This document shows, piece by piece, positions 1 through 64,000 of a stretch of 64,000 bases of DNA. The stretch is from Psammoneis japonica (Eukaryota), in contig QPGO01000050.1 of the NCBI GenBank assembly GCA_008632985.1, positions 248,001-312,000 of the forward strand. Reading direction: 5' to 3'. The translations under genes were made by a program, and so were the position numbers. How positions within the stretch are numbered: the first letter of the stretch is position 1; each line of letters starts with the position of its first letter. Under the pieces are notes generated by a model. That model had not been told where the DNA came from and searched no databases. It was given only the letters and a program-made list of their open reading frames with translations.

Positions 1-482
1 TTGGCATGGTGACCCTGGGTTGGCAACAAGCAGCTCAAAGTGCAACACAAGCAACAGAGCCGGACATCCAGTGGACCTTCTGACCTTTTGGCAGCGGGCG
101 CGCTTCTGCCATCCAGTCGTTGGCACAAGGATGTGAAGGATCCAAACGCATGGCCTCCGTTCACCGCATTTTGTGTTCACTTTCGTGTCCGATTGATTCT
201 GACGGGCAAGAAAAATCCAAAGGGAACTGCCAAAGATGCATGCATGCCAGTTCACACCGGTACGAGTGGGGCCCTACGGTACACGCGACGCACAGAAGAT
301 GCAGTAGGATGCGGCACGGAAGCAAACCGTCGTCCGTCGTTCGGTGAAGATGAGAAGGCTGAGGGCGGGCGGCAGGGGCTGGACCAACAGTTCACTAAAA
401 TATACTTTGTGTACTATGGTCCTTCTGTTCTGAGTTCGAACTTGAGATCATCAATAGCAAATGAACAATCAGACAAAGCAGA

Positions 483-1361
483 CTATTTTGATATTGGTCT
501 TTGCGATACCTCACTCGAAATAAACCCTTCACCAGACCATGGTTCCCAGCCGGATTCCATAGATTGTTTCAAGTCGGATTGGTAGTTGAGAAATTCAATT
601 AATGATCCATCAGCATCGTAGATGAACGCCAATTCGTAGACGCTCCCTCCGATTATTTGCTGTCTTGGTTCTAACGCTATTCGTAAAGACTTCCCAAACG
701 ATTCCATGCTGGTGGCATTCAAATCCCGCATCCAATCCTTGAGTCCGTATGATTCATCGTCGACAATCAACTTTTTCCGCTCTTGTATGGCCCCAGTAGC
801 ATCCAACGCCAGGTGGTTCCAACCTAACAAATCTTGTCGCTTCATCAGATCAAACGATCTTCGCTTCTTTCCTGCTGGTTCGTTAAGCATATAGGAAGGT
901 ACTTCAATCAATTCGATTCTACTATTGGATGAATCGTGTGAAAGCCAAGCAGCTTTTGCGGGTCCAGCACGAAACTTTGACTGAACTTCAAATCCCAAAA
1001 GACTGTAGAACTGAATAGCAACCGTGATGTTCCGCGTCTTAACAGCCGCGTGGTGTGACATGAGCCCAGCAGCAACGGGTGCCTTTTTGTCGTTCGAAGA
1101 GAAAGGAGACTCGCCAGCCACCATCCATCTCTTCCCTCTATATACCTTGGTATTTGAATGAAACCGCTGCAACGGACTGAAGTGGGATGCCGCGGCAGCA
1201 CCGTGACGTTCAGTGATGATTGGCCTTGAAGCTGTCAATGCTTGACCATCATGCCAGCATTTCGTGCTCATAGTCACGACTAACAAAGATAATAGCGGCT
1301 TCGCATATCCATTGATTCTGAGTTGCCAGAATCGTTGATTCGCTGGTGCATAGGGCACCAT
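483..1361 (-). CDS. Glyoxalase/bleomycin-resistance (VOC) family protein with N-terminal extension
   Basis: ORF with VOC motifs HHAAVKTRNITVAIQFYSLLGF, RIELIE, GWNHLALD and AFIYDADGSLIEFL. First ATG at 1361. Confidence 0.8.
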   Translation of the reverse strand: MVPYAPANQRFWQLRINGYAKPLLSLLVVTMSTKCWHDGQALTASRPIITERHGAAAASHFSPLQRFHSNTKVYRGKRWMVAGESPFSSNDKKAPVAAGLMSHHAAVKTRNITVAIQFYSLLGFEVQSKFRAGPAKAAWLSHDSSNSRIELIEVPSYMLNEPAGKKRRSFDLMKRQDLLGWNHLALDATGAIQERKKLIVDDESYGLKDWMRDLNATSMESFGKSLRIALEPRQQIIGGSVYELAFIYDADGSLIEFLNYQSDLKQSMESGWEPWSGEGFISSEVSQRPISK

Positions 1362-2236
1362 CGTCAACCCTTTTGTTGTTTTGCGTTTGCCGAGAAAAAA
1401 AATGCATCCGACAGCCGGCGCCTGTCCACTGTCCGATGCACTCCATTCTGGTTGATTCGCGGAGCTCGTCGCGGAAAAGCTCGTGACGACTCCCAACTTT
1501 CGAACTTGTCCCGTACTGTTTAGAGACTCCCATCTCTTCTATCAACAAGTATGGCACTATTCTTGGCGATGATATATGGTCAGGTTAGAGGCGACGACAC
1601 GCAGGAAAGAACTAGTGACAGACTCAGATCATGGGAAACAAGCTATCCGTTCTAGACGGTCAACGTGTTTGAAATGTTAAAGTTGGTCCCCCACGGCATG
1701 CGCCGAAGTTTTGAGTATTCGAGGCGACAAGATCGAAGAAGGGCAGCACTCTGGTCCCAATCTACAAGTGACTGACTTGGAATTTTGTGATGCTACTCCT
1801 TCTGGTGGGGCGTGAGTGGAAAAGTGACAATCCGAGTTTCTGAGCCCATGTCAATCTAGCGCGGACATCGTCCCACTCGTTCCAATGATGGGATAAAGAC
1901 GCATCTTCTTATGACCAAAGCTCTTGACAGTGAGCATGATGGCAACTCCAATCTTGTTTTTCAGAAACCGAAAGTGAATGGGTTGACGTGAAACTGCCGG
2001 CGCAGTCTGGCTCCTGTACAGTAGCTGTAATCCGACAACCTTCAACGAGAAAGGCCAACAAACGTGACCCAAGTACTCAATATTGGTCAGAGTATCAAGA
2101 ATCTTAACAACTCTCAGGCGTTGCATTCTCAGAATTTCGATAGTCTAGCATTCCCTGATTCCGTTGAAGATCTGATCATCGCAGCCAGGCGAAAGAATGG
2201 GATGAACATCGTCAGAGCACACATACAGATCTTTCG

Positions 2237-2998
2237 CTAAAGGACTTTCTCATCAATCCAATCGCAGACAATATCAATGATCTCATTTTCATCGAGATTC
2301 GTCAAACCTACAGTGGTCACAATCCCTACGCTGTCACTGTCATCGTTGGGAGTGTGGCGTCTAGCGGCGTCTTGGACTCCTTTCACAAATTCGGGTTCAT
2401 TGCTCGAATTCATCATTAGCATTGGCACTGAGCCAGGTTCAAGTTTGAGGGGACGCGATTGCGCTCCTCCGTGTACAAGTTGTTCTGCACGTTTGGATTC
2501 CACCTCTTTCGCCGAAAGATTGTCCATGTACACCTGTATCATGCTCTGTTCTTTATCAACTTTTTCCTCGGCGCTGAGTGTAGGATCGACCAGCACTAGC
2601 CCTGCCAAAGGAAGGCTCTCCAGGTAGTACTGTGACACAAGCGACCAAATGGGACCTCTTGCAATTAACACAATGTTGTGCAGCGCGTCCAAGTCGTTTG
2701 TGAGCCCCTCAAGCACACTTTCCAGCGTGCTACTCGCTGTAATCTCGAGGGCAACATGACAAAAATGCAAACCTCGCTCGTTCGGTAACACTTGACTGAA
2801 CTTGGGCTCCCATGATCTTGAATAGCATCCCATGTTTTCGATCAGCGCCACGGTACACGGGCGCTCTGGCACAGTTGAATCAAGGGGCGGTTCGATGGAC
2901 TTTGTTACAACACTTCTCATCACAGAAACGCGAGACACTGGATGCAGGCTAAGCCGAATCATGTGTGGCGAGCGCAGTCCAATTCGATAATGCATCAT
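2237..2998 (-). CDS. Alpha/beta-hydrolase-fold-like protein, probably with a degenerate nucleophile elbow
   Basis: 253-aa ORF. IVLIARGPIWSLVSQYYLESLPLAGLVLVDP resembles the strand-elbow-helix-strand core of alpha/beta hydrolases but lacks GxSxG. Confidence 0.55.
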   Translation of the reverse strand: MMHYRIGLRSPHMIRLSLHPVSRVSVMRSVVTKSIEPPLDSTVPERPCTVALIENMGCYSRSWEPKFSQVLPNERGLHFCHVALEITASSTLESVLEGLTNDLDALHNIVLIARGPIWSLVSQYYLESLPLAGLVLVDPTLSAEEKVDKEQSMIQVYMDNLSAKEVESKRAEQLVHGGAQSRPLKLEPGSVPMLMMNSSNEPEFVKGVQDAARRHTPNDDSDSVGIVTTVGLTNLDENEIIDIVCDWIDEKVL

Positions 2999-3739
2999 AA
3001 ATGTTGACGTTCGACAAGATTGGAAGATTAGACATTCGACAGGATCTTGTCATCGCATAGCAACAACAGCAACAAAAAATCTGGCGCCAGCCGTCCAACC
3101 TTGGTCCGTTCCGACGGCGAGCATCGATGGATCGGATACCGATGAGAGGGTTTCTTCGGACAACTTCAAACTAGAGTAGAGACGACTACAACGTGCTATG
3201 GAGACAGTAGTTCTACTTCCTTCGCCTTTCGATGAGCTTATTGAAAGAAGTCTCAAAAGACCGCGAACAGCTCCTTTCTAGCAGTAGGTAGAATCATTAT
3301 CAAGTGGATGTAGTCTTCAGAAGCGAACGCGAGATAAGGATGCTCGCTCCCGTGCACCCAGAACCGACCAAAACCACGCAGTCGGTGAAGAAAGCAGTAT
3401 GATTTCTGAGCATTGAAATATGATCAGAACATTGTTTCAACTTCTCCCCTGCTTCCTTGGCAATCAACTCGGAAGATACGACAGCATACTCCTTGCACGA
3501 ATCACAAAGTTACCGAGTTTCCCGCCCACTGCACCATGCTTCACACGAACAAAACATACTATACCAGTTGGGTAGTCTCGACCCACTAAGTCGATAAGAA
3601 AATACCTACCTATTGAGGTCATACCTACATTTTGATCTTGCACCGCTGTTCCCTTCGCAAACTGTTAATGAATCACCCTTGTAACCATCAAATCGAAATA
3701 GCCTTACACGCCGTAGCACAAAACAGACCATGAACACTG

Positions 3740-4364
3740 TTAGTACGGCATTCCCCTTCCCATTCCTGGCGGTGGTCCAGCACCAGGAGGTGGCGGCGGC
3801 GGTCCGCCCATGTTTGGGGCAGCTCCAACACCGTGAACAGGTGCAGCTCCTAAACCAGCCGGCGCCATTCCTGGCATTCCCGGTACCCCCGCTCCTACAA
3901 CGGACGCTGTTCCACGTCCAGCTCCTCGTGCCATTCCTGGTCCTCCTGGTTGCAGCTTGGAACCCTGCGTCGGTGGTGGCGGTCCCTCGACAGCTAGGCT
4001 TACCACATTTTCACCACGCACAAGCACCAGCCCTAAGCTTCGTTTTTCCAACCGCTCTTCCACCACGGCAGAGGATCCTTTGCTTCGGAGTGTACGAAAT
4101 TCTTCCGCTTCGCTCAAGACCAAATTCAAATGTTTATCAAACGCCAAGAAGGTACCCAAAATGACACGACCGTCGTGCAACGTTACGCGCATACGGTGTT
4201 CCACATACCGCAACAGTTTGCTTCCCTTTCCACTCGGCTAGACAGATTAAGAAACGGCGACAGATGTAGTGGTGAGGAAATCATGAGTGTAGCTAGGGTG
4301 GGAAAACGAAGCATTCAATAAACAAAGGCACACTCCAGACAACGCAATGCAATAAACTCACCAT
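3740..4364 (-). CDS. SNRPB: Small nuclear ribonucleoprotein SmB/B'; join(4362..4364, 3740..4237)
   Basis: Sm1 motif [33 protein letters not shown], Sm2 motif [14 protein letters not shown] and a Gly/Pro/RG-rich tail. An ATG-only first exon is followed by a GTGAGT...TAG intron (4361-4238), giving [12 protein letters not shown]. Confidence 0.93.
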
Positions 4365-4987
4365 GGTGCTGTTTTTTTTTTGTGGTGGCTCCATGCCATC
4401 TGCCATCTGCGCGCTGAGAAACGCGCAGGACAGTCGGACAGGGCAAGGAATCAGGAACTTTCAGACTAGCTATCGTAAGAACCTCTTAGATGAAGAATAC
4501 TCTCTCTAAAACAGTACGTAACGTACTCTCTAAGGCCTACTCTCTAAAGAGAAGTACTCTAGCTAGAGAGTAGAGAGCAGCGTGTAGTTTAAAGTGCGGA
4601 TGTCAGCGAAGCTAGAGTAGAGAGTAGGGCCTATCTAAGCCCATAAGCTGTTTTGGATTGTAGCCTCGTGGCTTTCTTGGTAAATCGCTCTCTATCTACT
4701 CTAGCTAGAGAGGCACACGCAAGAATCAGCGTGACAATCAGGATAGATAGTACTAGCCATATGATAATACCGCAGGATGTATCTACTTCTAATATGGATA
4801 TCGTAACAACGTCGTGCACGGTACGGTGAATCAGATCTGTTACAAATCTGCTTCGTTGACGAAACAGTGATGAAGGCCAAGTTGCGTCAATTCTACGTGC
4901 CTAACCGCCTTTGCTTGAAAAGAACGTGGAAAAAGCTTGACGAAGTCTTCGATGCAAAGACACCAGAGGGCGACAATTTGACTACTA

Positions 4988-6348
4988 TCAAAGAGACAGC
5001 CAAAGATTTCCGTCGAGCAAATCATCCCAGTCTGTGATTTGCCAGGACCCCATGTCATGGATTGGACTAGAGCCATCCACCGGAAAAGCCGTCTGCACCT
5101 CATTTTCTAGTCTCACCAAATGCGTTACAGTTCGAGCCTTTTCGTCGGCGTGCCCTTGTATTATTTCACCAGTCTTCAAATCCACAACGCTGAATATCTC
5201 CTGACACTCAACAGAGACTTGCGCCACAACGGTACCATACCAAACATGTTGTTCACGTGGTTCGGTTTGATATACAGCGGTTTCTTTTGCTAGTTGGTCT
5301 GCAATCTCCATCCCAAATCTCATTGCATCGGTCCCGCTGGGTGCCCGCCCTAGCGTTTCTGCACGCTTTGCCATTTCTTGACGCATATTGTATGCATGCT
5401 TCAAGGCTGGTTTCGATGCAACCATATCGCGAGTCAAAAAGGGAATCCATGCCAAGCTCTCCAATGTCGCAGATGTGGGCTGGCACTCCAATCGTATTCG
5501 CATGTTTCCTTTCCCACACTCATGAGCCGACTCGTACAGGTGACGCAATTTTGCTTCCAGCATGTATTCCACCTCGGGACAGAATTGAACAGCGTCCTCT
5601 GCGCTATCCTTTTCTTTTGATTGTTCATCGTTTGATAGGTCTACATCGTTTTCAACATCAAGTCTAAAGCTGATTTCGTCTTTGTCATCGGACTTAATTT
5701 CCTCGAATGGTACTTTAGTATGGGCGAAAGCGGCTTGAGCAGGGATGAACAAATCGAATCGTTGGACTATCTGCTCAACTTACCTCGATAAGTATTTGAA
5801 ATTATAGCTGCTACTCCTTGCGAGAAGGCCCAAGAACATGATTCCGCCAAGTCATGTCGCCACTGATTGCCAGCCAAAATCCGATACCACGGAACCAAAA
5901 GTCGATTAGCAGAGATGGCTTCCAAAATCCACGGCGCATACCATGGAAACTCAAATGGTACACCAGGCCCAAATACACCTCCCTGCTCTACATTGTCTCT
6001 TGTGCCCTTGATCAATCGTGGAAGTGGTTCGGATTCATGTCGCCATGGGAAAACAGCGAGTGGCGGCGTTACAGCTATCGATCCCTGGGGTCGAACCAAG
6101 TCAGGGGAGTCTGTTGTGGACGCGGATGATGATGGTTGTGTTGAAGAGGAGAATGATTTTCTCACCGACTCATTCTGAAAATGATATGCACGGCGTTGTT
6201 GCTTTGGCTGCCACGGTGCTCTTCCAATTTCGAAACTGCTCTTCCGTCGGCCCTCGTTGAGAAAATCGAGCCACCTGCTGTGACTTCTCAAGACGGATAC
6301 GTAACGTTGCCTGAGCGAACTACGCGACATTTTTAGATGGCTAATCAT
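4988..6348 (-). CDS. Tim44-like domain protein (likely mitochondrial), 2 exons
   Basis: Two ORFs join via a GTAAG...AAG intron (~5783-5713) as TYR-V-PFEE. The C-terminus EIFSVVDLKTGEIIQG...THLVRLE...WQITDWD fits a Tim44/Mba1-like fold, and the N-terminus is Arg/Ser-rich. Confidence 0.65.
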
Positions 6349-6840
6349 TGCACTTGGGTGACTTGTCGTGGGAGAAGGATAACTCTAGAGACAAACCAAC
6401 TTTACAGGTGCGGCAAGAACGTGCATTAAATGATTCTACACACCATCTTAGTGACGCAGATTTGCAGGTTCGGCAATGCACAAGACACAAGATCCACCGC
6501 CGATGCCCGCCCACCGATCATGCTGAAAAATCGGATGCCGGTTGCCCGACAGACATTCCATCGCGTGTTTGCAGCATGCTATGGCTGGGTTGCTCCACTT
6601 CCCCTCTCTAGTAGAGAGTAGTTTGGACATAAAGAGTAAATAAACTAAAAGCAAGCTAAATGTAAGATAAACAACGCAAACTCATCTGTAGAGTGCTGCA
6701 ATTTAACTCTAGAGCATAGATCAGAAGATGTTCGAGGAAGTCACATTGTACAAGATGAGCAAAACCAATCGGTCGAGCTCCCGAGCTGCTTGAGTCGACA
6801 CTCCATGGTGTACTCGGGACTTTCTGATATTTTCAAATCA

Positions 6841-7269
6841 TCATTGACTAATGAAAATATTGCCTTGTTTTCGATAACGAGACGTAGCTTTGCGCTTTCG
6901 CCGCGGCCAGCAACTTCTTCTTCGACCGCAGCCACTGCTCGTCGAGTTGTTACTTCCACTGTTGCTGCTGTTGAAGCTAAACCCATCTTCATCATCGGAG
7001 TCAAACCATTGGTTATGATCTCGTCGTTGAAATTCTCTTTTCCCCGATGAATCGAAAACAAAATCCAGAGCTCTAGCTATCCACGATTGCTCCGGATCCA
7101 CGGCACTCTGAATTTCATCCTCAAACACATTATGTGACACGCCGAAGCATGCCGATACCGCCATCATTTGATGATTCTGACTTGAGTAATGATATCTATT
7201 GGAATGGTGCTTCTTGTGAAAGTCAGACCAGCTCTCTCGTTTCTCTGCGACACTTGCTGAAGCAAGCAT
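6841..7269 (-). CDS. Hypothetical protein
   Basis: 142-aa ATG-initiated ORF in the gene-dense region; no recognisable domain. Confidence 0.35.
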   Translation of the reverse strand: MLASASVAEKRESWSDFHKKHHSNRYHYSSQNHQMMAVSACFGVSHNVFEDEIQSAVDPEQSWIARALDFVFDSSGKREFQRRDHNQWFDSDDEDGFSFNSSNSGSNNSTSSGCGRRRSCWPRRKRKATSRYRKQGNIFISQ

Positions 7270-7761
7270 TCTCGTTGTGTGTTGTGCACTGCCTTTTACG
7301 TCGATTTTCGTACAAGAAAGACTGAGTTATGGCTGAACTTCCGACAATAGCTTCTTCTCAATAATTTAATATATCAAGTATAATCGAAGTTGCGAATACG
7401 ATTGCGTTTAGTTTTATTGGCAGTGTCATCGGTCGAACAAAATTGTGAGAAGCGAACCAGATTGAACGTGGAAGACCTTGTTTTCAGTCACGGCAAGCTA
7501 AATCACGACTGAATTACGTCACTTCTTAACGGTCGGTGCCCTTTCTCCTCATCACTTTTTGAACCGGCCGTGCCGCACAATCGGTATCCATAGTCTGGGC
7601 GGGCCTATCGACACCGGTACAAAGTACAATTATTGGGCACCTTCTAGCTAGGAAAAGGTACAATACTACATGGATAAGTAACTAAACACTGCAGCTAATT
7701 TCTAAGACATTCACTACTTTCTCCAGACATTATCACATTCCCCTCTACCGGTAGATCTGAA

Positions 7762-9335
7762 CTACATCCACGACGAAAACGACTCGACTCTGTTTTTGGA
7801 CCACTTCTTCACTGCTGAGTTCTGCATGAAGAGGGTTTGCAGGAGATAAGCCGAAAGCATGGTGACTCCCATAAAGACTCCGAACCACCCACGGCCTTTC
7901 AACACACCGCCCCATAATTTCCCCGCAATCAAACGCTTGTAAAAGACCTGCCCAATCGGACCGTGAACAATGTAAATGGGGAAGGACAAACCTCCAAGCC
8001 ATACGAGCAACTTGGAAGATAGAAACGATGAAATTGGATCCTTGATACCCTGTACCGCGTTGCGATGTGTGCCCATGAGAAAACGGAGAAAGAGCGGGGT
8101 GAATAGGACTGCCCGGACAAGCAAATCCGACACGGGTGGAATTCCCATACTCTCGGGCGCAGCCCGTGCTGCCAAAACAGCGACAAGTCCCAGTAGCGGG
8201 CCCACTGAGGAAAGCTTGCTGGTTTTTACTTCGGGCTTGTCCTTGCTGTCCATACCATCTAGCATGACGATACGGCAAGCGACAGCGCCCATGATCACTT
8301 CGGCCAGGTTAAAAATGGGAAGAAAACGTTGTCCGTTGAAGACTGCATACGCCTTGTGGAGCTTTGGAGCAGTCATTCCTTCCACGATTTGCCATGCCCC
8401 ATGGTCATATGCATAGCCAAGCTTTGGCAACAAGTTGAATAGGAACAGCCAGCCCGCAGTCTTTTTCAAGCTGCGCTTATCCATTGTGGCAATCTTTGGC
8501 AGAGCAAATGGCAAAATCGCATTGGCAAATGTCAAACTTGACAAGAACCACGTCGGAGCATTCCAAACTTCAGCCTAAAGTGAGAATCAAAGCAGATTTG
8601 TTTGAGTCCGAGCACAGAATAGAGGTGCAACTGTACATGTCTACCGGGCACCACTTGCTCTCGGACTCTTCAACACTAAAATATGGTACTTACATGCATT
8701 GGGAACCAGGCTTGAGTCAATGTAAATGAGAGAAATCCATTCCATAGAGCCGTAAGCCAATTGTTGTAGTGGACGTCCGCATAAAGAAAGATGGGAGAGA
8801 AAAGGAGCAATACCAGCCAGTGCAGCGGTAAGTACCCCATGTTTTTGCTCATGCACCATTTCTGTGAAGGCGTTTCCGTCAGTCTGGGAGACGCAGTGCG
8901 CTCTCCAACATTGGTTGACGTGTAAGCTGCAAAGTAGCCCGCCAGCGCAAAGAAGGCTCCCACCGTCACGTTGATTTGAGCAAAGAATTTCATTATAAAA
9001 TCCGAAGGAGCTGCGAAGCGGACAAAGTGTCCAAGAACAATGTGCATAATGAGAAAAAATCTCACTCCGTCCAGTGCTGTTAGTCGAAGCTTTGAGGAGG
9101 ATGGAGGAGCAGGAGTTGGGGAACCGGTTTGCTTGAGAGCAGAACCTCCGCCACCGCCACCACGAACCCGGAGAATATCATTCTCGGTCTTGCGCTTCGC
9201 AAAGTCGCCTGTCATTGTATTGACTTGGAACGCCAAGGAGGGTTTTGGAGCAACGGGATTCGCAAAAGCAGATACACGTGTTGGGTCAAGAAAGATAGTG
9301 AAGGCCAGGATCGAAAGAAGAACTGGTCTGATCAT
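7762..9335 (-). CDS. Acyltransferase-3 (OafA-like) membrane protein with bipartite plastid-type targeting; join(8694..9335, 7762..8574)
   Basis: Motifs RLTALDGVRFF..HIVLGH, VGAFFALAGY, WNAPTWFLS and LGGLSFPIYIVHGP. Phase-0 GTAAGT...TTTAG intron at 8693-8575. N-terminus MIRPVLLSILAFTIFLDPTRVSAFANP is a signal peptide followed by an SAF motif. Confidence 0.85.
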
Positions 9336-10240
9336 TGTCGTAACAACAAAGTGTTGGTGTGTTTTTTGTTGTTGGTATTGGTTATTGGCGATTTCCAGAT
9401 TGGGAGTTCGCGATCTTTCGACGGTTCGCATGAAGATCCAGGGGGGCTTGTTGGGATACCGTGCGTACTGCATGGAGCCGAGTATCTTTCTACCGGTACG
9501 TGTTTCTACGCCGCCAAAGATCGCGGTTCGCAAGATACGTCATAAACCCGTCATCATCATCGGACACGCATCCAGACTGTGAGTAAAGAGGGAGAGAGAG
9601 ATAGGGCTACAGTACCGGTAGATAGAGCGAGGTAAGGTAACTTACATGTACTGTAACACCTCTTATCCTCTACTACTAGCTAGTAGCTAGTACCGGTAAG
9701 GTAACCAGTACTCACTTCTGCTTGATGATTCTTCGTGATGATGATAACAGGTGGCATTTACGTGTTGATCGTTGTGCTTGTTCTTTCCTGTACTGCTCCA
9801 AGCAATGTGGCTGCACTCTGTGCTGCAGCGCCACGACATTACTCTTGTATCATAGCTTTTTCTTTCTTTCGCCTCGTGTACAGTATTCACATCCAACGGT
9901 CCACACTGGCCATCATGTATCAAGTTCCCCACAAGGGCTGTGCGAGTGTTCGTAACATTGCTAGCCGGTCAGTCCAACTTTATGGGACTGCGATAGGAGG
10001 GAATGGGCTCACAGAAACGACGTCTCTTTACTTCAACGACGCACGACGATGAAATCTCACGGGCCTACCGGAGCATCGATTTTGGTCCCGAAGTGCAATT
10101 TTCAAAACGTAGATAGTTGTCAATCAAGGAGACCTGCCTCGTTCAACAAGCCAATCGAGTACCGCTCAAAATATGATAGAACTTTCTCCGGGGACAACTA
10201 CGTATCGATTTTCTTTCTCTTGGTGCGATTTGTGTAGCTT

Positions 10241-12510
10241 CTAATCTTCCTTCTTACTCTCCTCCTTCTCGAGCAGAATATTCCGCTCGCAAGAACCTTC
10301 GAGCAACAACTTCGATTGGTAGTCGCTGGATGTGGGCCTTTTCATTAATTCGCGCAGTGCCATTGTAGCGTACGCCGACGCAGGCAAAGTGAATCCAATC
10401 ACCATTGCTAGAAGAATGGGCTTCTCTTTACTGATGTCCTCGTCTTTCGGTTGGCTGTTGCGGAAATGTCCGCACTGTTTTTAGCTGGAGAATCAAGTTT
10501 TCGTTTCTTACTCTCCGGGACAATGTTATCGAGCTTCATTAATCCGTTTGCAGCAGCGGTTGGTATGGATCAAGATACTCCTTGATCTCAAAGTCAACAT
10601 TCGTTGGCTTACACACCACCTTGCGGTAGTCCCCGCCAATGCCAATTCTCTATCAGCTATTTTCACAAAGTCCTTCTTGGTCAGACCTGCTTCCCCAACA
10701 AGGTATCAAAGAGCTCCCCCGACTCATTTTTGGGTACAGAACCTTGGATCCCACAAGTGGTAGCACCAAATCTGTAACGTCGTAGGTCCCTTTCGAAATA
10801 TCCTCCTCAGTCACCACTTTTACCTCCTTTGACCCGAGACCAGATGTGCTGGAACCATTGTCGTTGTCCTTAAGGAGGATCAATCACCCACCATGAGTGA
10901 ATCGTTACTCTTGTGATTCTCTGTGAAGCAATGTGATTCCACACGTAACTTTGCAAGGCATGAAGAAATATGAGCCGCAGATTCTTGGGTATCGAAGCAA
11001 ACGCCCTCTTGTAATCAAAGGCTTGTGAATCAAACTTCTCAGGATAGCGACTTCACAAGTCATGAAACGTCCAAAGTCCCGAATCACTTGCTTAGCCACC
11101 TTGGACTCAATCACAGTCCTTGCTTTCATCTTCTCCTCGCCGTCTTCGATTTCTTCCATGTCGTCAAATCGATTCTTCCATTGCTTTCGAGCCTTGGTGA
11201 ACCGAAATGGTTCATCGTCACCTTTAGGGCGAAGAATAATATCCACGGCCTCCTCAAAATCGCCCTTCAGAACGGCGATTCCAACCTTGTGCGTATCATG
11301 AAACTTTCCAAATCGTTGCATTCCAAAGTAATTGATAAAGCCATAGTCTCGCAAGCTTGTAGCTGCCTTTGTCAAACAGTGCTTCGTATGTGAAATACGA
11401 GAATCATCCGAGTCTAATTGCGGCGCTTCGACATTTCTTAGTACCACGTCAAAATGATTCCCCTTCAACATTCCCAACATGAGTTCCTTTTCGACGTATT
11501 CAAAGTTTCCTACCCTCATTACGCTCACACCCTTGTGAGAAGAGTGACCTCCACCACGGTTTCGTCCAAACAATCGATTAATCTTGCTTACTTCCGACGC
11601 ATCCTTGCGGTACAGAGTGCAGAATTGAGAGGTGACACCCCGTTTGTCTTTCATTCCCGCATATCCTATTCGAGCACGATTCCTCCTGTTGTGATCCAAA
11701 GCCTGGCAGATTTCCTTGATCGCCATGCTCGTGTCAGCGTTCTCCTTGTATAGGACAAACTTCAAAAAGTCGGGTCGATCGGCTGGCCATGGCATTTTCT
11801 TTTTCTTTTCGCGACGACCTCGATTGTTATTGTCAAACTTGTTGTAATTTGGCATTTCCTTTTCAAACCGAACATGCCATATGCGTACTTTTCCATCAAT
11901 CGTATCTGCTCGTGCGCAAGTCAATGAGGAACGGATCCATTCATGGACTGCACGACGAACTGTCTTTTCTGCAATTGGAGGCAATGTGACATTTTTCTCC
12001 ATAGCATTACCATCGTTTCCTTGTTTCTCGCTATTACGCTCTTCCCAATAAAGCAGCATTGCAACAACCTTTTCAGCAACGTCTTGGCCAACCCATTCGG
12101 TCAACTGAGGTATCGCACCCTCTTTCCAATCTGTTGCAGCAGGTTTTGATGCGTGATTGTCTTGACTGCTAGTTTTCGAAGACTCGTCACTCTCTAATTT
12201 GCGTTTTCGGTTCAGCTCAGTATACTCTTTGATCGTGTTGCCCTCATCCTTCTGGTCATCCTCCTCGTTGCTCAACACTGCAAGTGAATCAAGGCGAGCC
12301 ATGTTTCCGTTAATGTCAACTAAGGATAACATTTTAACATGTTCAAAGTGAGATAACTTCTTTTCCATAGATGATATATTTCTTCGTCTTACCCTCGTGC
12401 ACCACAAAATCGGAATACCGTGCCTTGGATACCGCGGCGAATCCATCATGCTGCTTGGAAGCAAAGGTTGAAATACCCATTTCGATCTCCATGCTATTGT
12501 ACCGATCCAT
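10241..12510 (-). CDS. PUS7: Pseudouridine synthase TruD/PUS7 family; 3' third frameshifted in this sequence
   Basis: Exon 1 KARYSDFVVHE followed by a GTAAG intron. Catalytic GYAGMKDKRGVT, LKGNHFDVVLR, GFINYFGMQRFG, then in shifted frames LHALQSYVWN, GDYRK and FTLPASAYATMALRE. Confidence 0.9.
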
Positions 12511-12960
12511 GTTGCTTCTGCTTTACAAGTGATTCTACAATATCCAGCCCGACTTGCGCTGCTCTGTCGTTTTGTCGTTCGAATGCCGTCAAGCTTTTCG
12601 CCCCTAAACTCTCATCATTGTTGCCGTCAGCGGTCAGCGGTCAGCGGTCAGCAGCGGGGGCGGCGCCATTTTTTTTCTTCCCGCGCGTCTGTCATCGGAT
12701 CGTCGTCAGTGCTGTCAGCGCCACACATCCGAACGAACGCAGACAGTGCAGTGAGACCGGGATCGAAAAGCTGGAAACCACGCAACAAAACCAAAGCCAA
12801 ACTTTCGGATACGCTAATAAACGACTATTTTTGTATCCTCATATCCATGAATGAACCTTATTTTTTACTCTAGGGGTTACTGGTGCCTGTCCGACCGTCC
12901 ACCGGCCGCGCATTATGTCCGGATCACGGCATTTTCTGATCTGTCAAACGAGACGAGACA

Positions 12961-15479
12961 ATGACGACGGCAAGCAGCAAAAAGGGAGGGGCACCACTGT
13001 CTTGGAGACGAGAAGAAGAAGACAACAAAGCGCGACTGGCTTCGGAGAAACAGTATGGAATTAATCCTTCTCGATTTTACCACGATGAAAAAGAAAATAC
13101 CGCTTCGTCAGGTCGGCGACGGCAGCTTCATGATGTGTTGTCACACGCGCAATCAAGCGTTCTGGTTGAAAAGAAAAAACAAGTATCATCCATGCTTTCT
13201 CTCAAGCGTTCTGCCTTTAAAGAAGTTACGTCTTTGAGGAATTGGCCGCTTCAGGACTTGGCCATGAAAGACTTGGACAAACTCTTACTCTTACTCACTG
13301 ACGAAAAACCCAACAACGTTGCATCATCGTCTTTAGAAGTGTCTCCCACGGCCATGACACCTCCGTCCCAGCCCGCAGGAATCTGTTATAGCTCGTCTTC
13401 TTCTTTGAGTGGCTGTAGCGTTCTCGAGGAAGAGCCCAAACGAACAAAATCATACATGGGAAACGATAAAGAGAGCCTCTCTCCAAGAAAAAGTACCTTA
13501 CGAAACCAGTTTCGGCAAGAATTTTCTCAGGAACGGGATATTCCGTTTATTCCAAAGGAGAAGGATAAAGCTGTAACTGACAGATCTAGTGTAGATACTA
13601 AGGAAGAATTGTGCGCCAGTCACGTCGAAAAAGGAGCTAGCTCTCCTATTCCTGACGAAGACAACGAACGGGATCATCAAGGCGACGCAGAACAGTATGA
13701 TACAGCAGAAGCAAACGACAAGACGGACTCTAGCAAGTTTCTTCCAGCACTTTGGTGTATGGAACCACGCATCTTTGCCGTAGAAAACTCTTCGGGTGGC
13801 AGACGGAAATACATTGTTGGGCATCTGGGGAGATTCATGGATCGCTACTGGCGAAAGACTGACGCAAAACATCGACACTACTACGAATTGATTCGACAGG
13901 GAGATCCTTGTCGACTGTACTTTGATTTGGAATTCCAGAAAGAGGCGAATCCAGAAATATCTGAACAAATATCTGAAGAGTTGCTGGACGAATTTTTCCA
14001 GGAGGTTCGGTCGGAGTTTGAGAACGTCTTTGACATTGACAATGTTCTGCGATCATGCGTTGTGGACTTGGACTCTTCCACAGAGACAAAGTTCTCAAGA
14101 CACTGGATTGTACATTTACCCAACAGGGCACTCTTTGAGGATGCCTCGGCTGTGGGGCGTTTTGTCAAAAATCTTGTTGGACGGTTGGCTTCTGATGCAG
14201 CAACCAATGTGTTGGCTGAAACGAGGCCAACTCTGGCCAAGTACTTGTTTGTCAATGCTTCCCGGAAGCAAGTCAACAAGGACGATGATCACAACTCATC
14301 TGAGCAAGAGCAAAAGACTTGCTTTATCGATTTGGGTGTCTATACACGAAACCGACTCTTTCGGTTACTTGGTTCATCGAAATTTGGAAAGCCAGCATCC
14401 GCATCGCTGAGAGTAGCGTCTAGCAATCAATTTCCGTTCCCCGACGGTTTCGACAACACGTGCTTTTACGTCCCTGACATGGAGCGGAAATTAAAGAATA
14501 TTAAACTTGAGAATTGCGACGAGTTGGATAGGTCGGCAAAAGAAGATGCGGTAAGTTGTATAGAGCGATTCGCGGATTCGTATTGAAACAAAAAGTGAGG
14601 GGCGAAGGCTGAAACGTCTCACGTTTTACTCTTGGTGCTCTGATGAACCAGGATATGACCCAGTTTAAGTCATCTGTAGACTGGACCATGCATGCCGAAG
14701 CGCTTGCTCATACCCTGGTGGTCCCTATGAACTCTAAACGAATCGAATTCCCGATTTTGCAACAACTGGATACTGAAGCCGAACCGCTTCAACATGACTC
14801 GTCGCATCCCAGCAAATCAAAAACCAAAACTAGGAGCTTTGTGTCTTCGACTGGTGTCGAAAAGTCACCTTTTCCCTTGCTAGATGATTTCGTTCTTCAC
14901 GAACTTGGAACTCGTGGTGGTATCGAGGGCGCCATTCGGGTTTGGTCTCTGGATGCGAGCACCCACAACGATAGTGACAATGCTGACAGTCCCAAGTCCA
15001 TCACCTATCAAATGTGCCGTAATCGATGGTGTGAGCGGATAGCCCGTGCACACAAGAGCAATAATATTTTGTGGACGGTTGATCTACAGAGCAAATCGTG
15101 TGTCCAGTCTTGTCATGATCCGGAGTGCCGAATGATGCAGTTCCGGGGTGCGCCAGTGCCACTACCACCGGAGATCTGTGAGCATGTCCAAGACGTTTTG
15201 TTTGAGCAGCAGCTTGCAGCTCTGGACGAAGCAACTCTTCTAAACGAGAAGGTGGCAAGTGTCTCGGCGGATAAGAAGAAGCAGGAAGAGCTGGATGATG
15301 CAGCGTTTGAACAAGCGTTGCTCAATTTAGATATTTCAGACAAAGACGAATACAAAGCTTCAAGTGACAAGGATCCTTTACAAGTAGAGAGGAGCAGTCG
15401 CTGCAAAGACACAGACGACCTTTTGTCTGATACGACTTTAGTTGATGCAGTGCTGGCGAATCCAGAATTGTTTCCGTGA
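12961..15479 (+). CDS. PRIMPOL: DNA primase/polymerase PrimPol; join(12961..14550, 14652..15479)
   Basis: AEP motifs YYELIRQGDPCRLYFDLEF (DxE), KFSRH (SxH) and FIDLGVYTRNRLFR. UL52-like Zn finger CERIARAHKSN...QSCHDPEC. Phase-0 GTAAGT...CAG intron. Confidence 0.92.
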
Positions 15480-15528
15480 CGGATTCGCCAGTCTTGATAA
15501 GTCTTCCGCACAATCTTCAAATTATAGA

Positions 15529-16897
15529 CTAGCTGCGGCTTTGAAACACGTTGAGCTTTCCAAATATATTCGTCCCCAAGTCGCCGAGGGTTGCTTTGAC
15601 CTTTTCATTCTCCTTTAGGGCACGACGAAAGTCGAGTGTCTTGCGCATACAAATCTTGTTGCACTGTACACGACGCAAGACAAATCCGCTCGTATCAAAT
15701 CTTCGGCTTGCCGGATTGTCAAACACTGACTTGTACCCTCGTTTTTCATAGAAATTCAGTGCCTTGGGATTATCTGCTTCCACTTCCAGAATAATCTCAT
15801 TATATCTACGTGAACAGTTTTCGTCCCATTGGATCACAGCATTCTCACATGCATCTACAAGATTAGAACCGATACCACTCTTGCGAGCGCTCTTGACCAC
15901 GGATAAGTTTGTCAAGACTGGCCGGGTTGTGTCACGTCCGTTTTCCGAATCATACGGTTCCCCTAATCCAAACTGTCGCTCTGTAACCTCACAGAATCCG
16001 ATTACTTCTCCTCGTACGTACTCCACATCACGGTTCGTGTCGACATTGAAAGTCATGTCCTCATCCAAAATCAGAGGCTTAGATTTGGGAGCACAATCTG
16101 GTGGAACTGGTACAAGACGCCTAGCGATGAACATATCATTGCACTGCTTATTTTTGTTCTTACGAGCTGCCTACGGTATGAAATTTATAGGATAAAAAGA
16201 ACAAAACTGTCAGAGATAGAGATATCTTTCATCGAGAGAGATTGCGAAACCCACGACACACGCACCGAACCGACTCTATTTCGTTGACTTAAATCCTATA
16301 ACATTGTGTAGGACAGATCAGCATGTAAGATCGACACCTCAAGAGAAGTGGGAATTTTTCTCTCGCTGGTAGTAAGCGTGAAAAGCTGGAGCAAACGAAA
16401 CTATCCTTACCGCAAGCTGAGCGCTTCGCAAGTATGCTAATTGTAGTGCTTTCCAAGGACTATCGTGATTGAGCAAAACAAAAAATTGTTACGTGTGAGT
16501 GTCGTAAGCACGTCATTTCGCGTCCTATTGGGGGGGGGGGGGGGGNGTAGACTTACGGAATGCTTGCATTGGGTGGCAGATCATTGTTGAAGAACACGTT
16601 GATACACATCTCCGATATTTGTGAAAAGGTCTTGTCGATGACGAGTCCCTGTATTCTATCGATGACGTATGGGATTTCTTGCGCCTTTTCTTCCTGCTTC
16701 TGAACATTCAGTGCTGGAAACGTGGGTAACACCGCTGCTTTCTGAACCGAAATTATAGGCTCGACAACTCGTCTCGTATTTGCAATGGCACTACAATGAT
16801 GAGAAACAAGGAAACAAACTGCGACCGACAAGTACACGAGAAACGTCGCGATTCGGAGCAAACTTTTTGTCTTTAAAAAAGGCGACGCCATAGGCAT
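15529..16897 (-). CDS. GNAT-family N-acetyltransferase, multi-exon, with a gap inside an intron
   Basis: The last exon has LTNLSVVKSARKSGIGSNLV (motif A) and LEVEADNPKALNFYEKRGY. The first exon has a hydrophobic N-terminus and ends at a GTAAGT donor near 16556. Confidence 0.8.
16529..16546. other. Poly-G run plus N: probable assembly gap or artefact
   Basis: Homopolymer G directly followed by an n. Confidence 0.7.
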
Positions 16898-17356
16898 ACT
16901 TCGAGATTGTCGTTACCAAAGAAGAGCGTGAAGAATGTTCTTTTGTTGCCGCTGTTGCACCATGGTGGAAAGTGGCAAGAATAATTGAAGCTGGAGTTTA
17001 TTGTTACCTACAGCATTGAACATTCCTAACACTCTACTGACGTCATAGGTGAGCCACGTCACTCTATGTGGTTTAGGCGACCATGCATCGATTATCGAAA
17101 GAGTAAATTTGCGAAATAGTGAATCATCTCTACTAGAGCTACTGTATGGAGCTAGAAACCGAGGTGGGTAGTTAAACTTTCTTACTTAAGAATAGAAACA
17201 AGATATCCTAACCAGTGTCACAAAACAAAAGGCGCAGATCATACGGTGGAAGTGGCATCATTGACGTGAACGGATCGACGGAGGGACACGGAAGTTGCCG
17301 CCAAAGCGCGTGACAAAACGATTGAAGTCTCGAATCCACAGCCTTGCCCAAATTTC

Positions 17357-17578
17357 GTTCCTCTTTGGCGATTGGCTATGGACGAAGTTTCTAACTTAAT
17401 TCCTCGTTATAGATGATCTTGCGGAAGACCTCAAAGTAAAGCCCGCTTCTTTAAAATGGACGGACATGGACTTTTGTTCATCTTTGGCGATTGGTTGTGG
17501 ACGAAGTTTCCAACCTACTTCCTCATTGTAGATAATCTTGTGGGAGATCTCGAGGTAAAGCCCGCCTCTTTTATGGAC
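17357..17578. repeat. Diverged ~120-bp tandem duplication at the 3' end of the SNARE gene
   Basis: ctttggcgattgg..tggacgaagttt...gtaaagcccgc..ctttt..atggac occurs twice (~17357-17461 and ~17476-17578). Confidence 0.75.
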
Positions 17579-18071
17579 GCCACCACGGTTTGGACATGGA
17601 CTTCAAGATTTCTCCAGCCCGATCCGTCATGGAATTCATTTCCTTTGCTTTCCCGCGTGTCGATTCAATGGATGATCGATTGTTCTCAAGTTCGAGCATT
17701 GTTCCACATGCCACCTCTTCAGTTTCCTCTAGGGTTTGTAACGCACGGTACAAGCACTGGTTTTGGCGATCCAACATTTGTTGTGTCGCACTCGTCGGTT
17801 GTTTCCCGTGCGAAATCAAACTGCTTCTCTCTTTGTCGAGTCTCAGCGCTTGCAGTTGACTTTTGCAGGCTCGGACTCGGTCCAGTTGTTCTTGCTTAAT
17901 TTCTGAGTCCACTTCAGTTCGAGCTTCCATTGCCATTTGCTGCAGGAGATTCTCGCACTGGCGCAAAACTCCGTCGTCAGGCAGACTTTGTTGGCAACTT
18001 TGTGCCTTTATCAACGTCGAGAACTCGCAAGCGTAACCATCAAACAAGCTCACGTCTTCAGACGAATCCAT
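17571..18071 (-). CDS. Vti1-like Qb-SNARE (Habc + SNARE motif), no C-terminal TM helix in the ORF
   Basis: Habc-like region CENLLQQMAMEAR and SNARE motif ALQTLEETEEVACGTMLELENNRSSIESTRGK...AGEILKSM. Confidence 0.7.
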   Translation of the reverse strand: MDSSEDVSLFDGYACEFSTLIKAQSCQQSLPDDGVLRQCENLLQQMAMEARTEVDSEIKQEQLDRVRACKSQLQALRLDKERSSLISHGKQPTSATQQMLDRQNQCLYRALQTLEETEEVACGTMLELENNRSSIESTRGKAKEMNSMTDRAGEILKSMSKPWWRP

Positions 18072-18441
18072 GATGACACGATCAAATATTCACTGGAGCC
18101 ATGGAGAGACGCAGAAAAAGTGGCCGTCGCTGCTGTTATATGTTGGTGTTGCTTCTGTTGTTCTTGTCATGTTGGCGCACGCAACATTTATTTGCATGTT
18201 CGCGGTTGCGAAGCGCATCGTTTTGGCGGGAGAAGGACTAAAATCAGAAATCCGGGTTGCTTCGAGCTTTTGCGCCACTTCAGAGTTCAGAGATTTCAGA
18301 TTGAAGATTTTCCAGATTGGCAGATGCGTAAAACGTGAACCATGGCACCGTCCTTTTTGCGCCTTGCTTTTCGACGCCCTGGACATCTACGGTACCGCGC
18401 TGCTAATCGATCCATAACCTTCTTTGTTAACCAGAGTTAAA

Positions 18442-21400
18442 ATGGCGATGCCAAGCGAGGTGACTCCTCTTTTGACTACTGATCGAGCAAAAGATGAGGA
18501 CGAGGCAAATAGCGACAGACCCATTCATGTTTTAACGGAGATTATGGGCGCTCATGGGTTTGAGCTAGATACTAGTTTCGCGATGCAGAAGATCCGCCCT
18601 TGGTGTGTAGTACGCTTTGGGTCCCGCCAAGTGCTGCATCGCACCAAGCAGGCTGCGGCATCATCCCAATCAAAATCGCCAATCTGGACAGTTGGGACAA
18701 ATTCTCTCTGCACTCTCTGTATCGCGAACGAAAGATCCACAGTTCGAAAGAAGTTGGAAATAACTCTGTGGACCAAAGTCCGCAGAGGTCATTCTCTTTC
18801 TCCACGTAAGAAAACGTCCGTCATCTTTTTGGGTAAAGTACAGCTCGACATCTTCCAGATTCTTGATAACTGCAACGAAGAACGGGTTGAATTCAAATTG
18901 TTAGATGACGTGGGACGAGAGATGGGAAACGGATCCACGTTAGCACTGCGATTTCGGATAGCGTCACCAGAAGATGTTCAGTTTGTTTGCGATTGGAACG
19001 CAAGGCATGGCATAGTAAACGAAGATTCTCCGCTGAAGAAGGATCAAAAGAGCTTTGACTTCCCCGACGCTGAAGAAGAACAACCGAAAGCGACCTCGAA
19101 CCGTCCCTTGCCAACTCTAGTAACAGAGCTAGATGAAGCGGAGGTGGAAGGTGCGCGACTCCTTTCCAATATGACGAGTCTTTCGTTACCTAGCTCCGCT
19201 CCTCGAGGCAGCTTTTTGGTGAAGCCTGGACCTGATCCAGCAAGACCCAAATCCACCGCATACATGACGCATTCGGGGCTGACAAAGGAGACGGAACGAC
19301 CTTCGCAAATTTGGGCTGAAGTTGGAAGTGGCACTGTGGGTCGTTTATACATGGAAATTTTGTCTTGTCACTCGCTACCAAACACAGACTATGGATCAGC
19401 TGCCGTGGGCAATGTAACCGATGCTTTTTGCTGCGCTGTGTACGAAGACGGAATAGTTCAAACCCCAGTGATTTCAGATGAGCTTAGTCCGCATTGGATG
19501 CCGTGGACACAGCGGGCTGCAGTGTTTCACATGACAAGACCATCATCTAGTGTTCTGTACTTGGCAGTCTTTGGGTACAAGCGACTAGTGTTTCAGCACC
19601 AGCCAATCGGGAGAGTGGAAGTCAACACTGGAAATCTTCAACGAGACACAACCTACGACCTTACCTACAATCTATCCCCGTCCTCGCATGTGACAGATCG
19701 AAAGGTAGGTGCAGAGTATGGTGGTTAAGTAATTCACAATGACTCAGGGAGTCTCTAACGATTTCGCTTTCCACAAAAATCTCAACCGAAAGATCCAGGG
19801 CAGTATTCGAATAAGATTACGAATGGAATATGATAATCAGCGAGCAGCGCTCTTTGCCGTGTTGAAGCCCCCGCCAGCTGTTTATATCAACGTCAAGAAA
19901 CCTAAAAGCTTCAGTAAGTATAACTTCTGTATTCCGCACCTGAGATTTGACCTTTGCCTCGCTCCTCCCGACAATGTTACTCCGAACTGAACAGATTCCA
20001 TTATGTTACATTGTCGCCAACGCAGGAGTGGCGAAATACACGTGTATGGGCGAGGTAAGGTGGCTGGAAGCACTTTTTGCTCATCTTGATCTTGATTGTT
20101 CGTGCGTCGTTAACTGACGTTGTTGGTCGCATCCTCGACAGTATGACGGGAAGAGAAAATTTAGCTGGAACGTGTTGCTTGCATACAAGGACGAGGTGGA
20201 CGAATACGTTCGTCGCATCCTCTTCGGAACTGTTGACGGTAAGTAGGCGGTAGTGTCTTTGTGTTTGTGGGTAGTCGTTTTTGGTCTTTGCTCCCTCACT
20301 GCGTTCCATTCAACTCTTCCATGTAAGCCTTCAACTCCCTCATATTCTGGAAGGGCCAGGTTCGAATATACTCCACATGGCTGCCTCTCCATTCACTTGT
20401 ATTTTTCTGCCTGGGAGTGCTACTCATCGAACGGCCTGCCATGCTTCCTGCAGTATTGATGCTGATCGGAGCATGGTTCATGTTGGCGTGCATGTCCTTT
20501 CGTTTGCACAAGCCGTCCCCTTGGTCCCGGTGCCTTTCCTTCTTGCATTACACGCGTATACTGATTTTCGGAAAGTCTTCGTTGCTGCAACAGAGAGTCG
20601 ACCCAAGTGAGGGATATGAAGAAACGCAACGTCAAGAGAAAGCATGGAAGGAACGAGTCGAGACAGCTCAAGAGGAGTTGAAGCAAAGAGAAGAAACGGA
20701 GAGAATGGTGGACGAGATTGAAGATGGTGATACTCAAACGAACACTTTTATTATTCCAAAGGAGCTTCTGACTACTCTAGGGAAGCTGCAAGGGATGATT
20801 GGGGGTGAGTTTCATGTTGTTTTTAATCCGAGATTTGTTGCTTCGAACCTGTTGTCTCTTTCGGCCAGTCTAACCGGCTATACCGTGTCTATCTGCGTTG
20901 GATATAGATTTCTTGCGCCTCTGTCGACTTGTGGATGCTGTCTTGACATGGGAAGAGAGTGCAATGTCATTTTGGATAACGTCCGTGTTTCTCGTGTCTG
21001 GGGTTTTGTTCTTATTTGTCCCCTGGGCTTTTGTGTTGAAATGGACTGCTCGTATCTTGTTTTGGGGACTCTGCGGGCCGCACATGAAGCTTGTAGACAT
21101 TTTCTGGAGAACACGTAATGACAGGGACGAGCGCTACAGACACGTGAGCTCGCTGCTACAACAGGAAGTACACAAAGCACGGGTTCGGCGGGAAGAAGCT
21201 GTCAAACTGAAGGCGTTTCGCTCGTACCTCTTTGGAAGATTCCTCACGCAAGTACCTGCCTTGATATGGACAAGATTCACCGATCGCCCGAGACCAAACT
21301 CAAAGGCACGCCTAGATTTCGATTGGAAGAAACCGGTTTTCAATGAATCGTCCCCATTTCATGCGGGGCAGCAGCTGTATGGCGTAATGATTCCACGCTT

Positions 21401-22433
21401 GCGCGAGGATTGGGAAAGGAATCGTGCTATAACCGAAAACGAGAAAAGTCGTTTAAACGCTTTCTTGCTGAAGCGCGCCGAGACCGAGCCCAAGCCGGTT
21501 ACGCCAGCCGCAAGTTTAGAAAGTCCCGAAGGTGATGTCCGTGATCAGGGCATAGAGGTGATCCATACCTTTGACGAAGAAGCTGGATTTGTAGGGCAAG
21601 TGTTGGGGAATAAACCAGGCACTGGACCCCTTAAAGACAGCTTTGTTGAGCCAGGCGTCGAAATATCGGACATCCTCGCCGAGCAAGTTTGGAGCAAGCA
21701 ACTAGATGACGTTGACAATGACGACAACGAAGAGGATGGGGTTAGCGAAGCCGTGTCTAGAGATCAGTCGGAGTTTCCTAGTGGCGAGGATCCACGCAAC
21801 GAAGCGGGCATCAGCAAAGCTCCAGATCCGGTTATTGGTGCTTCCGTCAACTTGACTGTCGAAACTGGATGGGACGACTCACCGAACTCTCGCATTATTG
21901 AAAACGCAATTATCAACGAGACTACAAGCGAGAGCCTTGTCGAAACTGACATTAGCGCAAGTAAAGGAACGGATCACGTCGAACCGGACGTGGAGGTCAC
22001 AAGCGATGCGGTGTTGGTTGAAATTGAAGACGGGAGATTCTCACCAATCGCTCCAAACGTGGGCGATGCGCCTGGGAAAGGTAGTGGGACAGCGACGGCT
22101 TCGGTGTCTAATCTACAGGAAGGTTGGGAGGAAGAAGGCAAAGGCGGGAGAACCTCACCAACCACTCAAACCGTGGGCGATGCGGTTGGCAAAGATAGTG
22201 GGACAGCCACGGCTTCGGTACCTTATCCACAGAAAGGTTGGGAGGAAGAAGGCAAAGACAGAAGAACCTCACCAACCAATGAAAACGCGGGCACTGAGGT
22301 TGGTAAAGATAGTGGTATAGCGACGGCTTTTGTGTCTTATCCACAGGAAGGGAAGGAGGAAGAAGGCAATGGCAACAACGACGACGAAGAGCAAGGGATA
22401 GAAGTCTCTTATGACTTTCCTGATATACTGTAA
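18442..22433 (+). CDS. C2-domain-containing membrane protein (MCTP-like), multi-exon, acidic repetitive tail
   Basis: Two C2-like regions (PWCVVRFG..HRTK..PIW; GRLYMEILSCHSLPN..DAFCCAVYED..DELSPHWMPW), hydrophobic TM segments and several GT-AG introns. Confidence 0.75.
22040..22370 (+). repeat. In-frame ~120-bp (40-aa) repeat, about 3 copies, in the C2-protein tail
   Basis: VG(D/T)xxGK(G/D)SG(T/I)ATAxVxxxQxGxEEEG repeated three times. Confidence 0.8.
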
Positions 22434-22940
22434 ATCTAAGTGGTATGGGACGGGGAATATGCGCGCTTTCCAAAATCTTGGTCGACTGTTTGAAAGTTGT
22501 TACTATTGCTCCTCGCGTTCCAGTTCGGATTTCTTGAACGTGTTCGCCTGTTGATCTCATGTGACGCACCTCCGTTTCATTTCAAGCGATCAAAAGACTA
22601 GACTGCTCGCTCTAGAGTATTTTTGAAGATGTAGAGAGCTTCTCAGGATGATGGTTGTGGCTTCGGCTCATGCCATGAGGCTTTCTGATTGTCTACTGTC
22701 GACTACTTTCTACAGTGCAATGTCGGAGGGAGTTTTGCAGGTTTCGAAAAAGGTGTCTTTTTTGTTCGCATGTCTTGTTGCATGTCTGTCATTGCCCCAA
22801 ACCTTCGGGACGCTTCGTTCGCGACAACAACGAAAAAGCGACACAACGGTAACTGAGAAAAACTTCAACACGCTGTTGATTGTCACATCTCCTCATTAGA
22901 GACGCATTCGGTCTTGTATTCATCTCGTTAATAAATTAGA

Positions 22941-23593
22941 ATGGAAGCAGCAATGCCAGGAGGCCAGGCAGCGGCCGCACCGCCGCCAAAAGATTTCGGC
23001 AAGATGGTGGACCTGACAAAGTCTCACTTGGATAGCCCATCGTGTTATGCCCGGAATGAATCGTCTTCGTTTCCAATGACAAATCTCTTTATCGGGGACT
23101 CTCGATTGGGATGTAAAAGTGACACGGATGAGCAGATCATACTGCACATTGCCTTTACGGAGTTTGTGAAGGTATGTGTGATTTATGGTTTCTCGACGGT
23201 AGTTTTCTGTGTTTTTGTTTCCCGCGCTAGTCTCATCTCGTTTCGTATCCATACACTCCGCAGGTACATTCTATCAAATTCACGGAATTCAATAATGGCT
23301 CCGACCCTGAAGCGAATCCGACTGTCGTCAAGATTTACGCTAATCGTGAGAACATGGGCTTTGAAGACTGCGAGGACGTTGATCCGACCCAAACACTGGA
23401 GCTTGAAGCTGAGGATTTGAAAGAAGACTCTCCTCCACAATTGCTCAAATTTGTTCGCTTTCAGCGTGTCACGTCTATTACCATCTTTATCGAAGATAAC
23501 GCCGGTGCTGAAGTAACTGCTCTCGGCGGCCTGCAAATCAATGGACGTCCCGTTCAAACGACAAACATGTCGGAGTTCAAGAAACAGGGATGA
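22941..23593 (+). CDS. PITH-domain protein; join(22941..23171, 23264..23593)
   Basis: KSDTDEQIILHIAFTEFVK|VHSIKF...LKFVRFQRVTSITIFIEDN. GTATGT...CAG intron. Confidence 0.9.
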
Positions 23594-24160
23594 GGGCGCT
23601 AGAGGCAAACGATACGTATTGATTGCCTCGAGACCAGATTGCATTAGATGTATGAGGTTGCTTTTTGAATATGGTGCGTCCGGAATGACGCTCTTGCTCT
23701 TGTGTTACCATAGGGGGTAGACAGAGAAAGAGCTGACGAGAGATGCAACTGACCGTAACGAAAAGTAGCGCCATCACTGTTATGTTGTGTGATTGTTTGT
23801 ATCCATAGTTTTCTATGAAGCTTACCCTCTCGTCTAGCTATGCTTGGGGTCCTCACTTTTCTTCGCCTACCATACCGGTAAGGGCATTCGCCGTGTGGAT
23901 CAAAAAGAGATTGCAACCCGATTTTCCATCAACAAGAGCCACGCCGACTTACAATCTATTCCTTTTCCCCAATGCAGAAAAAAGTTTTAGTTTCCCCCCT
24001 TTTTTTTAGAATAACGCGGCGACCAGTCGATCAATGGATTCTCCGCGGAACTCTTCACGATCCGGAATCGCTGCATTTGAATGGTAAGATTCTTTCATGA
24101 CGAGAATGGTGGGTCGACATTGTTAGTATGGATACTTACTTTCGTTTATAAATATTGCGT

Positions 24161-24410
24161 TTCTCCTTTGTTAACTTCTTGTGCTGGAATAGGTCTGTTG
24201 CTAGCTACTCTCTATTCTAGTAGCAACTTCTATTCTTTGCTACTGAGAGTAGGAACGCTCTCTCAGAGGTAGAGTTCAGAGGACTACCTGGCTAGAGGGC
24301 TAAGGCTACGACAGAGAGAGAGAGTTAGTTCTCCTTTGTTAACTTCTTGTGCTGGAATAGGTCTGTTGCTAGCTACTCTCTACTCTAGTAGTAACTTCTA
24401 TTCTTTGCTC
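24161..24410. repeat. ~80-bp direct repeat pair in TAG/CTA-rich intergenic DNA
   Basis: ttctcctttgttaacttcttgtgctggaataggtctgttgctagctactctc... at 24161 and 24329. Confidence 0.85.
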
Positions 24411-24865
24411 TACTAGCTAGCTATCATACTCTCTACTACTAGTAGTAGAGAGTAGAGGTAATAGGTCCTACAGTCTGTTCGCCATCCCATCGCATCCGGA
24501 CACGTCGATACTGTAGTTTTCGCCAGAAGCAAGCGAGGGTTCTGGGTTCTGGTCGGACACCCCACGCACATGCCCGCGCGACCACCAGACTGACAACTCG
24601 GAGAGTTGCGTCAAAGGGCAATTGGGCCATGAAATGTCTTTTGTACGTTCATGTGGTACAAAATCCCTAGTCTTGAATGTTAAATAATCCAATTAAGGGA
24701 GCGACGAATTTAGTAGGGAAAAAGACATTTCCAAAAAATGCGTGGCAGTGAAGCTCCCGATTATTCAGAGCGCGCGAAGAAAATCTCGACGACTTTTTTC
24801 GTCGTTCGTCGCTCACAACCCGCAAAACAGCAGGCATTTTCATCTTTCAACACTTCACCAACACC

Positions 24866-26134
24866 ATGAAGGCTTTCGCCATTGAACGTCGTCCGCAGTA
24901 CAGCGTGACGCTTCCAGATACGATCTGTATCGACGACAGCAACCAAGACGTTGCTACCAGTCAGGTGACCCGTCGTGTCGCTGTCCCTCCAAGTATCGTC
25001 GATCCCGTCTTTGAAGAGTCGAAGACTGACACCAAGCCGTCGTTGGTGACAAACAATGGGGACAAGCACGTCGTGTCGGTCCTTGTTGACGATAAGCCCG
25101 TTGAGAACTCCTCCAAGAAGGCCGCTCCGGGCATCGTCATCAGCAACGACGACACCACCGCGTTGGTTTCGAACAACAGCAAGACGTTTAGGTGGAAGCT
25201 TGCCCACGACAAGGTCCCTACGCTTCCGGACTTTTATCCCCTCGAGAGCACCGCCGTTTGTGTGCAGCACACTACGGCGGATCAGGTGGCGGAACGCGTC
25301 TCCAAGGTATTGTGGGAACGGTCCATCGAAGCAACCTATGATAGCGATTCGGCGAAAGTGACGTGCATGACGTCAGATGACGTTGACTTTAGGGTCCGTC
25401 TCTACCGTGATGCTCAGCTATTTGATGACAATGGCGTTATCGTCGAAGTCCAGCGTCGTTTCGGATCTTCCTTGAGCTTCCATACGGATACTATGGCCAT
25501 TCTCGACGCAGCCAAGGGTACGTCTTCGAACGAGACTAGCGTGGACAACTCCAAGATTCCGTTCATTGAGGATTCTCAAGACACGTGGGACCCGACCAAG
25601 TCCAAGTCTCTAAATCTCATTTCTGAGATGTTCAAGGAGCAGCGGCTCGACACGCAGCTTCTGGCCCTTCAGATGCTCGCGTCTCTCACGGACTCTACCC
25701 AGATGGGCACTAACACCGCCCTTGCTCTTTCCGAGGCCATGTTGGAGCCAGGAAACGACGTCGGTACCAAGGTGTTGTCCATGGCTGTGGATGAACAAGC
25801 CGTCGTGTCCGTCGAGATGCGCAAGAAAGCCATGCTCGTCCTTTCCAACGTCTTGGCCGTTGTTGCCGAGAAAAAGGAAACTCGTACTATCCCTGACCAC
25901 GTCTGGTCCTACCTTAGTCCCGCTCTCTTGTTGGATTTGGTTGATGCTGCATCTAATCCTCGCATGGCGGAGTTGGCTGCCAAGTGTCTCGAGTCGCTCC
26001 TTGTAGAAGGCCGCTCTGATTTGCTTGCGGACGAGTTTCGCTTTGCGCTCGAGCAAGCTATCCAGGTTGGTCTCGTCAAGCATTCCGGACTTGCTCGTCA
26101 GGCGGACAAGTGCTTCCAGCTTGTGACGAATTAG
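24866..26134 (+). CDS. Hypothetical protein with a KA1-like alpha/beta domain and helical (ARM-like) C-terminus
   Basis: 422-aa single-exon ORF with strong codon bias. VDFRVRLYRD...VIVEVQRRFGSSLSF resembles a KA1 fold. Confidence 0.7.
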   Translation: MKAFAIERRPQYSVTLPDTICIDDSNQDVATSQVTRRVAVPPSIVDPVFEESKTDTKPSLVTNNGDKHVVSVLVDDKPVENSSKKAAPGIVISNDDTTALVSNNSKTFRWKLAHDKVPTLPDFYPLESTAVCVQHTTADQVAERVSKVLWERSIEATYDSDSAKVTCMTSDDVDFRVRLYRDAQLFDDNGVIVEVQRRFGSSLSFHTDTMAILDAAKGTSSNETSVDNSKIPFIEDSQDTWDPTKSKSLNLISEMFKEQRLDTQLLALQMLASLTDSTQMGTNTALALSEAMLEPGNDVGTKVLSMAVDEQAVVSVEMRKKAMLVLSNVLAVVAEKKETRTIPDHVWSYLSPALLLDLVDAASNPRMAELAAKCLESLLVEGRSDLLADEFRFALEQAIQVGLVKHSGLARQADKCFQLVTN

Positions 26135-26772
26135 TAATAATCAAGTCTGGACTTGAGGGGAAGGGGGGAGTAGTAGTTTGCGCCATGGAGCGCTGTAGTA
26201 CAGTAGAAGGACGCTGCCGGAATAAAGCTGATTGGAACCGGCATGCACGCGTTACGATGCACGTTTAGTTGTAGAGGCAGGAAGTCTTGTGGGCTTCGCA
26301 ACTCTAATGTTTCATTTTATTCAATTTTCATCGTACCGTGCATAGTATGTAGGTATGCCATTGTGCTCAGCAGAAAGGATACATTTTGCCGATTGCGACA
26401 CAGTTTCAAGTTGTTCCCTTGTTGTTATCGCCTCGCAGTGCGGCATTGCATGGTTAGCTGTGAAAAAGGCAAGCTTTCTTTTATAGTACCGCACCTAGTA
26501 GACAAAGTGGTCTCGTATTTCCTTCAACTAGCAGTAGACCCTATGATGCGTAACAGCTTTGGCGTCTTGCGAAGGTAAACAACGTACAACGTGAGAACAA
26601 ACGCCTGTATTGCTAATAGAGAGAAAAGAGAATGATACACTGTGTGCATCGTGCATCATGAATTCTTTCTCGCTATCTCGCTCCGTCCGTCCGTCGTCGT
26701 CGATGCGTCCGGTCCGTCGCGTCCATTCTCTCTACATTCGTCTGCCAGGTGTACGTTTTCTGTGCATGCACC

Positions 26773-26817
<45 letters not shown>

Positions 26818-26818
26818 N
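26773..26818. other. Poly-C run plus N: probable scaffold gap at the gene-rich/repeat junction
   Basis: A long C homopolymer ends in n, and base composition changes abruptly right after it. Confidence 0.75.
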
Positions 26819-27829
26819 AACAAACAATGCAGTCGAACACCAAAAATCATTCAATTCATCCCAGTCTCTCAACACAAATGCAAACAAGCATGATTGGTTT
26901 GGTGTGGGCACCCTCTTTTTGATTGGCAGGGAGATCATGGGAAGAAAAAACCAACTGGGCCCTGCTGTGGTTGTTCCTGGGCAGAGAAAAGAGTTGCTTG
27001 CTCTCTCATGCCATTGCTTGTGCCACAAAAGTGCACTGCTAAAAAACAACAACAGTTGGTCAATTTCATGTCAGCAACACAAAAACAAAACAGTGTGGGT
27101 GGTTTGGTTGGGTGACATCCAATGGCTGATGACAGCAAAACTGGCCATCACAAGTTGAAAGTCTCCAGAGCATCGCAAGAATCTGTCAGACATGTGGGAT
27201 GTCAAGCACCTCCCTCACATGTGTGGTGCCCTGTGAGTGCAACCCAGTGGGTGACAGCATGTCAACACTGACTGCAAACTGTTTTTGTTTGTGCCACAAG
27301 GAGGGCTTGAGCAGAGGAGAAAAAGTGGTGCCAAGTTTTGGAGAAACACCAGACTGGGTTGGGGCGAACAGCCGCCACACCCACCACACCAAGCAGAGTG
27401 TAAAAACACAGAGCAGCAGAAAAGTGGTGTGTGTGTGACAGCCGTGATGGTGAAGCTGGCAGCTTGTGATTGGATCGTGTGCTTGAGACAACATGCAGCG
27501 CAAAATGATGGGCTGCTCTCCTGGAGCACATTGTGTGGTGTGTCTGTGTCGCTGTGGCAGTTGCACAAGAAAACAACAGCAGCTATCTGCACATTTGGTC
27601 TGGTGCATGATGAGATCCAATGTTGCCATTGTCAAGCCCCATGTTTGATTTTCAGATCATGGGAGAACAGCTGCAGCAGGGCGAGGTGTTGGAGAAAAAG
27701 AGCAGGGGAGGAATGTGTCATGCTGGCGGTGGTGGCTCAAGCAAAACAACAAGAGCACACCAAGTGCCAAAAACATCAAATCATGCAACAGGGGTTGAGC
27801 GGTGCACTTCTCCATCCAAGCACAACACA

Positions 27830-30790
27830 GAAAAACAAGCATCACTGGCTCAGTGGCAAAATCCAACGTTGCCATCTTTGGGCCTCGTGCTCGATTCACG
27901 GGTGATGGGGGTGACAATGTTGCATCAGATGGGCAGAGCCAGGTGTCTGTTCATTGTTTGGAGCTCTCTGCAGAGATCACATGATGCGCTCATGTTCGAT
28001 TCACAAAATGCTTTGTTTGGGTTGCTCAAGTCTCGCCTGCAATGCAACAACAAAACAAGCAGTGCCAATGATTCAGTGGTGAAATCCAATGTTGCCATTG
28101 TCGGGCCCCATGTTTGATTCATGGTTGGCGGGAATGACAATGTTGGATCAGACAGGCAGAGCCAGGTGTCTGTTCATCATTTGGAGCTCTCTGCAGAGAT
28201 GACATGATGCACTCGTGCTCAACTCACAAAAAAAATTGTTTGAGTTGCGCAAGTCTCATCAACTGCCCAACAACATGACAAGCAGCACCGATGGTTTGGT
28301 GGTGACATCCAACGTTGCCATTGTTGGGCCCCATGTTCAATTCACGGTTGGCGGGGGTGACAACATTGCATCAGATGGGCAGAGCCAGGCGTCTGTTCAT
28401 TGTTTGGAGCTCTCTGCAGAGATCACACGATGCACCCGTGTTCGACCCACAAAGTGCTTTGTTTGAATTGCTTGGGTCTCACCTTTGTCTCAACAACAAA
28501 ACAAACAGTGCCAATGGTTCAGTGGCAAAATCCAACATTGCCATCGTTGCCATCGTTGGGCCCCGTGTTCGATTCACGGTTGGCAGGACGGGCAATGTTG
28601 GGTCAGATGGGCTGTTCATCTGGAGCTCCCTGCAGAGATCACACGATGCACCCGTGTTCGATTCACAAAAAACAGCGTTCACATGATGCAACTCTTACGT
28701 TCATGTCAACACCGAAACAAACAGCACCAATGGCTCAGTGGTAAAATCCAACATTGCCATCGTTGGGCCCCGTGTTCGATTCGCGGTCAATGGGGTGGGG
28801 TGACAATGTTGGGTCACTTGATGCAGCAAACAAGTGACATGAGTCTCCTTGCTCATCTCATCAGCCTGTGTTCAATTCACACAGATGACAGTGTTTGGAT
28901 CATGGGCTGCTCACTCACACGCCAATCAAGTCATTGTTTCTTCAGCCCGGGTTCGACTCAAGTGACACGAGTCTCCTCATTCATCTCATCAGCCCACGTT
29001 CAATTCACATGGATGACACTGGGTCCGTGTTCGATTCTTCACAGCATGCAGAGATTGTGCAATGTGACACTCCTTCCGTTGTCAGCTGAAAAGCGAAACG
29101 CACCATTGGTTCAGTGGCAAAATCCAACGTTGCCATCGTTGGGCCCCGTGTTCGATTCACGGATGATGGGGTGGGGCGACAATGTTGGATCACTTGATGC
29201 AGCAAACAAGTGACACAAGTCTCCTCGCTCATCTCATCAGCCGCCCATGTTCAATTCACACAGATGACATTGTTTGGATCGTGGACTTCTCAGTGAATGC
29301 AGAAATTAAGTTGCACAACTTTCCACCCACGACGTGTTCCAGTCCCAGGTGACACACAAAACGACAATCGATTTTGAACACAAATTGTGCATCCATCAGT
29401 GTGCGAAGCATTTTCACACAAAACACTTGAGCGGATTGGCTTTCATGGGCATCTGGAGCACGAACAATTGTGAAGAATTGAACAGTTTTCTGTGGGGTGT
29501 GAAAGTCCTCATGGGACATGTGTCGTGAACTTCCTCAGCAGACTCAATGCTGATTGTGCATCACCAGTCTTTACACTGAGATTTCTTTGCAGGTGGAAAA
29601 CACACCAAGAAGCATCGCAGGAAGACACGCTTGGTTGACATCCAAATGGATGCGTTCCAGCCCTGGGTGGGAGCTCGCAGCACTGACGTGTGACAACAAC
29701 AATTTTTGTCATCCGTCGCATGTTTCGTGCGCAGATTTCTGCATGTGACATTTAAAAAAAATTGTCCAGACTCGCTGTTTTGCGAAGCCCCAGAAGTTTT
29801 ACATGACAAATTTGTAGAAACAACAATGTGCCAGCTGCGTTCTTCAATGTCGGAAGAATGCAACTGGCCAAGTAAAAAATGATGTGCTTCAATCATGTGC
29901 GAGTTTGTGCGTTCGCAAAATTGCCTCATTTTCTGTTGGTGATCATTGGCATTTTAATTGCCGTGTGATTTTGCTGCGGAGCTCGCACATGAAAGTCTGC
30001 GGGCCCAATGTCACACGGATTCCCACCTGTGTCTGGAACGCGCCAATGATTGCAATGATTTTGCCGAAAATCATCCCTTGTGTTGCAACTCATTTGGTGC
30101 AATGAAAAACATTGATGGCACAACAACAATGATTTTGCAACACTCGCACGAGTCTTGTCAGTGTTGCAAAACAATGGAACTTGAGTGAGCCCATGCTTTT
30201 GGTGGTGAAAAACCGTTCGCAAGTCAGAGACCGCACAAAAATCGCGCAAATGTCGTTTTTGTGCACGATTTGGGTCACGTGCAGCTGGAACACGTCCCAC
30301 ACTCAGCAAAAAAAGCAACAAGCACCACTGGTTTAGTGGTGAAATCCAACGTTGCCATCGTTGGGACATTTTTACGTACGTGTGCTTTGTGTAGATTGGG
30401 CACGCGCACCAAATTTTGAAAGCACGCCACGCACGCACTCCATTGTCACTGGGCCCGTGTTCGACTCACAGCTGACAGGGTTTAGATTGTGTTACATTCC
30501 TTCATCTAACAGCTGAAAAGCAACAAGCATCATTGGTTCAGTGGTAAAATCCAACGTTGCCATCGTTGGGCCCCGTGTTCGATTCACGGATGATGGGAAT
30601 GACAATGTTGGATCATGCATGTGCAGCCTCCAACGTTGCCATTGTCGCTGGGCCCGTGTTCGATTCACAGCTGGCAGAGGTTAAATTGCACAACTTTCTT
30701 TTACCAATCAGCACAAAAAGCAACAAGCATCATTGGTTTAGTGGTAAAATCCAACGTTGCCATCGTTGGGCCCCGTGTTCGATTCACGGA
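27830..30790. repeat. 223-bp tandem repeat array plus dispersed partial units
   Basis: Core gtgg(ta/ca/tg)aaatccaacgttgccatcgttgggccccgtgttcgattcac at 27853, 28076, 28299, 28522 (223-bp spacing), 28738, 29114, 30336, 30541 and 30741. Confidence 0.9.
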
Positions 30791-30809
30791 TGATGCATCC
30801 CAGGCTTAG

Positions 30810-33800
30810 GCGCCTGTGCTTTTTGTTTTTTTTGTTTGCGCGCATTCAATCGTACGTGCGTTGTGCGTACATCGAACGTTGGCGATGATGATGATTCAAA
30901 AAACCTCGAGCGAGCGAGCCAGCGCGATCCAAGAAACTTTTTCCTTCCTTGCTTTCCCTTGGTCAATTGGCCAACCTCGCTCAACGACATGTCAATACAC
31001 ATCAAACATACACCGGTTCGTACAAGTGCACAAAACACAACATGAACATCGACACGATTCTTTATTGCGTTCATTGCGTTCTTGCCTATCTCCTGCCCTG
31101 TTCTTCATTCTGAATTCGATGTATTTTGTAGAATCCTCATGATGCGACTTGCTTTACAAGTTACAAGTGTGATAAAAATGTCTCTATGCAGTATTGATTT
31201 GTTTCCTGATCGGTATTTAGCAGCGGATGTACCCGTATGTATCACAAATGAAACGCTCGAAAAATGGTAAGGCAACGATGTTATATATCTTGTTTGTCAT
31301 GGGCATCTTACACTATTTGCTTTGTTTGTATTTTGTATATATGTTATTGCTTGCATGTTCATATGCTTTGAGACGTGCTGCTTGCTTCGATTTACATTTC
31401 ATTGCTGCTCGAACCGTTTGTTCTTTGAATATGGTGAGTATGCAACACACAATGAATCACGAGGACAACAAATACATTTTGTGCACCTAACAAGTACTCT
31501 TTTTTCTCTTTTGCAGACAATCAATGATGATGGTCCAAGTCTATCCTCCAAGAACGCCGCTCTGATTGAAGCGTTGCGCGTGTTAAAGAATTTGACAATC
31601 TTTCCCATCTGTGCATTTGGATCTACAAAGAAAGGCCGCCGAACGACTCGTACCTTATCAATCTAGCGTTGTCGTCATAAGTCAATACTTTGTGGTGTCG
31701 AGGTGCCAGCGAGTTACAGGAACTTCAAAAGCACCCCAAGACGCACGTCCTCAAGACTCAAGACACACCTCTACATGCCCATGAAATTCAAGTTCTAGTG
31801 CAAAACAACAATGTACGGAGTAACATCATGTTGTGGATGTCGAGATGATGCCGACAAAAAACCGGTAGTACGAGGACAGACTGTCCGTGACTGAGCTGGC
31901 GGGATTGATGACTAGAAAAAGATCCACGAAATTGGCGCGCCGGAATTCTCTCGGTCATCAATCTCAAAATCGACGAAAAGAAGAGGAGTGTCTCATCGAG
32001 CGCTGCTTTGTTTTTTGACTGCTCTTTGTTAGGTAAGCATTTATCTCCATTCATATCAATGTCTTGTGTGGTTTATACTTTGAATATGATTTTCTCTTAT
32101 CGTGTGTGGTTTGTCGTCGCGCCGATCGTTTGAACACAAGAGTCGACTCCATCGGCACACGAGGTGCGTCGGACGTCAAGTGACTCGTCGCGACAGTATC
32201 ATACCAACAGCCTTATCCCAAGGTGAGTATTGAATCGATACAATGCTATTCTTCAATCTCCTCTTTATATAAAATGTATTGCTCATTGATTGTTTTGTTC
32301 CGTGTTGATTGTTGGTTCGATATCGTTCAGAGTTTCGGAAACGATCGTATTGCAATACAACACGCACGCTACACTCGGCTCGGCATTGGTGTCGGTATAC
32401 CAATCGCTATCATTCGACACGGTGAGAACTCAATCACATTATTATTCATACTGAATTCTTCTTTTGTTTTTGATTTACTTCTAACCATTCGTCGTTTGTT
32501 GTTGTGAATGCCGAATGATTCGCACGTGATTCTCACAGGAGCTAAATATATCGCATCACGATGCCTCCCAAGCAGCAAATACCCATGGCCAAAGGACAAA
32601 GGACACTTGGTGCCTTTTTTAGTCCCCGTGCCAAAGCCAACAGAACGACTACCACGACCGCCAAGACCCCAGCCAATGCGCAACCAAAACGAAAAGCGGC
32701 AGAAACGCCTGCAGGCAGGAAGGCCAAGGCACCCAAAATTACTGAATTGTCCACTGCGCCAATCAGTAGTTTCTTTCAGTCTCCACCACCTGCTCGTACC
32801 GGTACTCTCAAGACGCCTTCTACTATTGTTGCCGACTGTCGTCCTGCTAGCGACGAATCCTCAACCAAGAATGCCGATACTACCGGTACCAAGTCCAACA
32901 ACGATGCTGATTCATCTACCAGCCCATCTGACTCCATTATTGCTACAAATGGACTGTCATTGGAAACAACTTTGAAAGAAGCAACCGCGAATAGTAGCAA
33001 TGCCAACAGTTGTGAGGACGACGAATCGTATATTCCAGAAGAGCTTGACCCGCCGCAACAAAAGGAGGATGATGCTGAAGACGACGATCGTGTTGATCTG
33101 ACTCAAAGTGCCAAGGACCATTATCGTAAATATTTCATCATGCCCATCACTGGCGAAGAAAATGCACGCCGTATTGCTTTGCCATACCAACGAGAGGCGG
33201 TAAAGATCTTGATTCGTGAGAATGCTTTTATGGACGTAAAGGGCGACTTAGCTGGAATTCTGGTCAAGAAGCCACTTGCTGGAACTTGCATTGTTTATGC
33301 TGAAGTCAATGAATCGCCTTGTGTTGTGTTTCGAGAACCCGGCAACGGCATGGAGGTGGAGGTGCGCAAAGTGGGAATGACGAGTAACGGCAAGCGTCGA
33401 GAAGCCGACCGACTCCGCCAAGGGAAGATCAGCAGTACGGACCAGTTATCAAGCTTGTAGACATTGCTAACCTCCCCCCTCATGTTGAGAAAGAGATACT
33501 GAAAGCTGCTGTAATGCCTTGCTTGAAGGACCTGTCGACGGATCCAAGCTTGCACCCATTCCAACGGCATTTTTTCTCGGGGATTCTCGAACGCGGCGCG
33601 GATGTTTTGGGCTTCCTGGGACAGTTCATGTACCAAACTATCGAGTCGGGATTGCAAGACTATTATGGCGTTGGGGGTCCTTGCGAGTATCTAATGTTTT
33701 CTCCTGCCATTGTTGATCGGTATTTTGCTGAAGCCGAGATGCATGCGAGAGAGATTTTGGACGACATGGATTGCATTGTCAAGGCCATGGCACATGCTGG

Positions 33801-35300
33801 CTCGGCTCCCAGAATTCATGGAATGGGCTCATGGAACACTGGTAGCCAAGCCAAATTCTCGAGCAAGATGGTCACTCTCCAAAGCATTGTTGGTCAAGAG
33901 AACAGCTTGTCGGACACCTTACCTGAACCAGTCTACCCGAACGCCAAGGGTGCTGATCAGGTATTTTCTCAAGACTACAAAGAAAGAGAAAAGGCAGAAG
34001 GGCGTGCATTTTTGGTAAAGTTTTTGACTGAGTGGTTGAGAGAGCAGGAGACGCCCGGTGTGGTTGTTCTGGACACAAACAAAGTGCTGTATCAAAACCT
34101 GGATGGACTCTTGGACATGCTATCAGCTCAACGCTTTGTGACGATTCGAAGTGTGCTTGACGGCGAGGCAACGGTTAAGCTATACAAGGATGCACCGCAT
34201 GGGGTTCTGGTCAACAAACCGTTGTGCTACGCCAGTGACAGCCGCCAAACTACCCCGCTGGAGTACAAGGCACGCCGCGCATTGACAGCTGCCATTCTCA
34301 CCAACGTTTGCCGTGGCCTCAAGGGACAGGCTTTCCTCTCTGTCAAGGACCGTTTCGAAAATCCAATTTATGCTGCCATTGCATTCCAGATTGGCACCAT
34401 TGGCTGTCATCAGAACCTTCGCCTTTGCAGCGCCTTTTTCCGTGACTTTGAAACGCCCGAAGACCAGTTTCCCTTGAAAGACAATGGACTCGGCAAGTGC
34501 ATTCCTGGTGGACCGTTGGTGCTGAGGAACCGGAAGAAGACTCATCCAAATCGCCAAGAAGAAATTGCCAACGCAGTCCGCAGAGTGGACGCAGACTTTA
34601 TCACCAATGCACGGTCCATCATTTGCCAAGCTAAGAGTGGGGAAGAACGACAGCTTTGTGAGAGCTTGTATGAACTCTGCAAGCAGGGAAATGGCGCAGA
34701 TCCAGATTCAAAGAGCAAGAAGTTTCTTATGTACATTCCCGATGAAATCGTACCCGGTTCGGAGTTCTTGCGCACGATGAAGGACCACTGGGAACAAGTC
34801 AGAGAAAACACGGGGAATCCAAATGCAAGGGGTTGTACAAAGGTAGAGCTCCACTACAAAGCCAGCCAGTTGGCAGAAATCATTGAAGATTGCAAGCCGA
34901 GAGAGGGGAAGCGAGGAATTCCGTTTTGGGTGAAGGAGACCATGAACTCTGTCGAACCTCCGACACCCTCCAAATCCAACTGCCCATTCCACAACTTTGG
35001 GGCTGACTCGGTAAAGTGTGAAGGCCACGTGCACAGCTCGTTTCGGGGTCCGACCAAGGAACTGCTTGTGTGCAAGGATGGTCATCAATGCAAAGTCAAA
35101 CGCATCATGACGAGGAGCAACAAGTCGATCGGAGTGAAAGCTGCCATGCCAGGAAAGGAGCCACACTTGCTTGTTGAGCTGGTGGTTGATTGAACCTTGT
35201 GAATGCAAACAAGGTGCTGCAGCACAGTGGGGTGTTGCAGACTCTGCTGTAGAGAAGCAGTCTAGCCACTGGACCGTGCTCGGAGTGGGACTAGACAGCA
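30810..35300 (+). mobile_element. Unclassified ~4.4-kb repeat family, copy A (largely unmutated)
   Basis: Collinear homology with 42697-46872 + 53700-54030 and 58340-62740. Shared marker gagcgagc..gatccaagaaactttttccttccttgctttcccttggtcaa. Ends are approximate. Confidence 0.75.
32561..35193 (+). CDS. Repeat-encoded hypothetical protein (~880 aa once a 1-bp deletion at ~33446 is repaired) with an N-terminal PIP box
   Basis: ORFs 32561-33460 and 33514-35193. Paralog C reads through the junction (DQFVKLVDIANLP). QRTLGAFF at residues 13-20. Confidence 0.7.
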
Positions 35301-35324
35301 CTCTAGAGTGGACACATGTCTTTT

Positions 35325-35630
35325 TGTTTGTCATGGGCATCTTACACTGTTTGCTTTGTTTGCATTTTGCACACATGTTGTCACTTGCATCTTGCATGTT
35401 GACATGCTTTGAGACGTGCTGCTTGCTTCAATTTACATTTCATTGCTGGTCGAACCGTTTGTTCTTTGAGTGTGGTGAGCATGCAACACACAATGAATCA
35501 CGAGGACGACAAACACATTTTGTGCACCTGACAAGTGCTCTTTTTTCTCTTTTGCAGACAATCAATGATGATGGTCCAAGTCCATCCTCCAAGAACGCCG
35601 CTCTGATTGAAGCGTTGCGCGTGTTAAAGA
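35325..35630 (+). repeat. TpA-mutated partial duplicate of 31291-31589
   Basis: Near-identical to 31291-31589, differing mostly at TpA sites. Confidence 0.9.
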
Positions 35631-36530
35631 TTTTTTTGTTTTGGGCGGTTGTGCTTTATTGAGTTTTTTGTGCTCATCGTACGCACGTGGTGTGTGCGCT
35701 GGCGATGCAAGATTCTGCTCTCACCACAAAAGACATTCTGCTCTCACCACAACGTAGAAACGTGCCGAGCTCCATCGTAGAAAAAATGCACTCTTTGCCG
35801 AAACGGAATCTCGATCGACCTCTTCGACGCAGCCGACGCAAAAAACACTCTTGAGGTCTCTTGTCGACCATGTGCTTCTTGGAGTTTGTGAAGTGGAGTT
35901 GCTTTTTTTCACGTGGATTGCAGCCCGGAGTGGGCGCAAGGCGGAGCATTTGTTGATGCCGGTGGCAGTGTGGAGTGCAGCCCGGAGTGGGCGAAAGGCG
36001 GAGTTCTTGTTGATGCAGACATCTGTGTGTTCCACTTGCTGTGTCGTTTTCATCACACTTCTGTCGCAGCTGTTGCAGCAACCATGTCATTTGATTTTTC
36101 CCTTGTTGGAAATGATGGTTGGTGCAATGCCGCACTTCGCGATCACGATGATGTCAACGGGAGAAGCAACGAGGCTCACAACGTCAACGAAACAGCTGTC
36201 AACCTTGCCGCATCAAGCTCCTCAGAAAGTGGCGGCAACGATGGAGAGCATGCAAATGATGCCGTCGCCTCGGCAGTTGTGGGTCAACTCAAGGACTCTC
36301 GTGATTGTGCACCCAACTCTGGCGTGACTGTCGACCTTGCCGCGTCAAGCTCCTCAGAAAGTGATGGTGACGATGGACGGCACATGAACAACAGCGTTGA
36401 CTTGGCATTTGTGGGTCAACCAAAGGACCCCAGTGATCATGCGCCCGACTCTGGCGTGGCATCCAAAGCAGGCAAGGACAGTGTTGTTGTCTGAGGCTTC
36501 AGCAAGACACCTGTTGCTCACAATTGTTCC

Positions 36531-37361
36531 TTGTTTGTCTTGTTTCATTGTGTTGCAGCAGCTGCTGTTTCACTGCCGGCACCCCAAGATGCCCCTTCTG
36601 ATGGCCATGACCACACCAGAGATTGGTCCCCGTTGTGGTCTGCTCCGTCGCCCGACTTGGCAACGCAGCATTCGAAAAAGCCTTCTGATGCCAAAAAACA
36701 AATCATCGAATTGTGGAACGCCCCGGATGGATTCAAGTTCCTTGTCAACTCGAAGGCAGTCATAAAACGCTGGGACTGTGCAGACCATGGATGCCCGGTG
36801 CAGGTAAAGACCAAGCGCTCCGGCTCAAAACTTGTCAAAGAGCAACGAGGACCACACAACCACCCCCCACCCAGAGGGTTGTCTGCGAGCGCGAGGAACA
36901 CGCGTGCCCCAGCACACAAATGGGCGGTCAATGCGGAGCTCTCGGACTGCCTTTTGCGGCATGTGAACAATGTGGAACGAAAGATTCTCGACAAGTGTGA
37001 GGTGGAAGATCCGGTGGCACTGGATCAAAAGTTGCGTCCAGTGAAAGCATTGCGCACCACTGCCCCTCATGTCAGGAATGCAAGTGCATGCTCAAACACC
37101 ATTTGCCACCTTCTCCCAACAGAGTCTGGTGGTTGTTGCCTTCCTTCTTGCGTCAGGCCAATTGTCAAATGTCCAGGTGTCACGATCCATTCTCCAAAGA
37201 AGTTTGCCGTGGTGAAGGAGAGTGCCAATGTGACAGCAGCAGCATTGCGCCACTGCCGTGCGGCGCGGGATGCTGCAACACCAAAGGTGTCAGCAAATGG
37301 ACTGCCCAGCTCTTGGTGGAGTGCAAGCGTCAGAAAGACAAAGATGTTTGTGAATCTCTGA
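36531..37361 (+). pseudogene. MULE internal ORF with WRKY/FLYWCH-like Zn finger, TpA-mutated
   Basis: KRWDCADHGC...GPHNHPPP (W-x-C-x4-C...H-x-H). Confidence 0.55.
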
Positions 37362-37616
37362 TTTTCGGACTGCAGTGTTCTCTGTTGTGGCAGCAAGAAG
37401 TGACGTGATGCAATTGTTGATCACACGCCGCACAACAACCCGTGCATCTTCTGTCATCCGCTGGTGGCTCGCACAATTTCGAAACGTGTTTGACAAGATC
37501 CGTTGCGGGGGACTGCGACATGCGTGACCACGCTGTCGATTTCGATCCGTGCGCCAGATGACCAACTGTGCATGCTCACCAAGATCTGTTGATCACAATT
37601 CGCGCTGCAGACAAAG

Positions 37617-39800
37617 ATGAGCGATGTGAATGACAGAGATGACAAGCCGCCACCTGACCTGGAAGGGTGGAGAATGGTGAATTGCATGTCATCACCCACC
37701 TCTAAATCCGGTGGAGAAATCTCGGATGACAAGGAACGTCTCATTGAAGAGCTCAAGGCAGCAGAGAATGATGGGCTGTGCGGAAAACATCATGGGCAGC
37801 ACAAAGACAGACTCTGTTTGTCCATTTGTCAGTCTGGACAATGCCGCGTCGAGGCTGGGATGCAATGCTTTCCAGGGAAACTGGGCACACATTTGAAACA
37901 AGGCCAATGTCACAAGAACCATGACCAGACTCCCGAGCGTGGCCTGAAGAAACCAGCACTTCATCATGTCCGAGACAACTTGCACAAGAATCGGAGTGAC
38001 ATTCTTTGCGACTTGAAGGACAAGGGAATGAACAACAAGTCATGGCCCGATGACAGAATGAAGAAAGCCATCTCAAATGCAATGAGCGCTGAAGGAAACA
38101 AAGCAGCCAATGAAAACGGTGCATTCCAAAACCTTGATGATGTGAAGTGGCTCCTCAATTGTCACAGCAAATCCATTGATGAGTTTCTTGAAGGAAGCAA
38201 AGCAACCACGCAGTCTGTTGCAGGCTTGATCCCGGCATCGAGAAAAGACCCTCTTCAGAAAATTGTGGTTCTGCGCCATGACACAGATGGTGAAATGGGC
38301 CCCCAAGATTGGTCGCAGATTGTTGCGACATTTCAAAGTGCACAAAGAGCTCTTCAGAGTGCAGAACAGCTCTGGGGCACGGGGAAAGTGCAGCTGGAGA
38401 TTGACCACGCAAAAGGGTTCTGGAAAGGAGACCTTCGGCAGCTTGGCATGGTGGGCCTTGGCGACGCTGACAGAAAGTTCTTTCCAATCATTGTCAGCAT
38501 GCAAAATGCCGAGGACAGTGACGGAAGTGCCAGCACTCTGATTCGTTCTGCTGAGATGGCATCAAAGAGTTCCGGCATGCCACGCACGTGCCTGAAAGAT
38601 GGCTCGCTGGCACTTGCCAATGGCACCAATCAAGTGCAGCTGTCTGGCAACGACTGCTTTGCTCACATGATGCGAGCGCCTTTCACAAGAGGAGGTGGCT
38701 TCCGTGGATCCAGAGGATCATTCTCTCGGCACATGCTCAAGCAAGGATGTGCCATGTCAGACGTGTTCGGCATCCTTTCCCACTGTTTTGCGTTCTCCCA
38801 TCTCACGTCATTGTCCGACTGGGTCACAGCAAGGAAGCCATTCAAGGCGGAAAATGCAGACCTTCCAGACCATTTTTACGAACAGCACCTGCCAGCATTT
38901 CCCAGGTTTGGATCTGCTTGTCACGAACCAGGAGAGGCACAATCGGGGCAAGGGCTGGAATGAACTTGGGGTCATCTTAGACATTCGAAGCGACATTGTG
39001 ACGTCAAGAACAAGACGGGCGACCTAGAGTCAACATTGGAAGCTGTCTCTGGGTGCGAGGAAAACCATTCAGAAGAAACATTTGCCACAAAGACAACGAT
39101 TCCCAAAGCGGGTTGGGACGTTGTAGCTGAGCACTGCTGCACAGAGACAGGCGTTGATTTCAAAAGCTGCAGCTGCTGCTCTTCAAGCACTGGCAAGCCC
39201 CTGATGCGCCAAGAAGCAATTGGAAAAGCGGCTGCAGTTGGCGGACATGTTGTGCACATTCCAAATTGTGCCTTCTGCATGGAGTGGAGAGACAAGGCGG
39301 TGAGGAAGGTTGTTGGCACAAACGAAACAAAAGGTGGACTCACCATGGAGCAAATCTTGCTCCAACAGAAGCTCGTGAAGGATCGAACATGTGTCTCCAA
39401 CCGACCCACACGTGTCAAGTCAGCATTCATGACTGTCCTTGGCAACCACCTTGAAAAGAATGCTCCAACGCCCCTCGAAGGGGAAGACTGCCGTTCATGC
39501 CTTCTGCGAAGGTCGCAGCGCAGCATCTCTGCTGGAGATGTTGCGCCGCGTGGGAAGAAGAAAACCAACAAAAAGAGAAAGAAGGGTGGTGCCAAGAGCA
39601 GCCACGAACAAGAATTGGAAATGAAGAAGTGGGAAACAGACGTCGCAGCGGAGTTCAAAAGAAACTTACAACAACAGTTGCCAAAGGATGCAAGCAAGGA
39701 TGTGGAAGCAGATTCGGATGCTCGTGCACTGCGCTGTGCTGGACATAAAACCGCTTGGACTGCCACGACTGTGTCTCCAGTACAAATTGTACGTGGGTAA
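37617..39800 (+). pseudogene. MULE DDE transposase, inactivated
   Basis: LEID..., FFPII..E, CLKDGSLAL, the CxxH signature NDCFAH and QSGQGLE followed by TGA (probably from CGA). Only one Tyr in 448 aa. Confidence 0.8.
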
Positions 39801-40345
39801 CAAACGGCATGTCGGTAGAAAGCTGAGAATCTGCTCTTTCAAACGGTGCATCCACTGTTGTCTCTGGTAGATGTTTAGAGTGAACTAGAACCTTTCAAAG
39901 TTGAAGTGATGTACATTTTGCGCAGGTGTTCATATGAAATGACGTGTAAATATATTTATATATGATGTTGAAGATTCAATAAACGGGTTGCATTTCGTGC
40001 GTTCAGAAGACATGCCAGTAGACTACAGCATAGTTCCTACGGGCGAAAGAGACGAACAAGAAAATGCTTATTCGAAATCAAATACCTGGATTTTTCCGTC
40101 GATAGTTGCACCTATTTGTACTAAAAACAATAAGGAAATGAACTATCGGCGGACCCTTTCCAAAAAATCGGCAGAATGGGTCAATTTTGAGTTTTCAAAA
40201 ATCCTGTGTGTCAAAAAATCGACTTTCTGATCGTTTTTCGCAAAGGGTCCGCCGACAGATCGAAAGAAAATGATCGATTTTGTTAGGTAAAGTGTGCTCA
40301 AATTTCTAATTTGACCAATTTTGGGTTTCGAACAAGTGGTGGCAG

Positions 40346-41179
40346 GTGAAACAGTTTTACGCGCAGCCCAGCGTACTGGCTCAATTGACCAACTCGGCCG
40401 CGCCACAGCAAACTTTGAAAACATCTCCAAATGGCAACTCCAGCATCGATGTTTCGACAAAGCAAAGGCGCAACAAGCTTTGTGGTAGGGCGTGCGGACA
40501 CTTCAAGGAAGTTATTGTGCCAGCACAAGGGTCTGTTTCCTGCAATTGCGAAGACTTCATGAGAGACGGATGGTGTACCGATAGTCTCATCTACAACTTA
40601 GTGGAGCATGGGGAAATGCCGCCAGCTGAGTGCAAAGCTGTCGATGGCGTTGGTTGGGACAAGATCAAACAGGGGTGGACGACAAAGCTGATGAGTACAG
40701 CATTCGGTGCAGAGGGGGAAGAGAGCGACTCAAGGAACATGCACAAGACTTACTTTCCCGCAGTGGACCCACTGTTTCAATTCCAATCCGTGATTGAAGC
40801 TGTGCCGGTGCCATGGACGCTAGATTATGCCACCAACGAGCCGGAAACTTTGGGCCTCAGTCTATCTCTGTCGGAGACGCCTCACAAAGTGAAGATCGCC
40901 AAAGTTGGATTGAAGTCTAGGGGAAAGGTCCTTGCAGGGGATATAATCATCAAGGTGAACGGTGTCGAAGTGGCATCCAAAGACAACGGGGTCATTCTCC
41001 CAGGACACGGTACTCGGGATATTCAGAAGATTATTGCAGACTCGAAGAGAGAACGGAGGATTGTGACATCCGTCAGCACAGACAGGAGCGAAAGAATTTG
41101 TAGTATTGCCTCCACAGCGGTGGTTAAAAAAAAGGGGGTGTGTAGTGTAAATTGTAGGAAACGCGATAGTCTTGAATAG
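40346..41179 (+). CDS. MULE 3' ORF/exon with SWIM-like Zn finger and PDZ-like segment, unmutated
   Basis: SCNCEDFMRDGWC (CxC..C) and TLGLSL...KVKIAKV...VLAGDIIIKVNGVEV. Confidence 0.55.
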   Translation: MKQFYAQPSVLAQLTNSAAPQQTLKTSPNGNSSIDVSTKQRRNKLCGRACGHFKEVIVPAQGSVSCNCEDFMRDGWCTDSLIYNLVEHGEMPPAECKAVDGVGWDKIKQGWTTKLMSTAFGAEGEESDSRNMHKTYFPAVDPLFQFQSVIEAVPVPWTLDYATNEPETLGLSLSLSETPHKVKIAKVGLKSRGKVLAGDIIIKVNGVEVASKDNGVILPGHGTRDIQKIIADSKRERRIVTSVSTDRSERICSIASTAVVKKKGVCSVNCRKRDSLE

Positions 41180-42047
41180 CATGATGAAACGTTACTACGT
41201 TTGCGACGTATCGGCAAAATGTGAGATACAAGTCAGGAGCGAATTGCGATACGGTACTTCATCAAACTCACCGGAATGTACAAATCAGGAGACACAAATT
41301 GAAGTATTGCATCCATAGCAGTCTTTGAAACGATGGGTGTGTGTAGTGACAATCGTAGGAAACGCGATAAATTTGAATCGCACAACAAAATACTCTTACG
41401 TTCATGACGTGCCGGTATCAATGAAATGTGAGATGCAAGTCGGGAGCAAATTGCAATACGGTACACGGCACTTCATTTAGAAAGTTCAAACTCACCGTAA
41501 TATACAAATCAGGAGCCACGAACTGTAGTATTGCGTCCAACAGCGATAGGTTCCTCCCGACTTCATTTCGCACCCACCACGACTATGAGAGACGGTGTGG
41601 TGAACGAGACGACAAAGAAAGTGAACGTCGCGCTAGCAATAGGCAGCTGCAACAAAAGTCACAACATGGTTGAATCATCATAAAGATGGAGAAGGAGGAG
41701 CCATTTCATCCATAACAGCATACCTAGGATCATATCTTGACGAGTAGCGTTTCGAAGCATTGACGTTTGTTTTAATAAACAATAAGACAGTAGACGGTGA
41801 GATTGCCTGAATGATTGTGTGGTGTGTAGGGCCTATTTTTTATGGCAATTGCGACCTCGTCGAGAGGCATTTTCACGAACACCTTGATAGTGAGATTCCG
41901 TTTCGGTAAAGAGTGCGTTTTTTCTACGACGGAGCTCGGTACGTTTCTACGTTGTGGTGAGAGCAGAATTTCTTTTGTGGTGAGAGCAGAATCTTGCGCT
42001 GGCGACTCAAAAAATCCACTCGAGCGAGCGAGCGCGATCCAAGAAAC

Positions 42048-42696
42048 CAGGCCTGCGGGGAGCATTGACCACTTGTCTTTCTTTGTGGGTGTGGGTGTAT
42101 GTGTGCCGTTGCATGCTGTATTGCCTGTACGGTACGTACGTAGGGCCCTACCGCCGGGGCCGGTATTGTGGCGGCTGAGTGGCGTGGCCACCGCACCGGT
42201 GACGCGGATGACCGTTATATTTGATGTCTCATGCCATTTTTGGGGCTGTAGCGAGGTGCACGGACACTCTTTTTTTTCCAATTTATCGCCATAATAGCGC
42301 ATCGCACAAACTCACTTGTTGTTCGATATGTTTTCCCCAACATGCCACGCCGGCAATCCCAATTTTTCAGAACTTTCGAGCTCTCCTGAAAAACCGTGCC
42401 ACGTACCCGTCGCAGGGAATTTATCGATTTTTTGGGATGTCCCCACGACCTCTCATGTCCTCAATGATCATTCTACGAATCCGAAGAATTCATCTGCACT
42501 TAAACAACCCATGCCGTTCCAAAATCCGAGGGACACACTTTCAAATTCAGATGGACAACCCGACTGCCCGACTGCCCGACCCCCCGACTGCCCGACCCCC
42601 CGACTGCCCGACTGCCCGACTGCCCGACTGCCCGACTGCCCGACTGCCAGACCGACATGAAAAAGTCTGCAATCACCAACCACTGAGTGGCCAATG
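42048..42696. mobile_element. ~650-bp insertion with CA...TG ends and AC/AC flanks, containing a (CCCGACTG)n array
   Basis: Interrupts the host motif ccaagaaac|tttt that is intact in copies A and C. Near-terminal inverted cattgaccact (42063) / agtggccaatg (42686). Confidence 0.5.
42559..42652 (+). repeat. 8-bp minisatellite (CCCGACTG)n with CCCGACCC variants
   Basis: About 11 consecutive units read directly. Confidence 0.95.
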
Positions 42697-45600
42697 ACTT
42701 TTTACTTCCTTCCTTTCCCTTTGGTCAATTGGCCAATGCGTGCACAGCACACATCAAACATGCGCCGGTGCAAGAACACAAAACACAACATGAACATCAT
42801 GCATGTGGATGAGTCTCTGCACGGTTCGTCATTGCGCTCATTTTGTTCGTTGCGTTCATTGCGTTCTTCATTCTGAATTCGACATGTTTGGCAGAATCCT
42901 CATGATGTGGCACACTTTGCAAGTTGCAAGCGACAATGTTTTGGAGCTGCTGTCTGCTGTCTCTCTGCAGCATTGATTTGTTTCCTGATCGGCATTTTGC
43001 AGCACAAGTGCCGGCATGCATCACAAATGAAACGCTCGAAAAATGGTGAGGCAACGACGCCGCTGCACATCTTTTTGTTTGTCATGGGCATCTCGCGCCA
43101 TTGCTTTTTGTTTGCATTTTGCACACACGCCATTGCTTGCACGTTGATGTGATTTGAGGCACACTGCTTGCTTCGATTGACACTTCATGGTGAGCATGCA
43201 ACTTGAGTGAATCGCGAGGATGACGAATGAATTTTGTGCATCTGACAACCACCAAGCACACTTTTTTCTCTTTTGCAGACAATCAATGACACTGGTCCAA
43301 GTCTGTCCTCCAAGAACGGCACTGCAATTGAAGCGCTGCACATGTTGAAGATTTTGACAATCTTTTCCACAAAGGCAGTGTCCGATTTTTTGTTGCTTGT
43401 TGCACTCGGATCTACAGTGAAAGGCCGCCGAACGACTCGCACCTTGTCAATCTAGGGTTGTCATCACAGGTCAACACTTTGTGGTGACGAGTGTCAGCAA
43501 GTTGCAGGAAGTTCAAAAGCACCTCAAGACACACTGCAGGTGCCTCAAGACTCACCTCCACATGCCCTGCTTCTGTGGCAGAGTTTTAGAGATTCGGGCA
43601 CCACCCGGCTCACACACGGGTGTTGCTGATTTTTGCATTCACTTCATTTGTTTGGGCTTTGCGATGCGCTCGGCTGTCTTGACACGAACAACTGCAGTGA
43701 CAATGTGACATCATGATGTCATGCAGTGGGTGACGAGATGAGAACGCAGTTGTGGCATGCCAATGAAAAGCCGGCAGTGCGAGGACAGACAATCCGTGAC
43801 TGAGCAGGCGGGATTGATGGCTGGAAAAAGATCCGCGAAATTGGCGTGCCGGAATTCTCCGGTCATCAATCTCAAAATCGACGAAAAGAAGGCTGGTGTC
43901 TCATTGAGAGCTGCTTTGTTTCATGACTGCTCTTTGCAAGGTGAGCCTTCATCTCTGTTTGTGTCAATTTCTTGTGCCGTTCACACTCTGATTGTGGTTC
44001 TCACTTGTCATGTGTGGTTTGTCGTCGGGCCGATCGTTTGAATGCAAGAGTCGACTCCATCAGCACACGAGGTGCGTCGGACGTCAAGTGGCTCGTCGCG
44101 GCAGCATCACACCAACAGGGTTGTCCCAAGGTGAGCATTGAATCAACACAATCCCATTCGTCAACTTCCTCTTTATAAAATCATGCATTGCTCATTGACT
44201 GTTTTGCTCCGTGTTGATTGTTGAGTTGATGTCATTCAGTGTGTCGGAAATGACAGCATTGCAATGCAACGTGCACCCCACACTCGGCTCGGCATTGGTG
44301 GCAGCACACCAATTGCTGTCATTCAACATGGTGAGTGCTCAACCACGTTGTTTTTCACATTGAGCTCTTCTTTTGTTTTTGATTTACTTCCAACCATTTG
44401 TCATTTGCAGTTGTGGCCAAAGGATTCGCACATGCTTCGCACTGGAGCCAAATGCATCGCATCACGATGCCCAAACAGTGCAAGCCCCTGGCCAAAGGCT
44501 GAAGGAGGACTGTTGGTGCCTTTTTAAGTCCCTGTGCAAAGGCCAGTGCAGCAGCTGGCATCAGAAGCAAGTTGAGAACTGCTGCCAGGACTCCTGCCAT
44601 TGTGCTGCCAGTGAAGCCAAAGGCAGCTGAGACACCCACCAGAGAGAAGTCCAAAATGCCCAAATTGACTGAGCAATCCACTCTGCCAATCGGGAGCTTT
44701 TTCCAGAGTCCACCACCTGCTCCTGCACTGCTCAAGACACCCTCTGCTGTCATTGCCGACCATCGTCCTGCCGGCGACGAATCATCCTCCACAAAGAACG
44801 CTGATGCCACCAGCGCACATGTTGCCACCAAGTCCAACTGTGAGACTGAAACAGCTCCCAGCTAATTTGACTCCATCATTGCTGCAAATGGATTGTCATT
44901 GGAAGCAACTTTGAAAGAAGCCACCACAAACAGCAGCAATGCCAACATTTGCAAGGATGATGAATCGTTCATTCCAGAAAAGCTTGATCCACCGGAGAAG
45001 GAGGAGGAGAATGCAGAAAAAGATGACAGCTCTGTCGAACCTTTGCCTCAAACCACCAAGGACCATTTTCTCAAAAAAAATCACCGTGCCCATTGCTGGC
45101 GAAAAAAATGCACGCCGCATTGCCTTGCCATGCCAACAAAAGGCGGCCCAGATCTTGATTCGTGAGAATGCTTTTGTGGGCGCAAAGGGTGACCTGGCTG
45201 GCATTCTGGTCAAGAAGCCACTTTCTCAAAGCTGCGCTGTGTGTGCTGAAGTCAATGAATTGCCTTCCATTGTCTTTGCAGAACCACAAAATGGAGGGGG
45301 GGGGTGCACAAAGTGGGAATGACGAGTGATGGCCAACGTCAAGAAGCCGACCAACTCCAGCAAGGAAATGTCAGCAGTGCGCGGACCAGTTTGTCAAGCT
45401 TGCAGACGTTGCCAACCTCCCCCCTCATGTTGAGAAAGAGATGCCCAAAGGTGCTGCAGTGCCTTGCTTGAAGGACCTGTTGACGGATCCAAGCTCACAC
45501 CCATTCCAACGGCATTTTTTCTTGGGTGTTCTTGAATGCGGCGCTGATGTTTTAGGTTTCTTGGGACAGCTCATGTTTCAGACTGTTGAAGCAAGATTGC

Positions 45601-47173
45601 AAGACTGTTGTGGCGTTGGGGGTCTGTGCAAGCACCTGATGTTTTCTTGTGCTGTTGTCAATCGGCATTTTGCTGAAGCCAAGAAGCACACAAGGGAGAT
45701 TTTGGATGACATGGACTGCATTGTCAAGGCCTTGGCAGACACTGACTTGGTTCCCAGAATTCATGGAATGGGCTCATGGAACACTGGCAGCAAAGCAAAA
45801 TTCTCAAGCAAGATGGTCACTCTCCAAAGCATTGTTGGTCAAGAGAACAGCTTGTCAGACACCTTGCCTGGACCAGTCCACCAGAATGCCAAGGGTGCTG
45901 ATCAGGTGTTTTCTCAAAAACACAAGGAAAAGAAAAGGCAGAAGGGCATGCATTTTTGGCAAAGTTTTTGACTGGGTGGTTGAGAGAGCAAGAGACGCCC
46001 GGTCTGGTTGTTCTGGACGCAAACAAAGTGCTGCACCAAAACCTGGATCAACTCTTGGATGTTCTTTTGGCGCAAGGCTTTGTGACAATTCGAAGTGTGC
46101 TTGATGGCAAGATGATGGTTGAGCCACACAAGGATGCACCGCATGGGGTTCTCATCAACAAACCGTTGTGCTGCGCCAGTGACAGCCGCAAAACTGCCCT
46201 GCTGGAGCACAAGACATGCCGCGGATTGACAGCTGCTGTGCTGACCAATGTTTGCCGCGGCCTCAAGGGACAGCCGCGTTCCTCTCCGTCAAAAACCATT
46301 GCGAAAATCCAATTTGTGTGGCGCTGGCATTCCAGGTCGGCACCATTGGCTGTCATCAAAACCCTCGCCTTTGCAGCACCTTTTTCCGTGACTTTGCAAC
46401 ACCCAAAGATCAGTTTCTGCTGAAAGACAATGGACTTGGCAAGAGCATTCGTGATGGACCATTGGTGGTGAGGAACCAGAAAAAGACTCATCCAAATCGC
46501 CAAGAAGAAATTGCCAATGCAGCCTGCAGAGTGGGCGCAGACTTTGTCGCCAATGCTCAGTCCATGATTTGCAAAGCTCATTGTGGGGAAGAATGGCAGC
46601 TTTGTGAGAGCTTGTGTGAACTTTGCAAGGAGGGAAATGGCAAAAAGGCAGACTCAAAGGGTGAGACGTTTTTGATGTGCACTCATGATGAAATCGTGCC
46701 CAGCTCGCGCTGGGGAAGCAACAGACAGAACTCAGGGAACCCAAATGCAAGGGGTTGCACAAAGGCAGAGCTCCGCTGCAAAGCCAGCCAGTTGGCAGAA
46801 ATCATTGAACATTGCAAGCCCAGAGAGGGGAAGTGCGGCATTCCGTTTTGGGTGAAGGAGACTGTGCACTCTCATCAGAGTGCACGAAATGTCAAAAATG
46901 TGCAGATTTACATGATGACAATTTTTTTGTCGAAATGTTGCAAAAAATTGTTGTCATGTGATGACAGGCCAACCTCTGGTTGCAAGTTTGGTGTGCCAAC
47001 ATTGCAGCAACTTGTTGAGAATTGTGCACGCTGTTTTTCACCACATCCACATCGCTGTTTCTGCCTCCACCTTGTTGCCATGTGCCAAAGCATGATTGCA
47101 TTGCCACACAATCCTTGGTTTGTTGATTTTTGTTAAGATCATTTTAAACAAGAAAAGCATTTCGTCGGTCAAG

Positions 47174-48500
47174 TCAATCCCTTGTTGGGTCTGCAGTGCA
47201 ATGACCGAGTGCTGTGTCAACTGTGCACACATTTTCTTGCTGCAACTCTCTCAAACAAAGCTGACAATCATCATCGGACTCGTCTCCATCGGACTCGTCT
47301 CCTCCGTCATTCGTTTTGCCTTTTGTGCCTTCCTCCTGCTCATCGTCATTGCTGTTGTCGTCCCTGCTGCTCTCCACCATTGGGCTGTTCATTGCCTTCA
47401 CCTTCTCCACATCACCGGCCGGTGCTTTCTTCTTCTTCTTTTTTGCTTCTCCGGACTTCTCGCACTCGCTTTTCTTGTTCTCCACATGCCACTTTTCAAA
47501 CTCCTTGCCCTCCTTGGACTCTCTGTCTTTCGTCACCTCTTTGCATGAATCGTTGAACCAACCAATTCCATCGTCTCCCCAAGACACTCGTTGTTCTTTG
47601 TTTGGCTTCGTGTGCCGAGGGGCAGGCCTTGTTTCTTCGGGCTCCATTTCCTCACCCAATTCTTCCACCGCCTCCTCCTTGTTCCTGCATGCCCGCACCT
47701 GCCAACAATTCTCCACAGCTGACAGCACCAAAGCTTCGTCACCGACCGCAAACAACTGTGAGACCTGTGCATTCCCAGTTTTGACGGCACTGCTCCATGC
47801 CTGCTTTTGCTTGGTTTGAGGCAGGATGTGATCACAGAACCACTTGCATGCCTGCTTGTTCCTTTGTTTGCCGCCGGCGACAGTGTCCAGGCCAAACGGA
47901 TCCCATGTTGGCACAAACGGGATGTCATTCTCTTCATTCTTGTCATGGCTTGACTTTTTCCTGCCTTGCTTTTTCCTCCTGACTGCCGCCTTGAGTTTCT
48001 TTTCTTTTTCCTTTCCCTCTTCCTCAGTGACAACACCCACATGGACAAAGCATCACCGTCATCTTCTTGTGAGACACACGCAACTCTCGAATCACACACA
48101 TTGGTCACTTGGCTTGCGGGCTGTTGCCTCCGCCCCAACAGCCGAACACACCATGTTTCTGCGATTGTCAATTTGCCTTTTTGCCGCCTTTTTTGCCCAT
48201 TCCTCCCAAGTTCCTGACCAATTTGAAGTGTCCATGTTGCCACCAGCAATCTGTTTCTTGACAAACATTGAGACGCTCTCCCATTGCTTGCCAATTCTGA
48301 CGGACTGAGAAACTTCACCTGTGGAAAGAGATCATTTCCAGCCACCTTCTCCACTTCTGATTTCAATGCACCACACGCTGCCTGCACACCTGTTCTCTTC
48401 AACACTGCCTGAAGTCTTGGGCTCATCAGCTGAACAGTCTCATTTTTCTTTCTCTTCTTTGCCGGTGGTGCTGGAGACGACATCTTGATCTTTTCACGGC
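47174..48500 (-). pseudogene. Accessory ORF of the Plavaka/CMC element, TpA-mutated
   Basis: WFCDHILP...VGDEALVLSAVENCW...RHT...SWGDDGIGWFN..DR pattern, recalled from companion ORFs of such elements; not confirmed by search. Confidence 0.5.
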
Positions 48501-48935
48501 AACAATGAGAGGAGTGTTGCTGTTCGACAGTGCAACCGTCGTTTGGGTCGTGTTGAGACAGCCAGCCACTTTGTTTTTCTCTGCAACATTGCACAAATTG
48601 TTGTCAGCAACATTGAAATTTGAAAACACATTTGCACGTGACAACGAACAGCCCAACTTGCTTTTTGACATGGCTGTCACTGTGTTTCAACGGAGATGAT
48701 GTCCTGCATTTTGACAGCAAATGAAAAGTGCAATGTTCATTGTGAATGCCAGACAAAAAATCAAAATGCAGACACATCACACCCACGAGAATCATCCAAA
48801 TCTGGAAGACAATGCAATGTTTGCCAATTTCCCACCATTTTTTGCGTGTTGCTCTTCTTTTCCCTTCTCATCCACAAGACAAGGACGACGAGCATGAGTC
48901 TTGATGAAGGCCCTGTCAACATTGTCTGATCAACA

Positions 48936-50250
48936 ATGGACAGAAACCCTCTTCTCTGTCCCGGGTGTGGCAAAAGTTTTTTGCGAATGGCCTGCCATTG
49001 GAGATGCTCGCCAACGTGTTGCTCAGTTGCCCAAGAGTTGCAAACCCAAGATCCAATCCCAGATCAAAGTGACACTCCTGCCACAACAGAGGGGCCACCC
49101 GAAGAAAGCGGCAGCTCTTCCTCTTCATCCTCTGATGATGACGAATCCCATCCAAGGCGATGTGCTCGCAGCAGATTCCCAAGATCTTCAACGAGTGATC
49201 CGAGCAGCAGCCCCTTGCTCCCCTCCCCGGATGACGCGCTGCACGGAATGGACGACATGTCCTCCATTTCATCAAACCACAGCATGCGTGGAGTTGAGCT
49301 TTTGGCAATGAACGATTTGGATGTTGGCGGTGGTCAATCCTTTGCTGCAGTGTTGGATGTGACAATGGAGGAGGAAGAGGACATTCACAATGAGGATCAA
49401 CGTTTGGGGATCAGGTGTCACACTCCTGCAGAAGAGGCCTTGGCTTCTGCTCCCTCTTTGACAAATCTTGACGGAGCTTGCGCAGAGTTGTGCAAGAAGC
49501 TCATGGACACACGTGGTGCTCCCCTGGAGTTGTGCGATTGCATTGTTGATTTCATTGAGAGGCACACTGGGAACAGCAACATTGAGCTTGGCACAGTTCT
49601 GCCAAGGAGAAAAGAGTTGATGTGCACCTTAACCAAGCATTTCCCTCTTCCACCCAGCGAGTCTGTTCCTGTCACTCTAGAAACCAAAAATTTCAAAACC
49701 GGTTTGCCAAAACGAGTGTCAGTGCCAAGATGGGATTTCACAAAGGTTTGGGAACAGTTTTTGCTCGATCCCCACCTGTGGTGCAGCAGAGAGAACATGG
49801 CCAATCCAGACAATCCTTTTGGGAAGTGCAAAGTGAAGGGACCAGATGACAAGTGCCTTTTGGCGGGTGAGTGGTGCAGGCGCAGTTGCGAAGAACGGAT
49901 GACTGACCCGGAGAAACAATTTCTCGAGTGCAGCGTCATTTGCCTTGACAAGACTGGCAGGACACAAGGGATGGGATCATGTTGTGGAGAACCAGTGATC
50001 ATGACCTCTGCACATGTTGCCTTCAACAAATGGCCAGACAGAGTTTCTGGAAGCCAATTGGTTGTCTCCCCAATTTGGAAAAGATGTTGTCATCTGCGGC
50101 AAAGAATCTCTCAAACAATCGCAAGGCGGAGAAGGGACGCTCGTTGAGGGTCAAGGAAAAATCTTTGATGTTTCTGTGGGTCAGCTTGCCCGACGGAGGA
50201 TGACAAGGGCCACGGCATCTCATCATTTCTGCAGCATGTGACAGATCAAG
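48936..50250 (+). pseudogene. Plavaka-like transposase, N-terminal part, TpA-mutated
   Basis: SVPRWDF..FLLDP..NPDNPF..AGEWC..ICLDKT..GEPVIMT matches the Plavaka pattern (GxWY, xxYxDKT, EPVxxT) with Tyr->Cys. I found no Tyr in 403 aa. Confidence 0.65.
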
Positions 50251-51558
50251 TTTTACGAAATGACCATGCACACGCGATCGGAACTTGGCATGCCCATGCA
50301 CCGAACTGACAGAGTTTCCAGCATTGCCTTTGGATGCAGTGACAACCTTCAATGACCAAGAGCAACCAACAGCATCTCGCAGTGATGAGCAAAGAGCACC
50401 AGTCTTGGTGCACCCATCCATGTCACAATCCTCTTTGTCAGTGTGTGGCTCTGTGTTCGAATCAACAGATTTTTCGCCGGACGACGAGATGCACTTCACT
50501 TGAATTTCCAAGATGCACTTCACTTGAATTTCCACTCCTTCCCTTCCAATGTGCTTGGCTCCAACCATCTTATGGAGCTCAGCCGCGAAAAGACTGTCAC
50601 GGTGCGGGTCATGGAAGGAGCGCATTTCTTTCAAAGCAACAAGATTGATTTCGTCCTCGCAGAGTTGCGCGGCATCCAAGATTGAGGCTGTCATTGGCTG
50701 CACATCCTTTGGAAGCTTCTCCCACTTGTCCCTGCCAAAGATGGCACCAGGCTTGTGAGCAGGTCCTGCTTCAGCTGACTCACCGTCTGCGACTTCGCAA
50801 TTCTGGCCACAACAACCAAAACAGATCTGACAGTGCAACTTGCATTCTGGTCCATCCCTTTTTTGTTCGGCTTGCCATGTTCCAACACTGCACGGAGTGT
50901 TGACGACACACTGAATCGCAGTCCAAAAAAGCATTTCTGATGCATCTTGTCCGTGTGTCACAAACGAGTGACCACGTCGGAAAAATGAGAGGTTGACTGG
51001 GTCAGGCGAGTGATCGCAACCATTGATTCTTGCGTCGGATTGTTGGGAGCTGCGCCGTTTTCAAATCCATGCACAAACTTGCAGAGGTGATTCACCAAGC
51101 AGAAATCGGAGATGCTGTGGAATGACTGGTGCTTGACACAGCTCCCCTTGAAGGAACCAGAAATGGGGGTTTCCTCAAAGACAACAAGGTGAGAATGTTG
51201 TGACTTCACCTCACCGGGAATCGCAAACGGAGATGGTTCAGGAAACACTTTCACAAGCTCTTCTTTTGTGAAATTGTCCGGCGGAGGAGGAGGTGACTGA
51301 CAAGTTGCACCGAGGGTTGGCCACTTTGTTCGGGAACATTCAAATTGTTCCTCAAGAGTTGGCACATCTTGGAGAGTCAGTGATTCGTTCTGAGAAACAT
51401 CAGAAGGTTCACCATCTTTGGGGTTTTTGAGACTGGGGCTTGAGGAGCAAAGGGAGGCGGCTAAAGAGGTGGCAAGAAGAATGGAAGAACCAGAGACAAG
51501 AAGAGGAGGATGAACAATCAATCAAACAATGTGATGGATTCACGCCATTTGGATTTTT

Positions 51559-52640
51559 TCATTTCCGAGCATTTTTCGTAATGGATGGAACTGCATTGCC
51601 GATTTCTTTCTTCTTGCACTGAGTGGCAAAGTCACGAAGCCTGGCTTTCCACATGGCCTCAAAACGATCCCTTGTGGCCTTGCTTTTGCCAGAATCATCA
51701 GCGGCAGAAACCACACGATCAATTTTCACACATCTTAAAAGAGTCTCATTGACATGTGTTGCACGCATTTGTTCTCGCTTGACATCGAGCATCACTGGTC
51801 GCATGGGCTTTTCCCAAGAATTTTTGTGTTGGTGGAACAACGACTTTACGAATTCAGGGAAGGACATGGGGCACTCGTCTTTGGTCGTCTCACAGTGACC
51901 AAGAGCCAGGAAATTCTCCAAAAAGTCAATGCAAGTCAATGTCTTGTCACATTCGCCGAACAGGGAGCAAAGCCAATGATTGCAATCACCACTCCTTTCA
52001 GGTGCGTGTGGCAGAATCTTGTCACAAAGAATCAAAAAACCAATGTGAAGGCATTGTGCGTGACGCAAAACCTTCCCTTCAAAACTTCTCAGCTCAATGT
52101 GCTTGACAAGTGGCTCTCCCTTTGGGTCACACAATCTGGGATCATGGAGAAGCTTGCACAACATGGAAATCTTTGCCATCATGTTGGTTGCAATGTCTGT
52201 TGATTTTGCCTTGTCGCCGACGACTTTCACATCCTCTGCTTTGGGAGCACGGCGACACTCCAACGCATGAGGATGTTTGGTGCCTTGACTGGAACAACTC
52301 CATCCTTTTGCGGAAAGAAAGTGCAGCAAGCTCTTGTGCCCAAGTGCCTTTGCAACAATGTGGTTCACAGCCATCAGTTCTGCAAAAAAATGAGGTCTGC
52401 CCTTCGACTTTTGCCACACACAGGCAAGCGCGATCCAATTCGGAGAGGGATCACAAGTGGAATCGCGGTGGAGCTGAACCTTGGATTTCACCATCTCGAT
52501 TGTTGCTTTGACACGGCTCCGCTCGTTGCAGTTGATCACTCCAAAACCATTGGCAAAGAGAGATTCAAGTGCGGCCTCCTCGAGGCAGGAACCATTGTTG
52601 TCTTGCGACAGAGAGGCAACCGACAGGTCACGCGGCGCCA
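51559..52640 (-). pseudogene. Degenerate ORF inside the Plavaka element
   Basis: Long Tyr-free, Cys/His-rich ORF lying between the TIRs. Confidence 0.35.
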
Positions 52641-54389
52641 TGGTTGCTGTTCCAACACCAAAAAATCTGGTTTCTGCAGAAACACACCAGAGTGGTGCGT
52701 GGGAGAAGTTGCACACGTGCCTGGTGGGATTTGGAGTTTTAAACACAAAAACCCGCGTGACTTCTCCCAGGGAAATCCTGCGTGAGATTGTGCCGGGAAA
52801 GGGCAATGCGGAGTGCAGAATTGATGGAAGAAAACATTGTGCAAAACAGCATCAGGAGAAAGGGTGCATGTGCTGGAAAACAACATGGATTTCTGCATGC
52901 ACGTTAAGGTGCGTGAAGAACACGTGGGTGCCTTCAAGTGACGCATGCGAACAATCACAAAGAAACACTCGGAAATGGAGACAGCATGGAGAGAAGTCAG
53001 AAACATGGATCCAAAACAAAGTGACACACAACAGAAAAAAATGCAACAACAACAAGAGACGATGAAGGCAACGGCGACGGGATCGATGAAAAAGAAGGAT
53101 TCGGATGGAAAGACACCAGAGACGGTGAAAACAGGCGGCGCCAAGATGAAGAAGGAAGAGAAAAATGGGACAGACAAAATGAAGAAAGAGAAAAAGAAGC
53201 CAACGACACGACGTCAAGAGGGGAGCAGCGACGCGATTCTGCACTTCGAGGGACCTCTTCCTCTTGATGATGTTCACCCAAATGCAAGAAATGCAGTGTG
53301 GCTTTTTTGGAACGGTGACGAGGAAACATCCAACGTGGCAGCGGCACATTTGAAATTCTTGCAAGAGAGCAGACAAGACATGTGGAATGAAGAGGACGAC
53401 ACGGACGACCAGGCAAATTGGAGCACAGTCATTGATCAAACAATTGGTGCACACTTTGCATGATGAAAATTTCATTGCATGCAACTGCAATGTTTGGCTT
53501 GTCGTTAAAGATCGTCAGTTGTTGTGAAAAAGGCAGAGCACAAAAATTAAAAACGAATCTGTGTTCAAACATGAAGAATGGCAGGAGATTGACAATTGAC
53601 CAAATGACAAAAACCGTCATGTGCAGACAAGTGGATTTTGTGATGTGGCAATGTGTTTTTGTCATGCGTGCAGATGTTACGATGTCCTGCACTCTGATGC
53701 AGTCAAACCTCCGACACCCTCCAAATCCAACTGCCCACTCCACACCTTTGGGGCTGACTTGGCAAAGCATGAAGGCCATGCATGTTGCTCATTTCAGGAC
53801 ATGGACAAGAAGCCACTGGTGTGCGAGGATGGCCATCAACACAAAGTCCAGCGCATCACAATGAGGAGCAACAAGTTGATTGGAGTGAAAGCAGCCACAC
53901 CCGGAAAGAAGCCTCACTTGCTTGTTGAGCTGGTGGTTGATTGAACCTCGTGAATGCAAGCAAGGCACTGTGGTGCAGTGGGGTGTTGCAGAATCCAATG
54001 TGGAGGCAGAGAAGCAGACTGCAAACAGCACCAGCAGAGGAACATTTGCGTGGCTCTGCTCCGCTGGAGAAAAATGTGGCAGACTGAAGGCAGTGCTGTT
54101 GCATCACCCAATGAGCACTCGTCTGCCATCCTTTGTGTGGAGTCTGGCATTTGACTGCTGGCATTGCAGCAGCATTTTCCAAGCTGATCCTTTGCCAACT
54201 CTCTTTCTCTCTGCTCTGCCCTGCTGCAGATGTTTGGATGTGGACGGCTGCACTTTTTGTCTTTTTTTGTGCCCATCCCCGGCAGCTCATCAAACAGTGT
54301 GGGCAAAGCTGTGTGACAACAACATTCAAGCAAACGGTCATTCCTTGAGCAAATCTCCATTGGGTTGCTTGCCACTTTGCAAGCCACAC

Positions 54390-57300
54390 AAGGGAAGTTT
54401 GTGAGCTGTGTGATGCAGCTTTTCATTGCTTGCCCTTGTGCAGCTTGTGACTTCATGAGCTGCACAAGAGAAGTTTGCAATCTGTGCAAGGCATTGTTTT
54501 GCACACTGCATGATGACATTCAATCAATCACTTGACATGAGTCATTGTTCAACACAATGAAACAGACCACATGACGGCAGCAACAGCTGATGCTAGATTG
54601 TGCCGCCAAACCTTTTCCCGCCAACAACAACAACACATCACATGCCACATTTTGCGCTGACAAGCATGTCCATGAAAAGAGAGGTAAGATGAAGTCCAAA
54701 AAAATGGGCAAAACTCCTTCTGTGCTTTTCTTGCTGTTGTTCATGCTTGAATCTCACAACTTCAACAGCTGATGCCACTTTGCTGCCAAACTTTTCCTGC
54801 CATCAATGCCAATGCATGACACGCTTCATCACACTTGGAAAAGCACACATGAGAAAAGAGAGGTGAGAGAAAATCCAGAATGGACAAAGACACTCATTCT
54901 GAGATTTTGCTGTGAGACATTCACTGGACTCTTTTCTCACAACTGTCGCATTTCAATTTGTTCATTCTCAACAGGTTGAAGAGTGCAGAAACCATTGTGC
55001 AGATGATCAAGACTCTTTGCAGTGCCAAGTGTTGGGAAGCATTTGTCAGGCTGGCAAGCACAGCAGAGTGAGGCAGACTGGAGGGAGTGACAACGATGAG
55101 GAGGAGCAAGCAAAAGGGGATCAGGGATGACCAAAGGGTGTGGAATGCCACTCAAGACATCGTCAATGGCACAGCAGAGGGAAATGAGTCTGCCATCTAA
55201 ATGGACATGAGAACAAATTGTCCAGGAATTTTTCCCAATTGAAGTGATGCAAAATGGAAGCAACAAGCTCACGACCACCAGCTGTGCATCAATGAAACTT
55301 GAGCACAAGACTGACCCTGTCAAATGGCCCTGTCTGCTGCACAGACAGCAACCTGAAGAATCTGCACTTGCTGAAAAAATCATTGCAGGAACAGCCAACA
55401 TTGTGACAGACAGCTTGTTCAACAAAACTGCAGCAATGGCAGATGTGATGCTGTTGCCATCAGAAGGTCACTCACACCAATGTCACAGTGTCAATCATGC
55501 TCCAGGCAGGGAAAGTGATCAGAGTGCTTGTCGTGGGGAGCTGGGAGGCATCTGTTGGATTTTCCACAAATTCACTCTCTCTTGCACTTGACACGCAGCA
55601 TCTCACATGGCAGAGTCATCCTGGGCTGTGATTGCCACCTGGCACTGCAAAAACCTTCTACAAAATTGCAGCATTTTGGATGGGTGCATCAAAGAAGAAT
55701 TTGGGAATTTGGCAACCGCCCCCCAGCACCTCCAACCACCATCTGGCATGGTGGCTCACCAGACCAGAAGCAGCCCTGGCAGAAGACCAGGACTGCAAAA
55801 GACATCAGCCAAAAGCAACGTCAGTGGCAAGAACAGTCATTGCTGCATTTTTGATGTTGGTTGGGAATCCAAGATGATTTTCAGTTGTGCAGGAGTGTTT
55901 CTGCCCACAAAGCTGCAAATGCTGGGTTGCACTTGTTTTGCATTGCATGTGTGCTCTGACCCTGTTCATGGTTGCGGATTAAATGGCATGTCAGGCATTG
56001 TTGAAAGCTTGGCATGGGCAGCAGTCAGGAAGGGCTGTGCAAATTTCAGGATTGAATTGAGTTGAGTTGTTGTCGTGCAATTGTTCCAACACTTTAACAT
56101 CCGGGTCACAATGTTGCAAGCTGCGCAAGGAAGTTTGCAAGCAGCACAACGCGACTTTTCATTGCTCACCCTTGTGCAGCTTGTGACTTTGTGAGCTGCA
56201 TGAGGGAAGTTCACAAGCTGCACAAGGCATCGTTTTGTGCACTGCATGACAACATTCGATCAATTGCTTGACATGAGTCATTGTCCACAATGGCAAATTC
56301 GTGCGCACGACTCCCAGACATCGCTCACTCAAAACAACACAATGAAACAGACCACATGTCAGCAGCAACAGCCGATGCTAGATTGTGCCACCAAGCCTTT
56401 TCCTGCCACCATCAACAACACATTGCATGCCACATTTTGCTCTGACAAGCATGTCCATGAAAAGAGAGGCAAGATGAAGTCCAAAAATGGACAAAACTCC
56501 TTCTGTGATTTTCTTGCTGTTGTTCATGCTCGAATCTCACAACTTCAACAGCTGGTGCCACTTTGCTGCCAAAACAATGCCAATGCATGACATGACGCGT
56601 TCCAGGTCTGGGTGGGACCTCACACTGCTGAGCTGTGACATCGACAGTTTTTTGAATCATGTCGCATGTCGCGCACGTAGATTTTGTGATTTTTTTGACA
56701 TTTTGTGTCATTTTGCGGCACCCTTGTTGAGCGATCCGTCCAACAACTTTTGACATTTTTTGTTGCAGCGCAATTCTGTGATGTCTTAAGAATCACGTGG
56801 GGCAGGTGCATTTGCAAAAACGCAGAGTGGCAAGAGGCACAATTGCACCACAAACTTGGCTGTCTGTTTGATGTTGAAGACAAACACATTCATCAATTAA
56901 ATTCTCATGCTGCGGAGCTTGCATGCAGAATTCTGCGGGCCCAATGTCACACGGAGTCCCACCCAGGGCTGGAATGCGTCACATCATGCTTCAACACATT
57001 TGGAAAAGCACACATGAGAAAAGAGAGGTGAGAGAAAATCCAAAATGGACAAACACACTCATTCTGAGATTTTGCTGCAAGACATTCACTGGACTCTTTT
57101 CTCACAACTGTTGCACTTCGATTTGTTCATTCTCAACAGGTTGAATGGTGCAGAAACCATTGTGCAGATGATCAAGACTCTTTGCAGTGCCAAGTGTTGG
57201 GAAGCATTGGTCAGGCTGGCAAGCACAGCAGAGTGAGGCAGACTGGAGGGAGCGACAACAATGAGGAGGAGCAAGCAAAAGGGGATCAGGGACGACTCAA

Positions 57301-58270
57301 GGGTGTGGAATGCCACTCAAGACATCATCAATGCACAGCAGAGGGAAATGAGTCTGCCATCCAAATGGACATGAGAACAAATTGCCCAGGAATTTTTCCC
57401 AATTGAAGTGATGCAAAATGGAAGCAACAAGCTCGCAGCCACTTGGCTGTGCATCAATGAAACTTGAGCACAAGACTGACCCTGTTGAATGGCCCTGTCT
57501 GCTGCACAGACAGCAACCTGATGAATCTGTGCTTGCTGAAAAAAATGTTGCAGGAGCAGCCAACATTGTGGCAGACAGCTTGTTCAACAAAACTGCAGCA
57601 ATGGCAGATGTGATGCTGTTGCCATCAGAAGGTCACTCACACCAATGTCACAGTGTCAATCATGCTCCAGGCAGGGAAAGTGATCAGAGTGCTTGTCATG
57701 GGGAGCTGGGAGGCATCTGTTGGATTTTTCACAAACTCACTCTCTCTTGCACTTGACATGCAGCATCTCACATGGCAGAGTCATCCTGGGCTGTGATTGC
57801 CACCTGGCACTGCAAAAACCTTCTGCAAAATTGCAGCATTCTGGATGGGTGCATCGAAGCAGAATTTGGGAATTTGGCAACCACCCCCCAGCACCTCCAA
57901 CCACCATCTGGCATGGTGGCTCACCAGACCAGAAGCAGCCCTGGCAGAAGACCAGGACTGCAAAAGACATCATCCAGAAGCAGTGTCAGTGGCAAGAACA
58001 GTCATTGCTGCATTGGAGTTTGATTGGAAATCCAAGATGATTTTCAGTTGTGCAGGAGCATTGCCACCCACAAAGCTGCAAATGCTGGGTTTTGCACTTG
58101 TTTTGCATTGCAGGTGTGCTCTGACCCTGTTCATGGTTGTTGACCAAATGGCGCATCAGGCATTGTTGAAAGCTTGGCATGGGCAGCAGTCGGGAAGGGC
58201 TGTGCAAATTTCAGGATTGAATTGAATTGAGTTGTTGTCACGCAATTGTTCCAACACTTTAACATCCGGG
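54390..58270 (+). repeat. Tandem duplication (~1.75 and ~2.15 kb units) of a non-LTR retrotransposon fragment with an RNase H-like domain
   Basis: Units at ~54390-56110 and ~56125-58270 are collinear. Both encode IVxDSLF..PGRESDQSAC(R/H)GELGGI..GRVILGCD, i.e. RNase H SAYRxELxG with Y->C. Confidence 0.7.
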
Positions 58271-58339
58271 TTGCTTTGGTGTGTTGACTCTTGTTGTGCT
58301 CGAGTTGAGTCAATCAAAATGCTCTGCCCACACCAGGTG

Positions 58340-61300
58340 AAAAATGGTGCGTGCGCTGGTGATTCAAAATTGTTGAACCATCCACGCAGTCGAGCGAGCG
58401 AGCGCAATCCAAGAAACTTTTTCCTTCCTTGCTTTCCCTTGGTCAACTGGCCAACCTCAACATGTCAATGCAGTGCACAACAAACATGCACCGGTGCAAG
58501 TGCACAAAACACAACACAAACATCGACGCGATTCATTGTTGCTTGCATTGAGTTCTTGCCTTTCTCCTGGCCCATTCGTTGCTCTAAATTCAACACATTT
58601 GGTGGAATCCTCATGGCGCGACATGCTTTGCAAGTTGCAAGTGACAGCACTGTCTCCATGCAGTGTTGATTTGTTTCATGATCAGCAATTGGCAGCGGAA
58701 GTGCCAGCATGCATCACAAATGAAACACTCAAAAAATGGCAAGGCAACAATGCCACATGTCTTTTTGTTTGTCATGGGCATCATGCATTGGATGAAATTC
58801 AACATGCAGAGGGGAGACATCACACGTCGTGCATTGTGCCTCATTGACTGCAAAATGGCCACTGTGTCATCGCCAGTGACAAGAAAAGCTGCGTTGCACA
58901 ACAATGTCGACGAACGGCACTGATCAGAGTGGTGCCTTAATTTCTGTGTCTTGCTGTGCCATTGGATCTGCAGAGAAAGGCCGCCAAACAACTCACACCT
59001 TGTCAATCTGGGGTTGTCATCATGGGTCTGTCATTTGTGGGGGGTGATGAGGTGCCAGCGAGTTGCAGAAACTTGAGACGCGCCTCATGACATGCCGGCA
59101 CCCCAAGATGCACCATCATTCAACATCGAGCTTCTTGTTTCAGTTGAGTGGCCACTGGGTGGTCCATTCAAAGATGCACCTTAAGACACCGGCAGACAGT
59201 TGTCAGAATGGACATGCAACAGCAACAGGTGTGGTGCACTCACCTGTCAGTTTCTGTGACCATGACTCACACAAGACCCAGATCATGTGGCAACATTCAT
59301 GACAAATGTTGGCAATCATGCAACTTTTTTCTGGTGCATTTTCCCTTCACTTCTTTTGCAACATGCAACAAGACGAGACCTGTCACAGTGCTCTTGTTGT
59401 TGCCCTTGCTGTTGGTGAGATTTGTCTTTTGACCTGTTCAATGCATTGTCTCATTCTGTTGTCAATGTCATGCTCACTCACATTGACTTTTGTTGTTGTT
59501 TGCTGTGGATTCATGCCAAAGCCAGGCCAAGAGAACATGATGTGAAACGCTTTGCTCTGCTTGGCATTGGCTGTGCTCAATGTCACAACAATTCAATGTG
59601 GCAAGCTGTGCTGTTGATGAGATTGCTCTGCTTGTGTCGTTTGCATTTTGGGTGTGATTCTCATTTCTTGCATGTGGTTTGTCATCATGCTGATCATTTG
59701 AGCGCAAGAGTCAACTCCGCCAGCACATGAGGTGCATCAGACATCAAGTGACTTGTCGCAACAGTGTCATGCCAACAGCGTCATCCCAAAGGTGAGTTTT
59801 GAATTGACACAATGCTGTTCTTCAATTTTCTCTTTACAAAACATTGCATTGCTCATTGACTGTTTTGTTCCGTGTTGATTGTTGGTTCGATGTTGTTCAG
59901 CATGTCAGAAACAACAGCATTGCACAATGCAATGCACACGCTGCGCTCGGCTTGGCATTGGTGGCAGTGCACCAATTGCCATCATTCAACATGGTGAGCA
60001 CTCAATCATGTCATTGTTCACATTGGGTTCTTCTTTTGTGTCTGATTTGCTTCTGACCATTCATCGTTTGCTGTTGTGATGCCAAAGGACATTCACGCCG
60101 CAGCCAAATGTGTCGCATCACGATGCCCAAATGGCACAAGCCCCTGGCCAAAGGACAAAGGACTGTTGGTGCCTTTTTTGGCCCCTCTTCCATGGCTGAT
60201 GCGGCAGCTGGCATTTCAAGCAAGTTTGACCCTTCAACCACCAGGGGAGCAAATCTCCGCCCGCTCCACTTGAGGATGTGTGACGTGTCATGCACTTTTA
60301 CAACAACACAGTGAACATGGCATTAAAATGTCATGTCATGCACAATCTGCACAAAGCACACCACGTGCACTTGCTTGTTGGGAGCAAATCTCCACCGGCG
60401 GAGATTTGCTCCCAGGGTGTGGCATTTGTGACAACCTCCATTGTTGAAGGTTGAGATTTAGCTCCTCTTTGTTCACAGATGAAGCTTGCAAAAAAAAAAA
60501 ATGGGTGTTGAAAGGCAACATTGAACTTTCTAAATTGCAAAAAGGGTGCCTCCAGATTTTCGGCAAATGTGCGCTCCAGAACAAAATTGCGTGAATGAAA
60601 TGTTGTGCACATCTGAAATTACTTCATTTGCTGTGTTTGTGACACAAGCAAGCAAATCTCCACCCGTGGAGATTTGCTCAAGTCCAGTGGTTGAAGGGTT
60701 GAGACGACTGCCAGGATGACTCCTGCCATTTTGCTGCCGCTGAAGTGAAAAGCAGCTGATGCACCGGCAGCCAGAAAAAAGTCCAAAATGCCCAGATTGA
60801 CGGAGCAATCCACACTGCCTGTCGGAAGTTTTTTCCAGAGTCCACCACCCGCTTCTGCTCCCAAGACACCCTCTGCTGTTGTTGCCGACTGTCACCCTGC
60901 CGGCACCAGTGTTGCAACTTTGCCAGATGAGCCCACAACCAAGAATGCCGACTCCACCGGTGCCAAGTCCAACTGTGAAACTGAGCCAGCTTCCAGTCCA
61001 TCTGACTCTCCATCATTGCTGCATGTGGATTGTCATTGGAAGCAACTCTGAAAGAAGCCAATGCAAGTGGCAGCAATGTGCCAACATCATCATGGAAGAT
61101 GACGAATTGTGTGTTCCAGAAGAGCTTGACCCGCCGGAGAAGGAGGCAGAGGTCAAAGGCAATGGTGGTTCTGTTGAACCTTTGCCTCAAACTGCCAAGG
61201 ACCATTGTTGTAAAAAATTCATCATGCCCATCACTGGCAACAAAAATGCACGCCGCACTGCCTTGCCATGCCAATGAAAGGTGGCACAGATCTTGATTCA

Positions 61301-62740
61301 TGAGAATGTTTTTGTGGATGTAAAGGGCGACTTGGCTGGAATTCTGGTCAAGAAACCACTTGCTCAAAGCTGCATTGCATGTGCTGAAGTCAACGAATCG
61401 CCTTGCATTGTCTTTGCAGAACTTGGCAATGAAATGGAGGTGGAGGTGTGCAAAGTGGGAATGACAAGCCACGGTCAATGTCAAGAAGCAGACCGCAGCC
61501 GCCAAGGCAAGATCAGCAGTGCAGACCAGTTTGTCAAGCTTGTAGACATTGCCAACCTCCCCTCTCATGTTGAGAAAGAGACACTGAAAGCTGCTGCAAT
61601 GCCTTGCTTGAAGGACCTGTTGATGGATCCAAGCTCACACCCATTCCATCGGCATTTTTTCTTGGGCATTCTCAAATGCAGTGCGGATGTCCTGGGCATC
61701 TTGGGACAGTTCATGTTTCAGACCATTGAAGCGGGATTGCAAGACCATTGTGGCATTGGGGGTCCATGCGAGCAACTGGCGTTTTCTCGTGCAGTCATCA
61801 ATTGGCATTTTGCTGAAACTGAGAAGCCTGCAAGGGAGATTTTGAATGACCTGATTGCGGTTGTCAAGGCCTTGGCGGATGCTGGCTCAGCTCACAGAAC
61901 ATTTTTGCCATTTCGTCATGGAAGACTGGAAGCAAGGCAAAGCATTCTAGCATGGTTGGGACCACAAAGGGATGCATTGGTCGGGAGAACGTGTTTTTTG
62001 ATGCACTGCCAGATCCAGCCATTCTAAATGCAAAGGGAGCGGATCACTTTTTTTCCGAGGCTCACTCGTGGTTGGCAAAGTTAGATGGGAAAGCCTTGAT
62101 GACAAACAAGCTGAGCGAGGGATTGGCTGCTCAAGGAATGCCTGGGGTGGCTCTTCTTGACACAAACAAGACCACTTGTGGCACTCTTGATCTTCTGTGT
62201 GACATGCTTTCAGCACAAAAGGCTTTGCGACTGTTTGAAATTTGCTTGACGGTGATGTGATGGTTCTGCTGCACAAGGATGGGCCGCACGGGGTTCTTGT
62301 CAATTGACCCTTTAGCTGCGCTGATGACAGCCACCAAAGCACTCCATTGGAGCACAAGGCATGCCGCGCATCGACAGCTGCCATTCTAACCAACGTTTGC
62401 TGTGGCCTCAAGGGACAGGCGTTCCTCTCTGTGGAGGACACCCACAACCTTTCCTCCTTCTGTGGCCACCACAGTCTGCACGCAACTTGGCCTGCCATCT
62501 TGGTGCCAGCTTTGTGATGATTCGAAGTGGGCTTGATGGCGAGATGATGGTTGAGCTGTGCAAGGATGCACCGCGTGGGGTTCTCGTCAACAGACCGGTG
62601 TGCTGCGCTGGTGACAGCCGCCAAAGCACTCCATTGGAGCACAAGGCACGCCACACATTGACAGCTGCTGTGCCAACCAACGTTTGCCGCGGCCTCAAGG
62701 GAAAGGCACTCCTCTCTGTTGAGGAACATTTCGAAAATCG
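58340..62740 (+). mobile_element. Unclassified repeat family, copy C (TpA- and CpG-mutated, internally rearranged)
   Basis: Homologous to copy A (KGQRTVGAFF; QILIHENVFVDVKGDLAGILVKKPL). The 3' block is duplicated at ~62100-62430 and ~62510-62740. Confidence 0.85.
60230..60698. mobile_element. Non-autonomous piggyBac-type element, 469 bp
   Basis: Termini CCCTTCAACCAC / GTGGTTGAAGGG, flanked on both sides by TTGA (60226-60229, 60699-60702). Absent from copy B at ~44572. Internal gcaaatctcc..ggagatttgc hairpins. Confidence 0.8.
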
Positions 62741-64000
62741 AGTTGCAAGTTCTCGAAATTGCTGTCCTGTTTTGGTGGAACACGAACGCCATGACGGAAC
62801 ATTGGTTGCCAAAGTGAACTTTGAGGGGAAGAATGAACTGCTTTTCAAAGAAGTGAGGCATTTGAAGTGGCCAGGGCTTGAACGCAAGATTCCTCGTACG
62901 CTGACTCTTGCATCCGAAGAATCCATGTCGTGCTGTCCTCCTGCCATTGACATCAAGAAGACCATGAGCTGTCACCACAGGAGCTGCAAATGAGTGGCTG
63001 TGCAAGTGCAACAAACTCATGGCAGCAAGACAAGAAGTTGTTGCATGACAGGACCAAGTCAATGCAAGAAATGCAAAAGGGAGGGTGTGTCATGTGCAAA
63101 ACAAAGACAGCCAACTGCTGCATGGGGTGTCACATGCATTGATGCAATTGCTCCTCCACAATGAAGGAAAGAGTGTGCAGGAGTTTGCCATGGGCCCCAT
63201 CCTTTGCCATTTGCAGCTGTGACAAACAATGCATCCAGCCCAGTTGCATGTGAATTTTCCACACCAAACTTTGGCACCAAAACAGAAAGAGAAGAAGTTC
63301 ACAGAACATTGGTGCCACAAAGCCAATGACTGTGCATCCATTCTAGATGCTTGCTTTGCTCAAGGGCACCACGCAGCTCTGCACCCAGATGCACAGCAGT
63401 GCCACAATGATTTTAAAGACAAGCAAACACACATGGGGCACCAGTTTTTTTAATTCAATGCAAACCCATCAAGAGTGTTGTCTTTTGCAGTTGGCTGCCT
63501 TTGCTTGGTGCAACCCCCCTGCACTTTCATTGCATTTTGGTTGGTTGCCATGCAAGGTTTGTGCAGCACTGCTGTGGACATGTGAAAAGCTGCTTTGGGG
63601 TCACATGCTGATGAGGATGACCAACAATGCACAAATTTTGAGGCAACTGTTTGGAAGAACTTAAAGAAATTGCCACATCAACTGCGACCCAACCCAACCA
63701 TCAACTGTGGCAACAGCCCCAGTTGAGCCAGTGCAATGCTGTGTGACAAGATGTGCAATGTGCAACAAATGCAAAAGTCATGAGAGGCATCAGAGCAAAA
63801 AAGAGGCAGCACAATTCTGCAACAATGGAAAGTGCTGCAGAGTTGCGTGCACAAGCCCTCTGACAGTTTCTCTGTGCATTTGCACAGATTTCACACAAGC
63901 AGCCTCCTCACAGGGGGGTCCCATTCACTGGCCCAAACAAACTCTTTCTTGGACACAAAATGTTTTTGACAATTGCCAGCTTGGCGGAGACAGGTTTGGA

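Follow-up and report, generated by a model that had tools for sequence, protein, structure and literature searches.

Extent and content of the TpA-depleted blocks

Most of the DNA between 26.8 and 64 kb of the window analyzed here (the whole stretch of 64,000 nucleotides from contig QPGO01000050.1 of the diatom Psammoneis japonica) is nearly devoid of TpA and rich in TpG and CpA, which reflects a heritable, TpA-specific A:T->G:C hypermutation of silent repeats, probably by a silencing-directed enzyme acting as a genome defence. The scarcity of TA, the abundance of CA/TG and the normal composition of the gene half, all reported in the initial annotation, are borne out by observed/expected ratios (o/e) in 2-kb windows: TA is at 0.02-0.07 throughout 44-64 kb (where CA and TG are at 1.4-2.15) and at 0.03-0.25 at 28-30 and 34-40 kb, against 0.49-0.74 in the gene half. 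In 500-bp windows, the values for the gene half (n = 260, minimum 0.22, median 0.56) and for 42.5-64 kb (n = 210, maximum 0.159, median 0.033) do not overlap. Within the repeat half, 27,884 bp retain 75 TA, for a base-frequency expectation of ~1,804, and the gene half has 1,078 in 26,499 bp; the TpA frequency of the TA-less DNA is 0.0027.

The depletion forms three blocks without strand. Block 1 (26819-29500; TA o/e 0.00-0.07 per 500 bp) is directly preceded by a run of 44 C and an N at 26818, so this border may be an assembly join. It holds a 223-bp tandem array (27832-28549; TRF, ARAGORN) on decayed tRNA-Gly(GCC) copies, which ARAGORN places at 27839, 28285, 28508 and 29099. Two tRNA-Gly(GCC) genes on the forward strand (30516-30797) keep their TA steps (Rfam tRNA scores of 56.2 and 41.9 bits, vs. 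35.1 for the decayed copy at 29100) and gave the intact state with which the decayed copies were compared. A first TA-normal island lies at ~30.7-33.5 kb and declines to 35.7 kb. Here is found copy A of a repeat family (30900-35300, forward strand, from self-BLAST), with a TA-normal 5' part and a progressive purge toward 35.7 kb (TA o/e 0.7 to 0.07), open reading frames at 32546-33457 and 33388-35190 on the forward strand (125 homologues for the copy A ORF), plus a pair of direct repeats (31290-31593 and 35324-35634). Block 2 (35750-39450; TA o/e 0.00-0.14) is represented among read-built contigs (see below). Block 3 (42500-64000, from TA o/e) includes copies B (42650-47000) and C (58350-62800) of the same family, a pair of 92% identical sequences (54377-56106 and 56114-58271), and long ORFs free of Tyr.

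Between blocks 2 and 3, a second TA-normal island (39670-42300) carries an expressed, spliced gene on the reverse strand, with exons at 41753-41496, 41194-40754 and 40637-40154. A 1306-bp contig from a second run (X2) omits 116 and 301 bases of this locus, and both gaps are bounded by GT..AG on the minus strand. The borders of the island are sharp to ~100-300 bp, and the introns of the gene have TA o/e of 0.34 and 0.70. Single-copy non-coding DNA is likewise not depleted (TA o/e of 1.25 for the intergenic stretch at 24.0-24.5 kb), which answers the question whether such neutral DNA loses TA equally, and the sparing of both the expressed gene and this intergenic DNA upholds the core of the earlier reading, a process limited to repeated, apparently silent DNA.

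Every purged segment checked is part of a repeat family or an array, including the tRNA-Gly array beside unclassified repeats. The names MULE, Plavaka, piggyBac and non-LTR, previously given to these repeats, could not be confirmed: none of the 183 ORFs of at least 85 amino acids at 26.8-64 kb has a Pfam match above threshold, and the multi-copy A/B/C family, itself without Pfam domain, shows only sub-threshold GIY-YIG (4 of 33 members) and T5orf172 (3 of 33). The purged blocks are single-copy today at 90% likeness. Although a member of the same family, copy A has largely escaped the TA loss seen in B and C, and the stretch at 41.7-42.3 kb has a very high summed word depth and is TA-normal in this copy. 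In view of both observations, targeting by repeat status is only a possibility.

Specificity of the substitutions

Comparison of the three copies indicates, site by site, how TA was lost. The paralogous examples given in the initial annotation were found at 33493/45438/61578 and 33658/45603/61743, reading as stated, and its view that one ancestral TA resolves to TG or CA, as A->G on either strand, holds along the three copies: copy A's TA sites aligned to B (n = 147) read 61 CA, 54 TG and 5 TA, those aligned to C (n = 134) read 55 TG and 40 CA, and only three sites are CG in B. On a star tree, A>G at TpA affected 34 of 85 sites in lineage B, 36/85 in C and 0/85 in A, and the net changes per kb (TA -38.0, CG -27.3, CA +37.6, TG +36.0, AA +7.3) tie TA loss to CA and TG gain. 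As read from these alignments, the change is A:T->G:C at 5'-TA-3' only, on either strand.

The TA steps that remain are far from random in context. TTAA makes up 22 of the 75 residual TA; its share in the gene half is 46 of 1,078 (Fisher p = 1.5e-11), and the TA-normal islands have 3 among 241 TA. ATAC/GTAT (156 in the gene half) and ATAT (66) are both at 0 in the TA-less DNA, GTAC is almost gone, and CTAA/TTAG and GTAA/TTAC partly survive. Judging by these survivors, a TA step whose A precedes another A (TAA) is struck inefficiently, and TTAA mostly survives.

The most likely chemistry is deamination of adenine to hypoxanthine, which is read as G. The adenine-mutating pathway suggested in the initial annotation is nevertheless one of two readings of the sequence, since striking the A of TpA or its paired T would give an identical base-pair change. 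Accordingly, an alternative that we consider unlikely, yet the best placed of its kind, puts the target on thymine: a TET/JBP-type dioxygenase or another enzyme would mark the T of TpA epigenetically in silent chromatin (e.g., as 5-hydroxymethyluracil, 5hmU), with T->C as a by-product. All of our sequence results fit this equally, since an attack on either partner would mutate the same base pair, and the purge shares its blocks with CpG decay, i.e., with marked silent chromatin. The transposons of dinoflagellates are silenced by 5hmU, the product of a TET/JBP enzyme, and 5hmU is found preferentially at TA and TC according to older work cited there (accessible part of PMC11572971). The T->C change could then come from mispairing or faulty repair, in parallel to 5mC and CpG decay. 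Against a thymine target, TpC is not struck: A>G at GpA (equivalent to T>C at TpC when read from the opposite strand) stands at 19/429 in lineage B, which is background, with CpA at 32/585. Moreover, the weak mutagenicity of 5hmU:A pairs is hard to square with a conversion of ~97%.

Error-prone patch repair in heterochromatin by the Y-family polymerase Pol eta (WA->WG), which had been put forward as a candidate, has in its favor that TA is a hotspot for A>G changes by Pol eta. WA includes AA, however, and A>G at ApA is not above background in lineage B (17/534, vs. 34/85 at TpA); AA is not depleted in the net changes either, and polymerase errors would hardly convert a single dinucleotide almost completely. 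We thus regard this explanation as very unlikely.

Evidence that the DNA changed in place

The two outcomes of TA loss, TG and CA, follow one another along the copies without runs (runs tests, z = +1.07 for 115 sites and z = +0.99 for 95 sites). Within copy A, 13 of the 21 differences between the direct repeats are TA on the left and TG/CA on the right, with 0 in reverse, leaving 16 TA in the left repeat and three in the right (TTAC, TTAC and TTAA). Together with the differences among tandem tRNA copies and the gradient inside copy A, this implies that DNA was changed in place. It makes hardly credible an ADAR-like A-to-I hyperediting of repeat transcripts later fixed by reverse transcription and reinsertion, although repeats are the usual targets of such editing and a 5' U preference is cited for it in the Bigelowiella natans preprint (accessible text of 10.64898/2026.01.13.699255): editing of one RNA strand would give a single outcome rather than interleaved TG and CA, and neither the 13 interleaved TA changes between direct repeats of one inserted element, nor the likewise differing tRNA copies in place, nor a TA gradient by position is expected from it. 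Many sparse single-strand events could also give a strand-random pattern.

The purge seems, from the aligned copies, to have gone on after they diverged, new TA having arisen from CA or TG in B and C in 4 of 760 cases, vs. 38 of 937 for the same changes in other contexts (p = 8.5e-7). At the TA sites of A, B and C agree 50 times and disagree 30 times, and this excess of agreement means that part of the purge may predate the B/C split or follow context. Estimated from the one pair of 304-bp repeats, both assumed identical at the start, the purge proceeds, per TA, ~100 times as fast as background change.

CpG is also low in the TA-less blocks, at a variable o/e of 0.03-1.0, and the CpG of copy A (n = 210) read 55 CA and 45 TG in B. 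CpG decay is nonetheless a separate, co-located process, unable to remove TA. The depletion of TA is deeper (o/e 0.03 vs. 0.03-1.0), and the two are separable where TA is lost and CpG intact. This is the case at 35.5-36.0 and 52.75-53.25 kb (two 500-bp windows, CpG o/e ~0.9-1.1) and on the metagenome contig L001, which, like L002 (2381 and 1170 bp, respectively), encodes a Tyr-free relative. L001 and L002 have TA o/e of 0.02 and 0.04 and CpG o/e of 0.78 and 0.90; their residual TA are all CTAA or TTAG, and their protein has Cys at three of four columns that are mostly Tyr in outgroups.

Read support and polarity

Whether raw reads back the TA-less bases had been posed as a question, and contigs built from one run (Logan, run X1) do carry them. 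Two match the window exactly at 37019-39043 (2025 bp) and 43862-45781 (1920 bp), and a third of 1190 bp (35856-37045) has one difference; the word depth in this run is ~58-71, alike in TA-less and TA-normal single-copy parts. As run X1 is possibly the sample behind the assembly, this proves that reads carry the TA-less bases and is not an independent replication. Such read-built contigs, repeating the TA-less bases at ~60-70x, indicate that TA loss is not an artefact of assembly or base calling. An artefact, for example a TpA-modified base that is misread, would draw on the C run and N at the start of block 1 and on the possible identity of run X1 with the assembly's own data. It is nevertheless extremely unlikely, given contigs of 1-2 kb at single-copy depth without the TG/CA mixture expected from misreading on both strands, the same signature in two separate metagenome assemblies, and paralogue differences that sit at fixed sites.

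Outgroups to copies A, B and C were used for polarization, as had been proposed. Where A and B differ in residue, the larger number of 40 outgroup homologues sides with A at 100 positions and with B at 38 (23 ties; sign test 1.3e-7), and A is favored over C at 135 positions vs. 49 (23 ties; 1.7e-10). Pure TA-type codon differences also favor A, by 11 to 2 (5 ties) and 6 to 2 (2 ties). Residue Tyr197, for instance, is Y in 30 of 37 homologues and F in the other 7, and it is encoded by TAC in A, with CAC at this position in both B and C. The GGTA of the tRNA D-loop is universal (Rfam consensus UGGUA); of the copies in the window, two retain it, three have GGCA and one has GGTG. A reads TA at the 30 sites at which B and C differ as TG vs. 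CA. Protein outgroups, tRNA consensus and direct repeats all point the same way, that is, to TA as the ancestral state. The reverse polarity, with CA/TG ancestral and with copy A and the TA-normal parts gaining TA by RIP-like C->T change, can invoke the 70 of 584 "C>T at CpA" changes that majority rule puts in lineage A, but it is barely conceivable, as parallel change in B and C is expected to produce just this signal as an artefact, the TA level of copy A equals that of genes, and the outgroups, tRNA, direct repeats and 30 discordant sites contradict it.

A putative TpA-directed defence and its relatives

On the preferred reading, TpA hypermutation of silent repeats, an enzyme steered to repeats by chromatin or silencing state would act on DNA at TpA. 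The hypermutation itself is highly specific: each TA is struck once, on either strand, to give TG or CA, which is no longer a substrate, so that TA->CG is rare, and neighboring sites are struck without regard to strand. The purge acts in place after copies form, runs near to completion, stops within ~100-300 bp at the expressed gene, and grades over ~2 kb into copy A. Loss of TA removes all Tyr codons as well as TAA and TAG stops, so that genes are disabled by missense.

The same signature has been shown experimentally in mutation-accumulation lines of the chlorarachniophyte B. natans, where two integrated viral regions gathered 231 mutations, of which 230 are A>G or T>C; according to the authors, these GC-biased mutations all fall on TpA. 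They arise in some lines only, at rates of ~1e-7 to 1e-6 per site and generation. DDE and RT domains are enriched there in a CDS set with a TpA frequency of 0.0018 (accessible text of Mettrop et al., bioRxiv 10.64898/2026.01.13.699255). As in B. natans, the changes here are A>G/T>C at TpA with TpG/CpA products (115 of 147 copy A sites to CA/TG), confined to blocks, with TpA loss coupled to CpA and TpG gain. The host there is a rhizarian and here a stramenopile, and the process was followed there in real time, in a pair of viral regions still rich in TA (rho 0.45), whereas only the end state is seen here, with saturation over tens of kb of unclassified repeats and a tRNA array. The resistance of TAA/TTAA, the borders, the outcome of the runs test and the separability from CpG decay are additions to the preprint, whose accessible text makes no mention of flanking or trinucleotide context, diatoms or stramenopiles. 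The initial annotation knew of no description of such a process in diatoms, and our literature searches found none for diatoms either, but the same signature was published in 2026, as a preprint, for B. natans.

Ascomycete RIP turns CpA into TpA, yielding AT-rich DNA full of stops. The present process resembles fungal RIP in its dinucleotide-specific, near-saturating transitions of repeats in place, with spill-over and disabled elements. It is opposite in that TpA is destroyed, G+C raised, and TAA and TAG stops lost; C:G->T:A change at CpA, yielding TpA-rich DNA, was not found here. By analogy, it would equal the B. natans TpA hypermutation and be a genome defence of opposite polarity to RIP. 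It also resembles 5mC-driven CpG decay, where a palindromic pyrimidine-purine step in silent DNA becomes TG/CA, with a different target pair.

Regarding a candidate enzyme, the A-to-I chemistry of the ADAT2/TadA family would give the observed transitions, and the natural tRNA target of this family, A34, follows U33. The one ADAT2 mapped on DNA, BjADAT2, has the contexts 5'-GAA-3' (for A) and 5'-TCG-3' (for C), neither of which fits, GpA being at background and a 3' A disfavored here (accessible part of PMC10354150). Dinoflagellate 5hmU marking shares the SAR lineage, silent transposons and the TpA preference, but is a modification and not a mutation, and its TC preference is absent from the mutations here (accessible part of PMC11572971). 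It is thus tempting to speculate, quite tentatively, that a chromatin-directed editor of A:T to G:C at TpA, inefficient at TAA, is an old defence of stramenopiles and rhizarians, still active in diatoms, and that it is a new type of natural DNA adenine deaminase, forming a second RIP-like system with opposite polarity.

Diatoms, dominant marine primary producers, thereby join a signature known from one 2026 preprint on a chlorarachniophyte, and the end state of TpA hypermutation is revealed. Any candidate enzyme is constrained to strict TpA, one hit per site, no strand runs, resistance of TAA/TTAA, independence from CpG decay, and borders that are sharp beside an expressed gene. A catalyst that proves to be a DNA adenine deaminase would also be of interest for base editing. 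Within one genome, local mutation rates may lie some two orders of magnitude apart. Purged elements escape profile searches and, because TA-less DNA is without TAA and TAG stops, leave long false ORFs in annotation: Tyr-free "proteins" of this kind make up 3 of the 125 homologues in public collections.

TA depletion in the repeat half

The repeat half of the window (26.8-64 kb) is strongly depleted in TA compared to the gene half (1-26.8 kb). In 2-kb windows, the observed/expected ratio (o/e) of TA is 0.49-0.74 across the gene half vs. 0.03-0.25 in 28-30 and 34-40 kb and 0.02-0.07 throughout 44-64 kb, with CA and TG o/e of 1.4-2.15 in the TA-poor parts, where CpG is lowered too. At 500-bp resolution there is no overlap between the gene half (n = 260, minimum 0.22, median 0.56) and 42.5-64 kb (n = 210, maximum 0.159, median 0.033). 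Based on TA o/e, three blocks are TA-less (26819-29500, 35750-39450 and 42500-64000), and together hold 75 TA in 27,884 bp vs. 1,804 predicted by base frequencies, the gene half holding 1,078 in 26,499 bp. TA o/e is normal in two islands, one at about 30.7-33.5 kb followed by a gradient down to 35.7 kb, the other at 39.67-42.3 kb with sharp borders (about 100-300 bp).

The paralog examples quoted in the initial annotation, which had proposed TpA to TpG/CpA hypermutation of repeats, were located in place and read letter for letter. Sequencing run X1 contains 0.90 of the words sampled from 35001-45000, and its contigs are identical to the window over 2025 bp (37019-39043) and 1920 bp (43862-45781), with a single difference over 1190 bp (35856-37045) and a word depth (about 58-71) alike in TA-less and TA-normal single-copy parts. 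Contigs at single-copy depth thus carry the TA-less bases, which dispels the concern that raw reads would fail to support them; as X1 is possibly the assembly's own sample, this is a confirmation from reads rather than an independent replication. An artefact was also considered and rejected: misreading of TpA on both strands predicts a mixture of TG and CA and fragmented contigs, and neither was observed.

At least ten full-depth differences separate X1 from the window in single-copy DNA (27691, 28090, 29078, 30379, 30493, 36341, 39229, 39253, 40029 and 46278), 7 being CpG<->TpG/CpA and 3 TA<->TG/CA among the differences listed (40 of 117); they concern precisely the two dinucleotides in decay, and could stem from recent mutations or from differences between strains. 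TA-less DNA begins exactly at a stretch of 44 C plus a single N (26774-26818), and this junction of the two halves may be an assembly seam; another lone N lies at 16546. The organism is a diatom, and the top named relatives of its TruD ORF (10905-12611) are from Nitzschia, Bacillariaceae, Pseudo-nitzschia, Cylindrotheca and Seminavis (identity ≤58%).

Substitution signature and flanking bases

Three members of one repeat family, copies A (30900-35300), B (42650-47000) and C (58350-62800), reveal the change site by site. The 147 TA of copy A aligned to copy B correspond to CA (61), TG (54) or a retained TA (5), and are paired with CG at 3 sites only, which indicates one hit per site. On the star tree of the copies, A>G at TpA affected 34 of 85 sites in lineage B and 36 of 85 in lineage C vs. 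0 of 85 in lineage A, the A>G rate at ApA, CpA and GpA in lineage B being 0.03-0.05. TG and CA follow each other along the sequence without runs (z = +1.07 for 115 sites, z = +0.99 for 95 sites), and the change per kb was -38.0 for TA, -27.3 for CG, +37.6 for CA and +36.0 for TG.

The loss depends on flanking bases. TTAA makes up 22 of the 75 residual TA (at 22 separate places) vs. 46 of 1,078 in the gene half (Fisher p = 1.5e-11), and 3 of 241 TA in the TA-normal islands. Retention is partial for CTAA/TTAG (15 of the same 75) and GTAA/TTAC (18), while residual counts in TA-less DNA vs. the gene half fall to 0 vs. 156 for ATAC/GTAT, 0 vs. 66 for ATAT and 1 vs. 80 for GTAC. Partly purged zones (29.5-30.7 kb and 33.7-35.7 kb) follow the same flank order (retention of 0.89 for TTAA and 0 for ATAT). 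The poor target is T-A-A when named by its adenine or T-T-A when named by its thymine, two descriptions of one base pair that sequence cannot separate. A trinucleotide comparison of the two halves was discarded, being confounded by CpG decay as well as by coding sequence.

TA as the ancestral state

The opposite polarity, with CA/TG as ancestral, is contradicted by four concordant lines: protein outgroups, tRNA, direct repeats, and disagreements between copies B and C. The copy-A ORF (33388-35190, +, 601 aa) gave no match in a word-index search of proteins, before full HMMER recovered 125 homologues at E ≤ 0.001 (19 at E ≤ 1e-30), among them a Seminavis robusta entry named "expressed unknown protein." Where copies differ in residue, 40 outgroup proteins better match A at 100 positions and B at 38 (23 ties), and favor A at 135 and C at 49 (23 ties); for pure TA-type codon differences, the outgroup match is 11 vs. 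2 for A against B (5 ties) and 6 vs. 2 for A against C (2 ties). All 16 Tyr codons of copy A are non-Tyr in copy B, and at Tyr197 (Tyr in 30 of 37 homologues, Phe in 7) the codon TAC of A is replaced by CAC in both B and C.

Copy A is bounded by direct repeats (31290-31593 and 35324-35634) with 21 differences over 304 aligned positions, 13 of these differences being TA on the left and TG or CA on the right (8 CA and 5 TG, interleaved), with none in reverse; 2 of the others are CpG-related and 6 are of other kinds. The left repeat holds 16 TA and the right 3, the survivors being TTAC, TTAC and TTAA. For 30 sites with TG in one of B and C and CA in the other, copy A has TA. Majority-rule polarisation assigns C>T at 70 of 584 CpA to lineage A, a signal rejected as the artefact expected from parallel change in B and C.

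Six tRNA-Gly(GCC) copies occur at 27839-30797, several inside a 223-bp tandem array, and their scores drop with distance into the TA-less block. Two copies in the TA-bearing zone (56.2 and 41.9 bits) agree with the Rfam consensus (UGGUA) in keeping the D-loop GGTA, GGCA takes its place in the copy at 29100 (35.1 bits), and three copies deeper in the block had no Rfam match at E = 1. In the tRNA alignment, the D-loop site is GGCA in 3 copies and GGTG in 1, and at another site TTTAG has become TTCAG in 4 and TTTGG in 1. The array resembles a cluster of tRNA genes that is decaying into pseudogenes.

Direct repeats, tRNA array and B/C disagreements together show that the purge worked in place, on copies already formed, and it seems to have continued past their divergence. 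New TA arose from CA/TG at 4 of 760 sites in lineages B and C vs. 38 of 937 for the same base changes elsewhere (p = 8.5e-7). Conversion reached 13 of 16 TA in the direct repeats vs. 6-8 other changes in 304 bp (both copies together), so that the rate per TA site would be roughly 100 times background, an estimate from one repeat pair assumed identical at the start.

Separation from CpG decay

The same blocks show CpG loss (copy B has CA at 55 and TG at 45 of the 210 CG of copy A). However, TA is lost with CpG intact at 35.5-36.0 kb and 52.75-53.25 kb, and CpG o/e is 0.78 and 0.90 in two metagenome contigs (L001 and L002) despite their TA loss, so the TA purge is separable from CpG decay. Since CA<->TG discordance between two purged copies may stem from an ancestral CpG or TpA, the analysis of copy pairs was corrected. 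At B/C discordant sites, copy A has TA 30 times, CG 17, CA 20 and TG 19. The duplicates at 54377-56106 and 56114-58271 (92% identical) have 22 CA<->TG discordances vs. 0.9 expected from shuffled columns, with 1 CpG common to both and 28 one-sided; their reading as TA resolved after duplication, at a rate ratio of at least 130, is withdrawn, as all 22 are explicable by CpG decay. The caveat extends to 16 discordances of tandem units and 17 of 104 between B and C.

What is spared and what is hit

The sharply bordered island contains an expressed gene (40154-41753, -), for which a contig of the RNA-like run X2 joins 40154-40637, 40754-41194 and 41496-41753 across two GT..AG introns; its exon ORFs had no Pfam match. 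This gene escapes the purge, and its borders are sharp. Its introns have TA o/e of 0.34 and 0.70, and the gene-half intergenic DNA at 24.0-24.5 kb 1.25: an equal TpA loss in single-copy neutral DNA, which would have undercut the hypermutation proposal, is not seen in introns or intergenic DNA, and the effect is thus no property of all non-coding DNA. Copy A, of the same family as B and C, is spared in its 5' part and then grades into purged sequence; towards its 3' end, two columns rich in Tyr already hold Cys and His. As copy A is largely spared despite its family membership, copy number alone is not decisive, and the simplest explanation would be that silencing or chromatin state decides targeting. 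No RNA run was listed for the stretch and X2 gave no cover of TA-less parts, neither of which was counted as evidence of silence.

The MULE, Plavaka, piggyBac and non-LTR labels of the initial annotation found no confirmation, with 0 of 183 ORFs of at least 85 aa in the repeat half matching Pfam above threshold and 4 weak matches at chance level. One of these four, an APOBEC2 match in TA-less DNA (63347-63661, +; E = 0.0087, 16.5 bits vs. a cut-off of 26.8), is at chance level among 147 ORFs scanned at E ≤ 0.01. An ESM Atlas search with 48930-50144 gave no usable match, and for a 430-aa Tyr-free ORF (51562-52851, -) gave leads below 0.9 only (QRICH1, ALOG and phage-integrase N-terminal clusters), a lead towards a possible Crypton or DIRS-type element. 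High-copy repeats lie at 29000-30300, 41700-43000 and 46300-47000 (X1 summed word depth about 3,600 to 54,000 vs. about 60-70 for single-copy DNA), and an 8-bp microsatellite (CCCGACTG x 11.8, 42559-42652) lies inside such a stretch. At 42249 and 42404, this copy has TA and most others CA.

Candidate mechanisms and precedent

The window records a heritable A:T->G:C change at TpA that is single-hit, acts on either strand, depends on flanks, and is local and near-saturating. We infer an enzyme directed to silent repeats. Adenine deamination at TpA would rank first among chemistries, since it matches the exact transition and its TG/CA product is inert, hence one hit per site. The sole ADAT2 described with mapped DNA activity (BjADAT2) prefers GAA and TCG (PMC10354150), which leaves membership in the ADAT2 family unsupported. 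The main rival is a thymine-centred mark at TpA (TET/JBP, 5hmU): a dinoflagellate TET/JBP makes 5hmU on transposons, for which a preference for TA and TC is reported (PMC11572971), but TpC is unaffected in the window copies. ADAR editing at the RNA level is contradicted by the strand pattern and the in-place differences, and error-prone repair by Pol eta, proposed in the initial annotation, by the untouched ApA.

The kind of process is already known, though very recently described, and the diatom case is added here. Mutation-accumulation lines of Bigelowiella natans showed 231 mutations within two integrated viral regions, of which 230 were A>G or T>C; the authors place all those GC-biased mutations on TpA, with a rate of about 6e-7 per site per generation, and in some lines only (bioRxiv 10.64898/2026.01.13.699255). 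This is the same signature as that of the TA-less DNA, and the words "diatom," "stramenopile," "flanking" and "trinucleotide" do not occur in the text of that preprint; a literature search on diatoms returned this preprint as its only result and no description of the process. The additions made here are the flank rule, strand independence, separation from CpG decay, borders, a saturated end state, and a trace of the process in environmental sequence.

The copy-A protein and Tyr-free relatives

The copy-A protein and its 125 homologues form a family without Pfam domain, with sub-threshold matches to GIY-YIG (4 of 33 members) and T5orf172 (3 of 33). Its AlphaFold model is confident (pLDDT 83.1, pTM 0.67), and the alpha/beta core (about 138-314) gave middling structural matches to MoeA/MogA (Z 9.0 and 8.5), tied with uracil/thymine DNA glycosylases (UdgX Z 7.1, UDG 6.7 and 6.6, TDG 5.8). 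Foldseek against PDB returned nothing at E ≤ 0.001, and the profile had no match among PDB sequences. A possible DNA-glycosylase-like fold would be interesting in an element exposed to base deamination.

Directly from the sequence, the purge removes Tyr codons as well as TAA and TAG stops, and purged blocks are filled by long false ORFs with 0 Tyr. Such Tyr-free "proteins" are already in public collections, including 3 of the 125 homologues (P0189, P0238 and P0227; 254, 204 and 89 aa, 0 Tyr each). Of four columns that are mostly Tyr in outgroups, three carry Cys in the Tyr-free metagenome protein (16/16, 15/19 and 20/27 Tyr in outgroups) and the remaining one carries Asn. No relative emerged when viral_contigs was scanned with the copy-A ORF, and L001 had no BLASTN similarity to the window. 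The DNA of P0189 was found in two metagenome assemblies, as L001 (2381 bp, TA o/e 0.02), where its coding stretch (1362-2123) is TA-less, and L002 (1170 bp, TA o/e 0.04), each with 3 residual TA, all CTAA or TTAG. These contigs are independent support for the signature, and the Tyr-free entries may be markers of the same process in other organisms.

Follow-up and report, generated by a model that had tools for sequence, protein, structure and literature searches.

The analysed window, a 64,000-nucleotide stretch of DNA from the diatom Psammoneis japonica, contains a family gene (gene A, 30936..35263, plus strand), which has open frames of 304 and 601 codons at 32546-33460 and 33388-35193, respectively. 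Gene A was assigned to no Pfam family, and among 7,999 scored candidates no outside relative of the 601-codon frame was found that could be used for polarity. The 5' part of the gene, with a GT..AG intron, is the unmutated reference sequence of this study (copy A, 31290..31593, plus strand), in which 16 TpA dinucleotides are present. Copy B (35324..35634, plus strand), a partial duplicate of copy A, is followed 73 bp further to the right by a transposon of 6,291 bp with terminal inverted repeats (TIRs; 35707..41997, plus strand). Two decayed paralogues of gene A, C (42697..46872, plus strand) and D (58391..62439, plus strand), are both located in a TpA-free zone. Intact tRNA-Gly(GCC) genes are found at 30527-30597 and 30727-30797. 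Pfam searches of 22 frames from the window and 10 relatives of the transposon protein detected only TruD and C2, both in ordinary genes. The best named relatives of the TruD/Pus7 frame (10905-12611) were from Chaetoceros, Nitzschia, Thalassiosira, Cylindrotheca and Seminavis, with 47-63% identity.

Pairwise alignment showed that the duplicate is real: of 304 aligned bases, 285 are identical and 19 differ, and 7 further columns contain a gap (92% identity). The sole indel between the two copies is a 7-bp tandem duplication in copy B (CTTGCAT twice, 35384..35397, plus strand), which is absent in A and C. The tally of TpA sites depended on the gap placement. With the placement made by MAFFT, the 16 TpA of copy A corresponded in copy B to 8 CA, 5 TG and 3 retained TA, exactly the numbers given in the original prediction, whereas the pairwise alignment left 15 sites in ungapped columns (8 CA, 4 TG, 3 kept and no CG). 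The conversion of 13 of the 16 sites has a 95% interval of 0.54-0.96, and the imbalance between CA and TG in copy B (8:4 or 8:5) was not significant (p=0.39). The 300-bp pair, with its 16 TpA, is a small sample.

The change was confined almost entirely to one dinucleotide. Transitions were found at 12 of the 32 bases in TpA versus 2 of the 156 other A/T bases (Fisher test, odds ratio 46, p=5.8e-9); a comparable substitution rate at A/T bases outside TpA was thus absent, and the context specificity claimed in the original prediction was borne out. Among the 15 transitions, the A/T allele was on the side of copy A in 14 (binomial p=0.001), and 12 of these 14 were located at TpA. Transversions accounted for 4 of the 19 mismatches. 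As had been noted, other differences were few, with 6 per 272 positions outside TpA. With 1.67 hits per TpA, the change at these sites was about 76 times the background differences per site (range 16-396), so that the description of the process as fast relative to background divergence also held.

The CpG sites of the pair behaved differently from the TpA sites. Nine of the 10 CpG of copy A were kept in copy B and one was changed to CA, as originally counted; the number of CpG in copy B is likewise 10, and at one of these copy A has CA. The difference between TpA (12 of 15 changed) and CpG (1 of 10) was significant (p=0.001). Decay of methylated CpG was considered as the source of the differences between the copies and was ruled out by these counts (1 of 10 CpG lost versus 13 of 16 TpA), which also indicate two separate processes. 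TpA erasure is separate from CpG decay and is the faster of the two.

Analysis of the whole window showed that copy B lies in a chromosomal domain poor in TpA. The ratio of observed to expected TpA was 0.60 at 1-26750, 0.057 at 26751-30250, 0.61 at 31001-33750, 0.21 at 35001-35706, 0.048 at 35707-39750, 0.61 at 39751-41997 and 0.042 at 42501-64000. In the domain holding copy B (35001..39750, no strand assigned), the CpG ratio was 0.67-0.70, and in its core CpG was still at 0.70 where TpA had fallen to 0.048, with 11 TpA observed versus 231 expected. Together with the 13 of 16 sites converted in copy B, this depletion agrees with the earlier view of the process as near-saturating. The 3' part of gene A (33751-35000) was intermediate (TpA 0.32, CpG 0.68), and the left edge of the domain was graded, from 0.32 through 0.21 to 0.05. 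The right edge was abrupt near 39750, with the change taking place within 250 bp (2 TpA in 39501-39750 versus 16 in 39751-40000). The domain extends from about 35.0 to 39.75 kb, perhaps with a weak start at 33.75 kb. A second TpA-free zone (26751..30250, plus strand) consists of decayed tRNA-Gly(GCC) repeat units and contained 13 TpA where 229 were expected.

The low-TpA zones shared several other properties. CpA and TpG reached 1.5-2.0 times their expectation, and the observed/expected ratio of CpG was 0.47-0.70 versus 1.0-1.1 outside. The tyrosine content of frames in the zones was 0-0.2% versus 2.0-2.7% in ordinary genes, and stop codons, indels and CpG decay were also present. The surroundings of copy A had a TpA/ApT ratio of 0.59 and a (CpA+TpG)/(ApC+GpT) ratio of 1.25, the same as ordinary genes of the window. 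The corresponding ratios in the mutated DNA were 0.02-0.1 and 1.5-2.3, and it is the surroundings of copy B that form the outlier.

The boundary of the domain passes through the transposon, the left 4 kb of which is hypermutated while the right 2.2 kb is not. Its gene of about 1,000 codons is represented by three frames (37593-38963, 38964-39800 and 40310-41179, plus strand) that correspond to consecutive parts of one relative of 1027 amino acids. The first two frames belong to the TpA-free part, whereas the third has a normal TpA content, and this one relative matches across the domain boundary. The left TIR (35707..35812, plus strand) differs from the right TIR (41892..41997, minus strand) at 5 of 106 positions, which comprise two TA-to-TG changes, two CpG-to-TpG/CpA changes and one transversion. 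The right arm is located in DNA of normal TpA content and retains the two TpA and two CpG lost by the left arm. The element is flanked by a target-site duplication, with GCTGGCGAT on the left (35698..35706, plus strand) and its partner GCTGGCGAC at 41998-42006, identical at 8 of 9 positions. Mutator-like elements typically have long inverted repeats and a target duplication of 9 bp. A protein language-model search placed the main frame among MULE transposases (score 0.94, ten best hits concordant), and these features, along with the geometry of the TIRs and target duplication, offer a lead that the element may be MULE-like. The transposon gene had 91 relatives in a representative library. When metagenomes were scanned for the same signature in contigs of other organisms, using the transposon protein alignment, 156 patterns matched and none was confirmed. 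At the right domain boundary lies an AT-rich insert of about 0.5 kb that is present in many copies (word depth 694 versus about 70). It interrupts the match to the relative, and the unmutated state of the right part of the transposon could result from later events.

These positions show how the process is targeted. Only copy B was changed while copy A was spared 4 kb away, so that targeting is by position and not by homology. The two TIR arms follow the same positional pattern, since the in-domain left arm decayed and the right arm was spared. Because the domain spans the host flank, comprising copy B and its surrounding 0.7 kb, as well as the left 4 kb of the transposon and ends inside the element, editing of a transposition intermediate is ruled out, and the process must have acted in place. 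The type of target was not uniform: the core of the domain is the TIR transposon, one-third of which was spared, while a host origin applies to copy B, to both paralogues (C and D) and to the tRNA array. The erasure is thus a property of the chromosomal domain around copy B and not of the duplicate as such.

The A/B pair alone cannot polarise the change as a loss in B or a gain in A, and the paralogues in the TpA-free zone were used to address the direction. Among 146 TpA of gene A aligned with paralogue C, 115 were CA or TG and 5 were kept, and TA was almost never replaced by CG (3 of 146); in paralogue D, 95 of 130 aligned TpA were CA or TG and 3 were kept. Twelve TA sites of A are occupied by CA or TG in both B and C; the product was the same at 6 of them and different at 6, and the products of C and D differed at 30 of 80 comparable sites. 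Independent hits on an ancestral TA predict that about half of the sites are discordant, whereas C-to-T change in copy A predicts almost none, so the discordance between B and C and between C and D argues for independent hits on ancestral TA. The 6 sites with the same product in B and C were attributed to parallel hits, an attribution that is not provable for single sites. In a gene-wide count aimed at a possible light conversion of gene A itself towards its 3' end, 59 sites had CA in A with TG in C or D, or the reverse; they were scattered over the full length of the gene and showed no trend towards the 3' end, many were in poorly aligned stretches, and the count was given no weight. Parsimony with C as the outgroup gave 9 sites with A derived, 9 with B derived and 3 unresolved, and was rejected as a test of polarity because C is saturated by the same process.

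The opposite direction would require a RIP-like process in copy A, by which C-to-T changes at CpA (G-to-A at TpG) created TpA from an ancestral state preserved in copy B. The agreement of C with B at 6 of the 12 comparable sites, where parsimony calls A derived, would fit such a process, as would the change of 12 of the 68 bases in CpA/TpG of copy B versus 2 of the 62 other C/G bases. CpA is indeed the preferred substrate of RIP (RIPCAL, PMC2621366). The discordant choice of CA or TG at 6 of 12 sites between B and C and at 30 of 80 between C and D, however, needs an ancestral TA, and the surroundings of copy A are ordinary in dinucleotide composition (TpA/ApT 0.59), those of copy B being the outlier. 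Gene A retains its open frames of 304 and 601 codons, and copy A is located in DNA of normal TpA content. Moreover, RIP mutates both copies of a repeat (PMC2621366), whereas only copy B was changed here, and the host is a diatom and not a fungus.

Evidence from other parts of the window, independent of gene A, gave the same direction. The tRNA-Gly unit that scored highest against Rfam (56 bits) carries TA in its D-loop, and across 10 aligned units this dinucleotide was TA in 3, CA in 3 and TG in 4. In the transposon gene beside copy B, 13 columns in which outside relatives have Tyr contained His (CAY) or Cys (TGY) in 10 cases and Tyr in 1, while for other residue types 41-92% of the conserved columns were kept. 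Outside relatives with Tyr where the domain has His or Cys also speak against a gain of TpA in copy A. Wherever the two TIR arms differ by TA/TG (two sites) or at CpG (two sites), the decayed state is found in the in-domain arm. Together with the discordant products and the position of copy B in the domain, the D-loop and the Tyr columns uphold the direction from TpA to CpA/TpG proposed in the original prediction. These comparisons show that copy B lost TpA and that copy A did not gain it, and a RIP-like origin of the TpA of copy A is very unlikely.

The flanking bases influenced which TpA survived. The depleted zones (28.75 kb) contained 82 residual TpA versus 1,340 in 32.25 kb of normal DNA, and the density of the residual sites relative to normal DNA was 0.47 for TTAA, 0.13 for CTAA/TTAG, 0.13 for GTAA/TTAC, 0.08 for CTAG, 0.006 for ATAG/CTAT and 0 for both ATAT and ATAC/GTAT. 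The proposed VTAB rule for the window is based on this comparison of 82 residual with 1,340 normal sites. The three survivors in copy B, at 35343 (TTAC), 35434 (TTAC) and 35625 (TTAA), agree with it: all 3 kept sites were flanked by T at -2 or by A at +1, versus 2 of the 13 converted ones (p=0.018), a feature of the survivors that the original prediction had missed. The choice of strand also varied with the flanks, as TTAC gave TG at 11 sites and CA at none while GTAT gave CA at 26 and TG at 8, which points to a preference of TAY > TAG > TAA on the strand that would undergo the A-to-G change. Along the gene, the order of CA and TG formed 64 runs in paralogue C (58.3 expected) and 52 in paralogue D (47.2 expected). 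The absence of CA or TG runs indicates that the sites were changed singly and that either strand was hit independently.

These strand patterns bear on an origin of copy B as a retrocopy, in which a transcript would have been edited from A to I by an ADAR-type enzyme, reverse transcribed and inserted. Same-strand runs were missing along the family gene, and A-to-G (5) and T-to-C (8) changes were interleaved in copy B, which moreover retains the intron of gene A. The change was also not limited to copy B, since the unique DNA at its flank and the left portion of the transposon were affected in the same way. The 3' preference of TAY > TAG > TAA is also unlike that of ADAR, which prefers G. What remains in favour of the retrocopy is the 5' side of the site, and we regard such an origin as exceedingly improbable even though the 5' U preference of ADAR matches TpA (10.64898/2026.01.13.699255).

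The possibility that modified TpA in silent chromatin was miscalled during sequencing or assembly, with TA really present, was also considered. In favour of this, the records name no sequencing platform, and the only runs that contain the stretch belong to a single sample, possibly the one from which the assembly was made. Contigs built independently from that run, however, agreed with the domain, with 1 difference along 1,190 bases and none along 2,025. Public contigs of one sample compared with 30800-40000 contained no variant inside copy B, and the differences and joints listed were located at contig ends or came from paralogues. The same domains carry stop codons, indels and CpG decay, and numerous differences at other bases are seen among the decayed tRNA units. 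The product is fixed at each site as either CA or TG, with CG at only 3 of 146 sites in paralogue C, and strand-specific miscalls would not give such a pattern. An artefact of this kind is therefore highly improbable.

Taken from sequence comparison, copy B is very probably a young partial duplicate that was hypermutated in situ, at the DNA level, within a TpA-poor domain. The A:T pair of TpA is converted to G:C, giving TpG or CpA according to the strand changed; the site, once changed, ceases to be TpA and is spared, so that CpG never arises as a product. The data presented above show the direction of the change, its dinucleotide specificity, strand independence and flank effect, its restriction to domains and its speed. 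The agent would be an enzyme that acts on chromosomal DNA, most likely an adenine deaminase converting A to inosine, which is read as G. The simplest chemistry would be deamination of adenine in DNA to hypoxanthine, which the following round of replication reads as G. To our knowledge, A34, the natural substrate of TadA/ADAT in tRNAs, always follows U33, and this would fit the T-A requirement of an agent of the TadA/ADAT type. The parallel depletion of CpG suggests that the domains are methylated, silenced chromatin. The enzyme may be directed to such silenced, CpG-methylated chromatin, where it would nucleate on transposons and spread to neighbouring DNA, and its role would probably be the disabling of mobile DNA. 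Targeting based on chromatin would explain why the process spreads into host flanks and disregards homology. Among the public runs that contain the stretch, no RNA dataset was found.

The same erasure in situ could also occur with no dedicated enzyme, as a by-product of replication or repair in silent chromatin, for example by error-prone gap filling (G opposite T at TA) or by a mispairing thymine modification at TpA. A chromatin-linked process of this type fits the graded left edge (0.32, 0.21, 0.05) and the parallel CpG depletion, and the hits, independent between strands and unclustered, resemble scattered lesions. About 95% of TpA were lost, however, while the other A/T bases stayed close to background (2 of 156 in the pair), a specificity far beyond the known error spectra of polymerases, which also affect ApA. 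In addition, the flank rule is duplex-symmetric, T at -2 and A at +1 being unfavourable, which suggests recognition of a short duplex or strand motif by a protein. The ADAT2 candidate of Bigelowiella natans is a prediction, which leaves room for a by-product, but in that alga the process switches on in some lines only (10.64898/2026.01.13.699255), which argues against a by-product. We consider an origin without a dedicated enzyme unlikely, and dedicated editing of chromosomal DNA the preferred reading.

A wider reading joins these elements into a programmed genome-defence pathway of diatoms, which would be guided by chromatin domains and not by homology. DNA would be edited at VTAB, by conversion of A to inosine or by an equivalent thymine route, with the two strands independent; the editing would nucleate on transposons, spread 1-2 kb at most into host DNA and proceed more than ten-fold faster than 5-methylcytosine decay. 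Its occurrence in a stramenopile as well as a rhizarian would mark it as an ancient equivalent of fungal RIP across SAR, with reversed chemistry. We put this wider reading forward tentatively, as one that has a real chance of being correct but is somewhat more doubtful than probable. If it is true, the A/B pair would be its first rate calibration in a natural genome.

The locus presents one well-controlled instance of TpA-erasing hypermutation in the repeat compartments of a diatom genome. The value of the A/B pair lies in the isolation of variables, since the same sequence is found inside and outside the domain, 4 kb apart. It is this contrast that reveals the positional targeting, the rate of about 76-fold, the loss of TpA before CpG decay and the modulation by flanking bases. 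A natural DNA mutator that changes A:T to G:C at a specific dinucleotide is almost unknown, the single report being a 2026 preprint on one chlorarachniophyte, and a near-saturated signature in a diatom takes the process beyond the peculiarity of a single species. Marine phytoplankton is dominated by SAR lineages, and the process may be common among them. Transposon and gene annotation of such genomes will miss elements, as Tyr is replaced by His or Cys and the TAA and TAG stops are gone. Should the agent be an adenine editor of DNA that occurs in nature, it would be of interest to genome engineers.

Among known systems, the fungal RIP is similar in that dinucleotide-specific transitions ruin repeated or mobile DNA, leave a strong footprint and involve the same dinucleotides (CpA/TpG and TpA). 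RIP depends on the fungal sexual cycle and on RID, and we know of no counterpart of this dependence here. RIP makes TpA from CpA and lowers G+C, whereas the process described here destroys TpA and raises G+C. RIP also mutates both copies of a repeat (RIPCAL, PMC2621366), whereas here only the in-domain copy was changed. The diatom process is thus a mirror image of fungal RIP and not a member of it. The decay of 5-methylcytosine at CpG likewise yields TpG and CpA and occurs in the same domains, but it acts on CpG and not on TpA. The deaminases ADAR, which hyperedits double-stranded RNA, and APOBEC3, which edits retroelement cDNA, also generate context-dependent clusters of transitions against selfish nucleic acids. 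They act on RNA or single-stranded replication intermediates and produce same-strand clusters within an element, whereas the changes described here affect both strands, without runs, and extend over a host fragment with its intron, a DNA transposon and the DNA beside it.

The closest known system is that of B. natans, and in the full-text literature searched the preprint of Mettrop et al. was the sole description found of such a process; no report from a diatom was found, and the preprint itself makes no mention of diatoms. In it, 231 of 302 nuclear point mutations in mutation-accumulation lines fell in two integrated viral regions (10.64898/2026.01.13.699255). The changes there were nearly all A-to-G/T-to-C, all on TpA, giving TpG or CpA (Mettrop et al., 10.64898/2026.01.13.699255). 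NCLDV and virophage insertions were affected while the rest of the genome stayed at baseline, and the long-term footprint was low TpA with high CpA+TpG, the TpA ratio being 0.45 in an NCLDV region (10.64898/2026.01.13.699255). Genes with low TpA were enriched for transposase and reverse-transcriptase domains, and the authors proposed adenine deamination with an ADAT2-like candidate (10.64898/2026.01.13.699255). The two systems share the A:T-to-G:C change, the TpA dinucleotide, the regional restriction and the footprint of low TpA with high CpA+TpG, against the usual GC-to-AT bias. They differ in the host, B. natans being a chlorarachniophyte (rhizarian) and the present organism a diatom (stramenopile), and in the kind of evidence, since de novo events were seen in B. 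natans while the process here is known from its sequence footprint. The depletion is deeper here, with TpA ratios of 0.04-0.05 versus 0.45 in the NCLDV region. Instead of the viral insertions of B. natans, the process here has struck a TIR transposon, paralogues of a gene, an array of tRNA genes and a flanking fragment of a host gene. Beyond what the preprint reports, the diatom locus provides information on targeting, context and rate. A domain edge inside one element is a feature of the diatom case, and the flank rule, by which TTAA is resistant while ATAT and ATAC are fully erased, is found here together with strand independence and is absent from the main-text parts of the B. natans preprint examined.

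The two copies of the duplicated segment also differ directly upstream of the start of the duplicate in the original prediction, with TATATATC (31278-31289) in copy A, the unmutated 5' part of gene A, versus CACATGTC (35311-35323) in copy B, its TpA-poor partial duplicate, across a 3-bp indel. The sequence CACATGTC was common to copy B and paralogue D of gene A. With these positions included, the duplicate may be about 12 bp longer, and the comparison may add three further TpA conversions in copy B. Intermediate values were found in the 3' part of gene A (33751-35000), where TpA was 0.32 and CpG was 0.68, compared with 0.61 and 1.10 in the 5' part. Gene A was apparently intact, and these values may mean that the neighbouring TpA-poor domain leaks into a gene that is still live.

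On its left side, the TpA-free zone at 26.75-30.25 kb, in which TpA steps are erased to CA or TG, began at a poly-C tract some 45 bases long (26770-26818), which terminates in one N. This edge may reflect a weak point of the assembly and not a true biological boundary. Another isolated N of the window was located at 16546. An array of about ten tRNA-Gly(GCC)-derived units extended over 27582-30797. The spacing between units was about 200-380 bp, except for one wider gap of about 1.2 kb. Rfam matched only three of the units at E<=0.01 (30727-30797, 56 bits; 30527-30597, 42 bits; 29100-29170, 35 bits). All units of the array within the TpA-free zone were decayed, the TA of the D-loop being changed to CA or TG.

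Within the large TpA-free zone, a sequence was duplicated in tandem at 54820-58271, with a period of 2,165 bp and 93-96% identity. CpG reached its minimum in this duplication, in the 57-kb bin, and in the last kb of the window, with observed/expected values of 0.07-0.22 in the 54, 55, 57 and 63 kb bins. Because their CpG is lowest, these parts appear to be the most ancient or the most heavily methylated. At 47000-53500, where TAA and TAG have disappeared from the TpA-free DNA, long open frames were present on either strand and in multiple reading frames (for example, 47174-48052, 47533-48603, 48930-50147, 50023-51060 and 51559-52851). None of the long open frames in this interval had a Pfam match, and gene finders would predict too many genes here.

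Elsewhere, three tandem 114-bp units with 77-85% identity (22027-22368) were located inside the 519-codon open frame of an ordinary gene with normal TpA, and the encoded protein therefore carries a repeated segment.

The interval 35707-41997 was occupied by a TIR transposon 6.3 kb long, whose arms measure 106 bp and whose target duplication measures 9 bp; language-model features, the only basis for this assignment, suggested a MULE-like element. TpA erasure ended abruptly within the transposon, near 39750, next to about 0.5 kb of high-copy, AT-rich sequence (39750-40300) that breaks the match of the transposon to a 1027-residue relative.

Follow-up and report, generated by a model that had tools for sequence, protein, structure and literature searches.

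The 469-bp element at positions 60230–60698 (+) of the window, i.e., the complete 64,000-nucleotide stretch of the Psammoneis japonica genome analyzed here, very probably goes back to a non-autonomous piggyBac-like element that inserted at TTAA in a duplicated host gene, thereby duplicating the TTAA, and was later overtaken by a regional process acting on chromosomal DNA and turning TpA into TpG or CpA by A>G changes on one strand or the other. This conversion would span the element, both of its flanks and about 20 kb around, and might be initiated by deamination of adenine in DNA, with the product being read as G at replication. In the family to which the element belongs, the A>G changes concentrate at TpA, are found on both strands of each erased copy, arose after insertion and independently in each copy and flank, and have regional limits. 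Accordingly, the conclusion of the initial annotation that TA was ancestral and was changed after insertion, at the level of DNA rather than of an RNA intermediate, finds support in the family comparison and in the involvement of both strands, although two of the three arguments given for it fail, leaving it partly supported as it was reasoned.

The window copy is a non-coding piggyBac-like MITE, as established by copy search and family comparison, and is shorter than most family copies (469 versus about 498 bp). It starts with CCC and ends with GGG, and inverted-repeat comparison places its terminal inverted repeats (TIRs) at 60230–60241 (+, CCCTTCAACCAC) and 60687–60698 (−), the right end reading GTGGTTGAAGGG up to 60698, followed by TTGA. 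The TIR is perfect over 13 bp in TA-rich copies and over 12 bp in the window (13-nt arms when one flank base is counted). A palindromic subterminal motif, GAGCAAATCTCCAC, is present three times, namely in the left subterminal repeat (60245–60264, +), where the palindrome is partly deleted in the window copy, in an internal palindromic copy (60379–60414) and in the right subterminal palindromic repeat (60651–60679). Non-autonomous piggyBac-like elements are described as having a TTAA duplication, a TIR of 12–19 bp starting with C, subterminal repeats and no coding capacity (PMC5381638). All of this is shared by the window family, with TTAA on both sides in five of the six TA-rich copies; unlike the described elements, CTAA and CCAA junctions occur in two of the eight window-family insertions having a TA-rich end. 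As to a cognate transposase, 16 PF13843 matches are found in the genome, and the TIR is absent from the 12 loci examined (about 10 kb each). Besides, three loci (L054, L059, and L052) show the same TIR with unrelated interiors and may represent another family or rearranged copies. The TIR letters reported initially, accacCAgg at the left and, in reverse complement, accacTGga at the right end, are correct. However, their reconciliation to an ancestral TA has to be abandoned, as CA occupies TIR positions 13–14 at the left end of all 35 full-length copies, and at the right end all six TA-rich copies show ACCAC-CG-G, with CG in these positions, so that the TG of the window (CA at 60685–60686, +) is a CpG transition from ancestral CG.

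The element resides in copy C (59631–62739, +) of a tandemly duplicated host gene, near the start of the reading frame as inferred from paralogues. Copy C and copy B (43757–46872, +) are TA-erased, while copy A (31848–34950, +) is TA-rich and contains two open frames (304 and 601 aa). Neither frame matched Pfam, the 601-aa frame did not yield a usable hit in the Atlas, and no RNA dataset containing the stretch is listed. The TA-erased domain containing the element (42500–64000) is also low in CG, and TA observed/expected is 0.02–0.07 from 44 kb to the end, compared with 0.5–0.7 over the first 26 kb. From copy A to copy B, TA sites became CA in 41 and TG in 39 cases and were kept in 3, and in the duplicates L064 and L066 from elsewhere in the genome the corresponding values are 63 CA, 44 TG and 7 TA. 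This unannotated gene family (31848–34950 in the window as well as L061–L066 and L070) forms tandem clusters on several contigs, each with one TA-rich member (A, L064, partly L061) and erased neighbors. Two further sharply bounded TA-erased blocks lie at 26750–30500, here with tandem repeats of about 220 bp, and at 35250–39750. Run depths in the thousands to tens of thousands mark high-copy repeats at 52000–53600 and 56600–57000, and a frame at 14613–15476 (+) gives a short Herpes_UL52 match (E 3e-10), presumably a PrimPol-type zinc finger.

The empty site claimed for copy B (44572–44576, +) was initially read as TTGA. This tetramer is indeed present at 44572–44575 but is one base out of register with the duplication. 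When anchoring gap-free on the shared CAAG and reading copy C with the element removed, the aligned site is CAAG-T-TTGA-G in C and CAAG-T-TGAG-A in B, making TGAG at 44573–44576 the homologous tetramer, and copy A does not have the segment holding the insertion site. Five other paralogues (L062–L066, including the TA-rich L064) read CAAG/AAAG-T-TCAG-G and L061 reads CAAG-T-TCAA-G. Speaking against TTAA as the target, this tetramer is found at the site in none of the paralogues compared, which have TCAG or TCAA instead, so that its presence in the lineage of copy C would require a C>T change; a single C>T from the L061 state (TCAA) would suffice.

For the family comparison, the best 40 of 119 candidates from a DNA search were scored, giving 40 loci, 31 of them with both ends, and an exact left-end pattern (46 matches) contributed 19 additional loci, 11 having both ends within 700 bp, 3 being longer and 5 without right end. 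From 42 copies, three sharing flanks with another copy (L022, L033, and L036) and four short ones (L039, TCAA/TTGA; L040, TTGA/TTGA; L041, TCAA/TTAA; L045, TTGG/TCAA) were left out. The final set thus comprises 35 copies, 6 TA-rich (at least 25 TA) and 29 erased (at most 12 TA), with the majority state of the TA-rich copies as polarity reference; a query with a TA-rich copy yielded one extra TA-rich copy, L138, without ends. In the erased copies, A>G was found at a rate of 0.425 after T (733/1725) versus 0.03–0.04 after other bases (A, 92/2489; C, 62/1442; G, 38/1352). The next base matters as well, with rates of 0.68 at TAC (212/313), 0.56 at TAT (347/619), 0.24 at TAG (62/255) and 0.21 at TAA (112/538), and the bias persists with a stricter reference restricted to sites invariant in 6/6 TA-rich copies (TAY 186/312, TAR 93/430). 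TA survived at 62/109 YTAR sites versus 52/689 sites in other contexts. The 928 TA site-copies of the erased set now read TG and CA in equal numbers (378 each), TA in 118 and CG in 9 cases, and mean TA loss per copy is 87% (72–97%).

An alternative source of such a spectrum would be decay of 5-methylcytosine eliciting mismatch repair and, with it, an error-prone Y-family polymerase of the Pol eta type introducing A>G at WA. In line with this, Pol eta is known to mutate WA hotspots after mismatch excision (PMC7884765), Y-family polymerase domains are encoded at five loci in the genome, and losses of TA and CpG co-occur, albeit with a weak correlation (Spearman 0.37, p 0.048). However, WA also covers AA, and a preceding A (0.037) does not raise A>G above the level seen with a preceding C (0.043) or G (0.028). 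Moreover, the TA loss of 87% exceeds the CpG loss that should trigger it (mean 44%; C>T at 192/972 CpG), and in the mutated region of the alga Bigelowiella natans, 210 of 211 reported mutations are A>G/T>C, with almost no changes at G/C (Mettrop et al., bioRxiv 10.64898/2026.01.13.699255). Hence, a polymerase of this type is an unlikely cause of the conversion.

The erased copies were changed in place. Over 406 pairs of them, agreement in the choice between TG and CA has a mean of 0.599, identical to the permutation mean (P(max) 0.48), and no sign was found that erased copies derive from donors that were already erased. Transversion divergence averages 1.4% in erased versus 0.5% in TA-rich copies (p 0.007), yet TA loss has already reached 78–91% in four erased copies with at most two transversions, and L017 has lost 29 of 32 TA with 0 transversions in 466 sites. 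The only intermediates among full-length copies are L002 and L051, each erased at one end; in L002 (G000:C24:322220-322721; TTAA/TTAA) the left two thirds keep TA, and the right third and the right flank are erased. Few intermediates and high TA loss at few transversions are consistent with targeted regions becoming saturated rapidly. The values given for the B. natans region (211 mutations, 6,169 TpA, 3,132 generations; bioRxiv 10.64898/2026.01.13.699255) translate into a rate of about 1e-5 per TpA per generation, which would be enough for saturation before neutral change becomes visible. Same-strand runs, which a single-strand deaminase working processively might produce, did not show clear clustering in the erased copies (largest z 1.84 among five distance bins). 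TA transitions account for 3 of the 10 differences between the duplicates L030 and L033, a weak hint at ongoing hypermutation.

When a target site is duplicated on insertion, its two copies are at first identical, derived from the host and of known sequence, and so reveal, across the family, direction and timing of the changes without any outgroup. TTGA is confirmed on both sides of the window element, at 60226–60229 (+), where letters and family comparison indicate TTAA with A>G, and at 60699–60702 (+). In the six TA-rich copies, 11 of 12 ends read TTAA and one CTAA, whereas the 58 ends of the erased copies comprise 12 TTAA, 20 TCAA, 16 TTGA, 4 TTGG, 4 CCAA, 1 GTGA and 1 CCAC (TTAA at 11/12 versus 12/58, Fisher p 6e-6). 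When the census was widened to 123 distinct junctions, some of them collected with a pattern requiring TTAA and a few having other interiors, TTGA or TCAA stood at 0/14 junctions beside TA-rich, 6/15 beside intermediate and 53/94 beside erased interiors. With this, the copy comparison proposed initially has been carried out, and young copies in unmutated DNA with TTGA flanks, which were named as the contrary case, were looked for in this census and not seen. In 10 of the 29 erased copies, the two flanks are changed in opposite directions, which demands change after insertion under every model. The flanks of the family thus demonstrate that TpA erasure occurs in chromosomal DNA, after insertion and on both strands.

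These counts also bear on the possibility that the element inserted at a pre-existing TTGA in already erased DNA, due to relaxed target choice or a mutated tetramer carried over from the donor, and that only its interior was mutated later. Both window flanks are identical, and a TTGA pair taken alone is as compatible with a TTGA target as with one-strand editing, so that this locus's own flanks, initially regarded as an independent test of mutation direction, cannot serve as one. The short copy L040, left out of the set, is likewise TTGA/TTGA. Furthermore, L051 (CCAA/CCAA; TA-rich in its left interior and left flank) and L035 (TTAA/CTAA) have non-TTAA junctions adjoining unerased DNA, and strict use of TTAA can consequently not be assumed for any single locus. 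Doubly changed ends, all of the one-strand type (TTGG, CCAA, and CCAC), are overrepresented (9/58) compared to TAA sites inside elements (5/538, p 1e-4), and for piggyBac, 2.3% of integrations at non-TTAA sites, often CTAA (PMC3499692), as well as 4-nt overhangs carried from the donor (PMC7351741) have been reported. On the other hand, TTGA and TCAA are absent from all 14 junctions beside TA-rich interiors, although the DNA flanking TA-rich copies offers them more often than TTAA (165:39 for the two together). Identical flank pairs are not in excess (4/29 versus a permutation mean of 6.8), and for TTGA/TTGA, seen once, the frequencies of erased ends predict about 2.2 cases in 29 under independent decay alone. 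L011 is TTAA/TTAA, and 2 kb of its erased flank contain no further TTAA. The six independent full-length TA-rich insertions, with 0/6 at TTGA/TCAA, leave a share of up to about 39% by our own arithmetic; if the target is copied to both sides, the share of TTGA/TCAA insertions is at most 0.21, and if copied to one side only, the best fit is 0.62 with an upper bound of 0.95 from the erased pairs. Altogether, insertion at a pre-existing TTGA appears improbable, and the original target at the window locus was in all likelihood TTAA.

Among the altered ends, TTGG and CCAA are frequent and TCAG and CTGA are absent (L003, L007, L008, L020, L024, L029, L031, L042, L043, L118, and L120), and the former may represent CTAA/TTAG or CCAA targets. 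L051 (1000–2750; G000:C123:51743), in which the right part is erased, has CCAA on both sides and is probably a true non-canonical insertion with a domain edge inside the element. The terminal 47 and 53 bp of the element are devoid of TA and, as piggyBac excision is independent of TTAA flanks (PMC7351741), TpA erasure is unlikely to trap the element; flank mutation as a means of immobilization was dropped for the latter reason.

Concerning the chemistry of TpA conversion, the tRNA deaminase TadA acts on a U-A-C anticodon, and the strict 5′ T and 3′ pyrimidine bias resembles this substrate. Deamination of adenine in DNA by a TadA/ADAT-type enzyme is, hence, quite possibly the underlying reaction, such an enzyme being a candidate only. 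The genome gives nine PF00383 and four PF02137 matches. The PF00383 genes resemble dCMP deaminase, RibD, TadA (L089), ADAT2 (L092) and, in two cases, nucleoside deaminases, some of these labels being assigned by sequence reading, and adenosine-editase (PF02137) domains are found at two separate loci (L096 and L097). A chromatin domain was not detected in the deaminase and editase frames scanned. Judged by sequence, the deaminases look like members of housekeeping families and none is diagnostic; to our knowledge, TadA-like and ADAT2-like genes are near-universal. At L091 (313–1785, −), a single open frame encodes both a TadA-like deaminase domain and, fused with it, a DIOX_N/2OG-Fe(II) oxygenase. 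This fusion is of relevance for the idea that not adenine but the thymine of (R)TpA is modified in silenced DNA, e.g., by oxidation, and then mispairs with G. Oxidized thymine does mispair, and as TAY on one strand equals RTA on the other, the spectrum cannot separate A from T, rendering a thymine lesion formally equivalent with respect to all spectrum and flank counts. However, the oxygenase part of L091 belongs to the DIOX_N/2OG-FeII_Oxy type, which we take to act on small molecules, and a thymine lesion is considered rather doubtful.

In contrast, A-to-I editing of an RNA intermediate, with the element being carried in a retroposed host transcript, is hardly credible. The window flanks are changed in one direction, as such editing predicts, and the two adenosine-editase loci could provide the activity. 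Nevertheless, 23 of 26 scorable TA sites in the window copy are changed, 11 to TG and 12 to CA with 3 TA left, which excludes one-strand RNA editing, and each of the 29 erased copies shows at least 6 changes in each direction. The evidence against an RNA intermediate within the locus is, therefore, this mixed interior and not the flanks. In addition, TAG is disfavored here, though it is a hotspot context of ADAR2 (PMC10661471), and the erasure extends over 20 kb and several unrelated repeats. A sequencing or consensus artefact from miscalled modified bases can be dismissed with similar firmness since, although the assembly may have been built from the sole run holding the stretch (0.90 of sampled words), which would then not be independent, the erased sequence is reproduced at a depth of 57–69 by run contigs of 2,323 bp (1 difference), 1,166 bp (1 difference) and 302 bp (0 differences), the longest covering the right junction of the element including its TTGA, and the duplicate loci L020 and L022 share their TG/CA pattern (99.8% over 1,690 bp).

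The spared members of the gene clusters (copy A and L064) and the domain edges inside elements suggest regional rather than homology-based targeting. TpA conversion probably follows silenced, putatively CG-methylated chromatin instead of sequence homology; CpG loss goes along with TA loss here and, in other diatoms, CG methylation marks transposons (PMC9998398). The genome gives 27 matches to C5 methyltransferases (PF00145), with at least five full-length and several stop-containing ones among L124–L133. The TA-rich copies L011 and L035 have sharp edges inside erased DNA, indicating that erasure comes in episodes or sets in only some time after insertion.

With this diatom-like genome, a second lineage is added to a recently described process known from one preprint on a rhizarian alga; a report of TpA hypermutation in diatoms was not found in the literature searched, the coverage of which excludes most subscription papers. 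New constraints on the enzyme come from the TAY bias, the resistance of YTAR, the lack of any excess at AA and the domain edges located within elements, and these can be compared with the B. natans mutation list. CRISPR knockouts have been used in related diatoms (PMC9998398), i.e., genetic tools exist. In TA-erased genomes, flank-based classification of transposons and divergence dating are misleading. Tentatively, diatoms and chlorarachniophytes might share a genome defence in which a putative, TAY-preferring DNA adenine deaminase is aimed at silenced chromatin and brings transposons, their flanks and redundant tandem copies near saturation soon after these have been marked. If true, this shared system would be the A:T counterpart of repeat-induced point mutation (RIP) and a natural adenine base editor.

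Compared to known systems, ADAR-type editing, with one strand affected per copy and a UAG hotspot, differs from the present case by both strands being changed in 29/29 copies and by disfavored TAG. Like fungal RIP, the present process leaves repeats densely covered with transitions that depend on sequence context, affect both strands and arise after insertion. Its direction is opposite, however, in that RIP makes TpA from CpA, whereas TA is lost here and C>T at CA amounts to only 25/1337, and one tandem member is spared (copy A, L064), with edges inside elements. RIP has been linked to DNMT4/RID (PMC9998398). The WA>WG activity of Pol eta in somatic hypermutation (PMC7884765) has A>G at TA in DNA in common with our case, in which, however, AA does not show any excess. 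The closest match is B. natans, where TpA hypermutation of integrated viral DNA was measured de novo, being active in some lines only, and an ADAT-type (ADAT2-like) deaminase was proposed (Mettrop et al., bioRxiv 10.64898/2026.01.13.699255). In both cases, TpA is converted to TpG/CpA with either strand affected, and the transitions keep to TpA and to delimited stretches of foreign or mobile DNA, sparing the rest of the genome, though host duplicates are also changed here. The present case belongs to another lineage (diatom-like, the named relatives of the TruD encoded in the window being diatoms) and was read from fixed differences near saturation, in contrast to the de novo measurement. Its targets include a DNA-transposon MITE, host-derived flanks and tandem host-gene duplicates versus viral DNA in B. 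natans, and TAY>TAR bias and CpG co-decay were observed here, whereas trinucleotides, CpG, diatoms and piggyBac are not mentioned in the main text of the preprint.
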